From assembly GCA_040755995.1 (NCBI GenBank), contig JBFMAF010000033.1, positions 1 to 64,000 of the forward strand: a stretch of 64,000 nucleotides of DNA. The letters run 5' to 3'. The position numbers were made by a program, and so were the translations under genes. Numbering within the stretch: the first letter of the stretch is position 1; each line of letters starts with the position of its first letter. Under the pieces are notes generated by a model that was not told the origin of the DNA, ran no database searches, and saw only the letters and a list, made by a program, of their open reading frames with translations. This DNA comes from Acidobacteriota bacterium (GTDB taxonomy: Bacteria > Acidobacteriota > CAIWXX01). Below are positions 1-64,000 of this stretch, piece by piece.

Positions 1-76
1 GCCTTCGTCGCTGCGGTGCTCACGTACCAGGGTGTACGCTGCGCTCCTCGCTCCTCGGCGCCTTGCACCTGCGGCC
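1..76. repeat. Possible REP-like palindromic intergenic element (partial, at window edge)
   Basis: Internal inverted repeat CGTAC-cagggt-GTACG with further partial complementarity; only one copy in the window. Confidence 0.25.
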
Positions 77-213
77 TTATCGCGGGCCAGGGCCCTCAGC
101 GGTTTGCGCCGTTGGCGCTGATTAGGGTGGAGCGTGAGAGAGCGCAGTATGTATGAGCTCCAGAGGGGGGACCGAACGGCCCCCCCTTGCATATGGCGAT
201 CCCGTGGACGCAC

Positions 214-1869
214 TCATCGGATTCTCACGCTGACGCTGTTGTTTCCTTCGTTGGACTCGGGGACGGTGTTGTCCCGGTCGACGACCGCCACAAGGTACCT
301 GTCTCTCCGGCCGGCGTTTTCCGAGACCGGGATATCGAAGGTGGCTCCGGCTGCAAGGGCCGCGACCCCCTGGTTCGTCACGAGAGTGGCTCTCCGGCCG
401 GCTCCGCTGTTTCGCGAGAGATAGACGCGGACCGTGAAGCCGCCGGACGCCTGCGATCCCGTGTTGCTGCAGACAAATGTCCCCGTGACACGCCGGCCGC
501 TCTTCCGGACTGAATTCCACGAGCCGCTCAGGTCTGCGGATCCGGCGGCAGGGACGCAGACGGTCGACTCGGCCGCAACGGTGTTCGCTGTGGTGTAGGC
601 GGGAATGACTGCGGCCGCCGCCGTGTCAAATCGCGTGCTGTCGCGCTGCGTATCGTCCTGCACGGCCCAGTCCGACGCCTGGGCGATCGAGTCACCGGTG
701 AATGCTGCGCACGACGGATCGATTTCGCCGGCCGCCGAGAGCCGCAAGATCATGACATCATAGCCGCTGGCGCCGTAGGACTTGGTGCCGCCGAGGACGA
801 TGAAGCTGCCGTCGGCGAGCTCCCGGATCGAGTGGCCTTCATCGTTCGCGGTGCCTCCGTACGTCCTCTGCCAGCTCACGGCACCGTCTGAGCTGAATCG
901 GACGATCCAGATGTCTCGCGCTACACCTCCGTAGCTCCCAATCGCGGCGTATCCGCCATCCGCAGTGGCGGTGCCGCCGTTGAACCACTCCGAGCTCCCG
1001 GTTCCGAGGCGTTTCTGCCACGATGGGCTGCCGCCGGAGCTCAGCTTCATCAGCAGCGCGTCGAAGTCGAGACCGACTGGGACGCATTGACCGGCGACGT
1101 ACCAACCTCCGCCGCTGATGCTGCTCAGGGCGTTTGGAAACTCGCTCTGGGCCGCCCCAATCAGGTGTCCGGTTGGTGAGGAAAAAGGTGTGCTGGTCGA
1201 GAACCAGAAATCGCGGCTCCCGTTATTGCCAGGGCCGTAGCCGAGCATGACGTATCCGAGCCCGTTCGGAATCACAGACACGGCTCCCTCACTCCCGTTG
1301 ATGTGCCTCCGCTTTTCAGAGCTGATGGCGCCGGCGGATGTGAGCCTCACGATCCAGGCATCCGATGCCACCGCCCCGAAGCTCTCGGTGAGCCCCGCCA
1401 AGTAGCATCCGCCGTCGCTGGCAGGCTCGATCGACCTCACCACGTCGGAGGACGCGCCCCCATATACCCTTTGCCACAAGACAGCTCCATTCGCGTCGAG
1501 CTTGAGTATCCAGACATCTGCCGAGCCCTGGCCGAAAGAGTATGTCTGGGCGGCCACCAGATATCCGCCGTTCACCTCTTGAATGTCGATTCCGCGGTCG
1601 AGTTGATCGCCGCCGAATACCTTCTGCCAGGCGACATCGCCCGAGCCGTTGAGCTTCACGACCCAGACATCCTCGCTCCCGCGCCCGAACGAGGTCGTCG
1701 ACGACACGAAGATGTACCCGCCATCCTGCGTCGTGCGGATCGATCCTCCGTACTCTGCCTCGTCACCACCGCCGCCGTAGGTTCTCGCCCAGTGCTGCGC
1801 AACCGCATCGCGGGCGCCCCACAGCACCGCGATCACGATCCATCCTCTAACCACCGTTTGCCATCTCAT
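214..1869 (-). CDS. Secreted beta-propeller-type repeat protein with C-terminal CARDB-like domain
   Basis: GGAGG 6 nt before ATG 1869; signal peptide; repeated W(A/Q)(R/K)xYGG...DGGY...DxW(V/I)(V/L)KL units; C-terminal ADL...N.G..ASGGF.V..Y...VD.DNTVPESNEGNN. Confidence 0.8.
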   Translation of the reverse strand: MRWQTVVRGWIVIAVLWGARDAVAQHWARTYGGGGDEAEYGGSIRTTQDGGYIFVSSTTSFGRGSEDVWVVKLNGSGDVAWQKVFGGDQLDRGIDIQEVNGGYLVAAQTYSFGQGSADVWILKLDANGAVLWQRVYGGASSDVVRSIEPASDGGCYLAGLTESFGAVASDAWIVRLTSAGAISSEKRRHINGSEGAVSVIPNGLGYVMLGYGPGNNGSRDFWFSTSTPFSSPTGHLIGAAQSEFPNALSSISGGGWYVAGQCVPVGLDFDALLMKLSSGGSPSWQKRLGTGSSEWFNGGTATADGGYAAIGSYGGVARDIWIVRFSSDGAVSWQRTYGGTANDEGHSIRELADGSFIVLGGTKSYGASGYDVMILRLSAAGEIDPSCAAFTGDSIAQASDWAVQDDTQRDSTRFDTAAAAVIPAYTTANTVAAESTVCVPAAGSADLSGSWNSVRKSGRRVTGTFVCSNTGSQASGGFTVRVYLSRNSGAGRRATLVTNQGVAALAAGATFDIPVSENAGRRDRYLVAVVDRDNTVPESNEGNNSVSVRIR

Positions 1870-2177
1870 TGTCATCCTCCCTTGTTCTGCCTCACCCCCG
1901 AAAGACCAGCAAGCCGGCCGGATGTACTGTGCTCGATGCCGCAGGGGTGACAATGCTCACAGGGTGACCGGCCCCGCAGGACCAGGAGTGGGAACGGGGA
2001 CCGTCGCACCAGATGTCCGTAGGGATGGGCTGGCAGGCGCGCTGCCACACATGATTCGCACCACTAGCTACGCCTGATCTCGCGGCACGGCGCGCGGAAC
2101 GGTGAGATCTATGCGGCCGCCGGGGTGGCTCTGAACGAGCTCGCCCGTGCGGCCCGAGTCTCGCGGGAGATCGAGCT

Positions 2178-2447
2178 CTAGGCTCTTCCCGCTTCGTGCA
2201 TCTTCGACTGGATAGCTGCGGCGAGCGAGTTGATGTTCTCCCACGCGCTGCGGTCGAACTTCCCGCTGACCAGCTTGATGCCGTATTTCTTCTCTATCTC
2301 CACTATCAACTGGAGTATGTCGATAGAATCGACTTCCAGCGACCCGCCGATCAGCGGCTGGCTGTCGTCGAGCTCCTCCGGTCTCACGTCGGTCAAACGC
2401 AGGCTGCTGACGATGAGCTGCTTCAATTCCGGTCTTATGTCTTCCAT
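2178..2447 (-). CDS. acpP: Acyl carrier protein
   Basis: About 89 aa; LEVDSIDILQLIVEIEKKYGI phosphopantetheine motif. Confidence 0.85.
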   Translation of the reverse strand: MEDIRPELKQLIVSSLRLTDVRPEELDDSQPLIGGSLEVDSIDILQLIVEIEKKYGIKLVSGKFDRSAWENINSLAAAIQSKMHEAGRA

Positions 2448-2479
2448 TCGCTCCGTCCTCAACTTCCCCGTGGGCACAG

Positions 2480-2508
2480 ATTCTCTCTGTGAAGCGCGGT
2501 CGAGTCAA
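2480..2508 (-). promoter_or_regulatory. Putative sigma70 promoter of the ACP gene
   Basis: On the minus strand TTGACT-17 nt-GAGAAT upstream of the ACP start. Confidence 0.4.
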
Positions 2509-2576
2509 GCTTTTCCGAAATCGGGCGCTTTGTCTGGACCGGCGTTCCGCGTATACTGTACGCAGTGGAGCGTGAC

Positions 2577-2939
2577 ATGCAGAGAAACAGGCGCATCATT
2601 TTTTCGGCTGCAATCGTGCTTGCCATCACCCTGCCGGCTTGCGGCCTTCGTGACCGGCTTACGACGACACCGATCGGCGACATCCTCAAGAGCCCTCGGG
2701 AATACGAGGGAAAGACCGTGACCGTGTCGGGTGTCGTGGCGGATGAGGTGTCGTTGATCGCGGTCAAGTACTTCACGGTCGAGGACAAGACCGGCAGGAT
2801 CGCCGTGGTCACGAACCGGATCATGCCGGCGAAGGGCGAGAAGGTTCGCGTGAGGGGAGCCGTGCAGGAGATGTTCTCTCTGGGTACGAGGCGCATTATC
2901 GTCATCAAGGAGGAGCCCCCGTCTGAGACCCAACGGTAG
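2577..2939 (+). CDS. OB-fold domain lipoprotein
   Basis: Lipobox LPAC after a hydrophobic stretch; GKTVTVSGVV...FTVEDKTGRIAV...GEKVRVRGAV OB-fold pattern. Confidence 0.75.
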   Translation: MQRNRRIIFSAAIVLAITLPACGLRDRLTTTPIGDILKSPREYEGKTVTVSGVVADEVSLIAVKYFTVEDKTGRIAVVTNRIMPAKGEKVRVRGAVQEMFSLGTRRIIVIKEEPPSETQR

Positions 2940-3302
2940 CGGCGTCACGCCGCCACCCAGCCTCTTCGCACGGGCGTAGCCCGCTCCGCGAGTGGGCCGA
3001 GGCTCAGACTCCGGCCCCGGTCAGACTGGCGAGGCCTGGCAGGCATATTGTTACCCCTTGACGAAGTGATTATGCCACAAGCAAGGCATACTTCGGCACA
3101 CAGTGATGCAGAGAGATCCGGCTGGCAACTACCGGATGCGACGAGATTCGGCGGGGCCGCACGATGGCTCGATCAGACCGCCGCCGGCCAGCTCAGGCTT
3201 TCCTCGGCTTTCGGCCATCGCTTAGCCCAGTCGCCCACTCTCACACGCGGCACATCGGCTCCGCCGGCGCCAAGAAAGGCCTGCGACGATTCCCGCGGGC
3301 TG

Positions 3303-4619
3303 CTACGAGCGATCTCTCAGGAAGTGCTTGTTGCCGCCCAGGATCTTCTCGGTGGTGAGGCGACGCTGCTTGAGGTTTACCGGGAGGTAGGCGAGAGCGG
3401 TCCAGAACGAGGAGAATGACGATCCGTAGAAGCGGCTCAGTATGCTCCGTTTGCTGTAGAACTCCCGCCAGACGTGCTGCCAGCCTTCGTGAAGCTTGTC
3501 CGGGCTCATGTGCTTCGGCCGGTAGAGCGGCGAGTCGTCGCGGTCCTTCCTCAGCCACCACCGGTCTTGCAGCAACCGCCCTTCATCCGCCAATCGCTTG
3601 TAGAGCCGTGTCCCGGGATAGGGCGTGAGCATGGCGAAGCTCGCCATGAACAGCGGCGCCTTCAGCGCGAAATCCAGCGTGCCGTCGAAAATGCTCTCGT
3701 CGTCCTCGTCCAGCCCCAGCACGAAAGACGCCCACACGGCTACGCCGTTATCCTGCAGCATCCGAACGCTGTCGACGTACTTCGCGGGGTTGTTCTGGTT
3801 CTTTCCACAACCTTTGAGGCTCGCAGGGCTTACGCTCTCGAATCCGATGAACAGCGCCTTGCAGCCTGATGCTGCAAGCTGCTTCACGGTAGCCTCTTTG
3901 CTCAGGCCGTGCAGCGACGCCTGTCCGAACCAGGTCACTCGCAGAGGCTTGAGAGCTTCGAAGAGCTTCAGCGAGTGGGCGGGAATGCCGACGATGTTGT
4001 CGTCCGCGAACATGAGCCAGTGGCCCTTCAGTCCGCGCACCTCGTCGATCGTGTCCTCCACGTCCCGCACCCGGAAGCTCCGCCCGAAGAACTGCGTGAC
4101 CGAACAGAAATCACAATCGAAAGGGCAGCCCCGCGATGCCTGAACGATGTCCATGGGTACGTACCGCTTGGACTTGAAAATATCGCGCCGCGGGCGCGTG
4201 GGGGTCTTGTAGTCCGGTAAGGAATCGCGCCGGTAGAGCCGGCTCAGTGTTCCGCTTCTTGCATCCTCCACGACTCGATCCCACAGCCCCTCGGCCTCGC
4301 CCACCACCACCGCGTCGCAGTGCTCCAAGACCTCCTCCGGCAGCACCGTCGGATGAATGCCTCCCATGACCACCCTTACGCCATGGGCGCGGTAAGCCGC
4401 CGCCAGCTCGTAGGCGCGCGCTACAGTCTTGGTCGAGGCGGTGATAGCAGCCAGGTCCACGCTGAAATCGAGGTCCGTCGACGGGTCGAGCCTCGTGACG
4501 AGATCGTCCTTGAAGCTCACATCCACATCTTTCGGCGTCAGCCCCGCCAGCGTGGCGACGGCAAGATGCTTCAAGAATGCCGAATCCTCGACCGCGGGCG
4601 CCACCAGCTCGATCTTCAC
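3303..4619 (-). CDS. B12-binding radical SAM protein (no. 1)
   Basis: MGGIHPT cobalamin-binding region, RGCPFDCDFC, GFES, LTPYPGT. Confidence 0.9.
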   Translation of the reverse strand: MKIELVAPAVEDSAFLKHLAVATLAGLTPKDVDVSFKDDLVTRLDPSTDLDFSVDLAAITASTKTVARAYELAAAYRAHGVRVVMGGIHPTVLPEEVLEHCDAVVVGEAEGLWDRVVEDARSGTLSRLYRRDSLPDYKTPTRPRRDIFKSKRYVPMDIVQASRGCPFDCDFCSVTQFFGRSFRVRDVEDTIDEVRGLKGHWLMFADDNIVGIPAHSLKLFEALKPLRVTWFGQASLHGLSKEATVKQLAASGCKALFIGFESVSPASLKGCGKNQNNPAKYVDSVRMLQDNGVAVWASFVLGLDEDDESIFDGTLDFALKAPLFMASFAMLTPYPGTRLYKRLADEGRLLQDRWWLRKDRDDSPLYRPKHMSPDKLHEGWQHVWREFYSKRSILSRFYGSSFSSFWTALAYLPVNLKQRRLTTEKILGGNKHFLRDRS

Positions 4620-4635
4620 GCAGCCCCCTCTCTCA

Positions 4636-4683
4636 CCAGCTCTCCGTTTCTCCGTTTCACCGATTCTCCGCGTCTCCGCTTCA
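4636..4683. repeat. Six degenerate tandem octamers (CCGNNTCW-like)
   Basis: CCAGCTCT CCGTTTCT CCGTTTCA CCGATTCT CCGCGTCT CCGCTTCA fill the intergenic gap. Confidence 0.8.
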
Positions 4684-4686
4684 CGA

Positions 4687-5844
4687 TCATCTAACCAGTC
4701 CGAGCGCTGCTGTGAGGCGCAGGAATGCCCGCGCGGCCAGTCCCACCGGGTCCAGCAGCACGAAGCGGCCGATCAGGTTGTTCACGGGCTCCCCCTGGAA
4801 TCGGGCCACCCTCCGATAGTGGGCGATGAAGTTCAGCACTCGCAATGTGATCTTCCAGCGTGTGGATCCGAAGTAATGAGGTTTGATGAAAGGGATGGCG
4901 AGCCCCGCCTTCACCTCGTCGATGAACTCACCGAAATCACGCGCTCCGGCTGAAGCGCAGACGACGGTGGCAGCGGATAGCGAGTGACTGTCGCCGCCCC
5001 CGACCAGCGGCTTGCCCACTTCGCGTGCGAGCGCGATCACGGCATCATTCTCCTCGCGACTCCTCATCCCGTTGTACTCGAGCGCGTGGATCGCCCATCC
5101 ATACCGCTTGAGGAGATCGCTCGCAGGGATGCTGACCTTCTCGATGCCGCCCTTGGGCAGCAACGGGTGGTTGAGCACGACGAGGCATCCGGTCGCCGCG
5201 AGATGTTCGAAGAGCTCGTCGATCCGCCCGGCGCGGGCTTCACGCTGGAGGGAGGCGTGATCCGATTCGGCGCGTTCCGTCTCCAGGCCCACCACTCCGA
5301 GGTGAAAGAGGTGCTCCTGGAATCGAAACGAAAGCTCCTCGCCAAGGGCCAACCGCTGCCGGTCGTATTGCGTTAGCCGGAGTAGTTCAAGCGATCCGCC
5401 GATGTCGTCGTGATCGGTGATCGCGAGGAGCAGCCGGTCGATCCCGATATTTGGCGAGTCGGCTCGCTCGATCTCGAGTGCGTCCAGGGGGCTGAATGGG
5501 GGATTGTACTTGATATCCGCGTAGTCCAGGTGGTCGACCCAGGCGAGGCCGAATGCCCGCTGCAGAATGCCGCCGAACGGCCGCATGAAGCCGAGCCTGA
5601 TGAAGGCGTTGAGCGGCGCCAGGTCCTCGATCGAGTATCTGGTGTGGTTGTGGATCGAAATCAAGGTGGAAAAGCGGCCGGCTGGATTCGGGCACGGCCG
5701 GTACTCCCAGTTCTCCACCGTCCAGCACGTGGAAGGGGTCGTGCGCAGCTGCACCGGGGAGGCTCTGCGCGATGACTGGAACGACGACTCGATGCCGATC
5801 ACGACGTCCGCCGCGCTGTCGGCAGTCGCAGAGCGACGCATCAT
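4687..5844 (-). CDS. PHP-family metal-dependent phosphoesterase-like protein
   Basis: [26 protein letters not shown] motifs; ATG 5844 overlaps the fabG stop (ATGA). Confidence 0.7.
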
Positions 5845-6575
5845 ACGAGCCCCCCATCCACCGAGATCACCTGACCCGTGATGTAGCTCGCTGCGTTCGA
5901 TCCGAGGAAAACGACCAACGGCGCGACCTCTTCGGGCCGGCCGAACCGCCCCAAGGGTATCTCCGCGAGCAGCCGGCGTCCCTGCTTCTCGATGAGTCTC
6001 TCGGTCATCCTCGTCTCGATAACACCCGGGGATACCGCGTTGACCCTGATGTTGTAACGTCCCATTTCCCGCGCCAGCGACTTCGTGAAGGCGATGACGC
6101 CGCCCTTCGCGGCTCCGTAACTGCACTGGCCTGCCTGCCCGCGGATGCCGCTTGCCGACACGATGTTGGTGATCACACCTCCGCCGAGATGCATCATCCC
6201 CCTGAGAGCCGCTTGCGAGCAGAGATAGGTTCCTCGCAAACTGGCGTCGACGACCGAGTCCCACTGTTCATCCGACATCAGCATCAGCGGGCCGTCGTCG
6301 ATGATCCCGGCGTTGTTCACCAGGTGCGAGACGAGACCGATTCTTTCCTCGATCTCCGCAAATGCGCGCTCGACCTCGGCGCGCACGGCTACATCGACCT
6401 TCTTAGCAACAGCCCGCCCTGAAGCGCTCGTGATCCTCTCGACGACCTCATGGGCACCCGCCTCGTTCGACTTGTAGATCGGGATGACGAAGTGCCCCGC
6501 GCCCGCCAAAGCTTCCGCGATGGCCCGGCCGATACCGCTCGAAGCGCCTGTCACAACAGCGACCGGCTCATTCAC
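5841..6575 (-). CDS. fabG: 3-oxoacyl-ACP reductase
   Basis: [26 protein letters not shown] motifs; GTG start at 6575 preferred because the longer start runs through a repeat. Confidence 0.9.
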
Positions 6576-6589
6576 TGGTGGGATCCTGC

Positions 6590-6624
6590 CCGAAATCCGC
6601 AATTCGAAATTCGAAATCCGAAAT
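6590..6624. repeat. Five tandem heptamers (YCGMAAT)
   Basis: CCGAAAT CCGCAAT TCGAAAT TCGAAAT CCGAAAT. Confidence 0.8.
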
Positions 6625-6699
6625 AGGGCTCGCCTTGCCATTTGACGCTGCACGTCGCCCACCCGGCAACAAGTTGTCGCAAAGTTCGCCCTAACGCGC

Positions 6700-9600
6700 C
6701 TAGCTCAGCGGCTTGTAGATCAGCAGGTATGCGCCCCAGCGCGTCTCATAGCGGTCCAGGTTGCCCCTCAGGGCGTAGGTGACGATCCCCTGCACGTAGG
6801 TGCTCCACGGACCGGCCGTCGCGAAATCGACCTCGATCCCGTCGAAATCGCGGCTCCCGCGCCACTCTTCCGCGTTCTTCCCCCACGCGTGGCTGTACTT
6901 AGCTCCGCACCGGATGAAATCCATGATGTTGAATTCGTACGCCGCCCCGGCAGTCGCGATGCTGTCGAAGAACTCCGTGCCGCTCGGGATTCCGGCGAGA
7001 CGCGGTTGCGAGAAATACGAAGGGCTGTATTTCGAAAACCTGTCCAGCCGGTCCCCGCCATAGTACGAGAGCTCCAAGCCTGCTCTCGAGAACCGGCCGA
7101 AGTAAAAATTCTTCGACAAGATGCCGTAGTACTTGCTGTAACTTTGGTGGGTGGCGTCGGAGTCCTCGGGCTCGTATCCATATCCTCTCCATGCGAGGCG
7201 CCGCGAATACCAGCCGCCGGCTGTAGCGGAATACCCGTGCTGCGACCACTTGAGCTCGAGGCCCGGGCTGAGAGTGAGCCCGTTGCGCGGGAGCGAGTAG
7301 GCGGGATCGGTGTCGCTGGTGCGCCGATAGATGTCCCCGGTGAGATAGAAGGTGCCCGTGACGCTGAGCCTATCGGCTGCCTGCCAGGAGGCCCTCGCGC
7401 CCGCGGTCTCCGAGAACGCCCACATACCCTGCTCCTTGACCTCCGTGTCGCCCGAGTAGACGCGCGATTGTCCGGGAAGCGCCGAGAGCGCGACGTCCAG
7501 GCCCACTCGGTGGCCCGCTTCCCACTGCTTCGTGAGGTTCGCCGCAAGCAGGGGTCCTGCGAAGAAGATCGAAAGTTGCGAAGAGGTGTCCCTGAAATTG
7601 AAATCGACCAGGCTGAAGCCGAACAGGGGCACCGGGAATTCCAGGCTCCCCTCGTAAAGCACCCCCGCCACGATCGACTTGATGCGTCGCTCGATATCCG
7701 GCTGGAGCACCCGTTCGTCGCCCTTCTTTTTCAGCGTGCGCAGCCCTACATCGGTGTCCCGGAACATGGGATCGTCCGACCGTCGGGCGGAATCGAGCGA
7801 ACCCTGGAAATCGGCGGGGTTGATGGTGAAATCCGAGAGGCTGTAGGTCTTCTCGAGCAGGAAGCTGCGCCCCGCCGCATTGAGCATCTGCTGCGCGTAG
7901 ATCGACCGCAGCAGGTTTACCTGATTGCCGCTCCCATCCGACACCAGCGCGAACTCCTGCCTCTCCGCGTTCGAGATCACGTTACTCTTGCCGCCTCGCT
8001 GGCTCAGGTCCATCCTCACGTGGCGGAACGTGGCGCCGTCGATCCAGACCTTGCCGCGGTACAGCGTCTCACCCTTCACGACCGGCTCGAATCCGACCAC
8101 GTAGCACACAGCCCCGTCGACCGTGTCCATACCGAGCAGCGAGTAGGAGTACTTCTCGTCGAGCTTCAGCTCCAGTGGTTGCGTGAGGACCTTCTCGGGC
8201 TCGAGCTGTGGCAGCGGGAAGTCCCTGCGACCCTTGAAGCGCACCCCGTTCACGTAGAATTCGGTCTGAACCCATTCGCTCAGCCCCGACGCGCTCCAGA
8301 ACTGCCTGAACCGCATCGAGATGTCGAAAGTGCCTCCGACCCCGGCCGGCTCGAAGTGCAGCGTGAGAAAGCAGTTCGAGATGTATGCCTGGACCAGGCG
8401 TCGTTGAGCCTCCCGGTACTGCTGCCACCGCGCGACAATCTCATCCACCGTGAGCGAGGCTGGCGCGGTCACCTCGATCCTCTCGCGACCCGCCTCCTCC
8501 GGCGCCGCCAGCTTGCGGATCACGATGAGCAAGAACCGGCTGGAGCCCGTACAGATCTGCTCGATGCCCGAGGCTGCGCGAACAACCGCATCGGGCTTCA
8601 GAACATTCACAGCGACCGGATCGACCCACTCGACCCCGAAGTCCTCCGTCGCGGGCCCGCGGAGAGTCAGTCGACGCGCGGTGCCGGCGGTCTCGCCGAG
8701 CTGTGCCAGAATCGCGACGTCCGGGGTCGTCGAATCGTTAAAGACTGCGTAATGGAGCGGTCCGCCGTCCGAGGATACCGAGAACGGGGATGACGCAGCG
8801 TCGACCACGCTGAAGCTCAAACCGACCTTCTGCGCGAGCAGCTGCGCAGTAGCGCAGACGCGGCTCATCGCCGGCTGGTCGGGGAGGTCGATCAGAAGCG
8901 TGTCGACGGCGACACCGCTCAGCGCGAGAACGGCCTCCATGAATCTGTCAACGAAAGACTCCGGCCCCGTCGCAGCGGTGCAGTCGACACGCAGGCAGAC
9001 GGGCTTGCCGAGCGCCTCCTGCGCCGCAAACGCGACCACATCCCGCCATCCGGCGTCGAGGTCCGTGGCGATGACGTCGCTGTAGACGGCCAGCTTCCTC
9101 GCGACCTCTTCCTGCTGTGCGATGAATCCCGGCGGAAGGTAGAATATGATCTGCAGGCCGGGTTTGTCGGCCCGCGCCTTGGTGGCTATGCTGGCTGTCA
9201 CGAATCGAAGCAGATCGGGCTGCGGCAGCGGGTCGCCGAATTCCAGGACAAGGCCTCGGACGCGCGAGTCGGCAAGCGGGATGCGATCGAGAGCCTGCGT
9301 GATCGCCGCGCCAAGCTGTTTCTCGTCGGAAGTAGCTGCAGCCGCCTCAATGCGCAAGCGAACGAAGACCTCGGTCGTTCCAGGCAGGCCCTCGATTGCC
9401 TTGGCTGTCTGCTCGCAATCGGGACAGGGATCGGCTGCAGTGCTCAGATCCAATCTGAGCGCCGGTAGGACCAAGAAGCTATTCGCACTGCTGCACTCCC
9501 GGGCCGCGCGCGCGACTGCGCTCGTATCAGTGGCGAACCCGCCAAGAAGCAATCTTGGAATCCCCGTCGCACAGGCGGCAGCGGTCGCGTTCAGGGCGAC

Positions 9601-9738
9601 CAGAGTTGCGACGAACAGCGGCACCAAAATCGCGAGATTCGTTCTCCGTGTCGCCGCGTCCCCGAGTCTCCGCGTCCATCTCGAAACGCGCGTGGCGCGC
9701 TCCGAAACCGCTGGACCCTTCACTGAGAGCAGCAACAC
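6700..9738 (-). CDS. Large exported multidomain protein: N-terminal TIM-barrel-like region, LolA/RseB-like middle domain, C-terminal outer-membrane beta-barrel-like region
   Basis: Hydrophobic N-terminal segment; [23 protein letters not shown]...YRGKVWID typical of LolA/RseB-like folds; alternating aromatic beta-strands ending YLLIYKPLS; start uncertain (GTG 9738 or 9723). Confidence 0.6.
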
Positions 9739-9743
9739 AGTCT

Positions 9744-11318
9744 TTACGAAGGGCTCCGCGGGGACTGCGAGACCGCGGCGGCGCGGCGATTCTCCTCGAC
9801 CGTCCGGTACCGCTCGCCGGCATTGTAGCTGCAGAAGGGTACGATCTTGCCGTCGGTGGTCACGTACTTGATGATGCAACGGTTGAGGCGCCTCAGGTTG
9901 TAGTTGTACGGATCCATGAAGTGCATGCCCGCTACGAACAGTCCGTTGAACCCTCGCTGATCCCAATCGGGAGCGCGGCCCACGGACTTGTCCTCCCATC
10001 CGTCCAGGCCGTGCAGAAGCCTCTCGAATGTGAGGCCTGCAGGCGCGCCGCGCCGATCGAAGCATGACGAGAGCTGTCGCGTCTGTAGCAGGCGTGAGAC
10101 CCGCCCCCCTAGAAATCCACGCCCGGTTGGAGCCAGCTTGCCGACCGCGTCGAAGAACTTCTCCATGTCAAGGAACTGGTTCACGCATGTCGCGGTGTTC
10201 TCCCTGTCGACGAAGAAGTAGGTGCCGACGGAGCAGTGGGCGTCGCATTCGGCATGGAGCAGCGGTTCGCCGCGAAGAGACGAGAGACCCCGTGTGATCA
10301 GAGATACTGCGTTCAGCGGGAACCAGTCCTCCGGCGTCCGCGTGAGGCCGGTCTGTTTCCCGAACTCGATCGCCATGTCCGCGAGATTGAACGAGGGGGA
10401 TCCGTCTTCCTTCGGCTCAGGGATGCGGCCGATGCGCGCCGCCGGCTGCATGCTGATGCCCGTCACATGCCTGCTGTGCTCGATGGCGAACCGGAAGATC
10501 GGCCCGATCTGGTCGACGTTTATCGACGAAACCACCGTCGGAACCAGCACTATTCGCATGTTGGTCCGGCAGACATTCTCCACCGTACGCAGCTTCTTAT
10601 CGAGCAGGCGTCTCCCTCTAAGCTTCAGGTAAACCTCGTCGTTCATCCCGTCGAACTGCAGGTACAGCGTCTGGAGTCCCTCAGATTCGCAGAGGCTAAC
10701 GTAGCCTCCGTCGCCGAACAGGAGTCCGTTCGTGGCGACCTGAATGTGGTCGAAGCCCATCTGCCGGGCCATCGCTATGATGCGGGGGAATTTCGGGTGA
10801 ATCGTCGGCTCGCCGCCCGAGAACTGTATATGAGTGCAGCCCACGGGAGAACGCCTCTGGATCACAAGCAGCATCTCGCGTATGGTCTCTTCATCGAGGA
10901 AGTAGGCGTCTGGCGAGCCGTCCGTTTCGGCGAAGCAGACGGGGCACTTCAGATTGCAGCGATCGGTGATGTCGATAACCGCGAGCAACGGCGCATCGTC
11001 CTGATGCTCGATTCCGGACTCGCTGCCGTCCGGCCCGAACACCTTCGCGTTCCACGCATCGAGTTTGCGGTAGAGGCGCGAGTCGGAGAAGATGAGCGTC
11101 TCGACGGGCCTGCACCGCGGGCAGTCCATGCGCTGGTAGACCTTGCCTTCCCGCTCCAGGATCCGCGCCAGCAGCCTCGCGCCGCACGCCGGGCAGAGCG
11201 ACTCGGCCTCATCCAGTTGGATGGAGTTTCGATCGTCCCCAGCTCGGCTCTGCCCATGCGCCGATGCGCAGCCGGACGGCGTCAATGATCCGCCGGCCCT
11301 ATCTAGCTGCGTATCCAC
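9744..11318 (-). CDS. Radical SAM protein, tetraether lipid synthase (Tes/GDGT-MAS, MJ0619)-like family
   Basis: N-terminal SLCPAC...GKVY..MDCPRC, DITDRCNLKCPVCFA, QFSGGEPT, ATNG, YLQFDG, CDAHC, GMHFMDPYNY..RL.RCII.Y...DG.IVPFCSYN; start uncertain. Confidence 0.8.
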   Translation of the reverse strand: MDTQLDRAGGSLTPSGCASAHGQSRAGDDRNSIQLDEAESLCPACGARLLARILEREGKVYQRMDCPRCRPVETLIFSDSRLYRKLDAWNAKVFGPDGSESGIEHQDDAPLLAVIDITDRCNLKCPVCFAETDGSPDAYFLDEETIREMLLVIQRRSPVGCTHIQFSGGEPTIHPKFPRIIAMARQMGFDHIQVATNGLLFGDGGYVSLCESEGLQTLYLQFDGMNDEVYLKLRGRRLLDKKLRTVENVCRTNMRIVLVPTVVSSINVDQIGPIFRFAIEHSRHVTGISMQPAARIGRIPEPKEDGSPSFNLADMAIEFGKQTGLTRTPEDWFPLNAVSLITRGLSSLRGEPLLHAECDAHCSVGTYFFVDRENTATCVNQFLDMEKFFDAVGKLAPTGRGFLGGRVSRLLQTRQLSSCFDRRGAPAGLTFERLLHGLDGWEDKSVGRAPDWDQRGFNGLFVAGMHFMDPYNYNLRRLNRCIIKYVTTDGKIVPFCSYNAGERYRTVEENRRAAAVSQSPRSPS

Positions 11319-11452
11319 GGATCAAGGCCCCAGTCATTGGCTTCTCCCCCTCCTAGCTCTGGCGCAGAACGCAACGATAGCAGCCGGAATCGGCCTTCGT
11401 CAACATATTCGTCGAGAATTCCCGAGGGCCTCTGCAGATTCGGGCGGCGCGG

Positions 11453-12028
11453 CTACTGCGCTTCGAGTACTTTCCGGACGCCGTCGTCGCCCAGGATTGT
11501 GGAGATGATCCCGTTCATCTGCCGATAGGCCCGCTGCTCGAGTTGGGCCGTCTCGGCGGGTGACGGCTCATCGAACTTGACGTCGAAGGTCTTGGCGAAC
11601 ACTACGGCGGCCTTCTTCCATATGGTCACGGTGCCTACGAAGTTGCGGTCGGACCATGACGTGAAGACCAGCCGGAGTTCGGGAATATCGCCCGACGGAG
11701 ATGAGTCTCTATACACCCTCCTGAGATCCAACTTCCATAGCGCCTTCTCCCAGCAGTACCATAGATACGATTGGATAGTCGGCGAGGCCTCATAGGTCGT
11801 ATTCTTGTCAGGAGAGTAGTAGTACCAAATGCGGGTGTCTTCCGCCTCGTTCTCGAAATCAGCCAGAAACACCTCTTTGTTCTTGTATCCCTCCAGGTTC
11901 CCGCTGAGATGCGGACTGTAGGAATCCTTGTCAAGCATGACGTGAGGCTTCTTGGCGGCCTGAAGTGGAGCAACAGCCCACGTCAGGAGTAGAATGAGGC
12001 AGCATGGAAGCAGCATCCGGCGCGACAT
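11453..12028 (-). CDS. Secreted hypothetical protein
   Basis: GGAGGAGA RBS; signal peptide ending LQA. Confidence 0.7.
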   Translation of the reverse strand: MSRRMLLPCCLILLLTWAVAPLQAAKKPHVMLDKDSYSPHLSGNLEGYKNKEVFLADFENEAEDTRIWYYYSPDKNTTYEASPTIQSYLWYCWEKALWKLDLRRVYRDSSPSGDIPELRLVFTSWSDRNFVGTVTIWKKAAVVFAKTFDVKFDEPSPAETAQLEQRAYRQMNGIISTILGDDGVRKVLEAQ

Positions 12029-12155
12029 TGTGTCTCCTCCTCTTCTCGATGCCCGGGTATTCATGGTATCAAGCGCGACTCCAGCGCGTCAATCGGACGC
12101 TCACCGGTGCTGGCAGGGTTTGGACTCAAGAACGACGGACGCTTGGGAGGCAACC

Positions 12156-12389
12156 ATGGAATTCGATATCCAGGTGAAACTGGCGGTCTACCGGCACTTC
12201 GCAGAGACGGGGCAGAGGCCGTCGGCGGGCGAAGTGGCACGGCGCATAGGCGCAGACGTCGATCGTGTGCTCGACGCCTATCGTAGGCTTCGCGCTCAGA
12301 GGTTGATCGTCCTCGAAGCCGATGGGTCGTCAATCCGCATGGCCCCTCCGTTCTCAGGTGTAGCGACCCATCTCCTCAGGGATGTCTGA
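12156..12389 (+). pseudogene. Truncated alkylmercury lyase (MerB)-family protein, N-terminal winged-helix part only
   Basis: GGAGG RBS; F..TGQRPS..E.A....V..A...L...RL.VL......IRMAPPFSGVAT then a stop after 77 aa; catalytic region missing. Confidence 0.6.
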
Positions 12390-13102
12390 GAGGACGTAAG
12401 CTCCTGCGTCGTTCCCCCAATGACGATGGTGCCATCGCCTAAGCGTATCGAGTCATAAGCAAGATTGGCGATGCTCTTGCTGAAAGCGTAGGACTTGCTC
12501 CACCGGACCGCACCCGCCGGACCCAAAGACGCCAGGGTGAAGGCGTTGCTGCGGCACGAGCCAGACGTGATGAGGGCGATGCTGGTACCATCCTCCGCGG
12601 CAAGTATGGACGTAACGAACTGAAGCCCCTGGATCGAGGTGTCACGGAATCTGCGCTGCCAGCTGACGCCAAGTTGAGAATCCAGCTTGCAGAGCCAACC
12701 ATAGCAAACAGTCCCATGCACACCGAATGACCATGTGAGGCCCGCGAGCAGCCATCCACTGTCCACCGTCGGGGCAACATCCACGAACATGTCGTCAAAC
12801 GGGCCGCCGATCCCCCGTTGCCAGGTGATGTCACCGGACTCGTCAAGGCACATGATCCATCCATCCACGTCACCCGAGGAGCGGCCCGAGGGTGCCGAAC
12901 CGACCCCGAGCCAACCGCCAGTGGGTAGCGGAACCAGCTTCCCCACGCCCACATTCTCGGCAGTGACTTGCTTCACCCAGTTTGACTTGGCGTGCTCGCC
13001 GTGCGCCGTCCCCCCGGACTCGGCTCTCAGGCCGAAAGGAGGCGCCACCAATAGAAGGGCCATGAATCCTGATACTAGTGAGAATCGGCCACTCGACAGC
13101 AT
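12296..13102 (-). pseudogene. Secreted beta-propeller repeat protein, apparently C-terminally truncated
   Basis: GGAGG RBS, signal peptide, WQRGIGG/WQRRF/WSKSY repeats like 214..1869; the frame runs into the antisense of the merB fragment after ...RRWVAT. Confidence 0.55.
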
Positions 13103-13161
13103 CTCACTCACCTCCTCCTGTTTGAATGATTTGTCGATACCTCCACAAAGCGCATTGTGCG

Positions 13162-14784
13162 TCAGCGCGTGGAAGCGTCGCTGGCTGAGCAGCGGCTGCC
13201 GAGGTCGCCGAAGCCGAGCTTCCTCCTCAGCACCGATCGCCTGGTCTCTGCATAAGGATCATCGGCTGTGCCGAAAATCGGGTGATAGGAATACGATCGA
13301 TCCCTGCGCTGGGCCGGCAGGCCGAAATCGTTCAGCGCCAGGTAATGGCGCATCTGCAGCTTGTATCTGCCCTCGAGACCGAGGAGTCGCTCCAGCATCC
13401 GCTCATTGAGCCAGATCAGGTGACGCATCCCGAACTCCCAGAGGTAGGTGTACCCCTTGAAGAACTTCCAGTCGCCAGGCGTGGGCCGCCACATGCCGAT
13501 GATCTCGCGCCGCACCTTCCATCTCACGAAGTTCAGCTCCTCGGCCGAAAGGTGCCGGGTCCGCACGTTGCTGAAGTATCCGTCATACCAGCGGAAGTCG
13601 CTCATGTTGCGCACGAGGCCGTCCCGGAGCATCTCCTCGCGCAGAGGTGTCTTGGGGTAGGGCGTGAGGAGCTGGTCCATGACGCCCGTGATCCCGAGCC
13701 CCTTGATGAACCGGAAGTTCTCTCTGATGCTGTCGGCATCGTCTTCCGGCAGCCCGTTGATGATGCCGGCGATGACTATTATGCGTTCCTTCTGCAGAGC
13801 CTCCACACCCTTGCGTATGAGGTCCACGGTGTTTGGTTTTCTCAGCGTCCGCAGGTTCTGCGTCGTGTGGTTCTCGATTCCGAGGAAGATGGAGGTAAAC
13901 CCCGCCTGGGCCATCTTCTTCGCAACGCCGGGGCTTCGCGCGAACCCGATGGGGCTCGCCTGTGTCGTGAACATCAGGCCGCGAAGCTTCAGGCCTATGA
14001 CGCCGTCGCAGAGCTGCTCGAACCTGTCCATGTCGAGCGTGATGTTGTCGTCGGTACAAAAGATGTGGCGCGCGCCGCGACTGTATGCGTCCTCGATATC
14101 AGCCAGCACTCGATCGATCGGGAAGACCCTGAACGAGCGCCCGTACATCTCTCGAATGCTGCAGAAATTGCAGTCATACGTACATCCGCGGCTGGTCTCG
14201 ATGACGTCCGCGCGCCGGAAGTACATGTGAAAGCCCCTGGCCACGCGCTTTGATCGCGCAGGGATCCGTATCGTCGCAAGGTCCTCCAGCGGTCGCGGGC
14301 CGTTGTGGATGAACCTCCCGTTGTCTTTGTATGAGAGCCCAAGGATTCCCGAGAGCCCTGAGCCGCTCACTTCGAGACAGTCCAGCAGCTCACCGAAGCT
14401 GAAGTCACCCTCGCCTCTGAAGATGAAGTCCCAGAAATCGCCGTCCGGTCCATCAGCAAGCTGGTCGGCGAACAGCGTCGCGTGGTAGCCGCCCAGCGCG
14501 GTCAGGATCGATGGGTATCGCTCCTTGACCATCTGCGCCAGAGCTGCGGTTGTGTCGTACTGGAAAGTCATCGACGTGAACCCGACGACGTGCGGCTGGA
14601 ACTCGGCGAGCAGGCGCATCAGGCGCCCGACCGCCTGCTTCCGCCATATCGTCATGTCCGCCACCCTCACGTCGTGGCGGTCGATCTGACCGGCGATAGT
14701 CGCCATCGCGATTGAGGGAGGCTCCCACTGGCGACGCGGCACCCATGCGGATGTGGCTGGACTCTGGAGCAACAGTGCGCGCAT
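13162..14784 (-). CDS. B12-binding radical SAM protein (no. 2)
   Basis: LGGYHAT, RGEGD, RGCTYDCNFC, GIEN, LTPYPKT. Confidence 0.9.
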   Translation of the reverse strand: MRALLLQSPATSAWVPRRQWEPPSIAMATIAGQIDRHDVRVADMTIWRKQAVGRLMRLLAEFQPHVVGFTSMTFQYDTTAALAQMVKERYPSILTALGGYHATLFADQLADGPDGDFWDFIFRGEGDFSFGELLDCLEVSGSGLSGILGLSYKDNGRFIHNGPRPLEDLATIRIPARSKRVARGFHMYFRRADVIETSRGCTYDCNFCSIREMYGRSFRVFPIDRVLADIEDAYSRGARHIFCTDDNITLDMDRFEQLCDGVIGLKLRGLMFTTQASPIGFARSPGVAKKMAQAGFTSIFLGIENHTTQNLRTLRKPNTVDLIRKGVEALQKERIIVIAGIINGLPEDDADSIRENFRFIKGLGITGVMDQLLTPYPKTPLREEMLRDGLVRNMSDFRWYDGYFSNVRTRHLSAEELNFVRWKVRREIIGMWRPTPGDWKFFKGYTYLWEFGMRHLIWLNERMLERLLGLEGRYKLQMRHYLALNDFGLPAQRRDRSYSYHPIFGTADDPYAETRRSVLRRKLGFGDLGSRCSASDASTR

Positions 14785-14793
14785 GGACGGACC

Positions 14794-15054
14794 TCACGAC
14801 TGAGTGAGCTTCGTTTGAACGGCCGAGCAGATCCCCTCGACGGTCTCGAGGCGGTTCAGCTTGATCTCGCGCGGCATGAACTCGACGGCAAAGCTCGACT
14901 CTATGAAGTTGATGAGCTTCAGCGTGCCTATCGAATCGATGATCCCCGAAGTCATGAGCGGCGTGTCGTCGGCCAGAGCGTCCGGATCCTCGCCCTGCAG
15001 GTGATGGTCCAGAATGTACTGCCTGATGGCGGCCTTCAACTCCACTTCGGCCAT
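14794..15054 (-). CDS. Acyl carrier protein (second, divergent)
   Basis: 86 aa; GIIDSIGTLKLINFIESSF motif; AAGGAG RBS. Confidence 0.85.
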   Translation of the reverse strand: MAEVELKAAIRQYILDHHLQGEDPDALADDTPLMTSGIIDSIGTLKLINFIESSFAVEFMPREIKLNRLETVEGICSAVQTKLTQS

Positions 15055-15250
15055 TCGCGGTCAGTCTCCTTTATCTGAGCGATCGCATCGCGGCTGCCCC
15101 CCGCCTCGCCGTTCCACAGTATGAACGAAAATACGGTCGGAGGGCAAGAGGCGCCAACGGTGACGGGATGCCGGTGTTCCTCGAGCTCCACCTTCGCTGC
15201 AAAGGGCGCCTGGCATTGATGGCACCGCATTCGGGCCGATCCAATCTGAA

Positions 15251-16255
15251 TCATGTGCGCGCCAAAGTTGCGCCCCATGTGAACCCGATCCCCGCCGACG
15301 CGAATAGTAGCGTCTGGCCCTCGCGAATCCTCTTCTGCTCCATCAGATCCGTGTAGTTGATGAGGAGGTCGCTGGCGAACGTATGGCCGAGTCGATCCAG
15401 GTTCGCGCGATAGACCTTCTCAGGCTGTATGCCCAGCGCGCGAACAAACCCGTCCTGGTCCGGCGCGCTGATGTTCGAGTAGATGAAGTGATCGACCGCG
15501 TCGAGCCCAATGGAGTGCCTCTCCAGAAGGCCGTGCACCAGGCGATAGAAGTGCAGGTAGTAGATCGGCATGACCTCGTTCTCGACCCGGGCCGAGTCGA
15601 CCAGGATCGTTCTACGCATGCGGCCCTCCACGGGCTCCTCCACGAACGATATGACATCGTGCAGATCGGCTACGGTGGCGAGCGCAGTTCCAAGAACTCG
15701 AGCTCCGACCCCACCCTCCATGCGAAGCACCGCGGCGCTTCCAGCGTCTCCTTGTATGGTGACCGGCAGAAGCGTCCGGCTGCCTCGGGGCGGGCTGTCC
15801 GCCGCCACGATGAGAGCGTTGCGGATACCCTGGTCCGCCTGCATCAGCGATTGCGCAGTCTTCACCGCCAGGTGAAAACCCGCGCATCCCCCGATCTTGT
15901 AGCCCAGCACTACGGCCGTATCGAGGCCGATATCGGCGGCAATCTTGTGCGCAAAGGAAACGTAACGGCCCCCCTCGCCCGGGAGCGTGCTGAAGTCAAC
16001 GACCAGGTCGATCTCAGATGACCTAATGCCGGCCCGTTCGATCGCCGACGTGGCGGCCTCCAAGGCCAGCGGATACGGCGAGTCCTCTTCGCACACGCGC
16101 ACGCTGGTGATGCCCAGATGCTCGCATACCCGCCGGCGAAGCGCTCCACTGAGCGGCCGCAGCGCCTCTTCAACCCTGGGGGCTTCCTCCTGCATCACCT
16201 CCGCGGCCTGAACCACTCGCCGCGGCAGAGCGTAGGATGAAGCGGCGATCCTCAT
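15251..16255 (-). CDS. FabH/KAS III-like condensing enzyme with atypical active site
   Basis: GGCAGF catalytic Cys, QGDAGSA, LGHTFASD, SAGIGFTWG; canonical HQAN replaced by SNIS. Confidence 0.8.
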   Translation of the reverse strand: MRIAASSYALPRRVVQAAEVMQEEAPRVEEALRPLSGALRRRVCEHLGITSVRVCEEDSPYPLALEAATSAIERAGIRSSEIDLVVDFSTLPGEGGRYVSFAHKIAADIGLDTAVVLGYKIGGCAGFHLAVKTAQSLMQADQGIRNALIVAADSPPRGSRTLLPVTIQGDAGSAAVLRMEGGVGARVLGTALATVADLHDVISFVEEPVEGRMRRTILVDSARVENEVMPIYYLHFYRLVHGLLERHSIGLDAVDHFIYSNISAPDQDGFVRALGIQPEKVYRANLDRLGHTFASDLLINYTDLMEQKRIREGQTLLFASAGIGFTWGATLART

Positions 16256-17442
16256 CTGAAGGCAACCGCTGCGCAGCCGCCGCCCGCCGATGTGCCAAGC
16301 AGAAGCGTCATGCCGGGATCGCCGCCGGCTTGAGCGTCCCTCGACGCGGCGGCTCCTTCAGCGTCGCCATACGCCTCGCCGAGTCCGGCCAGCGCCGCCG
16401 CAAGCCCGAGCAGTCCGCCTGCATCGAGCTCGCCGATGCACGACTTCGGACAGAGCACCCGCGCGCCAGGGGCGATCGAGCGCAGCTCGCTTATCGCCTC
16501 CCGTTCCACCAGGTCATGCGCAGGCAGCCCGTTCATCGAGGAGACTATGAGGCGCAACGTCGCACCCGGAACGCCGCCGAGAGCCTGTTCCGCGAGCGCC
16601 GCCAGCACTCGTCCCGACTTCGCGGTTCCCGCGGCCGTCGCGTGCGGATCGCCGCCGATCCGGCCTCCGAGAAACCGTGCATACACCTTCTGCGCGCGCC
16701 GCGCAGCATGCGCTGCTTCGGATTCCAGCACAAGCGCGGCGATGCCTTCACCGGGCACCAGCCCATCGGGCTCCCCGCACATGCGGAACGCGCCCGGCGC
16801 TTCGCACTTGCACGCCGGCGAGAGCATCCTACCCGCCTCGTACCATTCGTAGAGGGTCCGAGTGAGCGTATCGCCGGCCACAACCAGGACGCGTTCAGCG
16901 TCTCCAGACCGGACCAGTGAAGCTGCGTGAATGATCGCCGCCTCCCCGGAGATGCCCCGCATCGTCACCGCAAGATTCGGCCCGGTGAGGCCGAACTGTC
17001 GCGCGATGTGCCCGGCCGGCGAGTTCGGCAGGGTTTCGGGGAAGATGATCGGATCGGATTTGGCGTATCCGTACTGGCCGATGTTCACCAGGTAGGCTTC
17101 TGAGAGCTCGAGGCATCCGTAGCCTGTCCCAAGCACGACGCCGAACATGGACCGGTCGAGCCGTCCGAGGTCGATGCCGGCATCTTGCAGGGCGAGAGAT
17201 GCGGCGACGAGCGACCACGTAGACAGCCGATCGAGCCTCCGCGTCTTGAGTCCTGGCACGACCTCGGCGGGGCGAAAAGGTTCGATGAGAAACGCCCTGC
17301 GAGCTCCGGTGGTCGGCCAGGAAGTGATCCTGGCCGGAGCCTTCCCTACTCCGGACGGCAATCCCTTCGATGGCCCGAACACGCTGATGGTCGCGAGTCC
17401 AGAAATGTAGGCGGGAACGCCCGGGTCCATTTGGTGTGTCAT
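16252..17442 (-). CDS. Beta-ketoacyl synthase chain-length-factor-like subunit
   Basis: KS N-terminal fold (RRLDR, GVVLGTGYG, FPETLPNSPAG, GPN); no Cys at the catalytic position (MRGISG) and no HGTGT. Confidence 0.75.
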   Translation of the reverse strand: MTHQMDPGVPAYISGLATISVFGPSKGLPSGVGKAPARITSWPTTGARRAFLIEPFRPAEVVPGLKTRRLDRLSTWSLVAASLALQDAGIDLGRLDRSMFGVVLGTGYGCLELSEAYLVNIGQYGYAKSDPIIFPETLPNSPAGHIARQFGLTGPNLAVTMRGISGEAAIIHAASLVRSGDAERVLVVAGDTLTRTLYEWYEAGRMLSPACKCEAPGAFRMCGEPDGLVPGEGIAALVLESEAAHAARRAQKVYARFLGGRIGGDPHATAAGTAKSGRVLAALAEQALGGVPGATLRLIVSSMNGLPAHDLVEREAISELRSIAPGARVLCPKSCIGELDAGGLLGLAAALAGLGEAYGDAEGAAASRDAQAGGDPGMTLLLGTSAGGGCAAVAFR

Positions 17443-17457
17443 GTGGTACGACCCCGG

Positions 17458-17497
17458 CGGGCTCTCCGCGCCTCCCACTCACCGCGTCCCCGCGTCC
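17458..17497. repeat. Five degenerate tandem octamers
   Basis: CGGGCTCT CCGCGCCT CCCACTCA CCGCGTCC CCGCGTCC, similar to 4636..4683. Confidence 0.6.
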
Positions 17498-17527
17498 GTC
17501 GTGATCTCCGCCGGCTTTCCATGGCAT

Positions 17528-18724
17528 TCACGCCAGGCTGAAGATGAGGCAGGCGTTGCTTCCGCCGAATCCTGCGGAGACGGTCATTCCGACTGAAGGT
17601 CGCGTGCGCCGTGGTTGTCTCTTTATCCAGTCCACGTTGTTGCTGTCGAGTGGGTTCTTCAGTCGAAGCGTCGGAAACAGCAGTCCGCTTCGCAGGCTGG
17701 CTATGGTTGCCACGGCCTCGATCGCTCCCGCAGCCGCCAGGTTGTGCCCGACGTACGACTTGGTCGAAGACACGGGTATCGCCTCGCGCCGATCCCTGAA
17801 GACACGCTCGTAGGCTTTGGCCTCGGCAGCGTCGTTCAACGGAGTTCCGGTTCCGTGGGCATTGACGAAATCGACGTCGTTCGGGCCGATGCCGGCCTTC
17901 CGCATCGCGCGCTCCATGCACAGCGCCAGGCCCGCTCCACCTTCGTGCGGCGCCGTTGGATGATAGGCGTCGTTGCTCATCCCCCATCCTCTGAGCACCG
18001 CGATGACACCGGCGCCCCGCTCGCGAGCGGCAGGCAACGGTTCCATCGCCAGGATGGCCGCGCCCTCGCCGATGTTCAGCCCCTTGCGTTCGCAATCGAA
18101 CGGTATGCAGGGGTCGGGGTCGAGCGCCTGGAGCGCATTGAACCCGCTGAGCGTGAACCGGCACAGTGCGTCGCTCCCGCCGGCGAGCACGAGCGATGTC
18201 GAGCCGTCGAGCAGCATCTGCGCGCCGGTAGAGATCGCGATCGCCCCCGAGGCGCAGGCGACGCTCAGCGCGCACCGGGGCCCGGCAGTGCCGAGATCTG
18301 CGGCCACAGCGTCGGTCACGTGTCCGGGCTGGTAGGAAGTGAGCAAAGAGAAGTCGCCGCCCCTGTAGCATCCTCGCGGATCGGAAGCGACCGCAGGGCG
18401 CACGGCCGTCAGGCCGCCAACTGTCGTGGCAAGGACGACGCCGCATTGCGTCATGTCCCTGATAGAGCCAGCCGCGTCCCGCGCGGAGAGAATCGCCAGC
18501 TGGTCAGTGCGCGAGTATCGGAAACCCTTGCGATTCTGGACATGGAGCGCCCCCGTGATCTGGCAGACGGTCGGGGCCGGTTGGATGTCGATGTCGAAAA
18601 GGCTCAGAGGGGACAGGCAGCTGCGGCACTCCTCGAGACTCCTTTGGACCGCGTCGAGGTTGCACCCGAGGGGACTCTTGATTCCGATGCCGGTGACGGC
18701 GACGGCATCGCGTGCGGTGCTCAT
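17528..18724 (-). CDS. fabF: Beta-ketoacyl-ACP synthase (FabF-like, KS-alpha)
   Basis: VACASG, DAYH, NAHGTGT, KSYVGH, AGFGG; ATGA overlap with the upstream gene. Confidence 0.9.
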   Translation of the reverse strand: MSTARDAVAVTGIGIKSPLGCNLDAVQRSLEECRSCLSPLSLFDIDIQPAPTVCQITGALHVQNRKGFRYSRTDQLAILSARDAAGSIRDMTQCGVVLATTVGGLTAVRPAVASDPRGCYRGGDFSLLTSYQPGHVTDAVAADLGTAGPRCALSVACASGAIAISTGAQMLLDGSTSLVLAGGSDALCRFTLSGFNALQALDPDPCIPFDCERKGLNIGEGAAILAMEPLPAARERGAGVIAVLRGWGMSNDAYHPTAPHEGGAGLALCMERAMRKAGIGPNDVDFVNAHGTGTPLNDAAEAKAYERVFRDRREAIPVSSTKSYVGHNLAAAGAIEAVATIASLRSGLLFPTLRLKNPLDSNNVDWIKRQPRRTRPSVGMTVSAGFGGSNACLIFSLA

Positions 18725-19743
18725 GTGCCGCGAGTGCCCTTCCCGCCGGCGCCCTCGGCGGGCCAGATGTCGAAGAAGTTGAACCACTGCTCATGGTGCT
18801 GGTGGCAGCATTTTTCCAAAAAGGCCACTGCGCGGACGAGCCCGTGGCGCAAGTCTGCGTCACGGTCGCCGGTGTGCGGCAGGCGTATCGGATCCCCCAT
18901 GGCTACGCGGTATCGCAGCCAGCCCTTCCGCACGACGACGCACGGCAGCACAGGCGCGCCGGAGAAGTAGGCCAGGAAGAACGGCCCCAGCGGGAACGAA
19001 GCCGGCTCGCCCAAGAACGGTACCCAAGCACACGACGAATTATATGTACGGTCTCCCTGCATCGCAACGATGTCATTGGCTCGAAGCGCGTATAGAAGCC
19101 GCACGGATGCGAGCGGATCATCGTTGAGCGCCACGATCTCGAGACGCTCGTTTGCCATGAGATCCCTGAGCGTGATCTCGGCAGGGTTGTCTGTTTCCAC
19201 GACTCGCGCCTCGTACACCCGCCGTCCGTGCAGTTCCAGCAGGCGAGAGCCGTACTCGTAGTTGCCGATGTGCGCCGTCCAGACTATAAGCCCGTTTCCT
19301 TCGGCAAGGCAGCCGTCGATCGTGCCGGCGCCGCGTTCGGGGTCGGCCAGCATGGACAAAAGGCTGGAATCATCCGCTCGCGGTACATAGCAATACGACA
19401 CCATGAAATCACAGTATGAATAGAATATCTTGAATGCCTTGTACCGCAGCCACAGCCGGCCGTGTGGGCCGAGCCGCATAAGGTTTCTCATCAGCGCCGC
19501 CCGCTCCCTCCTCAGAACCACGAAGAAGATCATCGCGGTCACGGCGGCGATCGGGGGATGTATGAAGCGGGGCAGCCTGGGGATCGTCGAAAAGACCAGG
19601 CGCAGGAAGAAAGGTGTGTGGTATCCGTGATCGTACCATCTGACCTGCCCCGGCGAATCGGCCTGCGCCTGCGAAGTCGTGTTCACGAGCACTGGTGGAA
19701 AGCGAGCGGAGGGCGTGCCCGGGGCTCCGCGCGGCCCGCTCAT
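18721..19743 (-). CDS. LpxL/lysophospholipid-family acyltransferase
   Basis: TAHIGNYE, QGDR, PFLGEPASFP.GP, QWFNFFDIW. Confidence 0.85.
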   Translation of the reverse strand: MSGPRGAPGTPSARFPPVLVNTTSQAQADSPGQVRWYDHGYHTPFFLRLVFSTIPRLPRFIHPPIAAVTAMIFFVVLRRERAALMRNLMRLGPHGRLWLRYKAFKIFYSYCDFMVSYCYVPRADDSSLLSMLADPERGAGTIDGCLAEGNGLIVWTAHIGNYEYGSRLLELHGRRVYEARVVETDNPAEITLRDLMANERLEIVALNDDPLASVRLLYALRANDIVAMQGDRTYNSSCAWVPFLGEPASFPLGPFFLAYFSGAPVLPCVVVRKGWLRYRVAMGDPIRLPHTGDRDADLRHGLVRAVAFLEKCCHQHHEQWFNFFDIWPAEGAGGKGTRGT

Positions 19744-21221
19744 GCCGCTCCTTCCTGGAGGAGCCCCCGGAGATCCGGAACGACCCTTCGCTTGAGCACC
19801 GAGTACATGTGCGCGATCTCGGTCTCGGAGTATCCGACACCCATGAGCGTCTTCACCGCTTCGGCGACGGCATTCCGGTTGCTCAGCCCGAATCGCTCGT
19901 GGTACTCGATCAGCACGCTCGTCATCTGCGATTGCGAGAGCGTCGGAGTGCCGATCGGAAGGTCATTGTACGAGCACTCGCTGCCCGCCTCGATCCTCTG
20001 AGGGTCCCAGCCGGCATCCCTTGCCTGCTGGACGATCTCGCATTTTGGAAAGACCCGCAGACAGAAATGATACGGGAGCACTGACGGTTTAGGCAGGCGC
20101 CCGAGCCAGTCCAGCGTCTGCCGCGCCTGCTCGTAAGTCTCGGTCGGGAAGCCGAACATGGTCGAGATATTCACCACAACTCCCCGCTCCTGCGTGTAGC
20201 CGATGATCTTCGCAGCCTTGTCCAGATCCACTCTCTTGCGGATGAGCCGCTGGAGATCCTCGCTTCCCGTCTCGACGGCGTACGTAAACCAGATCGCTCC
20301 CGCCTCGATCGCGCGATCCACGAACTCCTCGTCGACAATGTCGGCGCGCAGCCCGTTCGAGAAGTACAGCCGTACCTTCAGCCCGTCCGACCCGATCGAC
20401 CGGAAAAGGTCGAGTGCCCGCTGCGCTTTGACGTTGAATATGTCGTCGATGATATAGAAGTCCTCGATGCCGAACCGCTCGTGGAGATCCACCATCTCGC
20501 GGTAGACGTTGTCCGCGCTGCGCAGCCGCACGCTCTTCCAGTGGCTGAAGCAGAAGGCGCAGGAATACGGGCAGCCGCGACTGGTCAGCAGGACCCCCTG
20601 GCGGCGATGGTTGTAAGAATAGCTGAGCTGCGTGGCGTAGTGGTCCAGGTCCACCAGGTCGTATGCGGGAAACGGGAGCTCGTCAATCGCCGGAATCTCT
20701 CCAGCGTCGGGCGCCTCCACGACGTCCTCGCCGGATCTATGGATGACCCCGGGCAGGCCGGCGATGGCGTGCCCCGCAAGGATGCTCGCGAGCGTCCGCT
20801 CCCCCTCGCCCTTCACCGCCACGTCGATCTCCGGGCACTCGCGAAGAAGATCGCAGCCCATCGCACGCACAATTGGGCCGCCCGCTACGATCAGCGCATC
20901 CGACGACGCCCGCGTGAGAGATGCAATTCGCCTCAGCTCGCGAGCGAAGAAGTTGATCGACCGTATCCCCACTACGTCAGGCCGGAAGCTCTCCACGGTC
21001 CTTAGGTACTCTTCGTCCCCGGCACAGTGCAGGGACGACTCCACGATGCGGATCTCCACGCCATTGACCGCTTCTCGCGCATAGGCCGCAAGATACATGA
21101 GCCCGATCGGAGGGATGTGCACCTCGTACGGCATCCCTGCCCCGACCCACGCGTCCATGTCGTTGGCCTCCACAAGCAGTACACGCGGCCCGGACGACCC
21201 GCCCAGCTTCCAACTACTCAT
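19740..21221 (-). CDS. B12-binding radical SAM protein (no. 3)
   Basis: PPIGLMYLAAY, AGGP, GEGE, RGCPYSCAFC, FGFPTET; ATG 21221 overlaps the upstream stop. Confidence 0.9.
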   Translation of the reverse strand: MSSWKLGGSSGPRVLLVEANDMDAWVGAGMPYEVHIPPIGLMYLAAYAREAVNGVEIRIVESSLHCAGDEEYLRTVESFRPDVVGIRSINFFARELRRIASLTRASSDALIVAGGPIVRAMGCDLLRECPEIDVAVKGEGERTLASILAGHAIAGLPGVIHRSGEDVVEAPDAGEIPAIDELPFPAYDLVDLDHYATQLSYSYNHRRQGVLLTSRGCPYSCAFCFSHWKSVRLRSADNVYREMVDLHERFGIEDFYIIDDIFNVKAQRALDLFRSIGSDGLKVRLYFSNGLRADIVDEEFVDRAIEAGAIWFTYAVETGSEDLQRLIRKRVDLDKAAKIIGYTQERGVVVNISTMFGFPTETYEQARQTLDWLGRLPKPSVLPYHFCLRVFPKCEIVQQARDAGWDPQRIEAGSECSYNDLPIGTPTLSQSQMTSVLIEYHERFGLSNRNAVAEAVKTLMGVGYSETEIAHMYSVLKRRVVPDLRGLLQEGAA

Positions 21222-22435
21222 GCTGTGCCGCTCCCGTCCCTCGTCCAGGGCGAGGTTTCGTCGCTTGGCGACGCTCTCTCTCCGACAAAGACGACATGCG
21301 CCAGCGGCAGCCTGTTCACCATCTGCTGCTGCCTCACCGTAAGACCGGCGCTCTCGAGCGCCCGGCGATACTCGCCGGCCGGCAGCACCACAGGCGGTCT
21401 GCCGGTCCCCGACGCCTTGAAGAGGATCCGATCCAGACCGAGCGCAACCGCGGACCGGCCGCCTCGGGTTAGTTCGTGAACCCGGAAGATCAACTTGCCG
21501 CCGGGCGCGAGGGCCGCGCAGCAACGGTCGAGCAGCCGCAGCTGCTCGGACGCGTCCAGGTACTGGAGCACGTCGATGATCATGATCAGGCCGGCATCGG
21601 AGAGCTCGAGCTCGCGCGCGTCCGCGATGCTGAGCCGGGCACCAAGCGGGGCCAGGGCAGTTGCGGCTGCCTCGATCCGACTGCCATCGAGATCGCAACC
21701 GACCAGGGACCGGCCGGGCTCGGAGTGCCACGCGAAGGCCAATGCGATCCCGTCGCCGCAGCCGAGATCGACCGCCGGACCCTTGCCGAGATCCGCAGTG
21801 GCCAGGAAATCGAATATTCGATCGAGGCGCATTTTCAAAGCGACGCGAAGACGAACGGACGCCTTCGTTCCATTGAAAAGCGACCTGACATGCCTGCGCC
21901 GTTCCGCAAGCGCGCGGGCGCTCGTGCCCTGTGAACGAAGCCGAAAGGCGAAGTAGACCGGCACCGCTGCGGCCAATCCGAGTGCCACGCCCAGGACGAT
22001 GCTCCCGAGCACCCAGCTCCAGAGGAATCCGGCCACACCGACGGCCTGCACGTCGGAGAGCGACATGTTGATGAACGAGCCGTGGAGCAGGGCATAGCCC
22101 GTCTGGACGGAGAAGAGAATCAGAAACGGCTGCAGGAAAGGGTTGTTTATGAATGTCGCTGCGTAGGTCAGGGGCTTGTTGAGCCGAAGCACGATAGCGA
22201 GGCCTATGGCAACGAGCGATTGCAGCCCGTAGATCGGAACCACGCCCACGAACACACCGAGAAACGCTGCTGCCGCGGCACGGCGCGGCTGCAGACCTTC
22301 GTTCATGAGATCTCCGAGCAGCCCGCGGATGTTTCGCAGAAAGATCCGGGGCGGGCGCCGGTCGGGCGTCTCGTCCGGGCGAGCTACCTCGGAGGTCGCG
22401 TCGACAGGGTGCGGCTGCATTTCCCGGTCCACCAT
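21218..22435 (-). CDS. DUF2062 membrane domain fused to a class I SAM methyltransferase
   Basis: P.R.AAA.FLGVFVGVVPIYG.Q...LRLNK...NNP (DUF2062) followed by VDLGCGDG and IDVLQY. Confidence 0.8.
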   Translation of the reverse strand: MVDREMQPHPVDATSEVARPDETPDRRPPRIFLRNIRGLLGDLMNEGLQPRRAAAAAFLGVFVGVVPIYGLQSLVAIGLAIVLRLNKPLTYAATFINNPFLQPFLILFSVQTGYALLHGSFINMSLSDVQAVGVAGFLWSWVLGSIVLGVALGLAAAVPVYFAFRLRSQGTSARALAERRRHVRSLFNGTKASVRLRVALKMRLDRIFDFLATADLGKGPAVDLGCGDGIALAFAWHSEPGRSLVGCDLDGSRIEAAATALAPLGARLSIADARELELSDAGLIMIIDVLQYLDASEQLRLLDRCCAALAPGGKLIFRVHELTRGGRSAVALGLDRILFKASGTGRPPVVLPAGEYRRALESAGLTVRQQQMVNRLPLAHVVFVGERASPSDETSPWTRDGSGTA

Positions 22436-22439
22436 GGGC

Positions 22440-22865
22440 TCAGGTGACGACAAGCGAAAGCTCCCCCTTGGCCACCACCTCGCCGGAAACCCGTATGACG
22501 GCGTCGATGCATGCCATCGGGCTCGATGCCGCCGTCAGGCGGACTTCGATAGTGAGCTCGGACCCCGGCGCGACCGGCTTGAGGAACTTGAACCGGTTCA
22601 CCGCCACCAGAAGGTGGTCGCCGGCGGCGGCGCCCTCGGCTCGGCCGGCCGCCTGAAGCACGGCGGCCGTCTGAGCCGCTGCCTCGATGAGGAAAACTCC
22701 TGGCAGCACGGACCTGCCCGGGAAATGTCCCGCGAAGAACTGCTCATCCGGGTCGATGTACTTCAAGGCAACGCACCTCTTCCCCGGCTCAACCTCGACC
22801 ACGCGGTCGATCCACAGAAACGGCGGTCGATGTGGTATCAGAGAAAGGATTTCGTTCTTGTCCAA
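22440..22865 (-). CDS. fabZ: 3-hydroxyacyl-ACP dehydratase
   Basis: IPHRPPFLWIDRV, FFAGHFPG..VLPGV.LIEAAAQ, F.KPV.PG. Confidence 0.9.
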   Translation of the reverse strand: MDKNEILSLIPHRPPFLWIDRVVEVEPGKRCVALKYIDPDEQFFAGHFPGRSVLPGVFLIEAAAQTAAVLQAAGRAEGAAAGDHLLVAVNRFKFLKPVAPGSELTIEVRLTAASSPMACIDAVIRVSGEVVAKGELSLVVT

Positions 22866-23552
22866 CTACCTCGCTCCTTGCGGCAGGTACAGGTCGAACA
22901 GCTTCGGGTCAAGAGGCGAGTTCACCGATTCGATCTCTACCCGGTAGACGCTGTTCACGCCGTTCTTCCCGTCCACCTCCAGAAGCCGCAGCATGAAGCT
23001 GCCCTTGTCCAGATCGACTCTGATGTAGTTGACCCTCTGCCTGAATCGTTCCGACCGCGGAACCAGATTCAGGTGATAGGCGGCCTGATCCTCGCCGGCC
23101 GAGATATTGAAACTCGCTTTCAAGTTTGCGAGCGAGCTATCGGAGCTGAAGTACTTCTGTGCCCTCCTCACCTGGTCGCCTACCCTGATGACCTCCGTGT
23201 TCTTCTTCTCCCTGCCAGTCGTGACGTTCAGGTAGTCGCCGCTGTAGATGATGCGCATGGCGTCGGGGTCCGTGTATTCCAGGCGGAACTTGTCGGTTCC
23301 CGAGGCATGGAATATGCCGTGAAAGACCACAGGTCGTACGAAGAGCCTGGATGTCCGCGTTTCGGTAACCGTACCGGACCAGGTGGAATTCCTCTTCTGC
23401 GCCGCCTGAACGCCCTGCCAGACGCGGTCCAGCAGCTCATCACTCCCGGCCGGGGCTGCGGCGCCGAGATGAGCGTGGGTCCCAAAAGCCACGACGACAA
23501 TCGGGAAAGCAAGGCGCGACCGAACGGTGCGTCTCATCCATCGATCTTCCAC
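22866..23552 (-). CDS. LolA-family outer-membrane lipoprotein carrier
   Basis: Signal peptide; FRLEYTDPD, LNLVPRS, C-terminal NSPLDPKLFDL..P. Confidence 0.8.
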   Translation of the reverse strand: MEDRWMRRTVRSRLAFPIVVVAFGTHAHLGAAAPAGSDELLDRVWQGVQAAQKRNSTWSGTVTETRTSRLFVRPVVFHGIFHASGTDKFRLEYTDPDAMRIIYSGDYLNVTTGREKKNTEVIRVGDQVRRAQKYFSSDSSLANLKASFNISAGEDQAAYHLNLVPRSERFRQRVNYIRVDLDKGSFMLRLLEVDGKNGVNSVYRVEIESVNSPLDPKLFDLYLPQGAR

Positions 23553-23598
23553 GTCACTGGATTCTATACAGCGTGCAACCGGTGCACAACAGGGACGA

Positions 23599-24309
23599 CT
23601 ACAGCCCGAAGTATCGAAAAAAGAGCGACCAGAAGCAGATGCGGACGGTGTCGCGGACTGGGTTCATTTTGGATCGTGCCTTGCCTCCGTCGTAGACGAG
23701 GCTCACCGGCGCGTGCGCGACCGTCGCGCCGGACCTGCAGAGCTTCAGCAGGATCTCCATTTCGATCTCGTACTTGCGCGACCTGAGTTTCAGCGGCCGG
23801 AGCTTCTCCAGGCTGACCAGGCGAAATCCGCACTGGCTATCCTTGACGGTAGTTCCTGCGAGGCGGGACGCGAGTTTGCTGCCGACGCTGTTGGAGAAGT
23901 GCCGCTCGGCAGGCATGAGGCGCTTGTCGAAATTGCGGGCGCCTATGACGATGTCGGCCCCGGTCTGCAGCGCTGTCTTGACGAGGGACGGGATCTCGTC
24001 GGGGCGGTGTTGGCCGTCGGCGTCCATGAACAGGACGTGGCTGAAGGCGCAGTCGCAAAGATGGGCGAGGCCCCGGCGGACTGCGGCACCCTTGCCCTGA
24101 TTGCTGACCTGCAGAAGGCAGGTGGCTCCCGCTGCTTCCGCGGCTTCTGCTGTGCCGTCGTTCGAGCCGTCGTCCACGACCAGCACCGATGACACGTGGT
24201 CCAGCGCGCCGCGGACGACCGAGCCGATCGTCTCGGCCTCGTTGTAGGCGGGGATGAGGGCGCAGATCGACATCGTTGCCGGCGCGTGGGGCTGCGAATT
24301 GGAGTTCAT
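23599..24309 (-). CDS. GT2-family glycosyltransferase (DPM1-like)
   Basis: IPAYNE, VDDGSND, NQGKGAA, MDADGQH, DSQCGFR. Confidence 0.9.
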   Translation of the reverse strand: MNSNSQPHAPATMSICALIPAYNEAETIGSVVRGALDHVSSVLVVDDGSNDGTAEAAEAAGATCLLQVSNQGKGAAVRRGLAHLCDCAFSHVLFMDADGQHRPDEIPSLVKTALQTGADIVIGARNFDKRLMPAERHFSNSVGSKLASRLAGTTVKDSQCGFRLVSLEKLRPLKLRSRKYEIEMEILLKLCRSGATVAHAPVSLVYDGGKARSKMNPVRDTVRICFWSLFFRYFGL

Positions 24310-24310
24310 C

Positions 24311-25066
24311 TCAGACCAGGACGAATTCGTAGCCGCGGGCTCTCAGCTCGTCGATGAGCAGCGGGAGCACGTCGAGCATCCCGGTGGATGCGGCCATCGC
24401 GTTGTCGTGCAGAAGGACGATGTCTCCGGGCTGGACCCGGGCGAGCACCCGCGCGACTATGTTGGCAGGCTTGCGAGCGATTGTATCGAACGTCCGGAGT
24501 CGCCAGGACACGTACTCGAGGCCGTAGCGCGCGAGATAGCGGCTGAGCAATGGATGCTTCAAGCCAACGGGGGACCTGAAGTGCCGGGGGCGCGTTCCGC
24601 AGTGCAGTGCAAGGGCCTCCTGTGTCCTCTGGATCTCGTCGCGCAGTCTGCCGGGCGAAAGGAAGCAGAAGAGCGGTGGATGCGAATACGTGTGGTTGGC
24701 GACAAGATGCCCATCTCCTACGATCCGCCGCATCAGATCGGGCTGCTGGGCGGCCCGTTGGCCGACGATGAAAAACGTCGCGCGCACGTTCTTCTCCCGT
24801 AGAATGTCCAGGAGCCGGCCCGTTTGATACGAGTTCGGCCCGTCGTCGAACGTCAGGGCCACGCAAGGTCTGCTGCAGTCGACGTGCGCGCGGTTTTGCA
24901 TCAGCAGCTGCGAGCGCGGGTGGAGCAGCGCGTAGACGGCAGCCGCGTTGCCCGCGACGCACACCGTCACGCACACCAGGATTCTCATCGGCTGCGGAGG
25001 GGAGGCGATGAGCCAGATGCCGTTTGCAACAAGCACCAGTACAGCAAACGCACCGGCTCTCATCAC
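24311..25066 (-). CDS. Polysaccharide deacetylase (CE4/NodB) family protein
   Basis: ALTFDDGP, NHTYSH, FRSPVG, IVLLHD; N-terminal membrane segments. Confidence 0.9.
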   Translation of the reverse strand: MMRAGAFAVLVLVANGIWLIASPPQPMRILVCVTVCVAGNAAAVYALLHPRSQLLMQNRAHVDCSRPCVALTFDDGPNSYQTGRLLDILREKNVRATFFIVGQRAAQQPDLMRRIVGDGHLVANHTYSHPPLFCFLSPGRLRDEIQRTQEALALHCGTRPRHFRSPVGLKHPLLSRYLARYGLEYVSWRLRTFDTIARKPANIVARVLARVQPGDIVLLHDNAMAASTGMLDVLPLLIDELRARGYEFVLV

Positions 25067-25127
25067 GCCAATCTCCTTTCAGGCATGAGAACGCCGATAG
25101 GCGAGGGAGGACGGCGAATGAGTGCCT

Positions 25128-26561
25128 TCAAGGCGCGTCGGCCGGCTGCGAGCACGGAAGGCGATGATCCCTCAGGTACGCCCTTGGATCCATGAGTCTC
25201 TGCGTTCTCATCATGATCCGCATCATTCTTGGGACCTGTGACGGTCGGACCCCCCTGAGCCAGCTCCACCACTTCTTCCTGCCACCCAGGTGGAGAACGC
25301 TTCGCCGCCATGTCTCGCAGTAGAGCTCGAAGAACTTCTCTGCCGGGAGTCTTGGCTGCCACAACAGATGATGCAGGTCATACAGGCTCCAGTCGAAGAC
25401 TTCCACCTTCTCCCGCATGCTCTCGAAGTAGTGTGTGCCCGGCAACGGCGTGAGGATCGTGAACCCGACCCGGTACAGCTTGTGCTCATCGAGGAAGTCC
25501 CACAGCGCCGCGAAATCATCCTCGGTGTAGTCGGGGTTTATGATGAAGTTGCCGGTCACACCAAACCCGAGACGGCGGGCCGTGCGCACAGCCTCTACGG
25601 TGCTGGCCACGTCGAAATCCTTGTTCAACGAGTCCAGCCCGGCATGAGTCGGGGACTCGAAACCGAAGAAGATATCGAAGTCCCGCGCCAGCGGCCTCCA
25701 GAGCTCCAGCAGCTCTCCGCCGCCGGCGACCAGGTCGACCCGCGACTGCACCAGCATCCACGCCTTGCGCTCGGGCGATGCCAGCAGGGCCCGCGCAAGA
25801 TCCGTGCTGCGCTCCTTCTCCGCCCAGAAGATGTCGTCGATCACGAACACGTTGTGGCCGACGGCCTCGAAGTCCTTCCTCACGTTCGCGGCAGAATGGA
25901 ACCTGGTGGTCCCCTTGTAGAACTGCCAGACGGAACAGAACCTGCAGCGATACGGGCAGCCCCGCGTCGTTTCCATCGTCCACACCGGCATGTAGTTGAG
26001 ACAGCAGTAGTGCCGTTGGTAGCGAGCGACCAGCGAGTGGTCGGGCGGTGCGACGCTTCCGAGATCCTGAGGGCCGCTGTTCTCTTTCGGCCGCTGAAAC
26101 ACGCCTCCGGTCGGTCGCGTCATTGCGGACGGTACGCCCTCGACCGACCCGCGCGCCTGAAGCGCCTCGCATAGGTCGCCCATCACGCGCTCCCCTTCGC
26201 CGATGCAGATCGTGTCAACACCCTCGGCGTCGGCCAACGCGGTCGGATAGGCCGACGCGGCGTGTCCCCCGACCACCACGTGAATCGAGTGGTCGAATTC
26301 CCTGATCTCGCGAGCCAGGCGCGCGGTAGCCGGCGCGTCCAGAATGTGCACGCACGAGATCCCCGCGACCTGCGGCCGCTCGCGCTCCAGCAACCCCCGT
26401 ATCGCCGCGCCCTCGAAACGCAAGTCGACGAGGGATACGGAGTGACCGCGGGATTGAATCGCGGCGGCAACGTACTCGAGGCCGAGCGGCTCGGTCTGGA
26501 AGAACGGAGCCAGGCCGAACTGCACCGAGCCCGGATGAGGCTTGATCAGGAGAACCTTCAC
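25128..26561 (-). CDS. B12-binding radical SAM protein (no. 4), resembling HpnR-type lipid methylases
   Basis: EPLGLEY, VGGHAAS, GEGE, RGCPYRCRFCSVW.FY, GFES, LTPLPGT; start GTG 26561 or 26570. Confidence 0.85.
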   Translation of the reverse strand: MKVLLIKPHPGSVQFGLAPFFQTEPLGLEYVAAAIQSRGHSVSLVDLRFEGAAIRGLLERERPQVAGISCVHILDAPATARLAREIREFDHSIHVVVGGHAASAYPTALADAEGVDTICIGEGERVMGDLCEALQARGSVEGVPSAMTRPTGGVFQRPKENSGPQDLGSVAPPDHSLVARYQRHYCCLNYMPVWTMETTRGCPYRCRFCSVWQFYKGTTRFHSAANVRKDFEAVGHNVFVIDDIFWAEKERSTDLARALLASPERKAWMLVQSRVDLVAGGGELLELWRPLARDFDIFFGFESPTHAGLDSLNKDFDVASTVEAVRTARRLGFGVTGNFIINPDYTEDDFAALWDFLDEHKLYRVGFTILTPLPGTHYFESMREKVEVFDWSLYDLHHLLWQPRLPAEKFFELYCETWRRSVLHLGGRKKWWSWLRGVRPSQVPRMMRIMMRTQRLMDPRAYLRDHRLPCSQPADAP

Positions 26562-26607
26562 CGTATCCACCCGATTCCCGGCAGCCGCCCCAAGTCCATC
26601 GCCCGGC

Positions 26608-26616
26608 AGTATACCA
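26608..26616 (-). promoter_or_regulatory. Extended -10 element for the lipid cluster
   Basis: Minus strand TGGTATACT about 40-50 nt upstream of the first cluster gene. Confidence 0.45.
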
Positions 26617-26884
26617 CTGCCTTGCGGGGCCAGGAATACGCAGCGGAGCACGGCATTCGGCTGGCACCGATTGAGGCTCGAGCTGGACGAGGCTCTCCGA
26701 TCGGAGAGAGCTTCTATCCTACCGGAGAGCCGTGCGCCACCATGCGTCACGAATCCTATGAACTTCCCCTGGCGCAGGCTTCGCACTATCTACGCCGCAC
26801 GGTTGAATCGGCGCTTCGCCGAGGTGCTTGCACCTGCTGGCACGCGGCTTGCTTGGTGTATGGTTGGAAAGGAAGGAGGCAAAC

Positions 26885-27373
26885 ATGCAACGTATAACCG
26901 CGTCGCTTCTTCTAGCCGCAATGACGGGCGTGCTCTCGGTGTCGCTCCAGGCAGAAGAGCCGAAGGAACAGTCCTGGGTGAACCTCGAGTCGCTGCGAAT
27001 CGGAGACCAGATCGAGGTCGTGGACACGAGCTCGAGCTCGAAAACAGGCTCGTTCCTGGGCTTTTCGGACGAAGCAATCTCGCTCAAGATTCGTGACGAG
27101 AGTCTGAAGGTTCCGCGATTCGACGTCGTGCGCGTGAAATCACGGGAGCATTCGAGGCGCTGGCGAAACGCGCTGATTGGCGCAGCCATCGGAGCCGGCG
27201 CTGGGCTTGTGGCCGGGATACTCGCCGGCGAGAACTACCATGAGAGTGGTGAAACCGGTCTCTTCCTGCTGATCACGCTCCCTGTCGGTGCTGGCGCAGG
27301 CGCGGCGACCGGAGCGGCATTCCCGAGCTATCCCGATGTCTACAAGCGCCCCAGCGGCTCCCCGGCCCCCTGA
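26885..27373 (+). CDS. Exported hypothetical protein with glycine-zipper membrane segments
   Basis: GGAGG RBS; signal peptide; GAAIGAGAG and GAGAGAATGA. Confidence 0.75.
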   Translation: MQRITASLLLAAMTGVLSVSLQAEEPKEQSWVNLESLRIGDQIEVVDTSSSSKTGSFLGFSDEAISLKIRDESLKVPRFDVVRVKSREHSRRWRNALIGAAIGAGAGLVAGILAGENYHESGETGLFLLITLPVGAGAGAATGAAFPSYPDVYKRPSGSPAP

Positions 27374-27441
27374 TCGCTCTCGCGGGACGATGCGCGGTCA
27401 AACTGCGCTGGTCCTCCCGTCCTCGTCCTCCCGGTAAGCAC

Positions 27442-27470
27442 TTGACCCTCTCGCTCCCGGGGCGTATCTT
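27442..27470 (+). promoter_or_regulatory. Putative sigma70 promoter
   Basis: TTGACC-17 nt-TATCTT. Confidence 0.45.
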
Positions 27471-27498
27471 TAGTGCAGTCGTCTTCCCTGGAGTCTCG

Positions 27499-29127
27499 AT
27501 GCGAACTGGTCAGGTGCCAGGAAGGTCGGTCACGCCCACAGGGGCGTGGCGCGTCGCGTTGGGGACGGAACGTCGGGCCGGGGCCCGCGCGGGTGCACCG
27601 CGCGGACGCTCGCCGGTCTCCGCCGCGGCGCTCCTCCCACTTGCGTTCCAGATGGCCTGTACGACGTCGCGGCCGCCGGAGTCCGTCCGGATTGCGGTGC
27701 CCTTCGAGGTCACGACTCTCGACCCGCACGCCGAGGACAAGCTCAGCAACAGCGCCGTAGTCTTCAACAACATATACGAGCCGTTGGTCTCATTCGACGC
27801 GGAGATGAAGATCCGGCCGGCGCTGGCGGAGAGCTGGGAGAACCCTGAAGCCACGGCATGGACTTTTCATTTGCGCCGGGGCGCAGTTTTCCACAGCGGC
27901 CATCAACTGACTGCGGCCGATGTCGTGCATTCCTTCCGGAGGCTTCTGGACTCTCCAACTCTGCAAATCCGCGGGTACGTGGCGACGGTGGTGGAGGTGC
28001 GGGCGCTGAGCGAGCATGATGTGCTGATCAAGACGCGGGTGCAATCGCCGGTTTTCCTGAGCAAGTTGGCACAGGTGATGATCGTTCGCGAGGGCTCGAC
28101 GGTGGACTCCCTCCGTGGCGCCGCCGACGGGACGGGGCCGTATGCGGTATCCGGATGGACGCCGGGTCAATTGCTGCGCCTGCGCAAGCACGACCGCTAC
28201 TGGGGGGCGGTCGACGGGGCCATCGGCGAGGCCGAGTTCGTGCTGGCGCAGACGCCTGCGGAGGCCATCAGCGGTCTGCTGGGCGGTCGTGATCACGTGA
28301 TCCGCTGCGATTCGAAGGAGATCGAGCGGACGGTGGGATCGTCGGAGCGCTACGAGATACTCCGCAGAGACAACCTGTATGTGAAGTACCTGGCATTTGA
28401 CCTCGCGCGCGGCATCACGCCCTACTGCTCGCGCGCTCCTAATCCCTTCCTGGACCGGCGCGTTCGCGAGGCCGTGGACCTCGCGATCAACCGGCCGCGT
28501 CTCGTCCGGGAGATACAGAGCTACGGAGTGCCGGCGACGCAACCGGTCCCCCGTCCCGTTCTCGGCTTCAACCCCGCGATTCTCGACAGAGGCTACCATC
28601 CCGATGAGGCCCGCGCTCTCCTCGAATCGGCAGGCGTGGGATCCGGGTTCAAGGTAACGCTTCACGCCCGGAAGATCGTCGCCGATGCAGCGAAGGCGGT
28701 CCAAGAGGATCTCGCGCGGGTAGGAATCGAGGTCGAAGTAGTGACTCTGGCGGATCTCGACTTTTTCGATCTGATGAACCGCCGCGGCGCGACGTTCTGG
28801 CTCAATCGCTTCGGCTGCGCCACGGGAGATGCGTCGGACTTCCTAGACTCCTTCGTGCACTCGCCTGCCGCAACCCACGGCTTCGGGACCCTCAACTATG
28901 CGGGCTTCTCAGATGCAGCCCTGGACCGCGCGATCGAGGACAGCGCCATGACCGATTCCGCGGAGACTCGGCGCGACCTGCTCCAGGACCTGCTCGGGCG
29001 GATCATGGAGGAAAGAATCGTGGTGCCTCTGTACGACGACCAGGACGTGTACGCTGTCGACAGGCGATTCACGTGGCGCCCCAGGGCGGACAGTGGCATA
29101 AGGATCGCCGACATCGGCCTGCGGTAG
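27499..29127 (+). CDS. ABC transporter substrate-binding protein, family 5 (OppA/DppA-like)
   Basis: TLDPH, IYEPLV, PALAESWE, FHLR.G..FH.G..LTAADV, GTGPY, D.RVR.A...AINR. Confidence 0.85.
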   Translation: MRTGQVPGRSVTPTGAWRVALGTERRAGARAGAPRGRSPVSAAALLPLAFQMACTTSRPPESVRIAVPFEVTTLDPHAEDKLSNSAVVFNNIYEPLVSFDAEMKIRPALAESWENPEATAWTFHLRRGAVFHSGHQLTAADVVHSFRRLLDSPTLQIRGYVATVVEVRALSEHDVLIKTRVQSPVFLSKLAQVMIVREGSTVDSLRGAADGTGPYAVSGWTPGQLLRLRKHDRYWGAVDGAIGEAEFVLAQTPAEAISGLLGGRDHVIRCDSKEIERTVGSSERYEILRRDNLYVKYLAFDLARGITPYCSRAPNPFLDRRVREAVDLAINRPRLVREIQSYGVPATQPVPRPVLGFNPAILDRGYHPDEARALLESAGVGSGFKVTLHARKIVADAAKAVQEDLARVGIEVEVVTLADLDFFDLMNRRGATFWLNRFGCATGDASDFLDSFVHSPAATHGFGTLNYAGFSDAALDRAIEDSAMTDSAETRRDLLQDLLGRIMEERIVVPLYDDQDVYAVDRRFTWRPRADSGIRIADIGLR

Positions 29128-29306
29128 CGGCACCCAGGGTGAGCAGCTGTTCCCGTACGCCTGCCGTTCCCGATAGCGGCGCCGGTCGGGTAGGAGTAGG
29201 TCAGAAGCGGGCCGGCCGCAGGCGGCGCCTCGCCTGGAAAGGGGCCTAAGAAAAACCGGGCTCGCTCGTTGTAGTATTGGGCGGCGAACGGGGAGTGGGA
29301 GAGGCA

Positions 29307-29822
29307 ATGGAGCCTGCGCAACGCGCCGACTGGATCCGGTCACTGTTCGAGCAGTACCGGGGGCCGCTGGTGCGCTACGCTGCGCGCCTCACCGGGGACC
29401 TCGACACGGCCCGCGACGTCGTCCAGGAGGCATTCATCCAGTTGTGCCAGATGGACCCATCGAAGCTCGATTCGCGGCCGGGCCCGTGGCTTTACACGGT
29501 CTGCCGCAATCGCGCTGTCGACGGATTGCGAAAGGAGGCGCGGATGAGCCAATTGAGCGAGGCCCAGGTGGACAGTGTGGAAGCACCGGCTCCGAGTCCC
29601 CTGCATCTGGTGGAACGAGGTGAAACCACCAGCGCCGTTCTCAGGGCCCTGGAGTCGCTGCCGGCGAACCAACAAGAGGTCGTCCGGCTGAAATTCCAGG
29701 ACGGCTTGAGCTACCGTGAGATCAGCGAGATCACGGGGCATTCGATCGGCAACGTCGGGTTCCTCATCCACGTGGGAATCCGGAGAATCCGCGAGACGTT
29801 GCGCCGGAGGGAAACGCGATGA
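29307..29822 (+). CDS. ECF sigma-70 factor
   Basis: DVVQEAF, WLYTVCRN, LP..QQEVV.L....GLSYREISEI. Confidence 0.9.
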   Translation: MEPAQRADWIRSLFEQYRGPLVRYAARLTGDLDTARDVVQEAFIQLCQMDPSKLDSRPGPWLYTVCRNRAVDGLRKEARMSQLSEAQVDSVEAPAPSPLHLVERGETTSAVLRALESLPANQQEVVRLKFQDGLSYREISEITGHSIGNVGFLIHVGIRRIRETLRRRETR

Positions 29823-31861
29823 AAATCGATCCGAACGATTTCCGAATCACAGCCTACGCGCTCGGCGAGCTGGACGAATCCCAGCGCAGGGCGTTCGAAG
29901 AAGAGCTTGCCGCAGATCCGGAGGCGCAGGCGATGGTCGAGGAGACCAGGGAGACGGCCAGGATACTCGCGGAGGAACTGCGAGAGGCGGCGGCCCCCGA
30001 GCTCCAGCAGCATCAGCGAGCCGCCGTCGAGGCCAGGATCGGCGAGATCTCTGCGAAGCAGAACGTGGTCCATTTCAGAATACCGCTTTTCGGCAAACGC
30101 TCCAGGCTCGCAATCGCCGCCAACCTTGCCGCGCTGATCCTGGTCGTGTCCGGCATCGCCATTCTGCTGATTTGGCCGCTGATGACGGCTGATGAACCGG
30201 AGCCGAAGGCTGCAGATGGGAAGCTGCAAAGCCCGGGCGCGGTTCCCACGCTGACTGCTCCACCTGCTGCGGGGAAGAGCGCCGAGGAGGGCTCGGCGCT
30301 GAAGGCACGACTCTACGAAGCGGAGGCAGAGAAGCGCAAGCGCGAGGAGCCAATAAGAGCACCAGGGGATCTCTCTAGTCTCGCGTACATCGCCGAAGGA
30401 GACGCGAGCACCGACTTGACCGAGTGGCAGTTCACCGGAGAGCCCCTGGACACCGAGGCATACGACCGCGTTGAGGAGAACCCGTTCCTCGCCGTGGCTC
30501 AGCATCCGCTGTCGACATTCTCTGTGGACGTCGACACGGCGTCCTACTCGAACGTGAGGCGGTTTCTGAACGAGGGCGGGCTTCCGCCCAAGGATGCCGT
30601 CCGGATCGAAGAGATGGTGAACTACTTCAATTACGACTATCCGGAGCCTAAAGGCAAGGAGCCGTTCGCGGTCGCCGTTGATGTGGCGTCGGCGCCGTGG
30701 GCTCGGTCGCACCGGCTGGCGCGCATCGGCCTGAAGGGTCGTGAGATGCCCCTTGCGCATAGGCCGGTGAGCAACCTGGTCTTCCTTGTCGACGTATCGG
30801 GCTCGATGGACGATCCCTACAAGCTGCCCCTGCTCAAGCGCGCCATGGGCCTGCTCATCGATAGTCTCGGCGAGAAGGACCACGTGGCGATCGTCGGCTA
30901 CGCCGGAGGTGCCGGGCTGGTCCTGCCCTCGACCTCGTGCGCCGACCGGGAGAAGATCCGGTGCGCGCTGGAGCAGCTCCAGGCCGGAGGGTGCACGTGC
31001 GGGAGTGCTGGCATTCAGCTCGCCTACAAGATTGCGTCGCAGAACCTCGTCCGCGGCGGCACCAACCGTGTAATCCTCGCCACGGATGGCGACTTCAACG
31101 TCGGTATCACCAATCAAGGGGAATTGACGCGACTGATCGAGTCCGAGGCGAAGCGCGGCATTTTCCTGAGCGTTCTGGGATTCGGGATGGGCAACTACAA
31201 GGACTCGACACTCGAGAAGCTCGCCGACCGCGGGAACGGCAACTACGCGTATATCGACACGCTCTCGGAGGCGCGGAAGGTGCTGATCGAGCAGCTCAGC
31301 GGCACGCTCGTCACGATCGCGAAGGACGTGAAGATCCAGGTCGAGTTCAACCCGCGCGAGGTGGCGTTCTACAGGCTCATCGGCTACGAAAACCGGATGC
31401 TCAGAGCCGAGGATTTCAACGACGACCGAAAGGATGCTGGGGAAATCGGCGCCGGCCACACAGTGACCGCCCTGTACGAGCTGGTCCCGCCGGGTGTCGA
31501 TTTCAAGGCTCCTCGCGTGGACCCGCTGCGGTACCAGAAGCCCAAGGATCTGGCGGGCGCGGCCGGGGGCGGTGAGCTGTTGACGGTCAAGCTGCGGTAC
31601 AAGGAGCCCGAAGGGTCCGCCAGCAAGCTGCTCGAATACCAGGTACGCGATCAGGGGATGAGATTCGAGCAGGCCGGAGACGACTTCCGATTTGCAGCGG
31701 CCGTGGCCGGGTTCGGCATGGTCCTGCGCGACTCGGAGCACAAGGGCACCGCAACGCTCGACAGAGTCCTCTCGTGGGCCTCCGACAGCGCCGGCGACGA
31801 CCCCGAAGGCTACCGTGCCGGCTTCATCGACCTGGTGCGCACGGCGAAGGCGCTTACGTAG
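29819..31861 (+). CDS. YfbK-like VWA domain protein with N-terminal anti-sigma-like segment and transmembrane helix
   Basis: TAYALGELD, TM helix, STFSVDVDTASY, DVSGSM MIDAS, TDGDFNVG, DAGEIGAGH; ATGA overlap with the sigma gene. Confidence 0.85.
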   Translation: MKIDPNDFRITAYALGELDESQRRAFEEELAADPEAQAMVEETRETARILAEELREAAAPELQQHQRAAVEARIGEISAKQNVVHFRIPLFGKRSRLAIAANLAALILVVSGIAILLIWPLMTADEPEPKAADGKLQSPGAVPTLTAPPAAGKSAEEGSALKARLYEAEAEKRKREEPIRAPGDLSSLAYIAEGDASTDLTEWQFTGEPLDTEAYDRVEENPFLAVAQHPLSTFSVDVDTASYSNVRRFLNEGGLPPKDAVRIEEMVNYFNYDYPEPKGKEPFAVAVDVASAPWARSHRLARIGLKGREMPLAHRPVSNLVFLVDVSGSMDDPYKLPLLKRAMGLLIDSLGEKDHVAIVGYAGGAGLVLPSTSCADREKIRCALEQLQAGGCTCGSAGIQLAYKIASQNLVRGGTNRVILATDGDFNVGITNQGELTRLIESEAKRGIFLSVLGFGMGNYKDSTLEKLADRGNGNYAYIDTLSEARKVLIEQLSGTLVTIAKDVKIQVEFNPREVAFYRLIGYENRMLRAEDFNDDRKDAGEIGAGHTVTALYELVPPGVDFKAPRVDPLRYQKPKDLAGAAGGGELLTVKLRYKEPEGSASKLLEYQVRDQGMRFEQAGDDFRFAAAVAGFGMVLRDSEHKGTATLDRVLSWASDSAGDDPEGYRAGFIDLVRTAKALT

Positions 31862-31917
31862 TGCAAAATGCAGAATGCAAAATGCGAAGTGCAAAATGCA
31901 AAGTGCAAGATGCAAGG
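31862..31917. repeat. Eight tandem heptamers (TGCRRRR)
   Basis: TGCAAAA TGCAGAA TGCAAAA TGCGAAG TGCAAAA TGCAAAG TGCAAGA TGCAAGG, starting directly after the VWA stop codon. Confidence 0.85.
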
Positions 31918-32101
31918 CCCAGCCTGTGGCTGTGTCGGAGTTCTTCCCTACCAGACCGGAAGTGGCCTAAGAAATCCCGCGCTGGCGCGTTCTAGCAGTG
32001 GGAGGCGAGCGGAGAGCCGGAACGCGGACTGGCGAGAGATCGCCTGCGCCGCAGGCTCCAACTGGTGTCGCCGGCTCGGCCCGCTAGCGAAAGGAGGAGC
32101 C

Positions 32102-32836
32102 ATGTTCATTGAATCCCTGATCGGGTTTCAGAAATCGAAGGGAAGACGCCCCGTGAGCTTCACCCTCGCGCTGATAGCGCACGTCGTTTGCATTAGCCTG
32201 TTGATCGTCATTCCATTGCTGCAGAGCACGCCGCTCCCGAGGCCTGCGACGATCGCAAAGCTGATCACGCCGCCGGCTCCGGCGCCGCCTCCACCGCCGC
32301 CTCCGCCGGCGCGCGAGAGGCCCGCCGACGCGCCGAAACAGATTATGCGCGCCGATACGCCTCCACCGGCCCCTGCCGTCCTGGTTGCTCCGTCAGAGGT
32401 GCCCAAGGAGATACTAGAAGATGAGATAGACATTGACCTTCCGGGCGCGGACCCGAACGGTGTCCCCGACGGAGTCCCAGATGGGGTTGCGGACGCTGTT
32501 GACACGCGTTCCATCCTGCCGGTGGCACCGATCGCGCGGGACCAGTCCCCAATCCGCATCGGCGGAGACATCCAGCCGCCGAGGTTGATCAGGAAGGTCC
32601 CGCCCAGGTACCCGGCGATAGCTATCGCGGCTGGGGTTCAGGGCGTTGTAAAGGTCGAAGCAACAACCGACACGTCGGGTCGTGTCGTGGACGCGCGCGT
32701 GACAAGGTCGATTCCGCTGCTCAACGACGCGGCACTGGAGGCCGTACGCCAGTGGATCTACACACCCGTGTTCATCAACGGGCGCCCGCATCCGGTGATC
32801 TTCAGCGTGGATGTTGAGTTCATCCTGCGGAGGTAG
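32102..32836 (+). CDS. tonB: TonB family energy transducer
   Basis: AGGAGG RBS; TM helix with His, Pro-rich linker, YP..A...GVQG.V...G.V..A.V..S.PLL..AAL.AV.QW.Y.P. Confidence 0.85.
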   Translation: MFIESLIGFQKSKGRRPVSFTLALIAHVVCISLLIVIPLLQSTPLPRPATIAKLITPPAPAPPPPPPPPARERPADAPKQIMRADTPPPAPAVLVAPSEVPKEILEDEIDIDLPGADPNGVPDGVPDGVADAVDTRSILPVAPIARDQSPIRIGGDIQPPRLIRKVPPRYPAIAIAAGVQGVVKVEATTDTSGRVVDARVTRSIPLLNDAALEAVRQWIYTPVFINGRPHPVIFSVDVEFILRR

Positions 32837-32925
32837 TTGAAACCCCACGCCGCCTCGACTGGCTCCGCGGCGGCCGATAAGACGGCGCGACACAGATCGC
32901 GCCGTACAGTGCTATACTTGGGGGA

Positions 32926-33117
32926 GTGAGAGTCCATCTGGACGACGAAGAAAAGGAGCTGCCGGGGGGCACGACTGTTCGCAATCTGCTTTCGAGTGAC
33001 GAACGGAAGAGAGTGGATCAGGGATTGTTGCTCATCGTGGACATCCACGGAAACGAACCTCCGCTCGACGCCGCGCTCAGCGACGGCGTGCGCCTGTTTC
33101 GCCGAGAACGGGTTTAG
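32926..33117 (+). CDS. Small beta-grasp (ThiS/MoaD-like) protein
   Basis: 63 aa MRVHLD...ELP.GTTVRNLL...LSDGVRL; TGCTATACT extended -10 just upstream; no C-terminal GG. Confidence 0.55.
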   Translation: MRVHLDDEEKELPGGTTVRNLLSSDERKRVDQGLLLIVDIHGNEPPLDAALSDGVRLFRRERV

Positions 33118-33182
33118 CAGGAGCCCCGCGGCGTCATGGAAACCGCGCAACCCACTGGACGACATGCAACTGGAGGACACAC

Positions 33183-33653
33183 ATGGGCGGCATCGATCTA
33201 TTGACGGGACTCTCTGGAACGTGGGACGGTCCCAATCGTCTCTGGCTCAGACCCACTGAAGCGCCTCACGAGTCGCAGAGCACGGCCACCGTCTTGCCCG
33301 TGATCGGCGGAAGATTCGTTCGGATCGACTACACGTGGGCCTATCAGGGCGAGCCGCAGGAAGGCTCTCTGCTCGTCGGCTATGAGACGGAAGACGACGT
33401 AGTGACAGCCGTCTGGACGGATTCCTGGCACATGGGCGACAAGCTCATGGTCTGCCGCGGAGTGGCCGAGGCGAGCGGCTCCGTCGACGTTCGCGGTTCA
33501 TACGCTGTCCAGTCCGGCCCCGACTGGGGCTGGCGCACAGTGATCCGCTCGCGCGACGACGGCACGTTCGTCATGATAATGTACAACATTACGCCGGAGG
33601 GCACGGAGGCTCTCGCGGTCGAGGCGGTCTACACGAGGGCGGCGCCGCGGTAG
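33183..33653 (+). CDS. DUF1579-like hypothetical protein
   Basis: GGAGG RBS; L.G.W.G, WTDSWHM, WGWR pattern. Confidence 0.7.
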   Translation: MGGIDLLTGLSGTWDGPNRLWLRPTEAPHESQSTATVLPVIGGRFVRIDYTWAYQGEPQEGSLLVGYETEDDVVTAVWTDSWHMGDKLMVCRGVAEASGSVDVRGSYAVQSGPDWGWRTVIRSRDDGTFVMIMYNITPEGTEALAVEAVYTRAAPR

Positions 33654-33725
33654 ACAGACGGGCGGCCGCGGAGACCCGGGGGACCAGACCAGCCGTCACT
33701 GCGGGCAAATGTACCGCGCGAACCG

Positions 33726-34037
33726 ATGAGATGGCAGCGGCGTGTCGGGGCCGTGCTGGTGGTCCTCGGCCTGATTGGCTTCCTGACCGTCGCTGACGAC
33801 CTGCGGCACACCGGGGAGATCTGGGGAGTCGGGGCCATCCTCGCTGCCGGCTTGATGCTGCTGGCAACCGGGTCGAAGCACCCATTGACCAGGCGGTTCT
33901 CGCCTCATTGGCTCGGGTTCGGTTTGCTCGCAGGCGCGGTGCTCGGCGCCGGCCTCGACAAGATGCCGCTCGGCGTTGGACTCGGTTCCGCCGTCGGGAT
34001 GCTGGCGGCACTCTGCCTGGCAAAGCGACAGAACTGA
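33726..34037 (+). CDS. Small integral membrane protein
   Basis: Three to four hydrophobic Gly-rich helices. Confidence 0.6.
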   Translation: MRWQRRVGAVLVVLGLIGFLTVADDLRHTGEIWGVGAILAAGLMLLATGSKHPLTRRFSPHWLGFGLLAGAVLGAGLDKMPLGVGLGSAVGMLAALCLAKRQN

Positions 34038-34141
34038 ACGGCGTGCGGCATGCGAGCAGACCCGCCGCTATCTCGACGAAGATCGGCCGAGAACACGGCT
34101 GCGTCAACAATGTTGAAAGATTCGACCATAATCGAAACTAT

Positions 34142-34170
34142 TTGACGAAACCTTCGGTTGTGCCTAAAAT
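34142..34170 (+). promoter_or_regulatory. Near-consensus sigma70 promoter, probably giving a leaderless mRNA
   Basis: TTGACG-17 nt-TAAAAT, then 6 nt before ATG 34177; no Shine-Dalgarno. Confidence 0.6.
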
Positions 34171-34176
34171 TATCCG

Positions 34177-35439
34177 ATGGAGAGCACATACTATTTTCTG
34201 AATCCGTGGTGGGAGAACAGAACATTCGATTGCGGGATTCCGCGCGAGCCCTACCTGCGTCGTCTCCCGGACATGCTCGGCCGCAGGCAGGTGGAGGTTC
34301 TAATAGGCAGCCGACGCGCCGGAAAGACGACCATAGCAAAGCAGCTTGTCAATGCGATGCTCCAAAACGGCTCATCGCCCAACGATCTCGTCTACCTTGC
34401 TCTCGACCTGCCGTCGCTGTCGGGCATGACCCTGAGTGAGCATCTCAGGGCCATCCGGAAGATCCACATGCACGATCGCAGTCGCAAGATATGGCTGTTC
34501 CTCGACGAGGTGCAGGAGAGCCCGAACTGGGAATCCGAGCTGAAAGCGCAACAGGATTTCGAGATGGTCAAGATCTTCGCGACCGGGTCGACAGCCTCGC
34601 TGATCAAGAGCCAGGGAGGGAAGCTGACCGGTCGCCAGGTAGTGACTACGGTCTACCCTCTGAGCTTCCGCGAGTTCCTCCTCTTTCGCGGAGGCGTACC
34701 GGACATGTCTGAAGACTACAAACTGGAAAGACTTGCCGACGAGTACATCCGGGTCGGCGGCTACCCCGAGCATGTGCTGAACCCATCGGATGAGTACCTT
34801 GCAAACCTGGTGGAGGATATCCTGGCGCGCGACCTCGTGAGGTTGTACTCCATCAGAAGGCCAGCTGTGCTCAGGGATCTCCTGCGGCTGGTCGCATCTG
34901 CGGTCGCATCGCGCACCAGCTACAACAGGCTGAGCAAGCTCATAGGTCTATCGGTAGACACAGTGAAGGAGTACATCGGCCACTTGGAGGCCGCCTTTCT
35001 CGTATCTGCGATGGAGAAATGGACGACCTCCTGGTCAGACCGGGTTTACTCCGCCAAGAAGCTCTACCTGTGGGACACAGGAGTGAAGACGGTTCTAACG
35101 GGGCCGGGTGATGCCGGCGCCCGCGCCGAGAACGCAGTGTGGATGGAATTGAAGCGGCGCAGTACCGAAGCGGGCTACTTCGCCGAAAGTGAGCGCGAGG
35201 TGGATTTCGTGGTGGGCAGTGCCGGAGAGCCGTTCCCCATCGAGGTCAAGTTTGTTTCTACGCTGGATTGGCAGGACAGGCGGCTCTCAGGGCTGTTCCT
35301 TTTCCTCAGGCGCAACCCGCGGTCGCGCCGCGCGCTAGTCGTCACGCACAGGGTAGAGGGGCGGAAGGAAGTGGATCGCTGTTCGATAGACGCAGTGCCG
35401 CTCTGGAAGTTCCTTCTGCGGTCGGAGCAGTGGGTCTGA
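34177..35439 (+). CDS. AAA+ ATPase with DUF4143-like/PD-(D/E)xK C-terminus
   Basis: NPWW, GSRRAGKT, FLDEVQ, ATGS, YPLSFREF, GGYP, K.YLWDTG, EVDFV...PIEVK. Confidence 0.9.
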   Translation: MESTYYFLNPWWENRTFDCGIPREPYLRRLPDMLGRRQVEVLIGSRRAGKTTIAKQLVNAMLQNGSSPNDLVYLALDLPSLSGMTLSEHLRAIRKIHMHDRSRKIWLFLDEVQESPNWESELKAQQDFEMVKIFATGSTASLIKSQGGKLTGRQVVTTVYPLSFREFLLFRGGVPDMSEDYKLERLADEYIRVGGYPEHVLNPSDEYLANLVEDILARDLVRLYSIRRPAVLRDLLRLVASAVASRTSYNRLSKLIGLSVDTVKEYIGHLEAAFLVSAMEKWTTSWSDRVYSAKKLYLWDTGVKTVLTGPGDAGARAENAVWMELKRRSTEAGYFAESEREVDFVVGSAGEPFPIEVKFVSTLDWQDRRLSGLFLFLRRNPRSRRALVVTHRVEGRKEVDRCSIDAVPLWKFLLRSEQWV

Positions 35440-35744
35440 GATAGGGCCCTCGCGGCCTCCCTGCCTTGACGAATGGCTCGGACTGACGAATTCCGGACGT
35501 GCTGACACTGGATGCTTCGCTGATCGCGGTCGCTACCAATCGTGAGGAGCGGTAGCCGCGGACGGCTCGCTGACGCCCGGTGGAAGCTCCAAGGCATGAG
35601 CAAGGGCCAGATTCAATTCGGCGATTTCGCTGGTTGGCAGACTCGCGACGATCCAGTCCGTACGCACCACACCAAACGGATTCGCGGGGCGCCATGCCCC
35701 GCGATAGAACCTGTCGCCTTCCGTTACCTGCGCGTGCTTCTGAG

Positions 35745-38540
35745 CTACCTCACAGTGAAGCGATATGTCTTCGAGCGCGTGCGGCCGTGCTCGTTGTAAG
35801 CAGTCACACGCCAGTAGTAGGTGGTGCGGCGGTTCAGCCCCTTGAGCTCGTACTCAGTGCCGGTGATTCCGTTCACCTCTGCGAAGATCTTGCCCTTGCG
35901 TGAGCCTTCGCGCACTATCAGGTCGTATCCGTCGACACAGGAGCTTTGCCACTTGAGAGTCACCGTCGTGCGTGTTCTGCCGTGGTTCGCCGGGGAGATG
36001 AGCTCGGGCTTGTCCGGCGCGTCTTCGCACTCTCCGGGCGCGAGCGCCTTCGTCGGGCCCGCCCACTCGGATCCGCCCTCGTTCCTGACAGCCTCGACCT
36101 TGTAGTAGTAGGTCTCCGATGCGGTGATCGTCGTGTCGTTGAACGAGTAAGTCGCACCCTGGTGGGAGCTGCCTGTGGACTCGATGAGGTCGGCGTTCAA
36201 CTTGGTATACTCGCCGTTCCGGCTCGTGCTGCGCCATACGTTGAATCCGAGCACGTCCCTCTCCGTTTGAGTCTTCCATTCGACGTCGACCTGGGTTGGG
36301 CCGACGATCGTTGCCGTGAGCGATACGATGGTGGCAACAGTAGGTCCGTTCAGAGTCCATGTGCCGTTGCCGCTCACGCGCTTTACTACGATATAGCAGC
36401 CTTCGGTGGTGGATGCCGTATAGTCGATGCTTTCGTCGGTCCCCGACCCCGCGTTGGTGCTCGACGCTCGTATGACCGGGTTGCCTTTCGAATCGGGCGT
36501 GGCGGAATAGACGTACAGGTCGAAATCGGCCGTGGCCGGGACGTCCAATGTCAACACGGCCCTGTGCCCGGAGGTTAGGCTCGAGTACCTCCCCCAAGCG
36601 CGCCGGTCAAAGGCTCCGCCGTTGGTGGAGCCGTTGATGCTGCTTCCCGTGTACTGAAGCATCACCGCTTCGATCGCCGCGTCGGGATTGATCATCCCGT
36701 AGCCTTCGAATCTGTCCTTGGGCGTTGCCGCTCTGCCGAGGGTGGGATCAGAGCCCGAGCTTGCTTCACGGTTCGCGTTGCTCTCTGTCGCAGTGGCACA
36801 CAGGAGCATCTTGACCAGCAGGGGATGGGTGCTGGAGCTGAAACTCCAGGTCAAGCCCTTCTGCTGCAGCGCGTCAATCACAAGGGCGGCAGCACCTGCA
36901 GCGAATGGAGATGCCATGGAGGTTCCCTTGATGTTGTAATAGTCGTGCGCCGCCACGTCGGAGAAGCTGGTAGTCAACGCGTCGGCGTCGTTCGAATCCA
37001 CCGACAGTATGAGGGCGTAGTAGTCGGATCCTCCGGGCGCCATGACGTCCGGCTTGTTGTCCTCATCGGCTTCGGGGCTAAGAAAACCGCTGCTGGTGTA
37101 TTCGGTCAGCTCGTTAAGGGTATTGCCTGCGGCGACCGTGAGCGCCTTGGCTGCCCTTCCAGGATCATCCACGAGATTTGCGTTCGCAGTCCCGGGCCCA
37201 TCGTTTCCGGCGGAACAGACGGCCACTATGCCGTTATCGACCATCGTATTCACCTTGGTGCGCTGTGTAGTGCTGATGCCCGGGTCGCCGATCACCCCGA
37301 TGCTCATGTTGACTACCTTGATGTTGTGGGTGGTGCGCTGAGTCACCACATCGTCCATCGCCTCTCCGATATCGACGCCGCTTCCAGTTCCGGCGTTGGT
37401 GAACACCTTGAACCCCGCCCATCGGCAAGACGGCGCGACACCGCTCAAGGCGTTGAACCCATCTCCGACGACGGAGTAAGTCACCGTGTGAGCGCCGGCC
37501 CAATACGTATTGGTTCCGTTGGAATTCACCGTGCCCGTGTAGTGTGTCCCAGATGCTGCCGTGAAGTTGCTGGTCCAAGTGAGGGGCGAACTCCCTGATG
37601 TGCCGCTGATGAGAGTGTAGGGAGCGGCGTCGCCGTCAGGGTCGTACCGATGACGGACAAGGGTGGTCCCACCGCCGGCCCAGGTACCGACTGTCGTCCA
37701 TGCGATGCTTGAGCCCGCTGAGAGATGGATCGGGCTGGGTGAGTAGTACCCAGACGGTAAGCCGGTCCAATCGCCACTGTCGGTGAATCGAAGCTGTGTC
37801 GGCGTGGCGGCGATGGCGGCGCCGGTGCCCAGGGCGATGCCGGTGACATGGGTCCCATGCTGGATTATGTCCCTGGGATTCGCCTCGGCATCCGACGTCC
37901 AGTCCACCCAGTACTCCTGGCGTCCGTTGAGGTCGGTGTGTGAATCGTCGATGCCCGTGTCGATAACGCCTATGGTGATGTTCGAGTTGCCGTCGAAGCC
38001 GGCAGCACTTCCAGCGAAGCCCGATACCCAAACGGGCCTGACTCGGCCGTTCTGGGTTGCTTCCTTCAGGTGCAGCTCCGCTGGATGATCGCCGACCACC
38101 GCGACCAGATTCGCTCCCATGGCGGCGGGCAGTTGTTCCACGCTGCCGATGGCGATCCGGCCGTTCCAGCCGTAGCTGACGGATTGGTAGATATGCTCGA
38201 TGACACCGCCCATGGCAGTGAACCTGTTGATCTGATCCTGTGTGATCTGTTCCGCGAAGACGAGCTCGATACGGGCGATTTCCGCCAGTGCCTGAGTGCG
38301 TTCAGCGGGCTGTGCGAGCTTTCTCGCTGCGGAGAGCTTGTCATCTATCAGATCGTCGATCTTGTTGAGGTCCCGGTCGTCAGGCCCCAGGTCGGCGATA
38401 ATCGGTCTCACCGCGGGCTCGGGCGGAGCGACCAGTTCTTCAGGAGGCAGCGCCCGGTCAGCTGCCTGACCGACTAACGTGCCCGCGGAAATCAGAAATG
38501 AGAATGCGACAACGAAGAAGACGATTCGACGCTTGGTCAT
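35745..38540 (-). CDS. Secreted S8 (subtilisin-like) serine peptidase with PPC-like and FN3-like C-terminal domains
   Basis: Signal peptide; VIDTG (Asp), HGTHV (His), SAGNDG, GTSMASP (Ser); DFDLYVY; TYYWRV. Confidence 0.9.
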   Translation of the reverse strand: MTKRRIVFFVVAFSFLISAGTLVGQAADRALPPEELVAPPEPAVRPIIADLGPDDRDLNKIDDLIDDKLSAARKLAQPAERTQALAEIARIELVFAEQITQDQINRFTAMGGVIEHIYQSVSYGWNGRIAIGSVEQLPAAMGANLVAVVGDHPAELHLKEATQNGRVRPVWVSGFAGSAAGFDGNSNITIGVIDTGIDDSHTDLNGRQEYWVDWTSDAEANPRDIIQHGTHVTGIALGTGAAIAATPTQLRFTDSGDWTGLPSGYYSPSPIHLSAGSSIAWTTVGTWAGGGTTLVRHRYDPDGDAAPYTLISGTSGSSPLTWTSNFTAASGTHYTGTVNSNGTNTYWAGAHTVTYSVVGDGFNALSGVAPSCRWAGFKVFTNAGTGSGVDIGEAMDDVVTQRTTHNIKVVNMSIGVIGDPGISTTQRTKVNTMVDNGIVAVCSAGNDGPGTANANLVDDPGRAAKALTVAAGNTLNELTEYTSSGFLSPEADEDNKPDVMAPGGSDYYALILSVDSNDADALTTSFSDVAAHDYYNIKGTSMASPFAAGAAALVIDALQQKGLTWSFSSSTHPLLVKMLLCATATESNANREASSGSDPTLGRAATPKDRFEGYGMINPDAAIEAVMLQYTGSSINGSTNGGAFDRRAWGRYSSLTSGHRAVLTLDVPATADFDLYVYSATPDSKGNPVIRASSTNAGSGTDESIDYTASTTEGCYIVVKRVSGNGTWTLNGPTVATIVSLTATIVGPTQVDVEWKTQTERDVLGFNVWRSTSRNGEYTKLNADLIESTGSSHQGATYSFNDTTITASETYYYKVEAVRNEGGSEWAGPTKALAPGECEDAPDKPELISPANHGRTRTTVTLKWQSSCVDGYDLIVREGSRKGKIFAEVNGITGTEYELKGLNRRTTYYWRVTAYNEHGRTRSKTYRFTVR

Positions 38541-38775
38541 GCCCCTCACCCTCCTGTCGGAAGCCCGTGACCGATGGCCGGAGAACGCATGTCTTCCAGT
38601 CGATGCGGTCGCCCGTTTTTTCGATCAACACTGTACTTATTTAAGAGCAATGGGCCGCACCAAGTCAAGTTCTGTTTCAGTGCTTCATGTGCGTGGCATG
38701 TTTGTGATCTATGTGTGATAGACTGCCGGTCGGTGCGCGGGGGAGCTAGCCCGGCGGCCTCGCGCAGAAATGGGT

Positions 38776-39030
38776 ATGGCGAACTCTTACACTACCAGAG
38801 AAATCGGCTCCGAATTGCTTCTGTATGATGCCGAGACTGATGAGGTGCACGTTCTCAATGCCACCGCGCGGCTGGTTTACGAATTGCACCAGATGGGGAG
38901 CACGCCGGCCCAGATTGGAGAGGTTCTCAGGAGTCGGTTCTCCCTGGGCGAAGAAGTCGACGTCCTCGGCGACGTCGTGGGTTGCCTCGACGAGCTGCGG
39001 AAAAAGGGCATGATCGCGTCCGAGGCGTAG
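38776..39030 (+). CDS. PqqD-family protein (RiPP recognition element)
   Basis: E.LLYD.....VHVLNATA..VYEL......I...L..RF......DV...L.EL...GMI. Confidence 0.85.
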   Translation: MANSYTTREIGSELLLYDAETDEVHVLNATARLVYELHQMGSTPAQIGEVLRSRFSLGEEVDVLGDVVGCLDELRKKGMIASEA

Positions 39031-39080
39031 GATCGCGGCCCCGCGAGACTACTGCCGCGCCGGCCCGGCGCCGAGGTCGA

Positions 39081-39542
39081 TCAGGAGCTGAGAGCCCTGC
39101 GGCAGCGGCTTGCTGAAGCCAGCGCTCCAGCCCACACTAGGCTCATCAGTGCAAGCATCGGATTCAACCATCTCCACGGTATGGCCCGCATCCTGAGTAT
39201 CCGGTCTCCCCTGTGGATGGCATCGACCGTGCCGACTACGCGATCTGCGTCCACCCAGCTCCACCCGTGCTGATTATCTCCCCTCTGGCAGACGCGCAGC
39301 GCGCCGCTCGTTCTCGATTTTCGGACGAGCCGGTGGACAACGAGGCTCCCATCGTTCCAGAAGGCGAGGATATCGCCTCTGCTAGGCTCCTCGGGATGCA
39401 CCAGCCGGATGTCCACGTGGTCGCCCGGCCGGATCAGCGGCCACATGCTCCGCCCCGCGACAGGCACCGAGACCATCCTCTGCGCGTCTCGATAGCTCCG
39501 CAGAATGGGCAGCGCGTACTGAACCGGGCTCTCTTCGCGCAT
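39081..39542 (-). CDS. S24/S26 signal-peptidase-like protein (Ser-His type)
   Basis: GRSMWPLI.PGD, GDI, VVHRL, RGDN. Confidence 0.85.
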   Translation of the reverse strand: MREESPVQYALPILRSYRDAQRMVSVPVAGRSMWPLIRPGDHVDIRLVHPEEPSRGDILAFWNDGSLVVHRLVRKSRTSGALRVCQRGDNQHGWSWVDADRVVGTVDAIHRGDRILRMRAIPWRWLNPMLALMSLVWAGALASASRCRRALSS

Positions 39543-39547
39543 CCTAC

Positions 39548-42367
39548 CTAGTCCCTGCGCTTGACGGCCAGCTCGGTGGCCGTGTCTCCGAGAAGCGTGA
39601 AAGTCTTCACCAGGTCCTCGGTGGCACCTCGAGCGTACGCCTTGATCCTCGATTGCGTCGTGATCTGGCCGAGGCCCTTCCGCCCCTGTTCGAATATCGA
39701 CGAGAAGACCTCTTCTCCGAGGAAGCTGTGTTCCCAGGAGTACCCCAGACCTGTAGGCGCGAAGCTCGCGACGGCGCCCTTGCTGTGCGCCACCACGAAT
39801 TCCTCTCCGAGCGAGTCGTAGTACGGATTGGAGAAGTACCCGTTCAGGCAGTCCAGGGTCATCACGAAGGTGAGGTGATCGTTGTTCTGGAGCGATGCCA
39901 CGTCGGCCGAATCGAAAAGCCCCTCTCCCGTCCAGATCGTGACATTGGCATGCCCGACATAGTTAGTGATCACCACCCCTGAGTCGATATTCGCGATGAT
40001 ATCCTGTGTCGCCTGAGCCGTCGACGAGTATGAGCCCAGATACACCCTGCGCGGCTCATATCGAGAGGGCAAGAGGCCGATCAGCGTCTCGTTGATCTGC
40101 TCGAAAACGGACTCGTAGTTGTCTGCGGCGAAGAGCGCTGTCTTTGGCATCGAATCCGCGGCGGCCTGATAGCCGGATACCTTTCGCACGAGCGAATCGG
40201 CCGAAGAAGCGTCCTTGGCGGACAATCTTCCGATGAACATGTCCGGGAGCGAGTCGTTTCCGTCCACCGCGACATACCAGTTGTCATCGGGTGTTATGCC
40301 CAGCTCGGAGGTGATGGACAGATGCACCGGCACCAAGTTCTTGGCGCCCGTGAGGAAGTAGTCCCTGTAGTCGGTGTTCGCGTCCCCGAGTAGAACCACG
40401 TGGGTTGGCGCGGGCTTTCTCCACCTGCGATAAGCATTGGCGAGGAAATCCTTGATGGCCTGTGGATTGAAGATGCCATAGTTGAACTCGTTGTAGATGT
40501 CATCGACGACCACCGACACGGTTCTCAGCCCCTGTTTCTTCCGCAGCTCGCACAACCGATCTGCTGCCGACTTGAAGCCGCGGGGCGATATCACGATGTA
40601 GTCCGCGCTGTTCCTCCGCGACTTCAAGTTCGTCGCGCGCCAGAATGTGACCTCGTCCGGAACCCGCCGGCTCGCCTGCGCAGCCGCCCAATATCTCTTC
40701 TGTCCCGCGAGGTCTGTCTCGAACGATACCTTGGACGCCCGGCCCGCCGCTCCAATCTGCAGCCCAGTCACCTCTTTGACGTCACGGGGGTCGCTGATGT
40801 CGAAAACCGTGGCGTCCGGACTGAGGTTGGCAACTTCGAGGAGATACCGTCCTGCGCCTTCGACCGTAAACGCCAACTGATCTCCGACCGCCTCAAAGCG
40901 CCGTTTGTATACAACCTCGATCCAGTTGAGCAGAACCTGATCAGTCGACGCACCGGGGTCCTTGATGAGCTGAACAGTCAGCGTATTGGCCCCACCGAGC
41001 AGCAACGCCGAGGTCGCGGTCATCTCCTGAGTGTGGGCTATGGTGCCAGCCCAGTATTCGTCGCTCAACAGCGTTCCGTTCAGCGACACCTGGGTATGGT
41101 GCACACCCGTGCTGTAGCCCCGATAGCAGACCCGCACGATTGCCCCGTAGGCTTCAGCGGCCGGCCCAGGTACTTGAAGACCGTAATTCTTCGTCGCCTG
41201 CGACGTGATTCGTTCCCAGAACCAGTAGTCCTCTTCGGTCGCCCCCGGCGTGCCTTCCCACACCCTGTGATTCTCTTCGACGTGAAGCGTGTCCCAGAAG
41301 GAGCCCAACGGCGTGCCGAGGCCCGTCACAGAGCCGTCCACTGTGTCCATCCTGGTTCCGGAATTCCCACCCCATTGGAGCCAATAGACGTTCGTGTCCG
41401 TGAATTGATCGTCCAGTCTCTCGGCGTAGAACTCCAGGTAGTCCCCGTTCCGGAACTTGCTCGAAGACCGGCTCACCAGCTTGAATGCCACCTCGTTCCC
41501 CTTGTTGGTGAGGCGGAAACTGGAAGGATTGATGCGCCTGGCGATTACGCCAGCGTTCCTGAGATCTCCATAGCCAACTCTGTAGATACCGGCCTGCTTG
41601 ACTCCGATCTTCAGCGCGTCGGCGAGCGGCCGCGACTCGTCTGTCTCGGAGCCCGGTTCGAGACCGGGCGCCGGCGCGGAGAGATCCGCGGCATCGTAAT
41701 TGATCACAGCATCATCCAGCAGCTGCTCAAATGCGCCATCGGCGCTCGGCGTTGGCGCGGCAGCAGGCTGGTGCGGCCCGGGGCCGAACGAGACTTCCAC
41801 TAGCATTCTCTGCGACACGCGGAGCTCCCTCGTGGATGGATTCCACTGGATGGGGTACATGGTCACCCTGCGAACGGGCACCCCGCGCAGCCATTGCACA
41901 TCCGAGACATCTGCAGTCTTTCCCGGGTAGAAATCCGGCTGGCCATATACCGATGCGTCTCGCACATGCTCTGTAAGCACGGCGCCCTTCTCACCCAGCC
42001 TCAGGCGCGGTACCGAGCCGACCTCCTGATCGGGGTAGGACTCATGGCCCTGCTCGACAACGTGCAGCACAGCCTCGCTATCGGGCGGGACCCGGATCAG
42101 GACGCTTCGTACGGGGAGGTCGGGATGGCCGGGTGTGGCCACCGAAGCCCAGCCCTCTACTCGGACCTTCTGATACGGGCTTCCGCCGGCGTCATAGAGA
42201 GTGTCTGATTCGACGCGCGGCGTCGCAAGCTCGATCGTCAATCCCGATTCTGTCTCCGAGAGCAGCCGCACGTCTTCATCGGCGAGCAGAGGATACGCAA
42301 CCATCGCAGCCGCTGCCAGCTGAGCAACCGCGAGCGTCTTGAGATTATCGATTCGCACATGTGTCAT
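39548..42367 (-). CDS. C25 (gingipain-like) cysteine peptidase with propeptide
   Basis: Signal peptide; PG.PDLP propeptide; ADYIVI, IYNEF, HVVLLGD, PDMFIGRL, NYVGH (His), LDCLNG (Cys), LLGD. Confidence 0.85.
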   Translation of the reverse strand: MTHVRIDNLKTLAVAQLAAAAMVAYPLLADEDVRLLSETESGLTIELATPRVESDTLYDAGGSPYQKVRVEGWASVATPGHPDLPVRSVLIRVPPDSEAVLHVVEQGHESYPDQEVGSVPRLRLGEKGAVLTEHVRDASVYGQPDFYPGKTADVSDVQWLRGVPVRRVTMYPIQWNPSTRELRVSQRMLVEVSFGPGPHQPAAAPTPSADGAFEQLLDDAVINYDAADLSAPAPGLEPGSETDESRPLADALKIGVKQAGIYRVGYGDLRNAGVIARRINPSSFRLTNKGNEVAFKLVSRSSSKFRNGDYLEFYAERLDDQFTDTNVYWLQWGGNSGTRMDTVDGSVTGLGTPLGSFWDTLHVEENHRVWEGTPGATEEDYWFWERITSQATKNYGLQVPGPAAEAYGAIVRVCYRGYSTGVHHTQVSLNGTLLSDEYWAGTIAHTQEMTATSALLLGGANTLTVQLIKDPGASTDQVLLNWIEVVYKRRFEAVGDQLAFTVEGAGRYLLEVANLSPDATVFDISDPRDVKEVTGLQIGAAGRASKVSFETDLAGQKRYWAAAQASRRVPDEVTFWRATNLKSRRNSADYIVISPRGFKSAADRLCELRKKQGLRTVSVVVDDIYNEFNYGIFNPQAIKDFLANAYRRWRKPAPTHVVLLGDANTDYRDYFLTGAKNLVPVHLSITSELGITPDDNWYVAVDGNDSLPDMFIGRLSAKDASSADSLVRKVSGYQAAADSMPKTALFAADNYESVFEQINETLIGLLPSRYEPRRVYLGSYSSTAQATQDIIANIDSGVVITNYVGHANVTIWTGEGLFDSADVASLQNNDHLTFVMTLDCLNGYFSNPYYDSLGEEFVVAHSKGAVASFAPTGLGYSWEHSFLGEEVFSSIFEQGRKGLGQITTQSRIKAYARGATEDLVKTFTLLGDTATELAVKRRD

Positions 42368-43514
42368 GACTGTCCATCCAATCCAGGGTACTCAGTACTG
42401 ATTCTACTTCAAGATCAAGCCTGCCGGGCGAGAGCCGGTAGCTCCGGACGCCCTCCAGCAGAGCGTTCAGCTCCATGAAAAGCTTGCCGGGCTTGCGCCC
42501 ATCACCTGTGAAGTGGGCCGCAGTCTCCCTCTTCATCTCGCGAAGCAGATAGAAGCAAGCCTCGTCGTTCCGCATCCGAGACAGCACCGGCATTCGGTCG
42601 AAGTCGTGAGCACTACTGGTGACTCGATGAGCGTCCCAGATGTCATCTCTGTGTCTTTCCAGAATCGCGGAAATCCGCCTCGTCGACTCCGGACTCCGGG
42701 CGTAGCGTATCTGATACTCGTTTCCCCATTCGTCCCTTTCGACGACAATCACATGGTCCAGCGCGGCGAGCTCGGAGAGAATCGGCGCTTCCTTCCCGAT
42801 TCGAATTGCCATTCGAAGCTCTTCCTCACGCGCCGGCTCCTCAGCCGGCATGAGACAGATCAGCGATCTCAAACGGCAGGCCTCACGCACGAGCGGCAGC
42901 TCCAGCTCGTCGGGTTTCATGGGTGTCTTGTCACGGCGAGCGGCAGACTCATCTGGCACCCTGCTTCCGCGGTCGCCGGCGATCACATCCCTCGACCTTA
43001 TCCAAAGCCCTCGCGGAAACGGATGCACCAATCGCGTCTTCCTGTTGATCGGGGCGAAATCGTCCGAGAGGAAACCGAACCCGTTCTCCACAAGCCTCAA
43101 GGCCAGGGTTGTCTTGCCCGATCCGGGCGGCCCGCTGATCGCGATCGCCTCGCGTTCCCTCGCTACTACTGCTGCATGCAAGATGAGGTAATCGGAAGCA
43201 GCGCCCAGGACCGCCCTGCTGATGTTCTGGAATACGTAGGCCGCAGGGAAAGGCCGCCCGTCTCTCGGGCAGGGCGTTCCGTTGATCTTGAGGAATGCGG
43301 CGCTCGGGGACCGTTTCGATTCGAACGACAGCGAAATCTGAGGCTCGCCAGAGAGGCACGGCAGCGCACAGAAGCCGTACTCCTGATCGAGCCGCTCCAG
43401 GAGGGGAACCGAATCTGAGCGGATCTCGACTGAGACGTCCAAAACCCGGTAACACCTTGACGCCCCACTGCGCTCAGAAGGCGTCGGCCGAGCCTCGCCT
43501 GATACAGCGCGCAT
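42345..43514 (-). CDS. HPr kinase-related P-loop protein
   Basis: LHAAVV, GPPGSGKTT, FLSDD, PFPR. Confidence 0.8.
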   Translation of the reverse strand: MRAVSGEARPTPSERSGASRCYRVLDVSVEIRSDSVPLLERLDQEYGFCALPCLSGEPQISLSFESKRSPSAAFLKINGTPCPRDGRPFPAAYVFQNISRAVLGAASDYLILHAAVVAREREAIAISGPPGSGKTTLALRLVENGFGFLSDDFAPINRKTRLVHPFPRGLWIRSRDVIAGDRGSRVPDESAARRDKTPMKPDELELPLVREACRLRSLICLMPAEEPAREEELRMAIRIGKEAPILSELAALDHVIVVERDEWGNEYQIRYARSPESTRRISAILERHRDDIWDAHRVTSSAHDFDRMPVLSRMRNDEACFYLLREMKRETAAHFTGDGRKPGKLFMELNALLEGVRSYRLSPGRLDLEVESVLSTLDWMDSHDTCANR

Positions 43515-43516
43515 GC

Positions 43517-44875
43517 CTAGTCCGCCGAAGACGCGCGATCGAACTTGTCGAGGATCCGGTCAAACGCGAGCTGGTAGGCCCGCCTGCGATAGTTGCAGAA
43601 GGCGTCAGTTTCGAAGATTGTCCCGTGGTTGTCCAGCGCCTGTCCCATGCATCCCGCCTGGCACAAGTTCTTCCACGTACACGGCCGGCACCTTTCTATG
43701 GTATTCCGACGGCTAGCGAGTGCCTTGCAGGTCTCCATCATCTTCGGTGAACGAATCAAGCGGGAGGTGCCGTCATCGATCACGTTTCCCAGCTTGAATT
43801 CGTCCCGCATCATCAGCACGCAAGGGAACGCATCACTATCGACCCCGATGACCAGGGAGTTGCCGACCGGGCACCAGATCCCATCGCTTGTGTCGGGTTG
43901 GGGCATCTTCAAGATGAAGCCGCTCAAGCCGCAAGTCACCGCCACAGAGCAGGCCGCGTCTCTCGTACCAGGCCGGCTGAGGTCGAACAGACTCTCATAG
44001 TCTTCGATCTGCATAGAAGCCCCCACCGATTGCCAATGCTTCTCAGCATTCCCGACCTTCCTCAGGGGGAGGAATCTGACTCTCGGGATCCCGAGACGTT
44101 CTGCCAGGCCGACGATACGCTTCTGGTCATGGAGATTCTGCTTCATGACGGTCGCGGCCAGCGTGATCATATCTCCCAGGCCGGCATTCTGGAGACTTTC
44201 CAGCGCCTGCATTGTTCGCTTGAAACTGCCGCGGCCCCGGATGGCATCGTTTGTCTCTTCGTCCGATCCGTCGAGACTTACCTGGATGGCCGGCCTGATC
44301 TCACCGGCAAGGAAGGAGGCCCAATCTTCGTCGATCTGAGTACCGTTCGTGAGTATCTGTATGCCTGTCTTCCCCACCGCGTGTTTCAGGATAGGTACGA
44401 TATCAGGATGGAGCAGCGGTTCGCCTCCGCTCAGCGTAACGAGCTCGCCTCCCTCCTCCGCGAGCTCGTCGATCAGTCTGATGACCACGGCCGCCGGAAG
44501 GTCGGCATTCGAACGGGACGGATAGTAGCAATGCTGGCATGGAAGGTTGCACCGTGTGGTCAGATGGATGAAGAGAGCCAGCAGACTTGGTGACCTCGAT
44601 GGCGCAGTCGTGTCGCAAGGCGTGAAGCCACACCTTTCGAGTTGCAAGGCAACCGCTCGCACATCTTGGTGTGCCACGTCTGGAGGCAACTCGTACCTGT
44701 CGCTCAAGCAGAGAGCCACGTCCTCCGGCGGCTCGCCGCGCATGAGTCGCTGCGCGATCTCTGTCGCGCTGTGATTGGCGACAAACCACTCCGGGCGATG
44801 CGGATGCAGAATGACCTCGCTCCCGCCTCGTCTCTCGCTCCCCGTCCGAGGCGGATAGAGCAGAGGGCGCGCCAT
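43517..44875 (-). CDS. Radical SAM/SPASM peptide maturase with N-terminal RRE-like domain
   Basis: CNLPCQHC, SGGEP, TNG, SLDG; SPASM CPVG...PC...CRPC....LCQAGC...C; N-terminal N.SA.EI...L..RY......DV...L; ATG 44875 preferred. Confidence 0.9.
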   Translation of the reverse strand: MARPLLYPPRTGSERRGGSEVILHPHRPEWFVANHSATEIAQRLMRGEPPEDVALCLSDRYELPPDVAHQDVRAVALQLERCGFTPCDTTAPSRSPSLLALFIHLTTRCNLPCQHCYYPSRSNADLPAAVVIRLIDELAEEGGELVTLSGGEPLLHPDIVPILKHAVGKTGIQILTNGTQIDEDWASFLAGEIRPAIQVSLDGSDEETNDAIRGRGSFKRTMQALESLQNAGLGDMITLAATVMKQNLHDQKRIVGLAERLGIPRVRFLPLRKVGNAEKHWQSVGASMQIEDYESLFDLSRPGTRDAACSVAVTCGLSGFILKMPQPDTSDGIWCPVGNSLVIGVDSDAFPCVLMMRDEFKLGNVIDDGTSRLIRSPKMMETCKALASRRNTIERCRPCTWKNLCQAGCMGQALDNHGTIFETDAFCNYRRRAYQLAFDRILDKFDRASSAD

Positions 44876-44880
44876 GGAGC

Positions 44881-45096
44881 TCAACCGGGCCTGGGTCTCC
44901 GCTTGTACTTTCGCTGATAGGGTGTAGCAGGGTTGAGTGTGCAGGTCGGAGAGCCGGTGCATGCCAGGGCAGGTCCGATCTGCTCCAGGATCTGCTCGCT
45001 CGTGTACGTTACGATTCTCGGTGCGACATACTTGGGCGGGTCCTGCTCGATCTCTTTTTCAGCATGAGTGCATTCACGCGGATCATCTGGAATCAT
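44881..45096 (-). CDS. Putative RiPP precursor peptide (71 aa)
   Basis: GGGGAGGG RBS; YVAPRI matches the YxxPx(L/I) RRE-binding leader motif; Cys/Thr/Ser core CTGSPTCT; stop 5 nt before the radical SAM start. Confidence 0.75.
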   Translation of the reverse strand: MIPDDPRECTHAEKEIEQDPPKYVAPRIVTYTSEQILEQIGPALACTGSPTCTLNPATPYQRKYKRRPRPG

Positions 45097-45483
45097 CTTC
45101 CCTCCCCACTATCCTATTCCCCGGGAACCCAGCCCGTATTCTGCACCAAGCGGAGGATTTTTTCCAGAGGGTCATTCATTTCATTTCGATGATCGATTCA
45201 TCCGTGTGGACACCCGCCGGTTTCCAGTCGTGGCGGAGAATGGCGGGAATCGTCCTGATTCCGCGTTTGCACTAGTGGGAACGAAACACAGGTGTGGGGA
45301 GAAGCAGGCAGAAATCCGGCGGCGCAACGTGGGTCTAGCGCGCGCGATCGGTTGTCGAAGAAAAGAGTGGCGCGTTCGACAGCGTTGGCGCTCGATGTGT
45401 ACTGTGAGAGGCACATCGGGAGACGAGCCAATCCGGCCGAACAACATCCAGGTGATGCAAGCCTGGCATAGAAGGAGGAGCAC

Positions 45484-46704
45484 ATGGCAGGTCCAGGTCC
45501 AGTGGGCACCAAACCCGTCGTGGTCCCGCCGGCCACCCAGCAATCAGGCGCGGTCACCAAGGCAGGGACGAAGAGCACATCGCCATTCACTCTACCGGTC
45601 CTCGACGAGACGAAGCTGGGGAAAAGGATCGACGAGGCATTCAGTCGATTCGACCTGAGTGGGCTGCAACGGACCAAATCGAGCGCCTCCTCCCGGGGGT
45701 CTCAGGCCGTTTCAAACACCAAGGTGGAGGACAATGCCGGTCCCGAACGCACCGTCACGGTGAGGGACAGGAGAGGCAACGCCTTCCAGATCGAGTTCAC
45801 ACCGAACCCAAAGAGCAGCAAACGAATCATCGGCGACCACGCGCTCTCGAGGAACGCGATGATCTCGATGATACAGAAAAAGGGAAAAATGGCCGAATGG
45901 GACAAGCTCGACAAACACGACATCAACGGCGTCAAGAAGTTCATGGACCGCATGAATCTGTCGACCGAGGACAAGGTCAAGTTCGTCAACAACTACCTCA
46001 CGAGTTTCTACAATCATCCTGGCAAAGACATAGCATGGAGGGGCAACCCCCCTCTCCAGGACGCCATCAACGCAGTTCCCGTGGACAAACAGGGCAGAAA
46101 GTACCTGGACTGCGAAGGCTACACCAGACTCGCCGGACACCTCCTCGGAGAATCGAAGGTCAACCACTATGCTCTCGACGCCGAGGGGAGTGGAGGCCGC
46201 GATCACCAGGTGGCAGTCTTCCGCGAGGGTGGCAAAGCCTACGTGATCAACAATAATCAGATCACCAAGGTGGATGCTTCTAACTCAGACGCGGACGCAA
46301 TACGCGAGGCGCATCCGGGCCACAAGGACATCGTGCGCGATACATCCGGCCCGATGGCTTATGGCACCGAGATGTACAAGAAGGGCCAGAGCATCCACGG
46401 CTCAATCCCACATGCGCACGTCGACCGAATCGTCGACCCGAAGACCATGATCGGCCAGGTCAACGACCCGAGACGGGGCAGCTACCACATCAAGATCTCG
46501 GTCGATCCCGGGACGGGAAGACTGAGCAGGAAGATGGACCTCCGAGCCGGCAACGAGCTCAGGGACACGGCCGGCAATACGATCACCATCACCAAGAGAA
46601 ATCCAGATGGCACGTACCAGGCCATGAAAGAAGACAGCCGCGGGCGGTTCACACAGGTGTGCGTAACCGTTACTCCGAAGGGCGACAATTGGAGCTGGCG
46701 TTAG
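45484..46704 (+). CDS. Hypothetical protein with possible transglutaminase/papain-like catalytic triad
   Basis: AGGAGG RBS; low-complexity N-terminus; YLDCEGY...DHQVAVF...YVINN. Confidence 0.65.
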   Translation: MAGPGPVGTKPVVVPPATQQSGAVTKAGTKSTSPFTLPVLDETKLGKRIDEAFSRFDLSGLQRTKSSASSRGSQAVSNTKVEDNAGPERTVTVRDRRGNAFQIEFTPNPKSSKRIIGDHALSRNAMISMIQKKGKMAEWDKLDKHDINGVKKFMDRMNLSTEDKVKFVNNYLTSFYNHPGKDIAWRGNPPLQDAINAVPVDKQGRKYLDCEGYTRLAGHLLGESKVNHYALDAEGSGGRDHQVAVFREGGKAYVINNNQITKVDASNSDADAIREAHPGHKDIVRDTSGPMAYGTEMYKKGQSIHGSIPHAHVDRIVDPKTMIGQVNDPRRGSYHIKISVDPGTGRLSRKMDLRAGNELRDTAGNTITITKRNPDGTYQAMKEDSRGRFTQVCVTVTPKGDNWSWR

Positions 46705-46732
46705 GCCGCTCCGAAGCTGGTGGCGGGGGGAG

Positions 46733-47794
46733 TCAGGGCACCGGCTCCAGCACCATGTCCCCGCTTCCGGTGTCTACCTCGATACGGACGCGCCCGTCGC
46801 CTCGGCGGTAGCCGATCACCTCGCGGCCTTCCACGATCGGCTGCGCATCGGAGAACCCGTTCTCGATATCGCCGCTCCCCTGGTCGGCTATGGCTTCGAA
46901 GCCGACGTTCGCAGCCAGCCGGATCGTGACGTCACCGCTGCCCGTGTCCGCCTTGATCGACCTCAGCCGGTCCCCGCGCGTATCCACCTCGACATCGCCC
47001 GAACCGGTGTCGGCCGAAAACTCCTCGGCATCCGCGCTCAACAGAATTATGTCGCCCGAGCCGGTGTCGGCCTCGATCCGTTTCGCCGCGGCCGTGCGCA
47101 CCTCGACCCTCCCCGAACCGGTGTCGCAAACGAGCTTCTCTCCGTTGAATGCGTAGACCTTGCAATCGCCGCTCCCGGTGTCGCACCTCAGCATCCCGTT
47201 CACATCGGTCGCCGAGATGTCGCCGGACCCGGTATCTGCAACCACGTCACCCTTGATCTTGTTGATCGCGATTTCGCCCGTGCCAGTGTCGAAAAGATAC
47301 TTGCCCTCGATCCCCTCGGCCTCGAGCCTCCCGACATGATTCACGAAGTTGCCGTCCATCCAGCGCGCCGGAACGCGGACCTCCAGGTCCGCATAGAGCA
47401 GCACACCGGAGTGCCGGCTGACCGACACATTGTGGTAACCGTCGTAGTCCATGTTCGAGCTGCCGCTCGCCGAATAGCGATAGGTCTTGTATCGGTCGAG
47501 CGGGTACCGTACACGGATGCACGGACGCCCCTTGTCGTTGGTAACGACGTCGAGCCGGAGCAGACCTGCAAGCTCGTTGCTCTCAGCGTGCACCGTGCCC
47601 GTCACGGTGACGGCGGGGCCCTGCCCCTGAAGCACCTTCATGTCTCCCACCAGGTTCTCTACCGCAAATGGTTCCTTCAACTCGGATGAGAACGCGCGCT
47701 GAATCTGCTTGGTGACCATCTCGGCCGAAAGCATGCCGGGAATGACGAGAACCGCGAGAAGCACAACAACGGATCGACCCATGAAGCCACGCAT
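46733..47794 (-). CDS. DUF4097-like beta-strand repeat (putative adhesin) protein
   Basis: Signal peptide; many DTGSGD repeats. Confidence 0.85.
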   Translation of the reverse strand: MRGFMGRSVVVLLAVLVIPGMLSAEMVTKQIQRAFSSELKEPFAVENLVGDMKVLQGQGPAVTVTGTVHAESNELAGLLRLDVVTNDKGRPCIRVRYPLDRYKTYRYSASGSSNMDYDGYHNVSVSRHSGVLLYADLEVRVPARWMDGNFVNHVGRLEAEGIEGKYLFDTGTGEIAINKIKGDVVADTGSGDISATDVNGMLRCDTGSGDCKVYAFNGEKLVCDTGSGRVEVRTAAAKRIEADTGSGDIILLSADAEEFSADTGSGDVEVDTRGDRLRSIKADTGSGDVTIRLAANVGFEAIADQGSGDIENGFSDAQPIVEGREVIGYRRGDGRVRIEVDTGSGDMVLEPVP

Positions 47795-47921
47795 ACCACA
47801 CCTCCTCAATATCGCACCACTCCTCCAGACGAAACCGAGTCGCGAAAAGTTCCCGCTCAGCGCTTCTCCGCCCGTTTGACTTGGAAACGGCGGACCGGAA
47901 TGCATACAATCTGCGGGAAGA

Positions 47922-48701
47922 ATGGGACGATCAGCTGACCTTGATTTCGAACGCTGCGCGCGAGCGCTATTCGCTAGGATTCCCGAATACGCATCCAACT
48001 CGGTAGAGGTGGCCAGGATCGCCAAGTCTCTGCTGAGCATCGCTGAGGCGCCCGGCCTGCGGGCCGCCCTTCCCGATGCACCGCGCCACGCCTCCGCGAT
48101 CCACGGTGCAGTCGCGGCGGCCGACCCGGAACGTCTCGAAGCGGCCATGCTCGGGCTTTATGCGAAATTACACGAGCTGGGCGCGGCCTACTCGGCAGAT
48201 GAGCGATCGCGGCTGTACGTGAAGCGCGGGTACATGTGCCACGCCGGAGGGCTTTCGCCCATTCTGCGGGCGGGTCCTTTCATACGAAGCGACACGATCT
48301 CGATCGACCTCGGCGCCGGCAACGGTCTCCAGGGACTGCTCCTCCAGCTCATCCATCCTCATCGCAGAACGATCCAGGTGGAGCTCAGCGCATCGCTGAT
48401 CGAGGCCGGCCGGCGACTCCAGGCGCTGATGTTAATCGAGCCGGCGCGCATCGAGTGGCGGCGGCAGGACATCGCCGAAGCGAATGTCCACGAGGCGAGT
48501 TTCATTTACCTGTACAGGCCGGCCAGGCCAGTCGACGGAGGCAGGAAGGTGTACGAGGCAATCGCCGGGCGGCTGAACACACATGCCGCCGGTGTAGTGG
48601 TATTCAGCGTGGCCGACTGCCTCCGGGCTCTCTTGAGCCGGGACTTCAAGATCGTCTTCGCGGACGGGCATCTGACCTGCTTCCGGAAGGACGGCACATA
48701 G
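47922..48701 (+). CDS. Class I SAM-dependent methyltransferase-like protein
   Basis: IDLGAGNG, VEL, QDI, FIYLYRP. Confidence 0.7.
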   Translation: MGRSADLDFERCARALFARIPEYASNSVEVARIAKSLLSIAEAPGLRAALPDAPRHASAIHGAVAAADPERLEAAMLGLYAKLHELGAAYSADERSRLYVKRGYMCHAGGLSPILRAGPFIRSDTISIDLGAGNGLQGLLLQLIHPHRRTIQVELSASLIEAGRRLQALMLIEPARIEWRRQDIAEANVHEASFIYLYRPARPVDGGRKVYEAIAGRLNTHAAGVVVFSVADCLRALLSRDFKIVFADGHLTCFRKDGT

Positions 48702-48702
48702 C

Positions 48703-49722
48703 ATGTGGATTGAGGCGCAGGTCGCACGATTGAAGGAGGCGTTCTCGCGGCTTCGTGATCCGCTGGTCGTGGCGCTGCATTGCGCGGAGGCCGCGTCTCC
48801 ACTCTGGGATCGGCTCTCAGAGGTTGCTCGATCGCTTGAAGGGCTTGGGCAGGGGATGGTACGCGTCGAGGAAGTTGAAGCACCGGAGCTCCCAGCGCTG
48901 CCCGCCCTGAGCCTGGCCTGCGGCAAGGGCCGCGGGATTAGTTACGCAGCGGTTCCCGAGGGGCCCGAGGCGGCGCCGTTCATTCGCGCGATCGCGCGCC
49001 TCACCGGGGTCGAACCGAGCCCGACCGGAGCGTGGACGGCTCAGGTCTCGAACCACGCGCGGCCGGCTGAGATCATCGTCTTCATCGCGCCGGCATGCCC
49101 GTTTTGCCCGCGCACGGTCCAGGGGGCGCTGGACGTGGCGCTGACCAGCGCACAAGTGCGGCTTTCGATCGTGGACGTCGAGCGGTTTCCGAAGCTTGCG
49201 GCTCAGTACTCGGTCCAATCCGTTCCGATGACTCTCGTGGACCGTCAACTGGCGCGCGTGGGGATCCTATCGTCTTCGGAGCTGGCCGAGCTCCTGGTCG
49301 CCACGACGGAGCGGGATTACGTCGAGCGCGTGTTTCTATCTCGAATCGAGACGGGGCAGCTCGACGACGCGGCAGCGGATCTCCGGGCCGGGCGTGGTCT
49401 GGATCACTTCGCGTCGCTGTGGCTCAAGAGCACGACCTCGACGCGCATATCTCTGATGATGCTGGCCGAGATGGTGCTGGAAGGACGCCGTATGGCGCTC
49501 GATGCGCTTGTTCCTCGACTGCTTCCAGTGCTCTCGTCGGCCGACGTGCCATTGAGAGGGGATACAGCCGATCTTCTGCGACAGATCGCGCACCCAGCGG
49601 CCGCCGATGCTCTCACGGCCCTGCTTCAAGACCCGAATCCGGACGTCGCCGAAGTCGCCGCGGATGCGCTTGCGGCAATCGAGGCGCGGCGGGCACGCGA
49701 GACAGGATCGGAGGAAGCCTGA
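48703..49722 (+). CDS. AhpF-NTD/glutaredoxin-like thioredoxin-fold protein with C-terminal HEAT repeats
   Basis: Y..VP.G.E..PF, CPFCP, V.SVP; RGDTAD.L..I, D.NPDVAEVA. Confidence 0.75.
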   Translation: MWIEAQVARLKEAFSRLRDPLVVALHCAEAASPLWDRLSEVARSLEGLGQGMVRVEEVEAPELPALPALSLACGKGRGISYAAVPEGPEAAPFIRAIARLTGVEPSPTGAWTAQVSNHARPAEIIVFIAPACPFCPRTVQGALDVALTSAQVRLSIVDVERFPKLAAQYSVQSVPMTLVDRQLARVGILSSSELAELLVATTERDYVERVFLSRIETGQLDDAAADLRAGRGLDHFASLWLKSTTSTRISLMMLAEMVLEGRRMALDALVPRLLPVLSSADVPLRGDTADLLRQIAHPAAADALTALLQDPNPDVAEVAADALAAIEARRARETGSEEA

Positions 49723-49771
49723 TTCTGAGCCGGAGGGAGTCTGCCCCGCTGGATCGCGTGGAGCGCAGGAA

Positions 49772-50725
49772 TCAGCGGGAGATCTTCTTGCAGAACTCCC
49801 AGATCACCTCATTTGCGTCGATATCCCTCGACGTCTTCCCGATGATGCGTTCCCACAAGTACTGCCGGCCGCCCGGCCATGTGTGCCCGCCGCCGTCGAT
49901 AATGTACGCGGCGACCCGGCTGCCGTTCCTGCCCGCGCCGTAGTCTTCCAGCCTTACGGTGGTTCCGTCGCCGGGGTCTACGTCGGGGAGATTGGTGATA
50001 GCGGGCTTCGTGGAGCAGCCGTTGTTGCCGAGCCAGTATCGAATGGAGTCGTAGACGGAGATCACCTTACCTCTTTTCAACCAGCCCACCTGCACGTCAC
50101 CTCCGTCGAATGGAACCAGCGGATCGTCGACACCGCTGATGACGAGCAGCGAGACGGGAGCCGTGGCGGAGCAGCTCCGGGGCATGTCGACTGACATTGA
50201 GGAGGCGACCGGAGCGATGGCAGCGATCTTGGGCGAGAGACTGCATGCCAGGCGGTACGACATCATCCCGCCGTTGGAGATGCCGGTCAGGTAGACGCGG
50301 CGCGGATCGACGCGGTGTTCCGCGATCATCCGGTCGATGAGCGCCGAGATGAAACCCACGTCGTCTATCTTTTTCAGATGCGCCCTGTCCCATGCGCCCT
50401 TCCTGCCGTCGTTCCAGTGTTTGTCATATCCTTGCGGATAGACCACGATGAACCCGTCACGGTCGGCCAGGCGATTCAGCCCGCCCTTCGTCAGTGTCAC
50501 CATACCCTGTGCCGTTCCCCCTCCGCCGTGGAGCACCAGCATGAGCGGCGGTGAGACATCCTGGGGAAGGTTTGCGGGAACATGAGCCAACCACGTTCGT
50601 TCATAGCCGTCCCAGTTCATCCTGCCCACGTAGTCCCCGGCGGCCGTAGCTCCCGTACATCCCCACGCAATCAGCGCGACCAGGACCTGAATAGCCAGCC
50701 CGGCGTTCTTCGATCGCCCCCTCAT
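49772..50725 (-). CDS. LpqC/PHB-depolymerase family esterase
   Basis: LHGGGG, VVYPQG, DDVGFI, GISNGG, DPLVP, GGHTWPG. Confidence 0.9.
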   Translation of the reverse strand: MRGRSKNAGLAIQVLVALIAWGCTGATAAGDYVGRMNWDGYERTWLAHVPANLPQDVSPPLMLVLHGGGGTAQGMVTLTKGGLNRLADRDGFIVVYPQGYDKHWNDGRKGAWDRAHLKKIDDVGFISALIDRMIAEHRVDPRRVYLTGISNGGMMSYRLACSLSPKIAAIAPVASSMSVDMPRSCSATAPVSLLVISGVDDPLVPFDGGDVQVGWLKRGKVISVYDSIRYWLGNNGCSTKPAITNLPDVDPGDGTTVRLEDYGAGRNGSRVAAYIIDGGGHTWPGGRQYLWERIIGKTSRDIDANEVIWEFCKKISR

Positions 50726-50860
50726 AGCCCGCCTCCTTTCTACTCTCTTTGTTCTCGCGACGATGAAAAAGGTTTAGCGGTTGATTGGCGGGGAAGCTGA
50801 TGGAGGCCAGCGGGCACGCGTCTGTGGGCTCCGCGCCTCGTCTCGGATGTCGCCGGCGGA

Positions 50861-52408
50861 TCACTTGACGAGGAATTGCACGGCATTGCTCACGATGCCC
50901 GCCACGGTGACGGTGACCATCGTGTTCCCCTTCCGGCACTTCCTTGGGATCGTCACCGTGAGCTTCGTGGTTCTGGCCCTCGTGACTGCGGCCGTGTACC
51001 TGCCGAACTTCACAACGTTGCCGCTGCTCACTGCGGAGAACCCGCTGCCGTTGATCGTGGCCTGCGAGCCCGGCTTCGAGGTCTTCGAACGAACGGATGT
51101 GATCGTGGGGCCTGTCGATGGCCCGGGCTGCAGTTCCCATACGTGCACCAGAGGCCGGTCGTTGTCGACCAAGGGCTCGATCACGTAGAGCAGACCGCGG
51201 TCGCGGTCGAATGCCGTTGCGCCGAGGTGGTACTTCTGTTGTGTCGATGCGATGTGGTAGAGGTACGGGTCGATGTTGAGCGTGGCGTAGGGCTGGGGCT
51301 GCCAGGTCTCCATACGTCCCTGGACCACGGAAGCGAGGTCGGCCGGATCGTAGAAGAGTAACTGGGCGACGAAGCCCGTCGACCACCAGCCCCGCTGGCA
51401 ATCGGGAGGCCACGGAGGCTCGGATGTGCCGTCGGCGCATCCGTACCAGCAGCTGCCGGTACCCTTGGTTCCGGCGAAAAGCACGGCGGACTTTCCGCCG
51501 GCTGTCAGCCAGGCTCCACCGGTCCACTCGTCGGAGTGATGGTAGCTGTTCATAGACGGCGGGTTTGACTGGTAAGCGTTGCCGTACAGGAGTAGAGGCT
51601 GCGCTGGAAGAGTGGTGTTGGGAGGAGGCGGATTGCCCTGATTCCATGGCCCGATAGCGAACAGAGCCGGTCCCTGCGCTCCTTGACCCCCGTCGCGAAA
51701 GCGGCCTGTAGCGAGCGACCGGCCGGGCGTGTAGGCCGCAGCCCATTCGTGCGGGATTGCGAATAGATAGTCACCCGTGACGTAGTTCCAGTAGTTGCCG
51801 ACACGCCATGCCCCGGCGGACTGTGGGCTTGAAAGATTCAGGTTGCACCATCCGTGCGACGGACTTGTGGCTCCCTCGTCCAGATGCGGCGCCCAGGCGA
51901 AATAGAGTTTGCCTGCAGTCTGCGAACCCTGGGCCGGCAGATACTCCAGCCCCACGCGAGGCATTTCCATATCGCCGAAGAGCCCCCCGCGAATGTCGGC
52001 AAAGGCCTGCAGCGTCCCGGCCGTCGGAAGCTGATTGAGGTCCTTGGCCGGCGACACGACTGGAACCGGAATGCTGATTTCCGATACGCGCTGGTACCAG
52101 TCATGACCCGTGCCGAAGAGCGATCCCGGGTAGCCATCGGACGGTCCGGACGGATCGCCGCCGGGGTAGTAGGTCAACGCCGATGACCAGTTGCTCCACT
52201 CCCATCCCTCGCCCGCCGGATCTTGAGGCAGGCGGAACGCGCCCTGGTATACAAGCTCGGTCGGGTAGATGAGGTTGCCGGCTGCTGACCGCGTGTCTGC
52301 CGCCGGCGCGAGTGCCGAGCCGGCCAGCAGCGCCAGAACTACAGTGCCGGGCAGAAGTGCCCCCCTGCGGACGCTTTTCGTGAGACCTGCAAGTCTGGTC
52401 ACCAGCAT
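50861..52408 (-). CDS. Secreted protein with C-terminal IPT/TIG domain
   Basis: GGAGG RBS; signal peptide; PTITSV...PG..ATINGSGF...V.FG...LTVTIP...VTVTV. Confidence 0.8.
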   Translation of the reverse strand: MLVTRLAGLTKSVRRGALLPGTVVLALLAGSALAPAADTRSAAGNLIYPTELVYQGAFRLPQDPAGEGWEWSNWSSALTYYPGGDPSGPSDGYPGSLFGTGHDWYQRVSEISIPVPVVSPAKDLNQLPTAGTLQAFADIRGGLFGDMEMPRVGLEYLPAQGSQTAGKLYFAWAPHLDEGATSPSHGWCNLNLSSPQSAGAWRVGNYWNYVTGDYLFAIPHEWAAAYTPGRSLATGRFRDGGQGAQGPALFAIGPWNQGNPPPPNTTLPAQPLLLYGNAYQSNPPSMNSYHHSDEWTGGAWLTAGGKSAVLFAGTKGTGSCWYGCADGTSEPPWPPDCQRGWWSTGFVAQLLFYDPADLASVVQGRMETWQPQPYATLNIDPYLYHIASTQQKYHLGATAFDRDRGLLYVIEPLVDNDRPLVHVWELQPGPSTGPTITSVRSKTSKPGSQATINGSGFSAVSSGNVVKFGRYTAAVTRARTTKLTVTIPRKCRKGNTMVTVTVAGIVSNAVQFLVK

Positions 52409-52938
52409 GGCACCCTCCGTTCGTCTCCAGCGCCGGGATTATCTCCGCCTAATATGTATTATCGAAATGACAGATGCAAGCGTGACCCCCCGAACGCCGT
52501 CGTTTCTGGGAGGTTCGGGTGAGCGAGCGGGATGGGAATGGCCGCGAACCTGTATGGGCCGCGAATTGATATCCGACCCAGCCCGTGCTACCTTCTTGTC
52601 AGAGCACAGGAGGCGATGGATGTCCTTCGGTCGATGGACGCAGATGAGCACTGAGTCGAACAGGTCACGGCGCAGTCCGGCAGCTCATCACGAGCTGCGC
52701 GTGGCCTTGGAGGAATATCAGCGCCGGAGACTTGTCAGGCCACGCTAGCCCAGTCTATCCCGCCTGTGCCGCGAAAGGACCCGGGGCCGCTTGGCCGACG
52801 GTCGCCATCCATCGCCCACCATTCGCAGGCCTTCTGTTGGAAGGCGAGCGGGTGGGGTCGTGGGGTCGCCCGTTGTTTGATTCATGACCACCAACTTCTA
52901 TATTCTGAGTAGTTGGGCTCAAAGCAATGTGAGGTGCC

Positions 52939-54063
52939 GTGGGAAAGGAATTTCTGGAAGGCAACGAGGCCATCGCGCGGGCTGCTATCAAGGCCGGCTG
53001 CGACTTCTTCGCGGGATATCCGATTACGCCGTCTTCTTCGATCCTGCATTACATGCTCGAGTTGCTGCCGCAGGGCGGCGGCATTGGCATTCAGGCGGAG
53101 GATGAGATTGCGTCGATGGGATTCTGCATTGCGGCGGCGATGGCCGGCCGAAAGGTCCTCACCGCCACCAGCGGTCCGGGGATCAGCCTCTACAGCGAGA
53201 ACATCGGTCTCGCGATCATGGGCGAGACCCCGCTCGTCATCGTGAATGTACAGCGCCAGGGGCCGGCCACGGGCTCGGCGACCAAGGGCGCGGAAGGCGA
53301 CATTCAGTTCACCCGCTGGGTGACCTCGGGTGGCCTGCCGACGATTGCGCTCAGTCCGGCCTCAGTTGCCGAGGCCTATGAGCTCACATACGCCGCTTTC
53401 AATCTTGCGGAGCAGTACCGGACCCCGGTCTTCGTGCTGACTAACAAGGAGGTCGGCACTACCAGGGAGTCGGTCGACCTGAGCGCGATCGAGCTTCCGC
53501 CCATTGTAGATCGCAAGCGGACGGGGAGGGTCGATGAGTACCGGCCCCACCGCTTCGAAAGGCCGGTCGACATTCCGCCGATTTCAGATTTCGGCGGGGA
53601 GAACATCGCCCGATTCACCACGTCCACTCACGACCAGGACGCATACCTCACTGCGGACCCCACGGTGATTCAGGAGATGATCGATCACTACAAGGAGAAG
53701 ATCGACGGAGCGGCTGATGAGATCGCCCTGTACAAGGCGGATTTCCAGGAAGGCGCCGAGACCCTCGTTGTGAGCTACGGGATCACCTCGCGCTCTGCGA
53801 AGGTGGCGGTGAGGCAGGCCCGGATGAGCGGGAAGAAGGTCTCCTCGCTCGTCCTCCAGACGCTCTTTCCAGTTCCTGAAAAAGCGATCGTGGCGGCGCT
53901 CGTTGGGGTCAAGAGGGTGATCGTTCCTGAGATGAACATGGGGCAATATGTCCTCGAAATCGAGAGGCTCGCGTGCGACAGCGCGGAGATCCTGGGAGTG
54001 AACAAGATGGACACGACTCTCATCTCGCCTGAGATGATCCTGAAGAAGGGGGGCCTTGCGTGA
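52939..54063 (+). CDS. korA: 2-oxoacid:ferredoxin oxidoreductase alpha subunit
   Basis: GNEAIA, FFAGYPITPS, EDEIA, TATSGPG, VPEMNMGQ. Confidence 0.9.
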   Translation: MGKEFLEGNEAIARAAIKAGCDFFAGYPITPSSSILHYMLELLPQGGGIGIQAEDEIASMGFCIAAAMAGRKVLTATSGPGISLYSENIGLAIMGETPLVIVNVQRQGPATGSATKGAEGDIQFTRWVTSGGLPTIALSPASVAEAYELTYAAFNLAEQYRTPVFVLTNKEVGTTRESVDLSAIELPPIVDRKRTGRVDEYRPHRFERPVDIPPISDFGGENIARFTTSTHDQDAYLTADPTVIQEMIDHYKEKIDGAADEIALYKADFQEGAETLVVSYGITSRSAKVAVRQARMSGKKVSSLVLQTLFPVPEKAIVAALVGVKRVIVPEMNMGQYVLEIERLACDSAEILGVNKMDTTLISPEMILKKGGLA

Positions 54064-55388
54064 GCTCGCAGCCGCGTACCTCCTACATGACCGACAAGAT
54101 CGGTCCCCTTCCATTCTGCCCGGGGTGCGGCCACAACGTCGTGACCAAGGCGCTGGACCGCGCTCTGGTGACGCTGCAGAAGGACCCCAAAGACGTAGTC
54201 ATAGTAACGGACATCGGATGCATCGGGCTGTCGGACCGGTACTTCATGACCAATGCATTCCACGGGCTTCACGGTCGATCTGTGACCTATGGGTGCGGTC
54301 TGAAGCTGGCCCGGCCCGATCTGACAGTCATCGTGATCCAGGGCGACGGCGGGTGTGGTATCGGAGGAGCCCATCTTCTCAATGTAGCTCGGCGCAACAT
54401 CGGCATCACTCTCATCGTCGCAAACAACTTCAACTACGGCATGACCGGCGGCCAGCATTCCGTGACGACCCCGACCGGCGGAATCACCTCGACAACGCCC
54501 TTCGGGAATAACGAAGGGCCGCTGGATCTCTGCGGGATCGTCGCTGCTGCGGGCGCTTCATGGGTCTGCCGGGCCACCGTGTTCGACAAGGACCTCGATT
54601 CAGTCATGGCGCGGGCAATCGAGCAGCCTGGGTTCGCCATGGTCGATATATGGGAGCTCTGTTCGGCCTACTACTCGCCGAGAAACCAGGTCAAGAAGAA
54701 GGAGCTTCTCTCTCTCCTCGACACCTGCGGTTTCAAGCTCGGGCTTGTCGTCGACAAGCCAAGACCGGAGTACAGCGAGCAGTACAGAGAGATGTACGAG
54801 AGAGCCAGGAAAGCGCCGAACGAGGGAGCGGTCATCGAGACTGCATATGAGCATTCGTTGAAGAAGCAGACCGGCATCATCGTCGCGGGCGGCGCAGGCC
54901 AGAAGATCAAGTCGACCGCGACTCTGTTCGGCCAGGCCGCGATGCTCTGCGGACTGGAGGCCACGCAGAAGGATGACTACCCAATCACCGTCATGACCGG
55001 CCACTCAATTGCCGAGGTCATCTTGTCGCCGGAGCAGATCGACTATACGGCAATCGAAACGCCCGACTACGTGGTTGTTCTCTCGGAGGAAGGGCTTCGT
55101 ACGATGAAGGCGCGGATAGAGAAGCTTTCAGAAGACTCCTGCATCCTTGCCGACGCGGGCCTGCAACTGCCGCCGACCAAGGCAAAGGTAGTGAGCCTTC
55201 CGTTCGAGGAGACCGGCAAGAAGGTGGACCGGTTGGCGACTGCGACGGTGGCGATGGCGAGCCTGCTCAAGCACAGCGGCATGTTCCCGCCGGAGGCTCT
55301 GCAATCAGCTATCGCGATGTTCCAGAAGCAGAGCATTGCGGAGAAGAACAGCCGGGCGGCGAGTCTGGGGTTCGAGCTGGCAGTCTGA
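54060..55388 (+). CDS. korB: 2-oxoacid:ferredoxin oxidoreductase beta subunit fused to a gamma-like domain
   Basis: FCPGCGH, DIGC, HGR, GDG, NN.NYGMTGGQ.S.T; C-terminal IIVAGGAGQ...G.S.AEV gamma-like region. Confidence 0.85.
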   Translation: MSSQPRTSYMTDKIGPLPFCPGCGHNVVTKALDRALVTLQKDPKDVVIVTDIGCIGLSDRYFMTNAFHGLHGRSVTYGCGLKLARPDLTVIVIQGDGGCGIGGAHLLNVARRNIGITLIVANNFNYGMTGGQHSVTTPTGGITSTTPFGNNEGPLDLCGIVAAAGASWVCRATVFDKDLDSVMARAIEQPGFAMVDIWELCSAYYSPRNQVKKKELLSLLDTCGFKLGLVVDKPRPEYSEQYREMYERARKAPNEGAVIETAYEHSLKKQTGIIVAGGAGQKIKSTATLFGQAAMLCGLEATQKDDYPITVMTGHSIAEVILSPEQIDYTAIETPDYVVVLSEEGLRTMKARIEKLSEDSCILADAGLQLPPTKAKVVSLPFEETGKKVDRLATATVAMASLLKHSGMFPPEALQSAIAMFQKQSIAEKNSRAASLGFELAV

Positions 55389-55395
55389 TCGATAG

Positions 55396-55419
55396 ACAGC
55401 GCGACATAAGTCGCGCTGT
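55396..55419 (+). terminator. Hairpin after korB (possible terminator, no U-tract)
   Basis: ACAGCGCGAC-ATAA-GTCGCGCTGT perfect 10-bp stem. Confidence 0.55.
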
Positions 55420-55506
55420 ATAGACACTGGGCCGAAGAAACGAGTTCCGCCTGCCGGGGAAGAATGTGGTACTCTCATGCCCGAAGTCATCGTACAGGAG
55501 GTACTC

Positions 55507-56439
55507 ATGGGATGCCGGGGAATTCCGCGATGGTTGAGATTGAGCGGGGTTGTTTTCGTGTCGCTCTTGGCGGGTGGGGCCGGACATGTTCAGGCGGGCA
55601 ATCCCAAGGTGCTGGATACTTGTCCTTACCCGCGGGTGGCGATACTGGTGTTCCGGATGGGAAACCCGGATGGCTACCTCCGGGATATCGCGTCGTCTGT
55701 GGACTACCGCAATCGTGTTCCCTCTGACAAACAGGATGTGTGCATCGAAGATGAGAAGCGTCTGAAAGAAGCCTTTCCGGACTATCCCAAGCAGAGCCGC
55801 AGCCGGCTGCCGAAGACAGAGACCGAATTCTACGGCAACGTCACGGCCCCGCTGACGGGTGTGCTGAGGTCGGTGCTGGAGGAAAAGGGGAAGGCTGTCA
55901 TCATCGCGAGCGAGGCGGCGGCGGGCTGGCCCCAGCAGCCGGCCGAGATGTCCATGCAAGACATCCTGAGGAATCTACAGGGAAAGGCGGATGCGCTGCT
56001 CGTCGCGCACTACCTCGATGCCGGGAACAAGTACTGGGACACCGTCAACGCGGCACGGACCGACAAGGGGTTTTCCTTGTTGTCGGTCAAACTGGCTCTT
56101 TTCAACGTGACGACCGGTCAAATTGCGGCAAGACAAGAGATCGGCTTCAATCCCATGGCCATAATTGCGGTAGATCCGTCTATCACCGACGACCCCGCGC
56201 TCAAGGGCAAGATCCGCGTCCAGGAAAAGGCGGACAAGAACGCCGTCTTCGACCAGGGGTTTCTCATCAAGGAAAGGCGGGGTCTTTTCGCCAGCGAGTA
56301 CACGCTGACGGGGCTGGGTTTTACTCGAGCGGAAGTCGAGGAGTACGCGCTACGCCACTTCCGGAACGGATACGCCGGCCCGTCAAAGATGCATCACTTC
56401 GCCGGAGTGGCATCCGTGATCCAATGCGGAGGGAAGTAG
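55507..56439 (+). CDS. Secreted hypothetical protein
   Basis: GGAGG RBS before ATG 55507; signal peptide ending VQA. Confidence 0.65.
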   Translation: MGCRGIPRWLRLSGVVFVSLLAGGAGHVQAGNPKVLDTCPYPRVAILVFRMGNPDGYLRDIASSVDYRNRVPSDKQDVCIEDEKRLKEAFPDYPKQSRSRLPKTETEFYGNVTAPLTGVLRSVLEEKGKAVIIASEAAAGWPQQPAEMSMQDILRNLQGKADALLVAHYLDAGNKYWDTVNAARTDKGFSLLSVKLALFNVTTGQIAARQEIGFNPMAIIAVDPSITDDPALKGKIRVQEKADKNAVFDQGFLIKERRGLFASEYTLTGLGFTRAEVEEYALRHFRNGYAGPSKMHHFAGVASVIQCGGK

Positions 56440-56518
56440 TGCCTGGACGGCCCGCGTCTGCGGCGGGCCGACGAGAGCAGAATCCACCATTACGCTCACG
56501 AGCCGCGATCGAGGCAGC

Positions 56519-57181
56519 ATGCGAATCGGGATCATCGCTGACGTGCATGGGGATGCGTCCGCACTTCGCGACGCCCTCGCGCAGCTCCATCGGCTCAGCT
56601 GCGACTTTCTTGTCTGCGCCGGCGATCTGCTCGACTACGGGCGCGACCCCGACGAGGCGGTTGCGCTGATTCGAGAGTCCAGGTTTCCGTGCGTGCGTGG
56701 AAACCACGACTACTGGGCCGTTGAAGACCAGCAGCTCTTCGCGCCCGAGACCCTGGCGTATCTCAGCGCGCTGCCGCCAGCCTGGAACACGATCGTCGAC
56801 GGAGTGCTGATCGCAGTGAGGCACGGGTCTGCGAAGGACTGCATGGATGGCATCTACCCCAACCAGGAGGACGCCGGCGATCTCCGCGAGGACCTCGCGC
56901 GCGCGGACGCCGACGTCCTGATCGTCGGCCACACGCATCTGCTCTTCTCGATCGAAGGCCCTGCCGGACTGATCGTCAATCCCGGCGCACTCCTGCGGGA
57001 TGCGTCGCCCGTGGGCTACAACACGACGGTGCTCTACGATCACACCCAGCGCAAGATGGTCCGCACCCCGTGCCGAGGGGCCGGCGGGACGTTCGGGGTT
57101 CTGGAGCTGCCGTCGAAGCGGTTCACGGTCCATCTGGCCTCGGACGGCTCGGAGGTCGAGATCATCCGGAAAGTGCTATAG
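56519..57181 (+). CDS. Calcineurin-like metallophosphoesterase (YfcE-like)
   Basis: ADVHG, AGD, RGNHD, HGS, GHTH, NPG. Confidence 0.9.
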   Translation: MRIGIIADVHGDASALRDALAQLHRLSCDFLVCAGDLLDYGRDPDEAVALIRESRFPCVRGNHDYWAVEDQQLFAPETLAYLSALPPAWNTIVDGVLIAVRHGSAKDCMDGIYPNQEDAGDLREDLARADADVLIVGHTHLLFSIEGPAGLIVNPGALLRDASPVGYNTTVLYDHTQRKMVRTPCRGAGGTFGVLELPSKRFTVHLASDGSEVEIIRKVL

Positions 57182-57220
57182 CCCTCGTCCTCCCCGGCGT
57201 CAGACGGCCCGCGACTTCGC

Positions 57221-57982
57221 TCAGCCGTTGGACCGGTGAGAGGCACGGGCCGTGGCCGCACAGATCTGCGTCTCGCGTCGCACCGCGTGTGCGAAGGGCG
57301 CGAAGCTGTGCGGGCATGAGTTCTCAATCGCCTCGATTTCGGCGTGCTCAGCGATTTCGGCGAGATCGGCGGAGGTATGTGTTCGTCCGATGGCTCGATC
57401 GAGCACCCTCTTCGGGTGGTTTGAATCAGGATCTCTTTCCGCACCCCAGAACGACTCGGGAGAACCTCGATACTCCAGGGCTGGTGCAGACGGGCTTGCG
57501 ATGGCGGCCACAGCCCCTTGATCACCGAGAGCCCAGGCTTCTATCATTGGACAGGCCATCGCGACGATCGTCGTGAGAGGCTCCACCTGGCGTGTCCCTT
57601 TGTTGACTTGATTGAAGCCATTCTCTATCTGCTTCAGACAACTCTTCATGTGCCGCGTCGCGCCTTTGCTCGCGGATCGATCCGCATCTGCGACGAAGAC
57701 CAGCGCGCGACAGTCGAGTTCACTCGCCAGGGCGAGTGCCTGTGCGGCCTTGCGTCCGAGGCCCCGCGCAGGCGACCTCACGCGCGTCCTTGGGAGTTGT
57801 GCGATCTTGGCGCCCTCGAATTCGAGATCGAAAACCCCGCCGCAGAGACGCCTCAAGATCGGCTGCAGGAAGCCCTCGAGTCCCCGGCGGTACTGTGGCA
57901 CCTCCGAGAGGTCCCCGATGTCCTGCTTGCCCTCTCCGACGAGAAACACACGGCACTTCGGCCGGCGAGGCTTATCGCTCAT
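57221..57982 (-). CDS. TOPRIM-like (DUF4276/RloB-like) protein
   Basis: VGEG.QD, VADAD, MIEAWALGD, HPK, SF..F; TAATG coupling to the ATPase. Confidence 0.65.
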   Translation of the reverse strand: MSDKPRRPKCRVFLVGEGKQDIGDLSEVPQYRRGLEGFLQPILRRLCGGVFDLEFEGAKIAQLPRTRVRSPARGLGRKAAQALALASELDCRALVFVADADRSASKGATRHMKSCLKQIENGFNQVNKGTRQVEPLTTIVAMACPMIEAWALGDQGAVAAIASPSAPALEYRGSPESFWGAERDPDSNHPKRVLDRAIGRTHTSADLAEIAEHAEIEAIENSCPHSFAPFAHAVRRETQICAATARASHRSNG

Positions 57983-59133
57983 TACCGGATCAGCTTGTCC
58001 TCGCCCAGGTTGTACCACAGTTCGCCGTGGTCGAAGTGCCTCCTCAACCTCTGGAAACCGTGCGTCGAATCCAGCGGAACCACGCGAGGCTGTCCTCCGC
58101 GACCCCTTGCGACCAAGATGATGGCGTCAGGGGATTCGCAGAAGTTGACTGCAAGCGGGCTGTGCGTGGCCACGATCACCTGCGACTTGCCCGCGCGCTG
58201 TTTGACGAATGCCTGCAGCATGCCGATGAACGCACCGAGCAGATGAGGATGAAGTCCATTCTCGATCTCGTCCAAGAGCAGCACGCTTGGTGACTCCGGT
58301 TGCTCGTACATGGCCGCCACCGCGATCAGGCGCAGCAGCCCGTCGCTCACCTGCCGCGCGTTGAAGGTCGCTTTTTCGTTGTTCCACTTCTCCGTGACCT
58401 CGAGCTGGGTCCAACCATACTGTGTGCGCTTCGGGTGCAGCGCGATCAACCTGGGGTAGTGCTCGCGGACTCTGTCGATCAACCGGTCAAAGCGTTCGCG
58501 ATCTCGCTCCCGCAATCGCGCTAGGAACGGTGCCAGAAATTCCCCGTGGAGGCCGATCCCCGACGGTTCCCCCCGGCCGGGGGCACGCAGTTTCAATGGA
58601 TCGAGGAAGAAGTAACACTGGACTCCCCTGGCCCATCGTGCGACCTCGACCAGTACAGGGAAGTTCGATGCATCGCGTTCGACATCCAATGTCGACAGCC
58701 AAGAGCTGGTGAGCGTCTGCTGGATCGTCTCGACCGTGCGCTTCTGTTCGTTCCATCTCCACATGTTGCGACCGGCTCGGCCGAGGAGCTCCTGCCCCCC
58801 GACCACCTGCACACTCTCACCAGCAATACCCGCAAACCGCCTAGCGCCGAGAGCGACTCCCCACACCACGGGGCTACCAGAGAAGTCCAACTCCGCCGAG
58901 ATCGAGAGGCGAACATTGCGCGCGCGCAGGTGCGGTAGGTCGGCGTACTCCCAGGCTCGGCTCTGGAGGTACTCAGGCACAGAAGACGTGACCAGCCCGC
59001 CAAGCAGGTCGATCGCCTGAAGGATAGTCGACTTCCCCGCGCCGTTCGGTCCTATCAACATCGTGAACGGCTGGAGCGGTATCCTCGCCTTCGCGAAGGC
59101 CTTGAAGGACTCAAGCGACAGCGCCGTCAGCAT
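57982..59133 (-). CDS. AAA_21/ABC-type ATPase
   Basis: FKAF, GPNGAGKS, SDG, LLDEIENGLHP, ATHSP, GELW. Confidence 0.9.
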   Translation of the reverse strand: MLTALSLESFKAFAKARIPLQPFTMLIGPNGAGKSTILQAIDLLGGLVTSSVPEYLQSRAWEYADLPHLRARNVRLSISAELDFSGSPVVWGVALGARRFAGIAGESVQVVGGQELLGRAGRNMWRWNEQKRTVETIQQTLTSSWLSTLDVERDASNFPVLVEVARWARGVQCYFFLDPLKLRAPGRGEPSGIGLHGEFLAPFLARLRERDRERFDRLIDRVREHYPRLIALHPKRTQYGWTQLEVTEKWNNEKATFNARQVSDGLLRLIAVAAMYEQPESPSVLLLDEIENGLHPHLLGAFIGMLQAFVKQRAGKSQVIVATHSPLAVNFCESPDAIILVARGRGGQPRVVPLDSTHGFQRLRRHFDHGELWYNLGEDKLIR

Positions 59134-59708
59134 CGCGACTCGCCCATCCGTGACCCCGCAGTCCAGAATCTTCCGACTAGAATGCAACACAACCGGGGTT
59201 CATTCATCACACGCTGAGTATAACCGGGTTCGAGTAGGGAGTGTCAAGCTGGCGACAGCATTCACGGGGGCCGTCGCCAGAGAGCTGCGCTTCGCGCGGC
59301 CGAGACCGCCGACCTGCCGCCCAGACCCCACGAGACAGACTCTTCCCAGAATGCCAATTCTGAGAAGAGTTGGCTCCAGATGTAGCAAGGAGTGAGTGTC
59401 CCGCAACCCGTGAGAGGCGTGGAATGATCCTTCATCTTGTGTGTGAGCTTCTTCTCGCTGACTGCGGTCACGGCGTCACTCCTCTGCCGCACTCGAAGAC
59501 TGACGTTCTTCTCAACGTCAGAACAAGCCTGAAGGAACCCCGGACGCTGCGCGACTTCATTCTCGAGGCGATGTCCGGTTGGCTGAAGCAGAAGGGGTAC
59601 TGCAAACTAGTCGTCGGCGCGATCGGGCTAGCCCGACCGCGCCGACGGTGTTGTTCGTACCTGCTCCGTCAGCGTTTCATCGGCGTTCGCTTCACACGCG
59701 GCTCTGGC

Positions 59709-60380
59709 TCACGGAGTTGGGGGGATACAATCATACCCTCTGCAACGTGCGAAGCATCGACGGCCCTCCCCCCAACACTGGAATGAAACGTTCTTGCAGT
59801 GGCTCATGCAGCCGTAGCAGGAATCTTCCTGTGCACTACAGGAATCCTCGCACGGATCCTGCTGCACAATCGACTCCCGTCCGGTGGAGCCGTGAAGTCC
59901 CTGCTCTGTGACCCGGGTCCACACACGCTGAGCGAGAGCAGCTCGGTCCACACGCCAGATTCCATACTCCGCGGTGGCGCGCGTCGGCAACAGGACAACC
60001 TGATGCGACGTCATCTCGACGAAATTGGGAGGCAGATCCAAGGCTCGAATGCGTAGAGTGATGTCGAGAGGTCTCGAGTCAACCACTCTTAGGGACTCCT
60101 CAAGCAACCACGATAGATGCACTTCCTCTCCTCGGCGCTGGGGGAGGAACAGCAACGTCATACCTAGCCGCTCAACGGGTCCGAGGCTCGAAACCCGGAC
60201 ATTAAGGGCGTACGGCGCCTTCGATCCTAGGTCGGAATCGTCGGAGACTAACTGCGCGGACTCGATTTGACAGAGGCAGTCGCTGGCATTCACGATCCGA
60301 ACAGCCTGCTCCGCAAACATGGGTGTGGTCATTCCCAACACAAGGATAAGCAGTGTACAAGCGCATAAGACTGGCTTCAT
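59709..60380 (-). CDS. Secreted protein with Cys-rich C-terminal module
   Basis: GGAGG RBS; signal peptide; nine Cys in the last ~47 aa. Confidence 0.65.
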   Translation of the reverse strand: MKPVLCACTLLILVLGMTTPMFAEQAVRIVNASDCLCQIESAQLVSDDSDLGSKAPYALNVRVSSLGPVERLGMTLLFLPQRRGEEVHLSWLLEESLRVVDSRPLDITLRIRALDLPPNFVEMTSHQVVLLPTRATAEYGIWRVDRAALAQRVWTRVTEQGLHGSTGRESIVQQDPCEDSCSAQEDSCYGCMSHCKNVSFQCWGEGRRCFARCRGYDCIPPTP

Positions 60381-61279
60381 GAATTTCCTCCTACGAGTCT
60401 TAGCACGTCTGCCGCTGTATGTTGAGTGATTCCCGTCACACCGTCACACGTCACACCTCCTTTCTTCTTCCAGATCTTCTTCGAGTTCGTGGCGTAGGTT
60501 TGTGCATGCTCCCATGCTTCTCGATCTCGCGTACCTCCTTCGGGCACAATTGCCCTCCCCTAACTGTAGATTTGGGAAATAGGATACATCTTGCGTCGGC
60601 AGACAAAGAGATTTCTGGGGGCGTGTTGGACATCGGATTGATGGCAGCAACATCTCCCCTCATAAGAATAGGTTTCGCGAGGAGCCCAAACCTCGCCCGC
60701 CGAATGAAAAAAAGTTCGGAAAAGATTTGCAGGCGTCGCCAAACGCGTGATTCTTCACGCACGACGCGGAGAAGTCCGACCCACACGCGGACATCGGGGG
60801 ATGGCCTGCGGAAGAATCGGCGGCCGGTCGGCCGCAATGGCGCCCTCGGCTGGACACGTGGCTGCGCGAGAGGTACGGCAGTCAGCAGACTCGTCGGCTC
60901 ACCCGCGCGCGAACTCTTCCCAGAACGTCAATTCGTGGCAAAGTCGCCCGGATAAGCCCCATGAGACAACGAAAAGGGCCAACAGAATCGACAGCCCGGG
61001 CTGATGCTAGGGACTCGACTTTGGTCATTTCCGAGGATATCGCCGGCGATCGCCGCGAGGCCCCCGCAGCCGCGGCCCGCAGCATCTAGGCGACCCGGCT
61101 CTCTGATTCGTGCGGCGAGCATTCTGGCTTGATGCGGATGACCGGAGCGTCGCGGTTGCGCCAACGATCCACCGGCAAGGACCAAATGACTGGTGATGCC
61201 TGGAATGTCAGGCGTCCCGATTCGTTCACGCGCATGGGAGCGCGTCTGGATCCCCACCCAGACCCGCGGAGATAGAAGC

Positions 61280-61303
61280 GCCGGGTCGCTTGCGCGAACC
61301 GGC
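61280..61303 (-). terminator. GNRA-loop hairpin downstream of vapC
   Basis: Minus strand GCCGGTTCGC-GCAA-GCGACCCGGC. Confidence 0.35.
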
Positions 61304-61331
61304 CCTTCGGTTGTCGCTGCTATGCCTCTGT

Positions 61332-61787
61332 CTAGGTGCCGTACTTCGCCAGCGGCACAATGAACGGCAGTTGTGCGGCTAATGCAGCGAGCCGCGGATC
61401 AGCCGTTACGAGCGGCGCTTGAAGGTGTTCAGCCAGAGCCACATAGACCATGTCATAGGTGGCAGGCCAGCCGCGAGCGTGAGCGAGTTCGATTATGCGC
61501 CCGCCCCGATCCCCCACCTCATGAAGTGTGATGCGAAGTTCCTGGAACAGCTTCCACGCAGTCACAGCTTCCTCAGGACTTATCCTGACGGGATGGATCT
61601 CCGGTCTGCGAACGCGCTTGCATAGCCCGTCGAGTATCTCGGCAGCCAACAAATGCGGAGCATGAAGTTGGATTCTTCCCTTCGCATGGTCATCAAGAAG
61701 TGCGTGGGCTTGCCGCTTTTCGGATTCCTCTGGAAGGCACGATGCGAGGTAAGCACTGGCATCAAGGACAATGCCCTGGACACTCAA
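61332..61787 (-). CDS. vapC: PIN-domain toxin (VapC family)
   Basis: VLDAS, APHL..AE, YD..YVALA......LVTAD. Confidence 0.9.
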   Translation of the reverse strand: MSVQGIVLDASAYLASCLPEESEKRQAHALLDDHAKGRIQLHAPHLLAAEILDGLCKRVRRPEIHPVRISPEEAVTAWKLFQELRITLHEVGDRGGRIIELAHARGWPATYDMVYVALAEHLQAPLVTADPRLAALAAQLPFIVPLAKYGT

Positions 61788-62044
61788 GGCCGAGACTCCA
61801 AGTCCTGTCGGCTTTCTTCGTGGATCTCACGCCATGTAATGCCCCGCGCACGCCACTTCTCGCCCAGAGTACGCAAGTCGTCAACCGCGAGCTGTCGCAC
61901 CATCCGCTGGTACTCTTCTTCGGCGATGATCCGCACCGCCGGCTCGCGGTCTTTCGTAATGATAACTTGTGCACCAGCTTCGACTTCCCGGACCAATCCA
62001 GTCAGGTGGTTCTTTGCATTGGCTATAGATACTGTCTTGACCAT
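61784..62044 (-). CDS. Phd/YefM family antitoxin
   Basis: VSI..AK.HL..LV..VE.G..V.IT....P; 4-nt overlap with the toxin start. Confidence 0.9.
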   Translation of the reverse strand: MVKTVSIANAKNHLTGLVREVEAGAQVIITKDREPAVRIIAEEEYQRMVRQLAVDDLRTLGEKWRARGITWREIHEESRQDLESRP

Positions 62045-62063
62045 TAGCTGTATGTCCTAGCTA
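62045..62063 (-). promoter_or_regulatory. Possible autorepression operator of the TA operon
   Basis: TAGCT-N9-AGCTA inverted repeat directly upstream of the antitoxin ATG, next to an AT-rich -10-like region. Confidence 0.3.
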
Positions 62064-62171
62064 TGATATAATGCCATAAGCGAACTAGCAGCGCAACTTG
62101 ATTTTCCGGGACCTCGGGGCAGGAGACGTCTCCAGGCTTTCGCAAGACTCAGCAAGTCCAACTACCCCAAG

Positions 62172-62504
62172 TTGCAGCGCGAACCCACCGGATGCTTCGT
62201 TCCCATCGGCTTAGCCGACAACATGATTTACAACACCGTTAGGGTAAGCAAGAACCAGAGAATAGCGAGCACACTGGATCGCCTGATGCCACAGGCCAAG
62301 CGATTGATTGCACAGATCAATCCTACGAGCGGGCTCCTGCGTGGGTACTCCTTCTGGTGGATCGTGTACTATCAGAATTTCCTGGAAAGCGGCTCCAACC
62401 GTTACGATGTGATGGAGCTGGTGGTAGAGCGCCCCGCGTTTGATGAATTCATGGCGGCAACTACAGCATATATGAGATGGCGCAGAAGTCGACCCTACGG
62501 GTGA
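62172..62504 (+). pseudogene. Hypothetical ORF, possibly a 5'-truncated remnant
   Basis: Protein-like composition; the frame stays open upstream to a stop at 62064 without a better start. Confidence 0.3.
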
Positions 62505-62616
62505 ACAGCGAGAAATACACGCTGACTTCATACGATCCAATTGGTGAGTAGCGCGATCGGGAGGTTTGCACTTTCTGGCTCGTCGGCCGTTGGTGCAGCT
62601 CTATCCCGGCCAGTGA

Positions 62617-63717
62617 TCAATCTGTAACCGGACTCAGCCGATCGCTGTACCTATTGGAGGTGGCGAATAGTCCGGGGCAACTTGCCCTGACCACACACCC
62701 TTCGCAGAGAGGCAAGAAGGCCTTCTTCCACCCGGAAATCGAGTCTCTCGCGAACGGCCGAAGTTCCTCAGGCAGAAGGCACAGAGGCAGGTTGTAGATC
62801 GAGACACGGAGATCTCGTCTGGAGAGATGCTGGACCGCCAACTTCAACTGGGAGACGTATAGGACGGGATCGATCCATACACGTTCCACATTCAGGCGGG
62901 CGAGCCCCGTCACCTCAACTCCCATGAAGGCGACATGAATGGCGAAGGGGAAGTTCCTGTAGATGAACTCTGCGAGCTGCGGCAGCCGCTGGTAGTTCTC
63001 CCTCAACACAACCACTCTCACCTCGACCTTCTGCTTCAGAAGGGCCAGATTGTGCAGACCAGCGACCGTTTGGTTGAAACCGCCGGTCACCCCTGTGATT
63101 TCGTCATGGATGCGATCCACGTCACTGAGGAGTGAAATGCAAAGTGTGAGACGGGGGTGGTCAGTGGCCACAATTCGCCTGCAAACCTCCAGCTGATGGA
63201 ATGCGATGCCGTTAGTCAGCAAGTAGCTCTCCGCTTCGGGGAATCGCGTCTTGCAGGCATGGATCAACATGCACAGCCAATCCAATCGCAAGGTGGGCTC
63301 TCCACCGCTCAGAGCGATGCTCGCAACGGATTCGCCGGCAGCCAGGCGCAGAATCTCCAAGTTTAGATTCAGCTGATCGGGTGCGTCCCTCCTCGGTGGC
63401 TGAGGGCACATGACACACCTGCAGTTGCAGGTGTTCGTGACCAGGATGCAGTTGTGTATGGTCCCGGCTTCCCATACGACGGTAATCGGGCCGTCCGGAA
63501 GAATCAGGACCACGTCGCCGCTACGTAGCTCGGACGCGGCTGGTGTGCTGAGCTGCGCCACGCATGCCTCCGGCTCCCCCTTGTATGAAGCGTAGAACAG
63601 GCGCTCCTCGCACATGACGAGGCTCGGTTCGATGTCAGCTGTTGGACCCGACCTGGTTGTTACACGTGCCAGAAGCGGGCGTTTGAGCCCGACTGCTCTC
63701 CCGTCCAGCCGCCTCAC
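62617..63717 (-). CDS. hxsC: His-Xaa-Ser system radical SAM maturase HxsC
   Basis: GDVV.I..DG, VTNTCNCRCVMCPQPP, SGGEPT, HD.I.G..G.F..TV.GL.NL, HVAFMG.E.TG.A, SIYNLPLC, SISGWK. Confidence 0.85.
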   Translation of the reverse strand: MRRLDGRAVGLKRPLLARVTTRSGPTADIEPSLVMCEERLFYASYKGEPEACVAQLSTPAASELRSGDVVLILPDGPITVVWEAGTIHNCILVTNTCNCRCVMCPQPPRRDAPDQLNLNLEILRLAAGESVASIALSGGEPTLRLDWLCMLIHACKTRFPEAESYLLTNGIAFHQLEVCRRIVATDHPRLTLCISLLSDVDRIHDEITGVTGGFNQTVAGLHNLALLKQKVEVRVVVLRENYQRLPQLAEFIYRNFPFAIHVAFMGVEVTGLARLNVERVWIDPVLYVSQLKLAVQHLSRRDLRVSIYNLPLCLLPEELRPFARDSISGWKKAFLPLCEGCVVRASCPGLFATSNRYSDRLSPVTD

Positions 63718-64000
63718 AACTTGACCTCGGCGTAGGACCTGTTAGTCAGCCAACTCCAGAGAACATCTTGGATCTCCTCGTCTCCCGAGCGGATCAAGGA
63801 GAACAAATGGTCGAGGATTGCCATGTTCTTCTTGCAGAAATCGCTCGTGGGCCTATGCCCGACGAAGTCCCCGTGTTCGGTGTAGTATCGGACAGGGTCC
63901 GCTCCGCAGTAGAGTTGATAGGCGCACCAGGCGCAGCCCGGAAGCGTCTCGACACAGGAATTGTATGTAAGCTCGCGCACCCGTCGCCCGCCGAATATCT
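63714..64000 (-). CDS. hxsB: His-Xaa-Ser system radical SAM maturase HxsB, C-terminal part (continues beyond window)
   Basis: PGCAWCAYQLYCGADPV...GD..GHRPTSDFC SPASM-type tail; GTGA overlap with hxsC. Confidence 0.8.
   Translation of the reverse strand, partial: IFGGRRVRELTYNSCVETLPGCAWCAYQLYCGADPVRYYTEHGDFVGHRPTSDFCKKNMAILDHLFSLIRSGDEEIQDVLWSWLTNRSYAEVKL

Follow-up and report, generated by a model that had tools for sequence, protein, structure and literature searches.

A radical SAM-rich acidobacterial gene cluster with fatty-acid-style chain building and a tetraether-synthase-family enzyme may build an undescribed glycolipid

Aryl-polyene (Ape) clusters encode a KS with an inactive CLF, two ACPs, a KR, a dehydratase, an LPLAT acyltransferase, a GT2, LolA, a methyltransferase, an MMPL protein and an adenylating loader. 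A second system is anammox Cluster I (KustE3603-3608), in which, according to the available part of 10.64898/2026.05.19.726425, the candidate ladderane genes include an ACP, FabZ, active and dead FabF homologs that pair as a KS/CLF-like heterodimer, and radical SAM enzymes. A third is the archaeal tetraether synthase Tes/GDGT-MAS (MJ0619, PDB 7TOL), which acts on isoprenoid diethers. In the accessible text of two papers, bacterial Tes homologs are put forward as candidates for making brGDGTs (Zeng et al. 2022, PMC8941075), and the published bacterial Tes candidates are stand-alone genes with activity still unconfirmed (PMC11868695).

The window analysed here is a stretch of 64,000 nucleotides from an uncultured Acidobacterium (Acidobacteriota bacterium GCA_040755995.1), in which a 25-kb cluster occupies positions 2178-26786 of the minus strand. 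Five radical SAM enzymes are encoded there, along with two ACPs, an active KS and its dead CLF-like partner, FabG, FabZ, a KASIII-like protein and an LpxL/PatA-type acyltransferase. Further products are a GT2, a CE4 deacetylase, LolA, a DUF2062-methyltransferase, a secreted protein of 1,000 aa and a PHP-like protein (Table 1). Pfam and NCBIfam searches recovered every gene listed in the first-pass annotation where it had been placed, on the minus strand. Its count of five radical SAM enzymes also stands, with their kinds corrected to four B12-binding enzymes and one of the Tes family, and the cluster does join aryl-polyene/flexirubin-type parts with the anammox-like logic of ACP, FabZ, KS, dead KS and radical SAM, as had been proposed. 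The suspected translational coupling is real, with 4-nt overlaps at MT/B12_C, B12_C/LpxL, LpxL/KS, CLF/KASIII and FabG/PHP and 0-5 nt gaps at CE4/GT2, LolA/FabZ and Tes/large protein. The window begins at a contig end, so the cluster may be truncated on the 3' side. Cluster membership is doubtful for the two signal-peptide ORFs, which have no counterpart in the captured flanks of the relatives' clusters; the repeats of one resemble those of ORF 214-1953. ORF 2505-2948 on the minus strand is probably an antisense shadow of the plus-strand lipoprotein-like ORF, whose DUF5818 match (E 4e-5) is under cut-off, and the true start of B12-rSAM D is probably internal, at about 26651-26561.

Table 1. 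Genes and ORFs of the cluster region, in window coordinates.
Feature	Position	Strand	Evidence
ACP1	2178-2477	-	PP-binding 30.2 bits
Small lipoprotein-like OB-fold ORF	2565-2939	+	GC3 0.81; LPAC lipobox-like motif
B12-rSAM A with DUF4070	3303-4619	-	Pfam Radical_SAM, B12-binding, DUF4070
PHP-like	4687-5844	-	Weak NCBIfam/Pfam signal, motifs, Atlas clusters
FabG-type 3-oxoacyl-ACP reductase	5841-6662	-	adh_short_C2 215 bits
Large secreted protein, ~1,000 aa	6700-9738	-	LolA_like; predicted folds
Tes-family rSAM	9744-11318	-	NF045702 342 bits; PDB 7tol 269 bits
Signal-peptide protein, 203 aa	11453-12064	-	No family match (Pfam, NCBIfam)
Signal-peptide repeat protein	12296-13111	-	No family match (Pfam, NCBIfam)
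B12-rSAM B	13162-14784	-	B12-binding 45.2 bits, Radical_SAM 58.3 bits
ACP2 (DltC/OlsHI-ACP-like)	14794-15054	-	PP-binding 21.9 bits
KASIII-like	15251-16255	-	ACP_syn_III_C 58.3 bits
CLF-like dead KS partner	16252-17478	-	N-terminal KS domain alone recognised
KS, active, FabF-like	17528-18724	-	Ketoacyl-synt N and C domains
LpxL/PatA-family (LPLAT) acyltransferase	18721-19743	-	Lip_A_acyltrans 60.1 bits
B12-rSAM C	19740-21221	-	B12-binding 62.7 bits, Radical_SAM 69.6 bits
DUF2062 membrane domain and class I SAM methyltransferase fusion	21218-22453	-	DUF2062 81 bits, Methyltransf_25 38.7 bits
FabZ-type 3-hydroxyacyl-ACP dehydratase	22440-22865	-	FabA-like 89.1 bits
LolA-family periplasmic carrier	22866-23552	-	Pfam LolA 28.4 bits, above cut-off 23.6
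GT2, polyprenyl-phosphate sugar synthase type	23599-24309	-	Glycos_transf_2 82.6 bits
CE4 (NodB-type) deacetylase	24311-25066	-	Polysacc_deac_1 115.8 bits
B12-rSAM D, HpnR-like	25128-26786	-	B12-binding 66.7 bits, Radical_SAM 49.2 bits

The remaining radical SAM enzyme, the fifth, is a member of the Tes/GDGT-MAS (tetraether-synthase) family, with a match to PDB 7tol at E 8e-79. In the alignment it retains the rSAM motif CX3CX2C, the C-terminal cluster ligands C362/C481/C496/M468 (three Cys and a Met, as in archaeal Tes) and the rubredoxin Cys, all of which are invariant; its rubredoxin-like site consists of four Cys, whereas that of archaeal Tes has three Cys and a His. The N-terminal [4Fe-4S] motif CPxxCGxCxxH of the archaeal enzyme is lost from the window protein and from 5/5 aligned orthologs. 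Because of this loss and a score under the curated Tes cut-off (450 bits), the chemistry of the enzyme may differ. To our knowledge, Tes chemistry is known solely on saturated methyl termini. Section 2.1 of PMC13459092, in the part available, links the C-terminal cluster to C-C coupling, and the conservation of its ligands lends specific support to the C-C coupling that the first-pass annotation had guessed. Like archaeal Tes, which the same partial source places with the GDGT tailoring enzymes Grs and Gmm, the enzyme occurs together with B12-type radical SAM enzymes; unlike archaeal Tes, it sits in a fatty-acid/polyketide cluster.

In the tree, the Tes-like subfamily forms a clade with 100% support and a stem of 1.04, nested in the bacterial Tes clade, and its parent clade also holds a second Tes of this genome, which exceeds the cut-off (563 bits) and lies at C31 among unrelated neighbours. 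The window enzyme is a long-branch paralog of this protein, with 39-41% identity. Since a separate housekeeping FabF (663 bits) is likewise encoded elsewhere in the genome, the KS and Tes-like set of the cluster is an extra one. Tes-family genes in general occur in 173/301 genomes of the phylum, whereas the window type was not found in the 300 other sampled genomes (none above 43% identity) and had one full-length 50%-identity representative among 1.84 billion. The subfamily is rare, and it was found only inside this cluster (10/10 contigs). The published bacterial Tes homologs include members of the same family and phylum and, in the available text, stand alone, in contrast to this cluster-confined paralog.

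All ten loci with a Tes-like ortholog of at least 54% identity, on contigs from MAGs of Bryobacteraceae and Acidobacteriaceae and from metagenomes, carry cluster genes. In 8/8 loci with a 3' flank, the gene after the Tes-like one encodes the large protein, and FabG comes next in the 7/7 that reach that far; CE4-GT2-LolA-FabZ-MT, B12_B, B12_C, B12_D, ACP1, ACP2, KS, CLF, KASIII and LpxL also recur. Radical SAM and FAS genes do co-occur in other genomes, while eight other bacterial Tes-homolog loci have none of these genes save for one weak FabG-like match. The relatives' cluster further includes an MMPL (HpnN-like) exporter, Pfam-confirmed in one relative, L105, and matched in position by 842-920-aa ORFs in L004, L005, L107 and L109, and an adenylation enzyme of amino-acid type (TIGR01733, 323 bits, above the cut-off of 317). 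In this genome the AMP-binding/MMPL pair lies on contig C30 (G000:C30), at 44-46% identity. We regard the cluster as a conserved but rare accessory locus of a few Acidobacteria, and so the earlier term 'membrane lipid', if taken to mean a core lipid, is doubtful; orthologs of the Tes-like enzyme and B12_B were found in none of the 300 other sampled genomes of the phylum.

The KS has an intact Cys-His-His triad and scores 296 bits with TIGR03150 (cut-off 494). Among PDB entries it matches FabF best (218 bits); the heterodimer entry 9s5h_B reaches 212 bits and the solved aryl-polyene KS 6qsp 139 bits, which places the window KS nearer to FabF than to 6qsp. In the CLF-like partner (orthologs 45-51% identical), Gly stands in place of the active-site Cys, and neither His is retained. 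Aligned to E. coli FabH (1hn9), the KASIII-like protein keeps the Cys of the triad, with His244 changed to Ser and Asn274 to His, and its orthologs in L001 and L108 carry identical substitutions. FabG exceeds the cut-off of NF009466 (249 bits vs 222), as does FabZ that of NF000582 (127.2 vs 113; orthologs 54-58%). Because the cluster has no dedicated enoyl reductase, a saturated and a polyene chain are both possible. ACP1 (orthologs 52-55%) directly follows the PHP gene in L002, or a radical SAM gene that replaces it in L107; ACP2 scores 75 bits with ACP_for_OlsHI (cut-off 130) and conserves the serine motif.

Among the decorating enzymes, the acyltransferase (ortholog 53% in L107) scores best with PatA (PIM acyltransferase, 66 bits vs 209). 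The GT2 stays under the cut-offs of AglJ (111 bits) and PpgS (87 bits), with orthologs at 54-60%, and the CE4 protein reaches 135.7 bits with NodB (cut-off 240), with orthologs at 49-55% and N-terminal hydrophobic segments at residues 1-19 and 26-44. The DUF2062-methyltransferase has three hydrophobic segments and orthologs at 46-50%. The PHP-like protein has a weak sequence signal (NCBIfam E 7e-5, PHP_C E 0.006); its HxH, TDHD and DSH motifs are invariant in four orthologs, it matches Atlas PHP clusters at 0.93 (TM 0.58-0.61), and it is predicted to be a metal-dependent phosphoesterase. The PHP-like fold occurs fused to glycosyltransferases in other proteins.

B12-rSAM B is the most conserved protein of the cluster (70-73% in L001, L105 and L108), with no ortholog in the 300 other sampled genomes of the phylum (best identity 41%). 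B12-rSAM C, whose start codon (ATG at 21221) overlaps the stop of the MT gene, has ApyD (147 bits) and Sden_1168 (129 bits) as best NCBIfam matches, far under cut-offs, and a 59% ortholog in L107. B12-rSAM D scores 211.9 bits with HpnR (cut-off 650) and 70.4 with the ladderane-associated TIGR04072, with orthologs at 59-61% in L001, L004 and L105. B12-rSAM A has no counterpart in the flanks captured from close relatives and shares 30% identity with a B12-rSAM encoded in the G166 cousin cluster. As all four lie far under every curated family cut-off, methylation, cyclisation and other chemistry are all possible.

The large protein has LolA_like in 9/9 orthologs. Its residues 45-402 resemble folds of clan GH-A (4zn2, Z 19.9) and appear as a (beta/alpha)8 glycoside-hydrolase-like domain, and the model of the C-terminal 604 aa (pLDDT 82.8) matches LolA-superfamily chains and the barrels of CdiB, BamA and TamA, the latter with moderate target-normalised TM scores of 0.39 to 0.59. 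At the level of predicted folds, the protein combines GH-like, LolA-like and Omp85-like barrel parts. The separate LolA has orthologs at 43-53%. The modelled fusion of a barrel with a LolA-like domain supports the earlier proposal of outer-membrane delivery.

Our best reading of the product is a radically methylated, likely C-C-coupled glycolipid made via an aryl-polyene-like export pathway; its methylation, cyclisation and headgroup we infer. That the cluster builds a carrier-bound chain, radically remodels it, links it to an anchor and delivers it to the outer membrane is the best explanation, to which we give about an even chance. The adenylation enzyme would load a starter acid, possibly an amino acid, onto ACP2, and B12-rSAM B and the KASIII-like transferase may process it and pass it on. 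KS/CLF, FabG and FabZ would then extend an acyl or polyketide chain on its carrier protein, on which the four cobalamin-type enzymes may install C-methyl groups and/or rings, and the Tes-like enzyme could join tails to one another by C(sp3)-C(sp3) coupling, either across chains or inside a single lipid. GT2 and CE4 would supply a polyprenyl-phosphate hexosamine donor for the headgroup; no enzyme for the final glycosyl transfer was identified. The acyltransferase might place the product on an amino-sugar-bearing anchor, and MMPL, LolA and the barrel protein would carry the lipid across the periplasm to the outer membrane.

Precedents for a different use of such genes exist: the rhizobial acpXL-fabZXL-fabF-lpxXL genes put a special acyl chain on lipid A, and Francisella FlmF2/NaxD and ArnC/ArnD decorate lipid A with hexosamine-type sugars. 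The cluster could likewise remodel lipid A/LPS, with the ACP-FabZ-KS pair building a special long secondary acyl chain, the LpxL-type enzyme attaching it, GT2 and CE4 supplying a hexosamine decoration, and the radical enzymes branching or cross-linking the chain. The Lip_A_acyltrans domain, the polyprenyl-phosphate GT2 adjoining a membrane-anchored CE4, the dedicated ACP, FabZ and KS pair and the glycosyltransferase fusions of PHP-like folds fit this idea. We consider it unlikely, because the acyltransferase is far under all LpxL cut-offs, because export of the product by Lpt would leave LolA, MMPL and the LolA-like/Omp85-like barrel without a task, and because the cluster holds no ArnT/FlmK-type GT-C enzyme. 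A pigment of aryl-polyene/flexirubin type, with KS/CLF making a polyene, the B12 enzymes solely methylating and the Tes-like enzyme not coupling tails, would agree with the missing enoyl reductase and with the Ape-like part list (KS and inactive CLF, two ACPs, KR, hot-dog dehydratase, LPLAT acyltransferase, GT2, LolA-like carrier and methyltransferase, plus, in relatives, the MMPL exporter and adenylating loader). The nearest named relatives of two proteins are also FlxB (239 bits) and LolA2_flexi (42.7 bits), but neither flexirubin equivalog cut-off (340 and 125) is reached. The ApeI-like match stays under its Pfam cut-off (27.3 vs 28.5), the KS is nearer FabF, the adenylation enzyme is of amino-acid type, and no aryl-starter gene (TAL, chorismate lyase or DarB-type) was seen. 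Five radical SAM enzymes, CE4, the PHP-like protein and the GH-like/LolA-like/Omp85-like fusion also set the cluster apart from Ape and flexirubin systems, and the Tes-like enzyme retains every coupling-cluster ligand, which makes such a pigment improbable.

Two further readings would place the product among known membrane lipids. The cluster might be the acidobacterial iso-diabolic acid/brGDGT alkyl route, with the Tes-like enzyme coupling chains and the B12 enzymes adding C5/C6 methyls and cyclopentane rings; in the accessible parts of the sources, a Tes, Grs and Gmm-like toolkit has its archaeal parallel (PMC13459092), bacterial Tes homologs are brGDGT candidates (PMC8941075), and Acidobacteria lack Mss homologs, so that an alternative pathway is suspected (PMC13159169). 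The lack of the cluster-specific Tes-like enzyme and B12_B in the 300 other sampled genomes of the phylum, the separate over-cut-off Tes, the lack of glycerol, ether-bond and phospholipid genes within the cluster, and export genes that point to the outer membrane make this a poor prospect. A ladderane-like cyclobutane lipid formed by radical cyclisation of a polyunsaturated chain is hardly credible. The dedicated ACP, FabZ, heterodimer of active and dead FabF homologs and radical SAM enzymes do follow the logic of Cluster I as available in 10.64898/2026.05.19.726425, and the KS has its 212 bits to 9s5h_B; the CLF, however, has 54 bits to 9s5h_C vs 98 bits to FabF, no phytoene-desaturase-like gene was seen, and the organism is of another phylum than the anammox planctomycetes. 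The proposed ladderane link finds no support in the B12-rSAMs, none of which reaches TIGR04072 (67-86 bits vs 360), and Cluster I differs in the export, glycosyl and acyl-transfer genes and the Tes-like enzyme found here.

As a whole, the cluster scores below the curated thresholds of the ladderane, flexirubin and Tes families, and we found no published description of it in the literature. On our preferred reading of a remodelled, exported glycolipid, this locus unites its own FAS-style chain building, pigment-type outer-membrane export and a relative of a tail-joining enzyme, and likely makes an undescribed methylated, possibly tail-joined glycolipid.

The host assembly of the window spans 7.7 Mb in 56 contigs at approximately 62% G+C. 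Codon-position GC served to tell genes from shadow ORFs, and the genes were then compared with Pfam and NCBIfam; every item on the gene list of the first-pass annotation was recovered in one minus-strand run. The run begins with the cobalamin-binding radical SAM enzyme (B12-rSAM) D, followed by a CE4 deacetylase, a GT2 glycosyltransferase, LolA, FabZ and a DUF2062-methyltransferase; then come B12-rSAM C, an LpxL/PatA-type acyltransferase, a ketosynthase (KS), its CLF-like partner, a KASIII-like enzyme, ACP2 and B12-rSAM B. After two signal-peptide ORFs, the run continues with a Tes-family (GDGT-MAS) radical SAM enzyme, a secreted protein of about 1,000 residues (hereafter the large protein), FabG, a PHP-like protein and B12-rSAM A, and it closes with ACP1, beyond a plus-strand lipoprotein-like ORF. 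Neighboring genes overlap by 4 nt at five junctions and are separated by 0–5 nt at three more. The contig ends at window position 1, so the cluster may be incomplete on its 3' side. The counts of promoters and terminators fell inside the range of shuffled sequences and thus carry no information on operon limits. Five ORFs were rejected as genes on the basis of codon-position GC and the lack of family matches.

Locations of features in the window and on other contigs (C10, C30, C31) of the host genome G000 (GCA_040755995.1)
Feature	Location	Strand	Content
Lipid-type cluster	2178–26786	-	B12-rSAM D to ACP1
Large protein	6700–9738	-	secreted
Tes-family enzyme	9744–11318	-	radical SAM
KASIII-like enzyme	15251–16255	-	
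Small ORF	15036–15278	-	80 aa, no family match; 28-nt overlap with KASIII-like gene
Rejected ORF	2505–2948	-	
Rejected ORF	2459–2908	-	
Rejected ORF	22305–23786	+	
Rejected ORF	26719–27189	-	
Rejected ORF	17439–18446	-	
Repeat protein	214–1953	-	
Repeat protein	12296–13111	-	
Signaling-type unit	29277–32836	+	
Peptidase-containing set	39548–44962	-	
rSAM-SPASM + PqqD domain	43517–44962	-	part of the preceding set
Paralogs of shorter repeat protein	C30 (L184 5468–6529)		
AMP-binding/MMPL pair	C30:29556–33633 (L184/L185)		
Truncated duplicate	C30:40900–41901		fused 3' ends of AMP-binding and MMPL genes
Tes homolog	C31:37682–39148 (L086 9566–11203)		
Second FAS/PKS-II cluster	C10:~259000–271200 (L084 11103–19800, L085 72–3155)		with Tes-family enzymes

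From 27 to 64 kb the window holds genes unrelated to the cluster. Adjoining the cluster, an ECF-type sigma factor, a VWA/YfbK protein and a TonB_C protein stand in series and look like a separate envelope-signaling unit. Farther away, a radical SAM-SPASM protein with a PqqD domain lies by an AAA-like ORF, a C25 (gingipain-family) peptidase of 939 residues and an S24-like ORF, a set that may serve RiPP-type maturation. Two secreted proteins, one of which has a CARDB domain, have delta-60/SBBP-like 'WQ(R/K)..GG' repeats in common, and the shorter one has paralogs on contig C30.

The chain-building enzymes form an additional set, since a housekeeping FabF (663 bits) is found on contig C49. The Cys-His-His triad of the cluster KS is intact, while in its CLF-like partner Gly replaces the Cys and both His residues are lost. 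The pair was compared with aryl-polyene enzymes by bit scores against PDB sequences. For the KS these were 218 with FabF, 212 with 9s5h_B (a heterodimer entry) and 139 with 6qsp_A; for the CLF-like protein they were 98 with FabF and 54 with 9s5h_C, and the partner chain of 6qsp was absent from its 58 matches. FabG (249 bits) exceeds the cut-off of one curated FabG subfamily (222), FabZ scored 127 bits to NF000582 (cut-off 113), and no enoyl reductase was found in the cluster. In an alignment with E. coli FabH (PDB 1hn9), the KASIII-like enzyme retains the active Cys but has Ser in place of His244 and His in place of Asn274, an altered triad common to its orthologs. From these substitutions we infer a role in acyl transfer or priming rather than in decarboxylative condensation. 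A gene at locus L186 that had been taken for the housekeeping FabH aligned poorly and is not FabH, so the comparison rests on 1hn9.

The Tes-family enzyme scored 342 bits against NF045702 (340.6 in the genome search), below the cut-off of 450, and 269 bits (E 8e-79) against PDB 7tol. In a 14-row alignment, C121, C125 and C128 (CX3CX2C) are invariant, as are the rubredoxin Cys residues and C362, C481, C496 and M468. The review PMC13459092 gives the ligand types of the C-terminal [4Fe-4S] cluster of Tes as 3Cys+Met and proposes that this cluster holds the first substrate radical during C-C coupling; C362, C481, C496 and M468 would, residue by residue, be these ligands. Given their retention and the role proposed in that paper, the catalytic core of the window enzyme looks retained. 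Archaeal Tes, the homologs on C31 and C10 of the same genome and L006, a Bryobacterales Tes-homolog locus, have the N-terminal 3Cys+His motif CPxxCGxCxxH. The window protein and all five aligned orthologs (L001, L002, L004, L105 and L107) have lost it or keep it only in degenerate form. In a 61-row tree from a quick IQ-TREE search with a midpoint root, the window subfamily formed a clade with 100% support and a stem of 1.04, nested in a 23-row clade (100% support) that contains the C31 homolog.

Elsewhere in the genome, the C31 homolog scores above the curated cut-off (563 bits) and has unrelated neighbors: a phosphonate-binding-like protein, a Ser/Thr kinase-PAP2 fusion, a DegT aminotransferase and a DUF2142 protein. 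It is a better candidate than the window copy for any core membrane-spanning lipid. Contig C10 carries a second FAS/PKS-II cluster with Tes-family enzymes, comprising a nitroreductase-family protein, a FabA-like dehydratase, a dead CLF, a KS (421 bits to fabF), an ACP, a ketoreductase, two TrsS/Tes-like radical SAM enzymes with a zinc ribbon and the N-terminal cluster motif, a plain radical SAM enzyme, a 337-residue ORF without an assigned family and a radical SAM-SPASM protein.

All four cobalamin-binding enzymes fall far under every curated NCBIfam cut-off. Among named families, A comes nearest to BchE/HpnJ, B to BchE/HpnR, C to ApyD/P-methyltransferase and D to HpnR; enzyme D reached 211.9 bits against the hopanoid C-3 methylase HpnR (TIGR04367), with a cut-off of 650. 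The cobalamin-radical-SAM complement of the genome is unusually large: the B12-binding domain PF02310 has 38 matches, of which 28 exceed the cut-off, and several of the genes form tandem sets on contigs C44 and C9.

The large protein appears to be composite. An AF2 model from nine sequences was confident over residues 50–400 (pLDDT 70–88), and this N-terminal part resembles glycoside hydrolases of clan GH-A (4zn2, Z 19.9, rmsd 4.0 over 329 residues, 10% identity). An acid/base-like glutamate, E157, is invariant; the beta-7 nucleophile position is not conserved, and we therefore claim no hydrolase activity. The C-terminal 340 residues of the full-length model had a pLDDT below 40. A second model of the C-terminal 604 residues from a deeper alignment (24 sequences) reached a pLDDT of 82.8 and a pTM of 0.77. 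Foldseek matched it to CdiB (E 1.7e-8) and to the BamA and TamA barrels (TM by target 0.5–0.59, rmsd 6.5–7.4), and matched its first half to LolA-superfamily chains. A LolA_like domain was found in all nine orthologs, five of which end in Phe; a profile search of PDB sequences returned only a 50-residue LolA-like (DUF1329) match (E 4e-4), and for Omp85 there was an Atlas lead at 0.80 and no Pfam match. The models support an outer-membrane barrel, at the level of predicted fold, joined to a periplasmic lipid-carrier domain. Such a chain of GH-like, LolA-like and Omp85-like parts would be an outer-membrane protein architecture previously unnoted.

Among the headgroup genes, GT2 has its closest named relatives in the polyprenyl-phosphate sugar synthases (AglJ, 111 bits; PpgS, 87 bits), and CE4 is NodB-like with hydrophobic segments at its N-terminus. 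We infer that these genes supply a deacetylated hexosamine donor, perhaps in the manner of FlmF2/NaxD and ArnC/ArnD. The PHP-like protein conserves its metal-site motifs, and its Atlas neighbors are PHP-like, some with the fold fused to glycosyltransferases; the best hits of a profile search of PDB sequences were PHP-family phosphoesterases, at only E 0.5.

To place the cluster among genomes, we scanned 185,579 species genomes and the JGI metagenomes for orthologs of the Tes-family enzyme. Each scan yielded five loci at 54–60% identity, and all ten carry further cluster genes, so that the radical SAM genes keep company with fatty-acid genes in other genomes, as the first-pass reading requires. 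The large protein follows the Tes-family gene in 8 of the 8 loci with a 3' flank, and FabG comes next in the seven that are long enough. CE4-GT2-LolA-FabZ-methyltransferase, B12-rSAM B (70–73% identity), C and D recur in permuted blocks, as do ACP1, ACP2, KS, CLF, KASIII and LpxL. By comparison, eight other bacterial Tes-homolog loci (Bryobacterales L006, Lachnospiraceae, Clostridia, Desulfotignum, Calditrichia and Desulfobacteria) contain none of the cluster genes, save for one weak FabG-like match. The relatives have two genes that are missing from the window. An MMPL/HpnN-like exporter, confirmed by Pfam in L105 and possibly represented in four other loci by ORFs of 842–920 residues at the same place, sits between the methyltransferase and the Tes-family gene. 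In L001, KASIII and ACP2 flank an adenylation enzyme (323 bits, over the amino-acid adenylation cut-off of 317). A lone AMP-binding/MMPL pair on contig C30 is 44–46% identical to these in-cluster genes, and a truncated duplicate lies approximately 7 kb downstream of it.

The window subfamily is rare within a common family. Tes-family matches (E<=1e-40) occur in 173 of 301 phylum genomes, G000 included, a tally that, like that for the large protein, includes the unpublished genome G024, on which no conclusion depends. In the 300 other sampled genomes, none of the matches listed for the window enzyme exceeded 43% identity (57 weaker ones exist besides), and B12-rSAM B had no match above 41%. Among 1.84 billion 50%-identity representatives, the subfamily comprises one full-length sequence (56%) and six fragments (50–73%), with the next best at 42%; the 68 members of the full-length representative's 90% cluster are named only 'hypothetical' or 'uncharacterized radical SAM'. 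The nearest Tes-like loci belong to Bryobacteraceae, Terracidiphilus and Acidobacteriaceae MAGs, and the Atlas neighbors of two cluster proteins are mostly from Acidobacteriota. Neither of the two other genomes in the GTDB family of G000 has cluster-type proteins. A Por_Secre_tail search, as a test of Bacteroidota origin, gave no matches, controls included, and so carries no information on this point.

Parts of the cluster are more widely distributed. Homologs of the C-terminal 600 residues of the large protein occur in 112 of the 301 genomes at 24–35% identity, mostly without a fatty-acid-synthesis context, and cousin clusters were found in 3 of 16 genomes inspected. The cousin in G166 has three B12-rSAMs, GT2, LpxL, ACP, KS, CLF, a full-length large protein, CE4 and MMPL, in a genome with no Tes-family match at 1e-40. 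Those in G085 and G237 lack B12-rSAMs but have MMPL, GT2, LpxL, LolA, KS/CLF, FabG, ACP and the large protein, and G237 has a Tes-family gene (32% identity) 6 kb from its cousin cluster. The spread of the large protein and the composition of the cousins indicate that the export/assembly core is older and more widespread and that the radical enzymes are variable additions.

The first-pass annotation held that the locus combines the logics of aryl polyene and ladderane clusters, a proposal that is partly supported, by the parts list but not by the curated family cut-offs. The window shares with aryl polyene/flexirubin clusters a KS with an inactive CLF partner, two ACPs, a ketoreductase, a dehydratase, an LPLAT acyltransferase, GT2 and a LolA-like carrier, with MMPL encoded in the cluster in L105 and on C30 in the present genome. 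The matches to the curated families of the signature proteins fall short: FlxB (239 bits, cut-off 340), LolA2_flexi (43, cut-off 125), ApeI-like (27.3, cut-off 28.5) and ApeP-like (17.9, cut-off 27). No domain for aryl starter supply (TAL or chorismate-derived) or for an aryl-acid loader was present among the window ORFs scanned, and the loader of the relatives is, in contrast to that of aryl polyene clusters, an amino-acid adenylation domain. On the ladderane side, a preprint (10.64898/2026.05.19.726425) describes anammox Cluster I as an ACP, FabZ and a KS/dead-KS heterodimer together with radical SAM enzymes. The window resembles this candidate in its dedicated ACP, FabZ and active and dead FabF homologs, but none of its B12-rSAMs belongs to the ladderane-associated TIGR04072 (A, 74.4; B, 67.4; C, 85.5; D, 70.4 bits; cut-off 360). 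In the literature, supplementary tables of the cited papers aside, we found neither this cluster nor any KS/ACP cluster containing a Tes homolog described.

The locus fits best among the aryl-polyene-type lipid assembly/export clusters, as a new form rich in radical enzymes and with a cluster-specific Tes paralog. For its product we offer a tentative proposal, which we consider rather unlikely: a new class of outer-membrane bolaform or macrocyclic glycolipid, with chains synthesized de novo on a carrier protein of its own, multiply methylated or cyclized by the cobalamin radical enzymes and then welded tail to tail by the trimmed Tes paralog. If so, no earlier case would have linked Tes-type coupling to a fatty-acid/polyketide assembly line, and orphan biomarkers of anoxic peat and soil, whether branched long-chain diacids or tetraether-like compounds, might originate from such a pathway. 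Judging from the gene content, an aryl-polyene-type export machinery would have been reused for a different, predicted lipid. How bacteria synthesize membrane-spanning and heavily branched lipids is an open question on whose answer the brGDGT palaeoclimate proxies depend. Bacterial Tes homologs are still uncharacterized candidates, treated in PMC8941075 and PMC11868695 as hypothesized, unconfirmed brGDGT enzymes, and PMC13159169 reports that Acidobacteria are without Mss homologs and suspects an alternative route. The cluster offers a compact, testable unit in which a Tes-family enzyme lies beside its presumed chain-building, tailoring, headgroup and export partners, and because of this setting it could reveal a substrate of a bacterial Tes homolog as well as what four unassigned cobalamin radical SAM subfamilies catalyze.

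What the first reader, a model, noticed from the sequence alone, without database searches (positions are those of the whole stretch)
9744..11318. Tetraether-synthase-like radical SAM inside an ACP-based lipid locus
Seen: N-terminal CxxC...CxxC rubredoxin-like motif (CPRC, where I recall CPxH as the usual form), CxxxCxxC, YLQFDG, CxxHC, MHFMD and PFCxYN. Known: archaeal Tes/GDGT-MAS joins two lipid tails by C(sp3)-C(sp3) coupling, and bacterial homologues are candidates for membrane-spanning lipid and branched GDGT synthesis. Inference: the enzyme could couple tails of, or macrocyclise, the chains made by the neighbouring FAS II genes, giving rare genomic context for a bacterial homologue.
Basis: partly seen in the sequence, partly recalled or inferred. 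Interest (0 to 1): 0.82.

Follow-up and report, generated by a model that had tools for sequence, protein, structure and literature searches.

The report
Tes-like enzyme in proline-primed lipid cluster
This intact gene encodes a bacterial relative of the archaeal enzyme that welds two lipid tails together; it belongs to a rare branch that has lost one iron-sulfur cluster and sits in a recurring gene cluster for an unknown, probably proline-primed, exported glycolipid, so it more likely tailors that lipid than makes the branched tetraethers used as climate proxies.

Summary
The ORF (9744-11318, minus, 524 aa) and all listed motifs are real. It has the Tes/GDGT-MAS fold (Z 38.9 to 7TOM) and keeps the rubredoxin site, radical SAM motif and C-terminal cluster ligands (C362, C481, C496, M465). 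The genome has a separate canonical Tes. The branch is rare, mostly Acidobacteriota, and under purifying selection. 15 of 15 other loci carry orthologues of the window's cluster, against 2 of 91 canonical-Tes control rows, so the linkage is no artefact of the 12.37 kb junction. The cluster resembles aryl-polyene-lipid clusters: KS/CLF, two carriers, FabZ, FabG, GT2, deacetylase, acyltransferase, LolA, MMPL and three conserved B12 radical SAMs. It also has a PltF/PltL-like proline-loading module. Best reading (0.55): radical C-C cross-linking or ring closure on this cluster's lipid; a brGDGT synthase is unlikely (0.1). No substrate is shown. This scan found the same branch before on other DNA (e1-4245939, e1-5283288); a word search of its notes for the proline starter returned nothing.

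The parts
9744..11318 (-). Tes/GDGT-MAS-fold radical SAM enzyme, 524 aa, of a branch lacking the N-terminal [4Fe-4S] cluster (the finding)
11112..11195 (-). Rubredoxin-like site C42, C45, C66, C69 (fourth ligand is His in 118 of 119 homologues)
   Evidence: (PF23545)
10989..11048 (-). Shortened Cys-free loop (about residues 91-110) in place of the CPxxCGxCxxH ligands of [4Fe-4S]N
10935..10958 (-). Radical SAM motif C121-x3-C125-x2-C128
9831..10235 (-). C-terminal cluster region: C362, M465 (= MJ Met439), C481, Y485 (= MJ Tyr459), C496, each invariant in 119 of 119 homologues
   Evidence: naming the three Cys as the ligands is my inference from alignment and invariance
6700..9660 (-). About 986-aa probable outer-membrane/envelope protein (weak LolA_like; start uncertain); directly downstream of the Tes-like gene in 14 of 14 loci with downstream sequence (3 partial)
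5841..6662 (-). FabG-type ketoreductase
4687..5844 (-). PHP-like metallohydrolase (weak family match), conserved in the cluster
2184..2447 (-). Second carrier protein (ACP2, DSI motif), missed at first; orthologues in 5 other cluster loci
3303..4619 (-). B12-binding radical SAM, not part of the conserved set (no close orthologue in the other cluster loci examined)
13162..14784 (-). B12-binding radical SAM, 71-73% identical across cluster loci, usually beside the PltL-like carrier
14794..15054 (-). Carrier protein ACP1/PCP; best PDB match PltL (weak, E 1.8e-4)
15251..16255 (-). FabH-like enzyme with catalytic Cys but altered His/Asn positions (probable transacylase)
16252..17478 (-). KS-like protein without the catalytic Cys motif (chain-length-factor-like)
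17528..18787 (-). FabF-type ketosynthase with Cys-His-His motifs
18721..19743 (-). LpxL-family acyltransferase
19740..21731 (-). B12-binding radical SAM (true start probably near 21220), 62-67% identical across loci
21218..22453 (-). DUF2062 + SAM methyltransferase fusion
22440..22865 (-). FabZ-type dehydratase
22866..23552 (-). LolA-like carrier
23599..24309 (-). GT2 glycosyltransferase
24311..25066 (-). Polysaccharide deacetylase family protein
25128..26786 (-). B12-binding radical SAM (closest model HpnR, 212 bits, far below its cut-off of 650), 58-63% identical across loci
11453..13111 (.). Interruption inside the cluster: unknown 203-aa ORF, MerB-like stub (12156-12389 +) and cut beta-propeller-like gene (12296-13111 -); junction near 12369

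Best explanation
The protein is a dedicated tailoring enzyme of a conserved aryl-polyene-lipid-type cluster. Shown: fold, motif set, branch, gene content and linkage. Inferred pathway: a stand-alone adenylation enzyme loads proline on the PltL-like carrier; the FabH-like enzyme hands it to ACP2; KS/CLF, FabG and FabZ extend it (no enoyl reductase was seen in the cluster, so probably a polyene); B12 radical SAMs methylate or otherwise modify it; GT2, deacetylase and the LpxL-type acyltransferase place it on a glycolipid exported by MMPL, LolA and the 986-aa protein. Inferred step for this enzyme: the 5'-deoxyadenosyl radical removes H from an acyl tail held in the Tes-type hydrophobic channel, and the retained C-terminal [4Fe-4S] cluster stores or oxidises the radical so that a new C-C bond forms. 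The bond is either tail-to-tail as in Tes (two SAM; about 0.3) or by addition to the polyene or heterocycle, closing a ring (one SAM; about 0.25). The lost surface cluster is probably an electron relay replaced by another donor or by internal electron recycling (speculative).
For: Fold: Foldseek 7TOM E 1.8e-42, TM 0.78; Z 38.9, rmsd 2.7 A over 460 residues, next unrelated entry Z 20.2. All residues tied to catalysis in PMC9433317 are kept: RS motif, Met439, Tyr459, three invariant C-terminal Cys; of 11 SAM-product-binding residues named in Extended Data Fig. 4, 9 are identical by the alignment (Ser271, a backbone contact, is Ala; Thr273 is Ile). The chemistry of Tes happens at the C-terminal cluster, while the N cluster is on the surface and of unknown role. 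Linkage: 15 of 15 branch loci carry cluster orthologues (13, 2), against 2 of 91 canonical-Tes rows of at least 8 kb. dN/dS 0.10-0.19 in 5 pairs of homologues and 0.18-0.28 in 3 pairs with the window gene. The adenylation enzyme passes TIGR01733; the pocket region's best PDB match is the proline ligase 6O6E at 138 bits, then 76 for another proline ligase and 70 for DltA; the pocket motifs are conserved in 6 of 6 copies. APE clusters use the same KS/CLF, two ACPs, acyltransferase/GT, RND and LolA parts to make glycolipids.
Against: No substrate or product is known; the lipid pockets were not measured. 28 positions conserved in canonical Tes are not conserved in the branch, including two His near C-terminal ligands (now D359 and Q/K484), and the stem branch is long (1.27-1.4), so the chemistry may have changed. 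In this genome the adenylation enzyme and MMPL are on another contig (C30:29504-33632) at lower identity (40-45%), so their assignment to this cluster is inferred. No conserved prolyl-carrier dehydrogenase was found (an ACAD-like gene in 4 related loci and another in 1), so a pyrrole head is not established. Several loci are close kin (L003, L133, L135, L245), so 15 overstates independence. At least 51 control rows are archaeal by title.
Confidence: 0.55

Rival explanations
1. It is a cluster enzyme that does another radical reaction: anaerobic desaturation/oxidation (of the acyl tail, or standing in for the missing prolyl-carrier dehydrogenase) or C-S bond formation using the C-terminal cluster as sulfur source.
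For: Tes forms a substrate-sulfur adduct with this cluster, so release of a C-S product is a small step; changed residues near the cluster and a new invariant C378 (118 of 119); no conserved dehydrogenase in the cluster; long stem branch.
Against: The fold with two lipid channels and all named catalytic residues is kept; a small carrier-bound proline fits such a channel poorly (inference); three B12 radical SAMs offer other candidates for these steps.
Confidence: 0.22
2. It is the bacterial brGDGT or iso-diabolic acid synthase acting on bulk membrane lipids, with the neighbouring B12 radical SAMs adding methyls and rings.
For: Bacterial Tes homologues were proposed for this role (PMC8941075); hosts are mainly Acidobacteriota; Acidobacteria lack Mss (PMC13159169); several B12 radical SAMs are adjacent.
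Against: The branch is rare: no other member among 400 phylum genomes and 3 of 401 in the class sample including its centre, whereas the known producers carry 40% and 32% homologues of other types. G000, G401 and G929 also hold a canonical Tes above cut-off. The cluster has an amino-acid starter module and export genes; no ether-forming enzyme was recognised in it. Against this argument: G1056, G403 and G404 show no canonical Tes, but they are incomplete assemblies.
Confidence: 0.1
3. The branch is functional, but this genome's copy or cluster is decaying (split cluster, broken genes at the junction, unique His-to-Cys change).
For: Adenylation enzyme and MMPL are on another contig; two truncated genes lie 0.8 kb upstream; the N loop is among the shortest.
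Against: ORF intact, all invariant residues kept, dN/dS 0.18-0.28, GC3 0.81 like its neighbours; all conserved cluster genes are present somewhere in the genome; the broken genes are not cluster members; a Cys at the fourth rubredoxin position also occurs in two canonical homologues (L160, L171).
Confidence: 0.08
4. The neighbourhood is an assembly artefact created by the 12.36 kb junction.
Against: The gene's downstream neighbours (986-aa protein, FabG, PHP, ACP2) are on its own side of the junction, and genes from both sides flank it in L001, L133, L134, L135, L245, L270 and L271.
Confidence: 0.02

Closest known systems
GDGT-MAS / Tes (M. jannaschii MJ0619; PDB 7TOL, 7TOM; NCBIfam NF045702)
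   Same: Whole fold (Z 38.9), rubredoxin spacing, RS motif, Met439, Tyr459, three C-terminal Cys, 9 of 11 SAM-product contacts; about 30% identity.
   Different: No [4Fe-4S]N ligands; below the family cut-off (342 vs 450); two conserved His changed; bacterial; sits in a type II PKS/FAS cluster; substrate cannot be archaeol.
Canonical bacterial Tes homologues (40-42% type of Ca. Solibacter and Ca. Koribacter in PMC8941075; the paralogue at G000 C31:37565-39202)
   Same: The branch nests among them in both trees; 39-42% identity.
   Different: They keep CPxxCGxCxxH (166 of 170 proteins outside the two motif-less families), pass the cut-off where tested (3 of 3 bacterial-type proteins) and rarely lie near these genes.
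About 680-aa Tes-like family widespread in Acidobacteriota
   Same: Also lacks the N-cluster cysteines while keeping rubredoxin and C-terminal ligands (16 of 16).
   Different: Separate branch, MWFQD instead of MHFMD, about 30% identity, common rather than rare; so the loss happened at least twice.
Aryl polyene lipid (ape) clusters of Xenorhabdus and E. coli
   Same: KS plus CLF, two ACPs, KR, DH, adenylating starter enzyme, GT/acyltransferase, RND/MMPL, LolA, methyltransferase.
   Different: Starter enzyme is a proline-type adenylation domain, not a 4-hydroxybenzoate ligase; three conserved B12 radical SAMs and a Tes-like enzyme are added; one active KS; deacetylase, PHP and a 986-aa envelope protein present.
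Prolyl-carrier modules PltF/PltL (pyoluteorin) and PigI/PigG (prodigiosin)
   Same: Best PDB matches for the adenylation enzyme and (weakly) for ACP1.
   Different: No conserved flavin dehydrogenase of the PltE/PigA kind (gene names and role recalled) was found in the cluster.
Anammox FAS-II/radical SAM clusters (kuste3603-3608, kuste3335-3352)
   Same: FAS-II genes with KS/CLF-like pair, B12 radical SAMs, deacetylase-like gene and a ligase.
   Different: No Tes-like gene is mentioned in the passages read; no sequence comparison with anammox genes was run.
Mss (bacterial membrane-spanning lipid synthase)
   Same: Radical SAM tail-to-tail coupling of acyl chains.
   Different: Described as only remotely related to Tes; no Mss sequence was compared here.

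Membership tests
Tes/GDGT-MAS (NF045702) | Score at or above the curated cut-off of 450 bits | tested here: not met
   342 bits; other branch members 314-368
Tes/GDGT-MAS (NF045702) | Radical SAM CxxxCxxC core and SAM-binding residues | tested here: met
   C121/C125/C128 invariant; 9 of 11 named contacts identical
Tes/GDGT-MAS (NF045702) | Rubredoxin site CX2CX20CX2H | tested here: met
   Same spacing; fourth ligand Cys here, His in 118 of 119 homologues
Tes/GDGT-MAS (NF045702) | N-terminal [4Fe-4S] ligands (C73, C77, C80, His) | tested here: not met
   Absent in the protein and in 119 of 119 homologues
Tes/GDGT-MAS (NF045702) | C-terminal [4Fe-4S] ligands (3 Cys + Met439) and Tyr459 | tested here: met
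   C362, C481, C496, M465, Y485 in 119 of 119; Cys assignment inferred
Tes/GDGT-MAS (NF045702) | Overall four-domain fold | tested here: met
   TM 0.78; Z 38.9, rmsd 2.7 A, 460 aligned
Tes/GDGT-MAS (NF045702) | Two hydrophobic lipid channels of the same shape | not testable with these tools
Tes/GDGT-MAS (NF045702) | Catalyses C(sp3)-C(sp3) coupling of lipid tails | not testable with these tools
   Needs an assay
TrsS (NF045646) | Score at or above 490 bits | tested here: not met
   262 bits
Aryl polyene (ape) cluster | KS, CLF, ACP, DH, KR and RND transporter core | tested here: met
   In the window except MMPL, which is on C30; together in other loci
Aryl polyene (ape) cluster | 4-hydroxybenzoate-loading starter enzyme (ApeH type) | tested here: not met
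   The ligase is an amino-acid adenylation domain closest to proline ligases
Mss | Sequence homology to characterised Mss | not tested
   No Mss sequence was among the fetched proteins

The most novel reading that the evidence does not exclude
A Tes-derived, three-cofactor radical SAM enzyme has been recruited into a polyketide-like pathway to close a carbocycle in, or cross-link, a proline- or pyrrole-headed polyene glycolipid without oxygen. That would be a new class of outer-membrane lipid in Acidobacteriota and the first bacterial Tes-family enzyme with a genetically defined substrate pathway, showing that the N-terminal cluster is dispensable for C-C coupling.
Probability: 0.3. Interest if true: 0.85.

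Novelty: new variant of a known kind. Interest (0 to 1): 0.6.

Why it matters
The function of bacterial Tes homologues and the role of Tes's N-terminal cluster are both stated as open in PMC9433317. This branch is a natural deletion of that cluster and comes with a compact, conserved pathway that should supply its substrate, so both questions become testable by expressing one cluster. It also warns that a BLAST-level 'Tes homologue' in an Acidobacteriota genome is not evidence of brGDGT production: at least three distinct types exist. The limits are that the hosts seen here are metagenome-assembled, the branch is rare, no product is known, and this scan has already flagged the branch twice.

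Tried and rejected
Reads over the junction: no run was listed, so it could not be checked. A bootstrap tree did not finish; both trees are quick SH-aLRT trees, and the sister position next to L137/L162/L174 (96 and 82) is unsure because of the long stem. Own-genome MerB family search rang nowhere, controls included, so it says nothing; the stub was identified through a homologue. I first labelled the 986-aa protein an MMPL; Pfam and the Atlas do not support that, and the label 'w6700_MMPL' is wrong. A frameshifted start was considered because no in-frame ATG or good RBS precedes the gene; it was rejected because the nearest sub-branch has the same 35-48 residue leader. Promoter scan: 2 sites against 1.1 expected, uninformative. 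The N-motif 'loss' rows are circular for the canonical sets (they were filtered on the motif); the unfiltered count is. Literature: searches listed no paper describing this branch or cluster; the library lacks most subscription papers, and I did not read the supplements (bacterial Tes tree in PMC8941075, similarity network in PMC9433317), which may include members. The OlsH/OlsI lead from the weak ACP match was seen only as a search listing and not followed. A search of the scan's notes for proline/pyrrole wording gave nothing.

Full report
Observation. The ORF at 9744-11318 on the minus strand encodes 524 aa without internal stops. It hits Radical_SAM and the HMPTM zinc ribbon in Pfam, the Tes model NF045702 at 342 bits against a cut-off of 450, and TrsS at 262 against 490. 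The best solved relative is GDGT-MAS 7TOL (269 bits). The AlphaFold model (pLDDT 82.5, pTM 0.86) matches 7TOM with TM 0.78 and Z 38.9, rmsd 2.7 A over 460 residues.

Cofactor sites. PMC9433317 (parts 1-4 of 9 and the first part of the Extended Data legends read) describes a rubredoxin iron (C9, C12, C33, H36), an N-terminal cluster (C73, C77, C80, His), the RS cluster, and a C-terminal cluster with labile Met439 that captures the first substrate radical; the roles of the two surface cofactors are stated as unknown. In the window protein the rubredoxin spacing is kept with Cys as fourth ligand, a change found only here (His in 118 of 119 homologues). C362, C481, C496, M465 and Y485 are invariant in 119 of 119; M465 and Y485 align with Met439 and Tyr459, and naming the three Cys as ligands is my inference. 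The N-cluster ligands are gone: the loop is Cys-free and 11-12 residues shorter, and 0 of 119 homologues have the motif, although 60 of 119 keep one to four scattered Cys in the loop. Among 170 proteins extracted from loci outside the two motif-less families, 166 have it; the four others are one masked, one truncated, one with the first Cys changed and one true loss. Other changes include conserved His to D359 and to Q/K484, and a new near-invariant C378.

Family position. The 119 best homologues are 54-64% identical, and the top hit of a profile search of 50% representatives is one of them, P0107, at 866 bits with the next at 518. In a tree of 113 selected proteins the branch is one clade (SH-aLRT 100) on a stem of 1.27, nested among canonical bacterial homologues, not archaeal ones; a 34-row tree agrees. 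A second family of about 680 aa, common in the phylum, also lacks the N cysteines but keeps the other ligands (16 of 16) and branches separately, so the loss alone does not prove changed chemistry. The host belongs to the same phylum as a Bryobacteraceae genome, since the two phylum samples returned the same contig coordinates: Acidobacteriota. The branch is rare: no other member in 400 phylum genomes (best 42%), 3 of 401 in the class sample including its centre. One member is labelled Chloroflexota. The genome has a canonical paralogue on C31 with the motif intact (563 bits); so do G401 and G929, but not G1056, G403 or G404. dN/dS is 0.10-0.28 in 8 of 8 pairs.

Context. The window cluster runs from 2184 to 26786. 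All 15 other branch loci obtained (5, 7, 1, 2) carry orthologues of these genes. The 986-aa protein follows directly in 14 of 14 loci with downstream sequence (three partial); L005 ends inside the gene. With the same queries and thresholds (35% identity over 30% of the length), 2 of 91 canonical rows (90 loci of at least 8 kb; at least 51 rows archaeal by title) had any hit. One of the two, L174, has an intact N motif, passes the cut-off (475), lies beside an LpxL-like acyltransferase, deacetylase, GT2 and a B12 radical SAM, and falls near the branch in both trees: a possible intermediate, weakly placed. Several loci are close kin, so these counts are not independent. The junction near 12369 joins a MerB-like stub to a cut beta-propeller-like gene; genes from both sides flank the enzyme in seven other loci, so the linkage does not depend on it. 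Two conserved genes, the adenylation enzyme and MMPL, are on C30 in this genome.

What the cluster makes. It has an active KS and a partner without the catalytic Cys, as in the anammox KS/CLF pair (10.64898/2026.05.19.726425, passages) and in ape clusters (PMC8253772, passages). With two carriers, FabG, FabZ, GT2, acyltransferase, LolA and MMPL it matches the layout that makes aryl polyene glycolipids (10.1101/2020.12.19.423268, whole text without supplements). No enoyl reductase appeared among the annotated ORFs, which suggests a polyene (inference). The ligase, next to ACP1 and the FabH-like gene in other loci, passes the amino-acid adenylation model, and its pocket region is closest to the proline ligase 6O6E, with conserved pocket motifs in 6 of 6 copies; ACP1 weakly matches PltL. 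A proline starter is therefore likely but not shown; no conserved dehydrogenase supports oxidation to pyrrole. Three B12 radical SAMs are conserved at 58-73%. Related clusters without this branch exist (G166 and G237 stretches).

Mechanism and rivals. Most likely (0.55) the enzyme makes a C-C bond on the cluster's lipid through the retained C-terminal cluster, either tail-to-tail or by ring closure onto the unsaturated chain. A different radical outcome, desaturation or C-S formation, is the main rival (0.22). A bulk brGDGT synthase (0.1) fits poorly: PMC8941075 (passages) ties the known producers to 40% and 32% homologues, PMC13159169 (passages) found Tes homologues in only 3 of 14 iso-diabolic-acid-producing Acidobacteria, and this branch is rarer still. 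10.1101/2022.04.07.487437 (passages), PMC13459092 (passages and section 2.1) and PMC2649909 (passages) gave background. Local decay (0.08) and artefact (0.02) are unlikely.

Novelty. It works like Tes but is not a member by two defining tests. Five searches listed no paper on this branch or cluster, within a library that lacks most subscription papers; supplements were not read. The scan's own notes describe the same branch in other genomes (e1-4245939, e1-5283288), which I had already reached independently and which are not independent support. Verdict: new variant of a known kind, interest 0.6.

Noticed in passing
G000 C30:29504-33632 (L240:11504-15632): Two-gene module of a proline-type adenylation enzyme and an MMPL transporter, the genome's best matches to the two conserved cluster genes missing from the window.
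   Followed up: partly
G000 C31:37565-39202 (L242:9565-11202): Canonical bacterial Tes homologue with all four cofactor motifs (563 bits, above cut-off), with no cluster genes nearby; the better brGDGT candidate in this genome.
   Followed up: partly
window 12156-12389 (+) and 12296-13111 (-): 5' stub of a MerB-like gene (homologue 146 aa, PF03243) joined head-on to a truncated beta-propeller-like gene; deletion or local misassembly.
   Followed up: partly
L174:6240-15441: Canonical Tes homologue (N motif intact) beside an LpxL-like acyltransferase, deacetylase, B12 radical SAM (47% to window 25128), methyltransferase and GT2: possible ancestral-type cluster.
   Followed up: partly
L112-L125, L128, L166, L168: Widespread Acidobacteriota Tes-like family of about 680 aa lacking the N-cluster cysteines, with MWFQD in place of MHFMD; an independent loss.
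   Followed up: partly
G237 C40:13600-34565 (L275): A related APE-like cluster lies about 3.6 kb from a gene of the long Tes-like family; may be chance.
   Followed up: no
window 35745-44962 (-): PqqD-radical SAM-SPASM gene (43517-44962) with a kinase/NTPase-like gene, a C25 protease, an S24-like peptidase and an S8 protease: possible peptide-modification cassette.
   Followed up: no
window 6700-9660 (-): About 986-aa unnamed envelope protein; relatives of its C-terminal 600 residues occur in 101 of 401 phylum genomes, with distant likeness to Omp85/TamA-type clusters at a lead-only score.
   Followed up: partly
window 214-1953 (-): Secreted beta-propeller-like protein with CARDB domain; many paralogues across the genome.
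   Followed up: no
window 57221-59190 (-): AAA_21 ATPase followed by a DUF4276 gene, a pair resembling a toxin-antitoxin or defence module.
   Followed up: no
window 11337-11300 (-): A strong Shine-Dalgarno-like site precedes an out-of-frame ATG for a 12-codon ORF overlapping the GTG start of the Tes-like gene.
   Followed up: no
G403 (L003 and L245): One genome carries two copies of the branch, each in cluster context.
   Followed up: no

Follow-up and report, generated by a model that had tools for sequence, protein, structure and literature searches.

RiPP pathways are usually taken as sources of antibiotics, signals or cofactors. For the HPr-rel-A/B, SynChlorMet and GeoRSP cassettes of TIGRFAM, we know of no product. 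The linear polyphosphorylated peptide (LPP) pathway of Bacillota (LppA/B/K/S/D/N), described in 2026, established experimentally a logic of RRE, S26-type peptidase and kinase (PMC13381572). Its core also includes a nucleotidyltransferase and a transporter, and it works without a C25 protease; the terms 'radical', 'SPASM', 'C25', 'PorU' and 'gingipain' are absent from the main text of that report. In lasso-peptide tailoring PsmN is required for hexoses to appear on the phosphate, which sets a precedent for linking peptide and sugar through phosphate (PMC6993621). The C25-family sortase PorU carries a signature arginine (Arg722) 32 residues after its catalytic cysteine (PMC4560394). It cuts at PT/GI and X/(GSA)(VLI) sites and uses seryl, glycyl and alanyl sugars of LPS as acceptors (PMC4560394, PMC11969387).

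Here, we describe an acidobacterial locus in which a RiPP-type gene set encloses a PorU-like protease. We consider the chances slightly less than even that it encodes a peptide-dependent protein-anchoring system, with a neighbouring S8 protease as cargo and the matured peptide as the most likely acceptor for the cut protein. In the literature searched, which took in few subscription papers, we found no description of a precursor/C25-tail system and none of a RiPP as a structural linker in protein anchoring, a mention in a supplementary table being possible. Term searches of PMC7470986 and PMC10288494 returned no matches.

Gene content of the locus

The locus lies in the window, by which we mean the whole stretch of 64,000 nucleotides that was analysed. 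All seven ORFs are real and lie at the positions in Table 1. These positions bear out the tightly packed minus-strand operon of precursor, radical SAM/SPASM, kinase-like, C25 and S26 genes proposed in a preliminary description, with gaps or overlaps below 25 nt from precursor to S26. They likewise agree with its adjacent S8 gene and its convergent PqqD gene, which converges on the S26 gene and diverges from the S8 gene. As that description also stated, the interval 35745-45096 holds no lasso cyclase or transporter, and neither a macrolactam cyclase nor a B2 protease was found among the scanned locus proteins. A lasso-like gene set, judged by eye, is present on contig C12. The locus has no nucleotidyltransferase gene; contig C12 carries a close match (E 1.3e-73). 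A promoter and terminator scan gave results at chance level.

Related loci, 80 in number, were fetched by the radical SAM protein alone; a collection-wide genome scan with the single radical SAM query returned one locus. Nucleotidyltransferases occur in 15 of the 80 and ABC-2 permeases in 12, the best match to the latter in genome G000 reaching only E 7.6e-9.

Table 1. Genes and sub-features of the locus, with positions in the window
Feature	Position	Strand	Remarks
Precursor peptide, 71 aa	44881..45096	-	GGAG ribosome site; no Pfam or NCBIfam family
RRE-fused radical SAM/SPASM protein, 452 aa	43517..44875	-	likely start 44875, ORF open from 44962
HprK-like kinase, 389 aa	42345..43514	-	His113, Walker A 128-136, Asp pair 151-152
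Exported PorU-like C25 cysteine protease, 939 aa	39548..42367	-	Propeptide_C25 + Peptidase_C25; His806, Cys840
S24/S26 signal-peptidase-like protein (archaeal/ER-type), 153 aa	39081..39542	-	Ser32-His70-Asp89
Stand-alone PqqD-family RRE, 86 aa	38770..39030	+	PF05402 above cut-off
Secreted S8 protease, 934 aa	35745..38549	-	likely start 38540; Asp197, His231, Ser544
S8 tail domain, residues 736-838	36036..36344	-	FN3-like beta-sandwich without family name
Predicted C25 cut region P736-T737-V738-A739	36333..36344	-	passenger/tail junction; from model, junction counts and PorU sites
Last FN3-like domain of S8, after tail	35745..35978	-	similar-looking ends judged by eye

Precursor peptide and maturation enzymes

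The precursor carries a Y23-x-x-P26-x-I28 RRE motif, followed by an acidic helix and the segment G41-P-A-x-A45. Its core starts at or near C46, continues with T47 and contains a second cysteine, C52, and an unusual C-terminal extension is rich in Arg and Lys. The leader motif ends in Ile (YxxPxI), in place of the Leu of the YxxPxL leaders named earlier. The peptide belongs to a large family without a name (552 clusters), and atlas entries for both precursor and tail are unnamed clusters only. A profile built from seven relatives places a precursor beside the radical SAM gene in 46 of the 80 related loci. Because these loci were found by the radical SAM protein alone, the small precursor ORF is not a chance one, and the expectation that syntenic loci would hold a real, conserved precursor is upheld.

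Among precursor relatives, the leader Tyr occurs in 42 of 42 and the Pro in 41, and the leader consensus ends GPAxAC, then S/T. Position -1 is A, T, S or G in 145 of 148 representatives, and -3 is A, V, G or I in all 148. The conserved cysteine is present in 129 representatives (absent in 19) and the second is absent in 47; just one of 42 such precursors ends in Ser. The AxAC segment was rejected as a lipoprotein signal since the free precursor has no hydrophobic stretch (best 19-residue hydropathy 0.79). Likewise, formylglycine chemistry, which the resemblance of the consensus core C-S-P to the sulfatase motif had brought up, was lowered because the Asp is absent and Pro stands at +2 in only 60 of 148. 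The S26 protein may cut after G-P-A instead of A-x-A/T, which would place the Cys at +3, like Ser3 of LPP; we lean mildly against this site.

The radical SAM protein consists of Pfam PqqD, Radical_SAM and SPASM domains. Its CxxxCxxC motif and seven SPASM cysteines are invariant in 60 of 60 relatives, and two further cysteines are kept in 56 and 55. In 45 of the 60, Val immediately follows the SPASM YPC motif, at the place of the Asp that acts as base in anSME. Matches to CteB (5WGG), SkfB (6EFN) and anSME (4K36) are all remote (E 1e-33 to 1e-28). The best kinase model, TIGR04352, matches at E 2e-16, far below its cut-off; the His, Walker A and Asp residues are conserved among relatives. In the S26 protein, S32, H70 and D89 are conserved in at least 90% of 29 relatives, SEC11 is the nearest solved structure, and an N-terminal membrane anchor is lacking. 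By analogy it is predicted to be an RRE-dependent leader peptidase like LppS. The earlier assignment of an RRE, a radical SAM/SPASM protein, a kinase and an S26-type leader peptidase thus holds, and its RRE, S26 and kinase logic has an experimental counterpart in LPP (PMC13381572); the cross-link and the phosphate that it put on the peptide are predictions.

The C25 protease and the tail domain

The C25 protein comprises an N-terminal hydrophobic signal, a C25 propeptide, PorU-type N-domains and a catalytic domain. Its match to PorU (6ZA2) covers profile positions 5-693 of 695 (E 4.6e-44), whereas gingipains match the catalytic part only, and 6ZA2 is also its best match by fold (E 1e-33, TM 0.57). 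It thus stands closer to the sortase PorU than to gingipains, and its best reading is that of a PorU-like enzyme that processes proteins with tails. The His/Cys dyad is invariant (24/24), with His-Ala in this protein where 23 of the 24 have His-Gly. NCBIfam NF033707 scores 283 bits (cut-off 420); the match, which stops at model position 736 of 1095, runs to the protein end and leaves no C-terminal T9SS signal. Position 32 after the catalytic Cys is Ser/Gly rather than Arg, with Ser/Thr/Gly at and beside it. When genome G000 (99.84% complete) was searched for the T9SS families CTD, SprA, PorV and GldM, three had no match, the controls being silent too, and all PorV-family matches lay below cut-off.

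The S8 catalytic domain is found in none of the 80 related loci, which led us to reject the protein as a maturation enzyme. Its 100-aa tail domain occurs in 22 of them, on unrelated secreted proteins, and is fused upstream of many C25 proteins. Because the tail recurs and the catalytic domain does not, S8 is best read as cargo of C25, and the functional tie to secreted proteases put forward earlier fails for proteases as a class. The fold search with the tail listed FN3 domains (best Z 12.1, rmsd 2.3, 100 aligned); none of the 50 listed matches is a CTD, kinship with CTDs still being possible. A T9SS CTD was rejected as the identity of the tail, since no CTD model matches it in this S8. The sole CTD match, in locus L075, is to a distinct domain that follows the tail. 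By eye, ends similar to the last FN3-like domain of S8 are seen behind other tails and behind some C25 proteins.

A model of the complex of C25 and tail scored 0.80 (best of three controls, 0.01). Of 157 solved pairs, 116 reach the score mark, as do 2 of 215 mismatched ones. Separate runs share at least 92% of contacts, with a partner pLDDT no lower than 87. Tail residues 3-4 make contact with both members of the Cys/His dyad, and on this model C25 is predicted to bind secreted proteins by the tail domain and to cleave them where it begins. The alignments were made for this analysis and the modelled tail began at the junction, which left a free end able to enter the active site. Tail interface residues are no more conserved than the remainder (0.565 vs 0.566). 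In 63 tail junctions, the counts are P 33, T 36, L/A 43 and V 47, and the junction Thr is followed by Leu in 30, Ala in 13, Val in 5 and Ser in 3; PorU, in contrast to this preference for Leu, favours a small residue after the cut.

A possible anchoring pathway and its alternatives

In at least 12 proteins elsewhere, a whole precursor is fused behind a passenger, a tail and a membrane helix; the order within single frames is passenger, tail, membrane helix, basic stretch and complete precursor. Such fusions make up 3 of 15 precursor places in the DNA of three genomes, 7 of 11 long proteins matched by the precursor profile and 3 of the best 150 representatives, one being the match to L129. P0138 was rejected as a repeat artefact, and P0128, P0129 and P0135, in which the tail runs into a clipped precursor, were left out of the count. 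The fusions form two groups only ∼40% alike across the last 160 residues, in which the membrane helix and basic stretch are kept. Because the peptide is fused to tail proteins in other bacteria, it would most likely be a surface hook for them; the precursor part of the fusions lies on the cytoplasmic side, which counts against the anchor model, as do the missing PorU arginine and the lack of a transporter and a nucleotidyltransferase at this locus.

Unfused genes are also paired. Tail and precursor genes alternate in L090 and L093, and in genome G233 three of seven precursor copies stand alone beside tail genes, distant from the enzymes. Single frames joining tail and C25 were confirmed in L098-L104 and L020, and 46 of 127 tail matches are followed by a C25 match no more than 900 nt downstream. 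Across 199 genomes of the phylum, C25 is present in 17 of 17 precursor genomes (base 86/199) and the tail in 16 of 17 (base 65/199), while C25 is found in 57 of the 65 tail genomes and in 37 of 37 at E<1e-15; these counts include kin and are not independent, which overstates their significance. Among the 86 C25 genomes, 22 have no S26-type match and 29 no tail. In 150 genomes of a second phylum, the seed genome not counted, C25 occurs in 7 of 8 tail genomes and in 11 of 150 overall; the three precursor genomes there have both C25 and tail, with 13-24 tails each.

We conjecture that PqqD would bind the YxxPxI leader, as in LPP. The kinase would phosphorylate the Ser/Thr beside the conserved Cys, on which the radical SAM protein would act, most likely forming a thioether. 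Cleavage by S26 after A-x-A/T would leave a core beginning with Cys. In the weakest step, the core may be exported and then attached via its phosphate to a glycan or lipid at the surface, a nucleotidyltransferase being supplied in trans. As modelled, C25 would grip the tail and cut at P-T/x-V, and, as in PorU, the acyl-enzyme would be resolved by the amino end of the peptide; the neighbouring S8 protease would be one such cargo. The pathway as a whole, to which we assign somewhat less than an even chance, would be a non-T9SS anchoring route in which a PorU-like sortase recognizes and removes an FN3-like tail and ligates cargo to a surface-tied RiPP modified by radical SAM enzyme and kinase, made in some bacteria as the cytoplasmic end of the cargo itself.

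C25 could instead be a plain hydrolase for release or activation, or join cargo to a non-peptide acceptor, while the peptide controls it as an inhibitor, activator or signal whose production keeps pace with that of the cargo. We think this unlikely. It would explain fusions, gene pairing and co-occurrence equally well, and it suits the absence of PorU's arginine, the 22 of 86 C25 genomes without the cassette marker and genome G332, with one precursor gene per 21 tail matches. The gingipain-type propeptide that the C25 of G000 retains also points to regulated activity. One-to-one fusion with cargo, however, fits a consumed partner better than a regulator, the N-domains are PorU-type and depart from the gingipain layout, and a small amino-terminal residue follows the predicted cut.

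The LPP core functions without C25 (PMC13381572), and the peptide might similarly be a free phosphorylated, cross-linked product with its own role as signal, envelope component or antagonist, merely co-travelling and co-regulated with a separate C25-tail pair. Consistent with this, 20 of the 80 loci, all from one assembly, have the radical SAM gene (15 with S26) and no precursor, kinase, C25 or tail nearby, and fusions could arise by read-through. We regard it as quite improbable given that every precursor genome has C25, that lone precursors adjoin tail genes, that two such divergent fusion groups keep the helix and basic stretch, and that a ∼10-residue core with only Cys-Ser/Thr conserved appears more linker- than antibiotic-like. 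Cysteine proteases can ligate peptides, and the C25 gene sits inside the operon between kinase and S26, so C25 could be a second maturase that trims or ligates the exported core, with tail proteins as unrelated passengers or its regulators. The model that puts the tail in the C25 active site, the tail-C25 fusions in many genomes and the conserved junction motif make this very improbable.

If the anchoring reading is true, it would account for C25 proteins in bacteria without type IX secretion (86 of 199 phylum genomes), name a sorting domain that lacks annotation on up to 24 proteins per genome, and give orphan PqqD-kinase-radical SAM cassettes a function. The ability to join folded proteins to a short, genetically encoded peptide would moreover make the protease useful for labelling proteins. 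Even with the peptide as a mere regulator, the C25-tail pair would be an undescribed processing system. Anchoring further suggests a test for LPP and paeninodin genes among polysaccharide genes, a point left open in PMC13381572.

The HPr-rel-A/B, SynChlorMet and GeoRSP cassettes resemble this locus in combining PqqD, HprK-like kinase and radical SAM/SPASM genes. The likeness to SynChlorMet and HPr-rel types proposed earlier was not sustained by the TIGRFAM models, all far below cut-off (ScmE 106 vs 400, HprK_rel_A 60 vs 200, PqqD_rel_X 30 vs 35); none of TIGR04248-04251 and TIGR04352-04353 exceeds its cut-off at the locus. Paeninodin and pseudomycoidin tailoring likewise uses a kinase and then a nucleotidyltransferase-family protein (PMC6993621), but here macrolactam cyclase and B2 protease are missing and a C-terminal Ser is rare. 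The ranthi- and sactipeptide synthases CteB and SkfB, anSME and CrpC (PMC13692751) share the RRE-radical SAM-SPASM architecture and Cys-containing substrates, but the matches are remote, only one or two Cys are present here, and the anSME Asp is replaced by Val.

LPP shares the stand-alone RRE, the [Y/W]xxPx-hydrophobic leader motif, the HprK-like kinase, a Ser/His/Asp leader peptidase (S29/H68/D93 in LppS) and, in related loci other than this one, the nucleotidyltransferase (PMC13381572). Its leader consensus ends HQxIxFETxxS, with Ser3 as phospho-acceptor, whereas here Cys takes the place of Ser after the leader. The LPP core cluster has no ring-forming enzyme; this locus adds the RRE-radical SAM/SPASM protein and the PorU-like C25, and lacks an MsbA-like pump and an NTP transferase. 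With PorU it shares N-domains joined to a C25 catalytic domain, the His/Cys dyad, and many predicted cargo proteins per genome with a C-proximal beta-sandwich after a P-T motif (PMC4560394, PMC11969387). It differs in lacking Arg722, in scoring below the NF033707 cut-off and in its signal, an FN3-like domain followed by varied anchors rather than a terminal CTD. Where PorU uses aminoacyl sugars of LPS as acceptors, a peptide pathway would stand in their place here.

The precursor peptide and its gene set

The seven ORFs of the preliminary description lie where it placed them and contain the domains that it named, and a residue check found catalytic residues of the S26 peptidase, the kinase, the C25 protease and the S8 protease. 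The window belongs to contig C33; the host genome measures 7.7 Mb and is 99.84% complete. Curated NCBIfam models were passed by none of the radical SAM, kinase, C25, S26 and PqqD proteins. A conserved precursor, which the preliminary description had asked for at homologous loci, was detected by a seven-sequence profile at 46 of 80 loci gathered via the radical SAM enzyme only, with no use of the precursor in selection.

The precursor is a genuine gene. Its 42 distinct copies share invariant Tyr, Gly, Pro and Cys, with a Tyr–Cys spacing of 23 residues, and searching 1.84 billion representatives yielded 552 clusters (E ≤ 0.001). Among 148 scored representatives, 129 contain the Cys, 145 have A, T, S or G at the preceding position, and 47 are missing a second Cys. 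With Pro at −4, Ala at −3 and position −1 occupied by a small residue, the site matches the signal-peptidase rule; a cut by that rule would leave a core beginning with Cys, and a cut two residues earlier is a possible alternative. Most cores span 9–12 residues, versus 26 with a basic end in the window. By simple count, 7 of the 148 have an Arg/aromatic-rich C-terminal extension; such ends occur in the window, at fetched loci L138, L139 and L140, and in precursor sequences P0002 and P0003. One copy in genome G233 lacks the Cys. Seven SPASM Cys are invariant in an alignment of radical SAM relatives, and solved relatives are remote only. The product would most likely be a thioether from the conserved precursor Cys.

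In the 23 loci of at least 9 kb, with one assembly (20 loci) set apart, we counted precursor in 21, kinase in 21, C25 in 20, S26 in 18, PqqD in 13, a tail protein in 13 and a nucleotidyltransferase in 10. Across all 80 loci, many of them short, the kinase occurs in 43, C25 in 34, S26 in 44, PqqD in 17, a nucleotidyltransferase in 15 and an ABC-2 permease in 12. The 20 set-apart loci all encode the radical SAM enzyme, and 15 encode S26, with precursor, kinase and C25 all absent nearby, which speaks against an obligate link. Loci L025–L039, L056, L057, L060, L061 and L076 carry radical SAM and S26 without the remaining genes, by eye mostly directly behind a mannose-1-phosphate guanylyltransferase-like gene.

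Locations of cassettes and other features
Location	Strand	Feature	Remarks
Window 3303-26786		Multiple radical SAM genes, B12-type and others, alongside ketosynthase-like, acyltransferase-like and deacetylase genes (by eye)	Possibly a lipid-modification cluster
Window 31862-31910		Short tandem repeat between vWA and TonB genes	QNAKCKM-like units in several frames
Window 44881-44930		Arg/aromatic-rich precursor end	
Window 45484-46704	+	406-aa ORF divergent from precursor; no family matched	Cys...His-x-Val pattern suggests a fold like that of papain or transglutaminase; C19 has a weak paralog
Window 50861-52408; host C50:5014-7194		Secreted proteins with paralogous IPT/TIG end, final S-x-x-F-x-V-K strand	May be a further common tag for export or binding
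Host C44, L001:7030-15844		Second cassette: S26, PqqD, 1258-aa AgmC-like passenger-C25 fusion, Ser-ended precursor, radical SAM, kinase	Fusion has tail-like stretch by eye only, not scored by tail profile
Host C50:1-2600, contig end		Third cassette: S26, kinase, PqqD, WxxP Ser-ended precursor, radical SAM	Radical SAM appears split
Host C41:3100-3720		Partial copy of C50 cassette	
Host C12:5700-16000		Lasso-like set (PqqD, asparagine-synthetase-like, kinase, B2-like) amid glycosyltransferases; no precursor identified	Nucleotidyltransferase close to cassette ones
G009:C60:472-816		Tail–precursor join	

Tail domains and the C25 protease

The proposed tie is not to secreted proteases as a class: the S8 catalytic domain occurs at none of the 80 loci, the 23 longer ones included, but the tail of the window S8, an unnamed FN3-like domain (residues 736–838), recurs at 22. 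We read the S8 protease as cargo. Tails start P-T/L-L/A-V and are located behind unrelated signal-peptide-bearing passengers; by eye, what follows the tail differs: a membrane anchor, repeats of dockerin type, a T9SS CTD in one case, or no further sequence. The host encodes a second tail protein on contig C35.

PorU, the C25-type sortase of type IX secretion (T9SS), is the best match of the window C25 across N-domains and catalytic domain. In 199 phylum genomes, excluding the host and unpublished G025, 57 encode tail and C25, 8 tail only, 29 C25 only and 105 neither. At least 46 of 127 tail matches, in 27 genomes, have a listed C25 match no more than 900 nt downstream (122 of the listed C25 matches; at most five candidates scored per genome). 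Single-frame passenger-tail-C25 proteins were confirmed at L098–L104 and L020, and a second phylum has the same tail/C25/precursor pattern.

A model of C25 with the tail scored 0.80 versus 0.01 for the best control, past a mark reached by 116 of 157 solved pairs versus 2 of 215 mismatched pairs. Contact agreement between runs was ≥92% and partner pLDDT ≥87, with tail residues 3–4 at the catalytic Cys and His. The model supports binding; the modelled tail carried an artificial free end, the controls included no FN3 decoy, and resemblance to solved protease complexes may inflate the score. Interface conservation gave the model no added support. We consider it probable that C25 processes tail proteins.

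Association of the peptide with cargo

Within the phylum, C25 is encoded in 17 of 17 genomes with this precursor type, a tail in 16. Genome G341 encodes three paralogous proteins in which a signal and passenger lead, with no intervening stop, into the tail, then Cys-Gly, a membrane helix, a basic stretch and the whole precursor, a layout shared by 7 of 11 long proteins with a precursor-profile match and 3 of the best 150 representatives (one matching L129). Together these fusions amount to no fewer than 12 different sequences; they fall into two groups that are ∼40% alike across their final 160 residues and may have one origin. Three of the seven G233 precursor copies lie by tail genes apart from the enzymes, one lies within the enzyme cluster, and three are beside neither within the fetched stretch. 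Ser-ended precursor types accompany fused passenger-tail-C25 genes, including on host contigs C44 and C50. It is very likely that the peptide is part of the C25-tail system. In P0128, P0129, P0135 and a G009 sequence, the tail runs directly into a precursor without YxxP motif, which we read as an assembly slip or recombination of neighbouring tail and precursor genes.

Proposed mechanism and known systems

The peptide would be synthesized and modified intracellularly and then cleaved by S26; its core is predicted to be exported and attached to the surface via phosphate, where it would serve C25 as acceptor. PsmN-dependent hexose on phosphoserine, described in PMC6993621, is a precedent for a phosphate–glycan link. 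A covalent acceptor role for the peptide is the leading reading, at slightly under an even chance; its main gaps are export, the lack of a nucleotidyltransferase at the window locus and the lack of the PorU Arg. Literature searches yielded no description of this peptide-cassette/tail system.

By the features tested, the locus is not a member of the LPP (linear polyphosphorylated peptide), PorU, SynChlorMet or lasso families. Its RRE, S26 and kinase correspond to LPP counterparts; PMC13381572 describes polyphosphorylation of Ser3 by LppK and RRE-dependent cleavage by LppS. Neither radical SAM nor C25 appears in the main text of that paper. PorU cleavage sites are PT/GI or X/(GSA)(VLI), and the enzyme attaches cargo to seryl, glycyl or alanyl sugars (PMC4560394, PMC11969387); PorU Arg722 is missing from the window C25. 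By analogy, the locus may work partly like LPP and probably works like PorU.

Follow-up and report, generated by a model that had tools for sequence, protein, structure and literature searches.

The 64,000-nucleotide stretch of DNA analysed here (the window), from an Acidobacteriota bacterium, contains a small gene for a RiPP-type precursor peptide in a cassette with a PorU-like C25 peptidase. We propose, with a probability of about 0.4 and by analogy with PorU, that the core of this precursor may act as an acceptor or linker for the C25 peptidase in protein sorting. The evidence suggests that the peptide tags or anchors surface proteins rather than acting as an antibiotic. In its widest form, which we put forward more tentatively, a RiPP pathway outside Bacteroidota would make the acceptor for a PorU-like sortase. 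Cargo would be cleaved in front of an FnIII-like domain, and a phosphorylated peptide, modified by a radical SAM (rSAM) enzyme in one branch, would be ligated to it as the link to the cell surface; at least three unrelated leader families would take part, some cargo would carry its own precursor as a tail, and the system would be widespread and undescribed. The gene, its family, the intact enzymes, the correlation of Cys1 with the rSAM enzyme, and the pairing and fusion of cargo and precursor can be read directly from the sequences.

Table 1. Features of the precursor locus, with positions in the window.
Feature	Position	Strand	Basis or remark
Precursor peptide gene, 71 aa	44881..45096	minus	ORF list, RBS, homologues
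RBS GGAGG	45101..45105	minus	ends 4 nt ahead of precursor ATG
Leader, aa 1-45	44962..45096	minus	conserved part is aa 23-45
YxxP motif of leader	45019-45030	minus	followed by acidic amphipathic stretch
GPALA cleavage box	44962-44976	minus	leader end
Predicted core, aa 46-71: Cys1, Thr2, Ser4, Cys7	44884..44961	minus	predicted cleavage site
Basic tail	44884..44919	minus	lineage-specific
RRE-rSAM/SPASM enzyme, 452 aa from likely start 44875	43517..44875	minus	orthologue alignment
HprK-like kinase, Walker A and DD motif	42345..43514	minus	below all curated cut-offs
Secreted C25 peptidase: gingipain-type prodomain and PorU-like body, His/Cys dyad intact	39548..42367	minus	
SpI/S26-type leader peptidase, no N-terminal membrane anchor (by eye)	39081..39542	minus	
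Stand-alone PqqD/RRE	38770..39030	plus	PF05402 over cut-off
Secreted S8 protease, candidate C25 cargo	35745..38549	minus	
FnIII-like cargo domain of S8, preceded by PT↓VA; candidate sorting signal	36027..36356	minus	

A precursor gene overlapped by the longest radical SAM reading frame

Judged by its conservation, the 71-aa ORF is a real gene, and the same conservation points to its translation. An earlier note on this DNA had described it as a hidden ORF with a strong RBS, encoding a YxxP leader, an ALA-Cys junction, a Cx5C core and a basic tail. All of these were found in the ORF, whose minus-strand sequence is identical to that quoted earlier, the plus strand of the same interval being unrelated text. 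The overlap with the longest rSAM ORF (43517..44962), likewise pointed out in that note, amounts to 81 nt. The note had allowed for the rSAM gene truly starting at 44962 and for the ORF not being conserved, and the results spoke against both. The ATG at 44962 is formed across the codons for Ala45 and Cys46 (A↓TG), has no RBS, and would add an N-terminal extension that is not conserved among loci, and it was therefore rejected as the start; homology among rSAM orthologues begins at the ATG at 44875, 5 nt past the precursor stop, and at 13 of 20 loci the precursor stop comes before the rSAM frame opens at all. As for conservation, homologues were found, and a profile search described below retrieved 823 clusters.

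The strict leader motif occurs once in the 13.1 million six-frame residues of the genome, namely in this ORF, in line with a single precursor copy in the genome. No family in Pfam or NCBIfam matched the peptide, and a promoter scan found none. That the ORF is a mere shadow of the 5' end of the rSAM gene, as the overlap and a GC3 of 0.61 (0.70-0.76 in the neighbours) might suggest, is hardly credible in view of the 823 clusters, the conserved synteny, the RBS and the lack of conservation of the rSAM extension.

A large family defined by its leader and the first two core residues

A single-sequence search identified five homologues of the precursor, and a single-sequence scan of genome contigs gave no matches. 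A first profile matched 23 of 401 genomes of the phylum, one of them spurious (G123), leaving 22 genuine, and 14 GTDB loci, also with one spurious, which include Deltaproteobacteria/Thermodesulfobacteriota records; the matches L024 (in G123) and L047 were discarded on inspection. Viral contigs searched with the same profile gave no matches. A second profile, built from 47 sequences, retrieved the 823 clusters at E<=0.001 and matched 13 of 301 genomes of a second phylum. In the Atlas, the precursor lay close to unnamed clusters only (0.88-0.89).

Leader and core were counted in the best 150 of the 823 clusters, 147 of which share a fixed spacing of 23 residues from the Tyr to the cleavage site, at a GPAx[A/T/G] box; the residue before cleavage is A in 93, T in 37 and G in 15 of them. 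Of these 147 precursors, 96 have a core starting with Cys and 24 one starting with Tyr; Ser or Thr follows at position 2 in 84 of the 96 Cys1 cores. From these counts the conserved signal is the leader together with core positions 1 and 2. Of the 96 Cys1 cores, 30 lack a second Cys, and the spacing is Cx4C in 38 and Cx5C in 15, so that Cx5C was rejected as a family feature. The same happened to the basic tail: at least four K/R among the last ten residues were found in 5 of the 147, and the earlier proposal of a cationic tail for membrane binding accordingly found no support. The cores are hypervariable, and some are as short as 4-9 residues.

The view taken in the earlier note, of the ORF product as a RiPP-type precursor whose YxxP leader binds an RRE, is supported. 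In many non-Cys cores one of the first three residues is Tyr, which may serve as the target instead. Four loci (L063, L069, L070, L071) contain a PqqD gene followed by a Gly-rich non-Cys precursor with a conserved RL[FY]PG[LM]R tail and no adjacent enzymes.

Cassette enzymes and predicted maturation

The gene order of the cassette recurs widely among the loci of relatives, in which S26, kinase and C25 retain intact catalytic motifs. The S26 peptidase scored 37 bits with TIGR02228, below the cut-off of 51.85, and its Ser/His/Asp motifs are present in 17 of 17 aligned sequences. The kinase matched TIGR04352 with E 2e-16, under the cut-off, and has Walker A and DD/DE motifs; no solved structural relative was found at E<=0.01. 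Among the cassette ORFs of the window, Pfam and NCBIfam searches found no exporter. ABC genes follow the cassette at three related loci (L040, L054, L055).

The closest precedent is the pathway of the linear polyphosphorylated peptides (LPP) of Bacillota (Popov et al. 2026, PMC13381572). According to passages of that paper, RRE-dependent SpI-like cleavage of a YxxP leader was demonstrated for LppS, and an HprK-like kinase polyphosphorylates Ser3 of the core, the final product and its role being stated as unknown; LppK did not modify an S3T variant (the window core has Thr2 and Ser4). What LPP and paeninodin-type phosphopeptides do biologically is, according to the same source, unknown (PMC13381572). 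The main text of the paper names no C25, gingipain, sortase or SPASM, and in the first places where C25 occurs in the supplement it is found only in two column names of a domain matrix (PMC13381572).

By this analogy, RRE binding, phosphorylation and S26 cleavage would proceed as follows. The RREs very probably bind the YxxP leader in the cytoplasm, as the conservation of the motif also indicates. The kinase would then, on balance, phosphorylate Thr2 or Ser4. The earlier assignment of Ser/Thr as kinase targets thus holds in part: it agrees with the Ser/Thr2 found in 84 of the 96 Cys1 cores; among the 51 non-Cys cores from the best 150 of 823 clusters, however, 8 have neither residue, nor do two cores encoded next to a kinase (L097:9441-9884 and L102:9807-9947). 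The S26 peptidase is expected with good confidence to cut between Ala45 and Cys46, freeing the N-terminus of the core. Cleavage after ALA had been proposed before, and it became likely with the spacing kept in 147 of the best 150 of 823 clusters, the Ser/His/Asp motifs kept in S26 and the analogy with LppS.

The window locus shares with LPP a YxxP leader, a discrete RRE, an SpI-like peptidase with Ser/His/Asp, an HprK-like kinase and a variable core, and five related cassettes (L035, L040, L045, L064, L075) also contain NTP_transf_5. There are also differences. The LPP leader YxxPxVLxHQxIxFETxxS is found in none of the best 150 of 823 clusters of precursor relatives, and the leader of the window family is longer and ends in GPAxA/T. 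The window adds the RRE-rSAM/SPASM enzyme, C25 and cargo, whereas an MsbA-like exporter and an NTP transferase are missing from its cassette; the two PF14907 copies of the genome lie outside it, on contigs C12 and C23. LPP belongs to Bacillota, the window family to Acidobacteriota and Desulfobacterota-type genomes. We infer that the locus works like LPP in the RRE-dependent cleavage and kinase steps, yet is no member of LPP. It would represent an LPP-type RRE/SpI/kinase pathway with an undescribed precursor family, the new element being the link to C25 and an FnIII-like cargo domain. The literature searched, mostly open papers, held no account of the precursor leader or of a link between C25 and RiPPs.

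Two further systems were compared. SynChlorMet cassettes (TIGR04248-TIGR04251) resemble the window in having PqqD-like, kinase-like and rSAM/SPASM genes together, but the matches are weak and far below the cut-offs (ScmC 18.9/125, ScmE 106/400, ScmF 100.4/400), and a literature search for the cassette term found nothing. A sibling leader family is labelled 'ScmA-like' here, a label with no model match. With regard to lasso peptides, there is no macrolactam synthetase or B2 peptidase among the cassette ORFs, and the leader YxxPxL...G...T is found in none of the best 150 of 823 clusters.

The radical SAM enzyme follows Cys1

Of the kinase-containing cassettes (three duplicates dropped), 23 of the 24 whose core starts with Cys1 encode the rSAM enzyme, as against none of the 8 others; since related cassettes do not count as independent, the Fisher p of this comparison was set aside. 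At genome level, an rSAM orthologue (E<1e-60) was found in 8 of 9 Cys1 genomes compared with 0 of 14 others, two of which have rSAM matches at 30% identity only. This co-occurrence suggests that Cys1 is the likely substrate: it is Cys1, rather than a Cx5C ring, that is likely to be the conserved target, and modification of Cys1 by the rSAM enzyme is correspondingly a step in which we have considerable confidence. As to the product, a thioether to a nearby core residue is the simplest reading and has about an even chance, and formylglycine from Cys oxidation is a possible alternative; both follow the known thioether- and formylglycine-forming mechanisms of rSAM enzymes. The earlier suggestion that the Cys residues serve as thioether donors stands insofar as the enzyme tracks Cys1, but sits poorly with the missing second Cys (30/96) and the rarity of Cx5C (15/96) in the Cys1 cores from the best 150 of 823 clusters.

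The enzyme scored below all curated cut-offs, and its best solved relative is anSME. As for ranthi- and sactipeptides, the locus combines an RRE-rSAM-SPASM enzyme with a Cys-bearing precursor. The likeness to the maturases of these peptides (CteB, PapB) and to anSME extends to the RRE-rSAM-SPASM architecture, seven invariant SPASM Cys and Cys-dependent co-occurrence; the difference is that here a single N-terminal Cys is enough and that an eighth SPASM Cys is present in 9 of 12 enzymes, the window enzyme included. Seven is the number of Cys expected of ranthi- and sactipeptide maturases, whose auxiliary cluster has an open site.

The C25 peptidase and the cargo domain

The earlier reading of the locus had left out the C25 peptidase and the cargo link. 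The window C25 is closest to PorU in sequence (E 3e-13, dyad aligned) and in fold (800 columns, E 2e-30), although its score of 282.7 with NF033707 is below the cut-off of 420. C25 was found in 21 of the 22 genuine precursor genomes, the exception being G379, compared with 166 of 401 genomes of the phylum overall. Most complete C25s have a signal-like N-terminus.

The products of genes adjoining the precursor are often secreted and have a 105-residue domain in common with the window S8 protease. This cargo domain folds as FnIII and matched none of the curated families; in the Atlas it lay next to unnamed clusters (0.93-0.94), and the nearest named cluster, of 199-aa PF18962-bearing Bacteroidota proteins at 0.83, is a lead only. 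It was detected in 22 of 23 precursor genomes (the exception being G021) and in 2 of 20 C25-negative controls, a comparison that is partly circular since the profile was partly built from these genomes; one of the two control matches is an unpublished genome (G025). In large fused C25s the cargo domain directly precedes the PorU-like body. With four unanchored matches dropped, a loose PT↓xV-like motif was seen ahead of the domain in 9 of the 19 fused cases and in 8 of the 32 stand-alone ones; for the strict PorU motif the counts were 6 and 4, respectively. Tails after the cargo domain (L120, L037, L125, L135, L034) are IPTL-CTERM or, by eye, dockerin-like repeats, a CFI-type Cys tail or a membrane helix.

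PorU, as described in parts of two papers (PMC4560394, PMC10202324), cleaves between T/E/D/N and G/A/S and joins the cargo to amines, among them the N-termini of peptides. The core N-termini observed here (C, Y, G, V, L, M) do not match its (G/S/A)(V/L/I) preference. Window C25 and PorU have in common the His/Cys dyad and the PorU-like body, and the two systems share a C-terminal beta-sandwich cargo domain with, in part of the cargo, a Thr-small-hydrophobic-like site before it. They differ in that the window enzyme carries a gingipain prodomain, that T9SS cargo has PF18962 where the window has the FnIII-like domain, and that the acceptor of PorU is a seryl-sugar of A-LPS and not a gene-encoded peptide. 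Searches for T9SS translocon and PF18962 cargo markers gave no genome matches, and control searches were equally silent.

In a quick tree of 57 C25 domains, 20 enzymes associated with the leader family of the precursor grouped together with weak support (72) and one long-branch outlier inside. A clade with non-Cys cores (n=6, support 98) and one with Cys1 cores (13 of 14, support 97) extended across phyla; such a match of clades to core type is also expected from simple linkage.

A wider sample comprised 39 of 287 C25 matches, hand-picked, one per genome, from genomes without a first-profile match, with 7-20 kb fetched for each. Stand-alone PqqD was found at 22 of these 39 loci (it was absent from the fetched stretch in 17), an HprK-like kinase at 18 and S26 at 10, often together with other YxxP precursors. 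Two more leader families, YxKPxIxxVxLRPEEAVLGxCK and YEKPAIIHTEKLEARAVxC, occur beside C25 at loci L077-L113, both with a Cys immediately after the leader.

Pairing and fusion of precursor and cargo

In three genomes with several precursors, many copies lie directly behind a cargo gene: 8 of 9 in G607, 4 of 7 in G586 and 4 of 9 in G693, where chance would predict 0.001-0.003 per copy (about 0.002 in G607, in which the copies are dispersed). A strict one-to-one rule was nevertheless rejected: most cargo genes have no precursor behind them (in G607, 8 of 31 do), none of the 7 precursors of G440 or the 3 of G637 directly follows cargo, and five other genomes have one precursor each and 1-6 cargo-domain matches. 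In the window, precursor and cargo domain are 8.7 kb apart. The overall cargo-adjacent count of 25 of 56 overstates independence because nine loci of one metagenome (L121, L122, L124, L125, L128-L132), rejected as dispersed paralogues, are mostly homologous near-copies. Cargo and precursor are tandemly duplicated as a unit in three families (L054, L073, L075).

Three G586 proteins and P0083 join both partners in frame as single ORFs, in the order signal peptide, passenger, cargo domain, Cys, hydrophobic helix (19-residue hydropathy 2.0-2.5), K/R-rich linker, leader and core; two of the three G586 fusions have no Met between cargo domain and leader. By the established positive-inside rule, the fused precursor would be a cytoplasmic tail, within reach of the signal-less RRE, kinase, rSAM and S26 enzymes, and each cargo molecule would release one core. 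In L013/L046/L137 the cargo domain is truncated and continues directly into the latter half of a precursor and then into a long ORF. This arrangement occurs both in a genome bin and in a metagenome contig, and is a deletion or a misassembly.

A possible acceptor in protein sorting, and its alternatives

The core is probably needed together with secreted proteins bearing the FnIII-like cargo domain. Beyond this, the exported core may be an amine acceptor: C25 would cut cargo ahead of the cargo domain, at PT↓xV, and ligate the passenger to the core. A link to a surface glycan could be made through the core phosphate, which a nucleotidyltransferase would extend in some lineages. We favour a sorting role on the basis of the co-occurrence of C25 and cargo domain, the cargo pairing, the fusions, the tandem units, the C25 clades and the likeness to PorU, and we count the PqqD and kinase genes at 22 and 18 of the 39 other C25 loci in its support. 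Several observations weaken the acceptor model. The cassette has no exporter although the core is made in the cytoplasm and C25s mostly have a signal-like N-terminus. Pairing is not universal, the window cargo is distant, and no PqqD was seen in the stretch fetched for 17 of 39 C25 loci. Core N-termini are off the PorU preference, and few cargo proteins have the strict motif. Finally, G379 lacks a C25 match and G021 a cargo-domain match, the tree is compatible with linkage, and 8 of the 51 non-Cys cores from the best 150 of 823 clusters have no Ser/Thr.

The alternative that survives best, though we regard it as unlikely, is a free-standing LPP-like phospho- or thioether peptide serving as matrix component, signal or antimicrobial, with the surface-protein genes adjacent through co-regulation, as LPP clusters lie in capsule loci. 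SpI, RRE and HprK kinase are common to LPP, NTP transferase occurs in the five related cassettes, cores are hypervariable, many copies have no cargo neighbour, and LPP works with a described core set that includes no C25. A free peptide would, however, leave unexplained the cytoplasmic-tail fusion, the 8 of 9 dispersed copies behind cargo and the C25 clades by core type.

Less likely again is a core that regulates sorting non-covalently, by activating C25 (e.g. through displacement of the prodomain), by binding the cargo domain or by reporting cargo synthesis. Such a cofactor would fit co-expression and fusion with cargo as well as the gingipain-type prodomain, and would tolerate varied core N-termini; on the other hand, it is not obvious why a catalytic activator should be encoded anew behind each cargo, and the cassette shows no sign of a receptor. 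It is improbable that C25 is instead a maturation enzyme that trims the variable tail of the peptide or cyclises or ligates the core, with the cargo genes as bystanders. The position of C25 inside the operon between kinase and S26, a tree that follows core type and the variable, often absent tails are consistent with maturation, but cores as short as 4-9 residues share no C-terminal recognition motif, and the cargo domain is fused both to C25 and to the precursor.

The acceptor model, if true, would describe a new kind of system. Pairing and fusions tie the RiPP enzymes to C25, and these enzymes may build a structural sorting tag and not a diffusible metabolite; the literature searched gave no account of the role of PorU-like C25 in the phylum, where 166 of 401 sampled genomes have it. 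Should the covalent model fail, there is still a large unannotated precursor family, whose natural switch between Cys1 and rSAM indicates the residue on which an uncharacterised radical SAM enzyme acts.

Related loci and neighbouring genes

The 7.7-Mb genome of the window (G000) has five PqqD-type loci. A second cassette (L076, G000:C44:45032-53905) encodes S26, PqqD, a cargo-fused C25 of 1258 aa, rSAM and an HprK-like kinase, and its precursor (47102-47314) belongs to a different YxxP leader family. PqqD/kinase/rSAM groups are found with NTP_transf_5 (G000:C12:5759-15031) and with an S26 fragment at a contig edge (G000:C50:1-2665), and PqqD with rSAM at G000:C10:160779-162190. The second cargo-domain protein of the genome (G000:C35:131785-133554) lies far from the cassettes, without a precursor. 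In the non-Cys cassettes L064 (6431-8071) and L075 (12388-14007), S26 is fused to NTP_transf_5.

Within the window, an orphan of 406 aa (45484-46704, plus strand) is divergent from the precursor and has no Pfam or NCBIfam match; by eye, its Cys...His spacing recalls papain/transglutaminase-like enzymes. Further away (21218-26786, minus strand), a FabZ-like dehydratase, a LolA-like protein, a glycosyltransferase, a polysaccharide deacetylase and a B12-type radical SAM enzyme appear by eye to form one operon.
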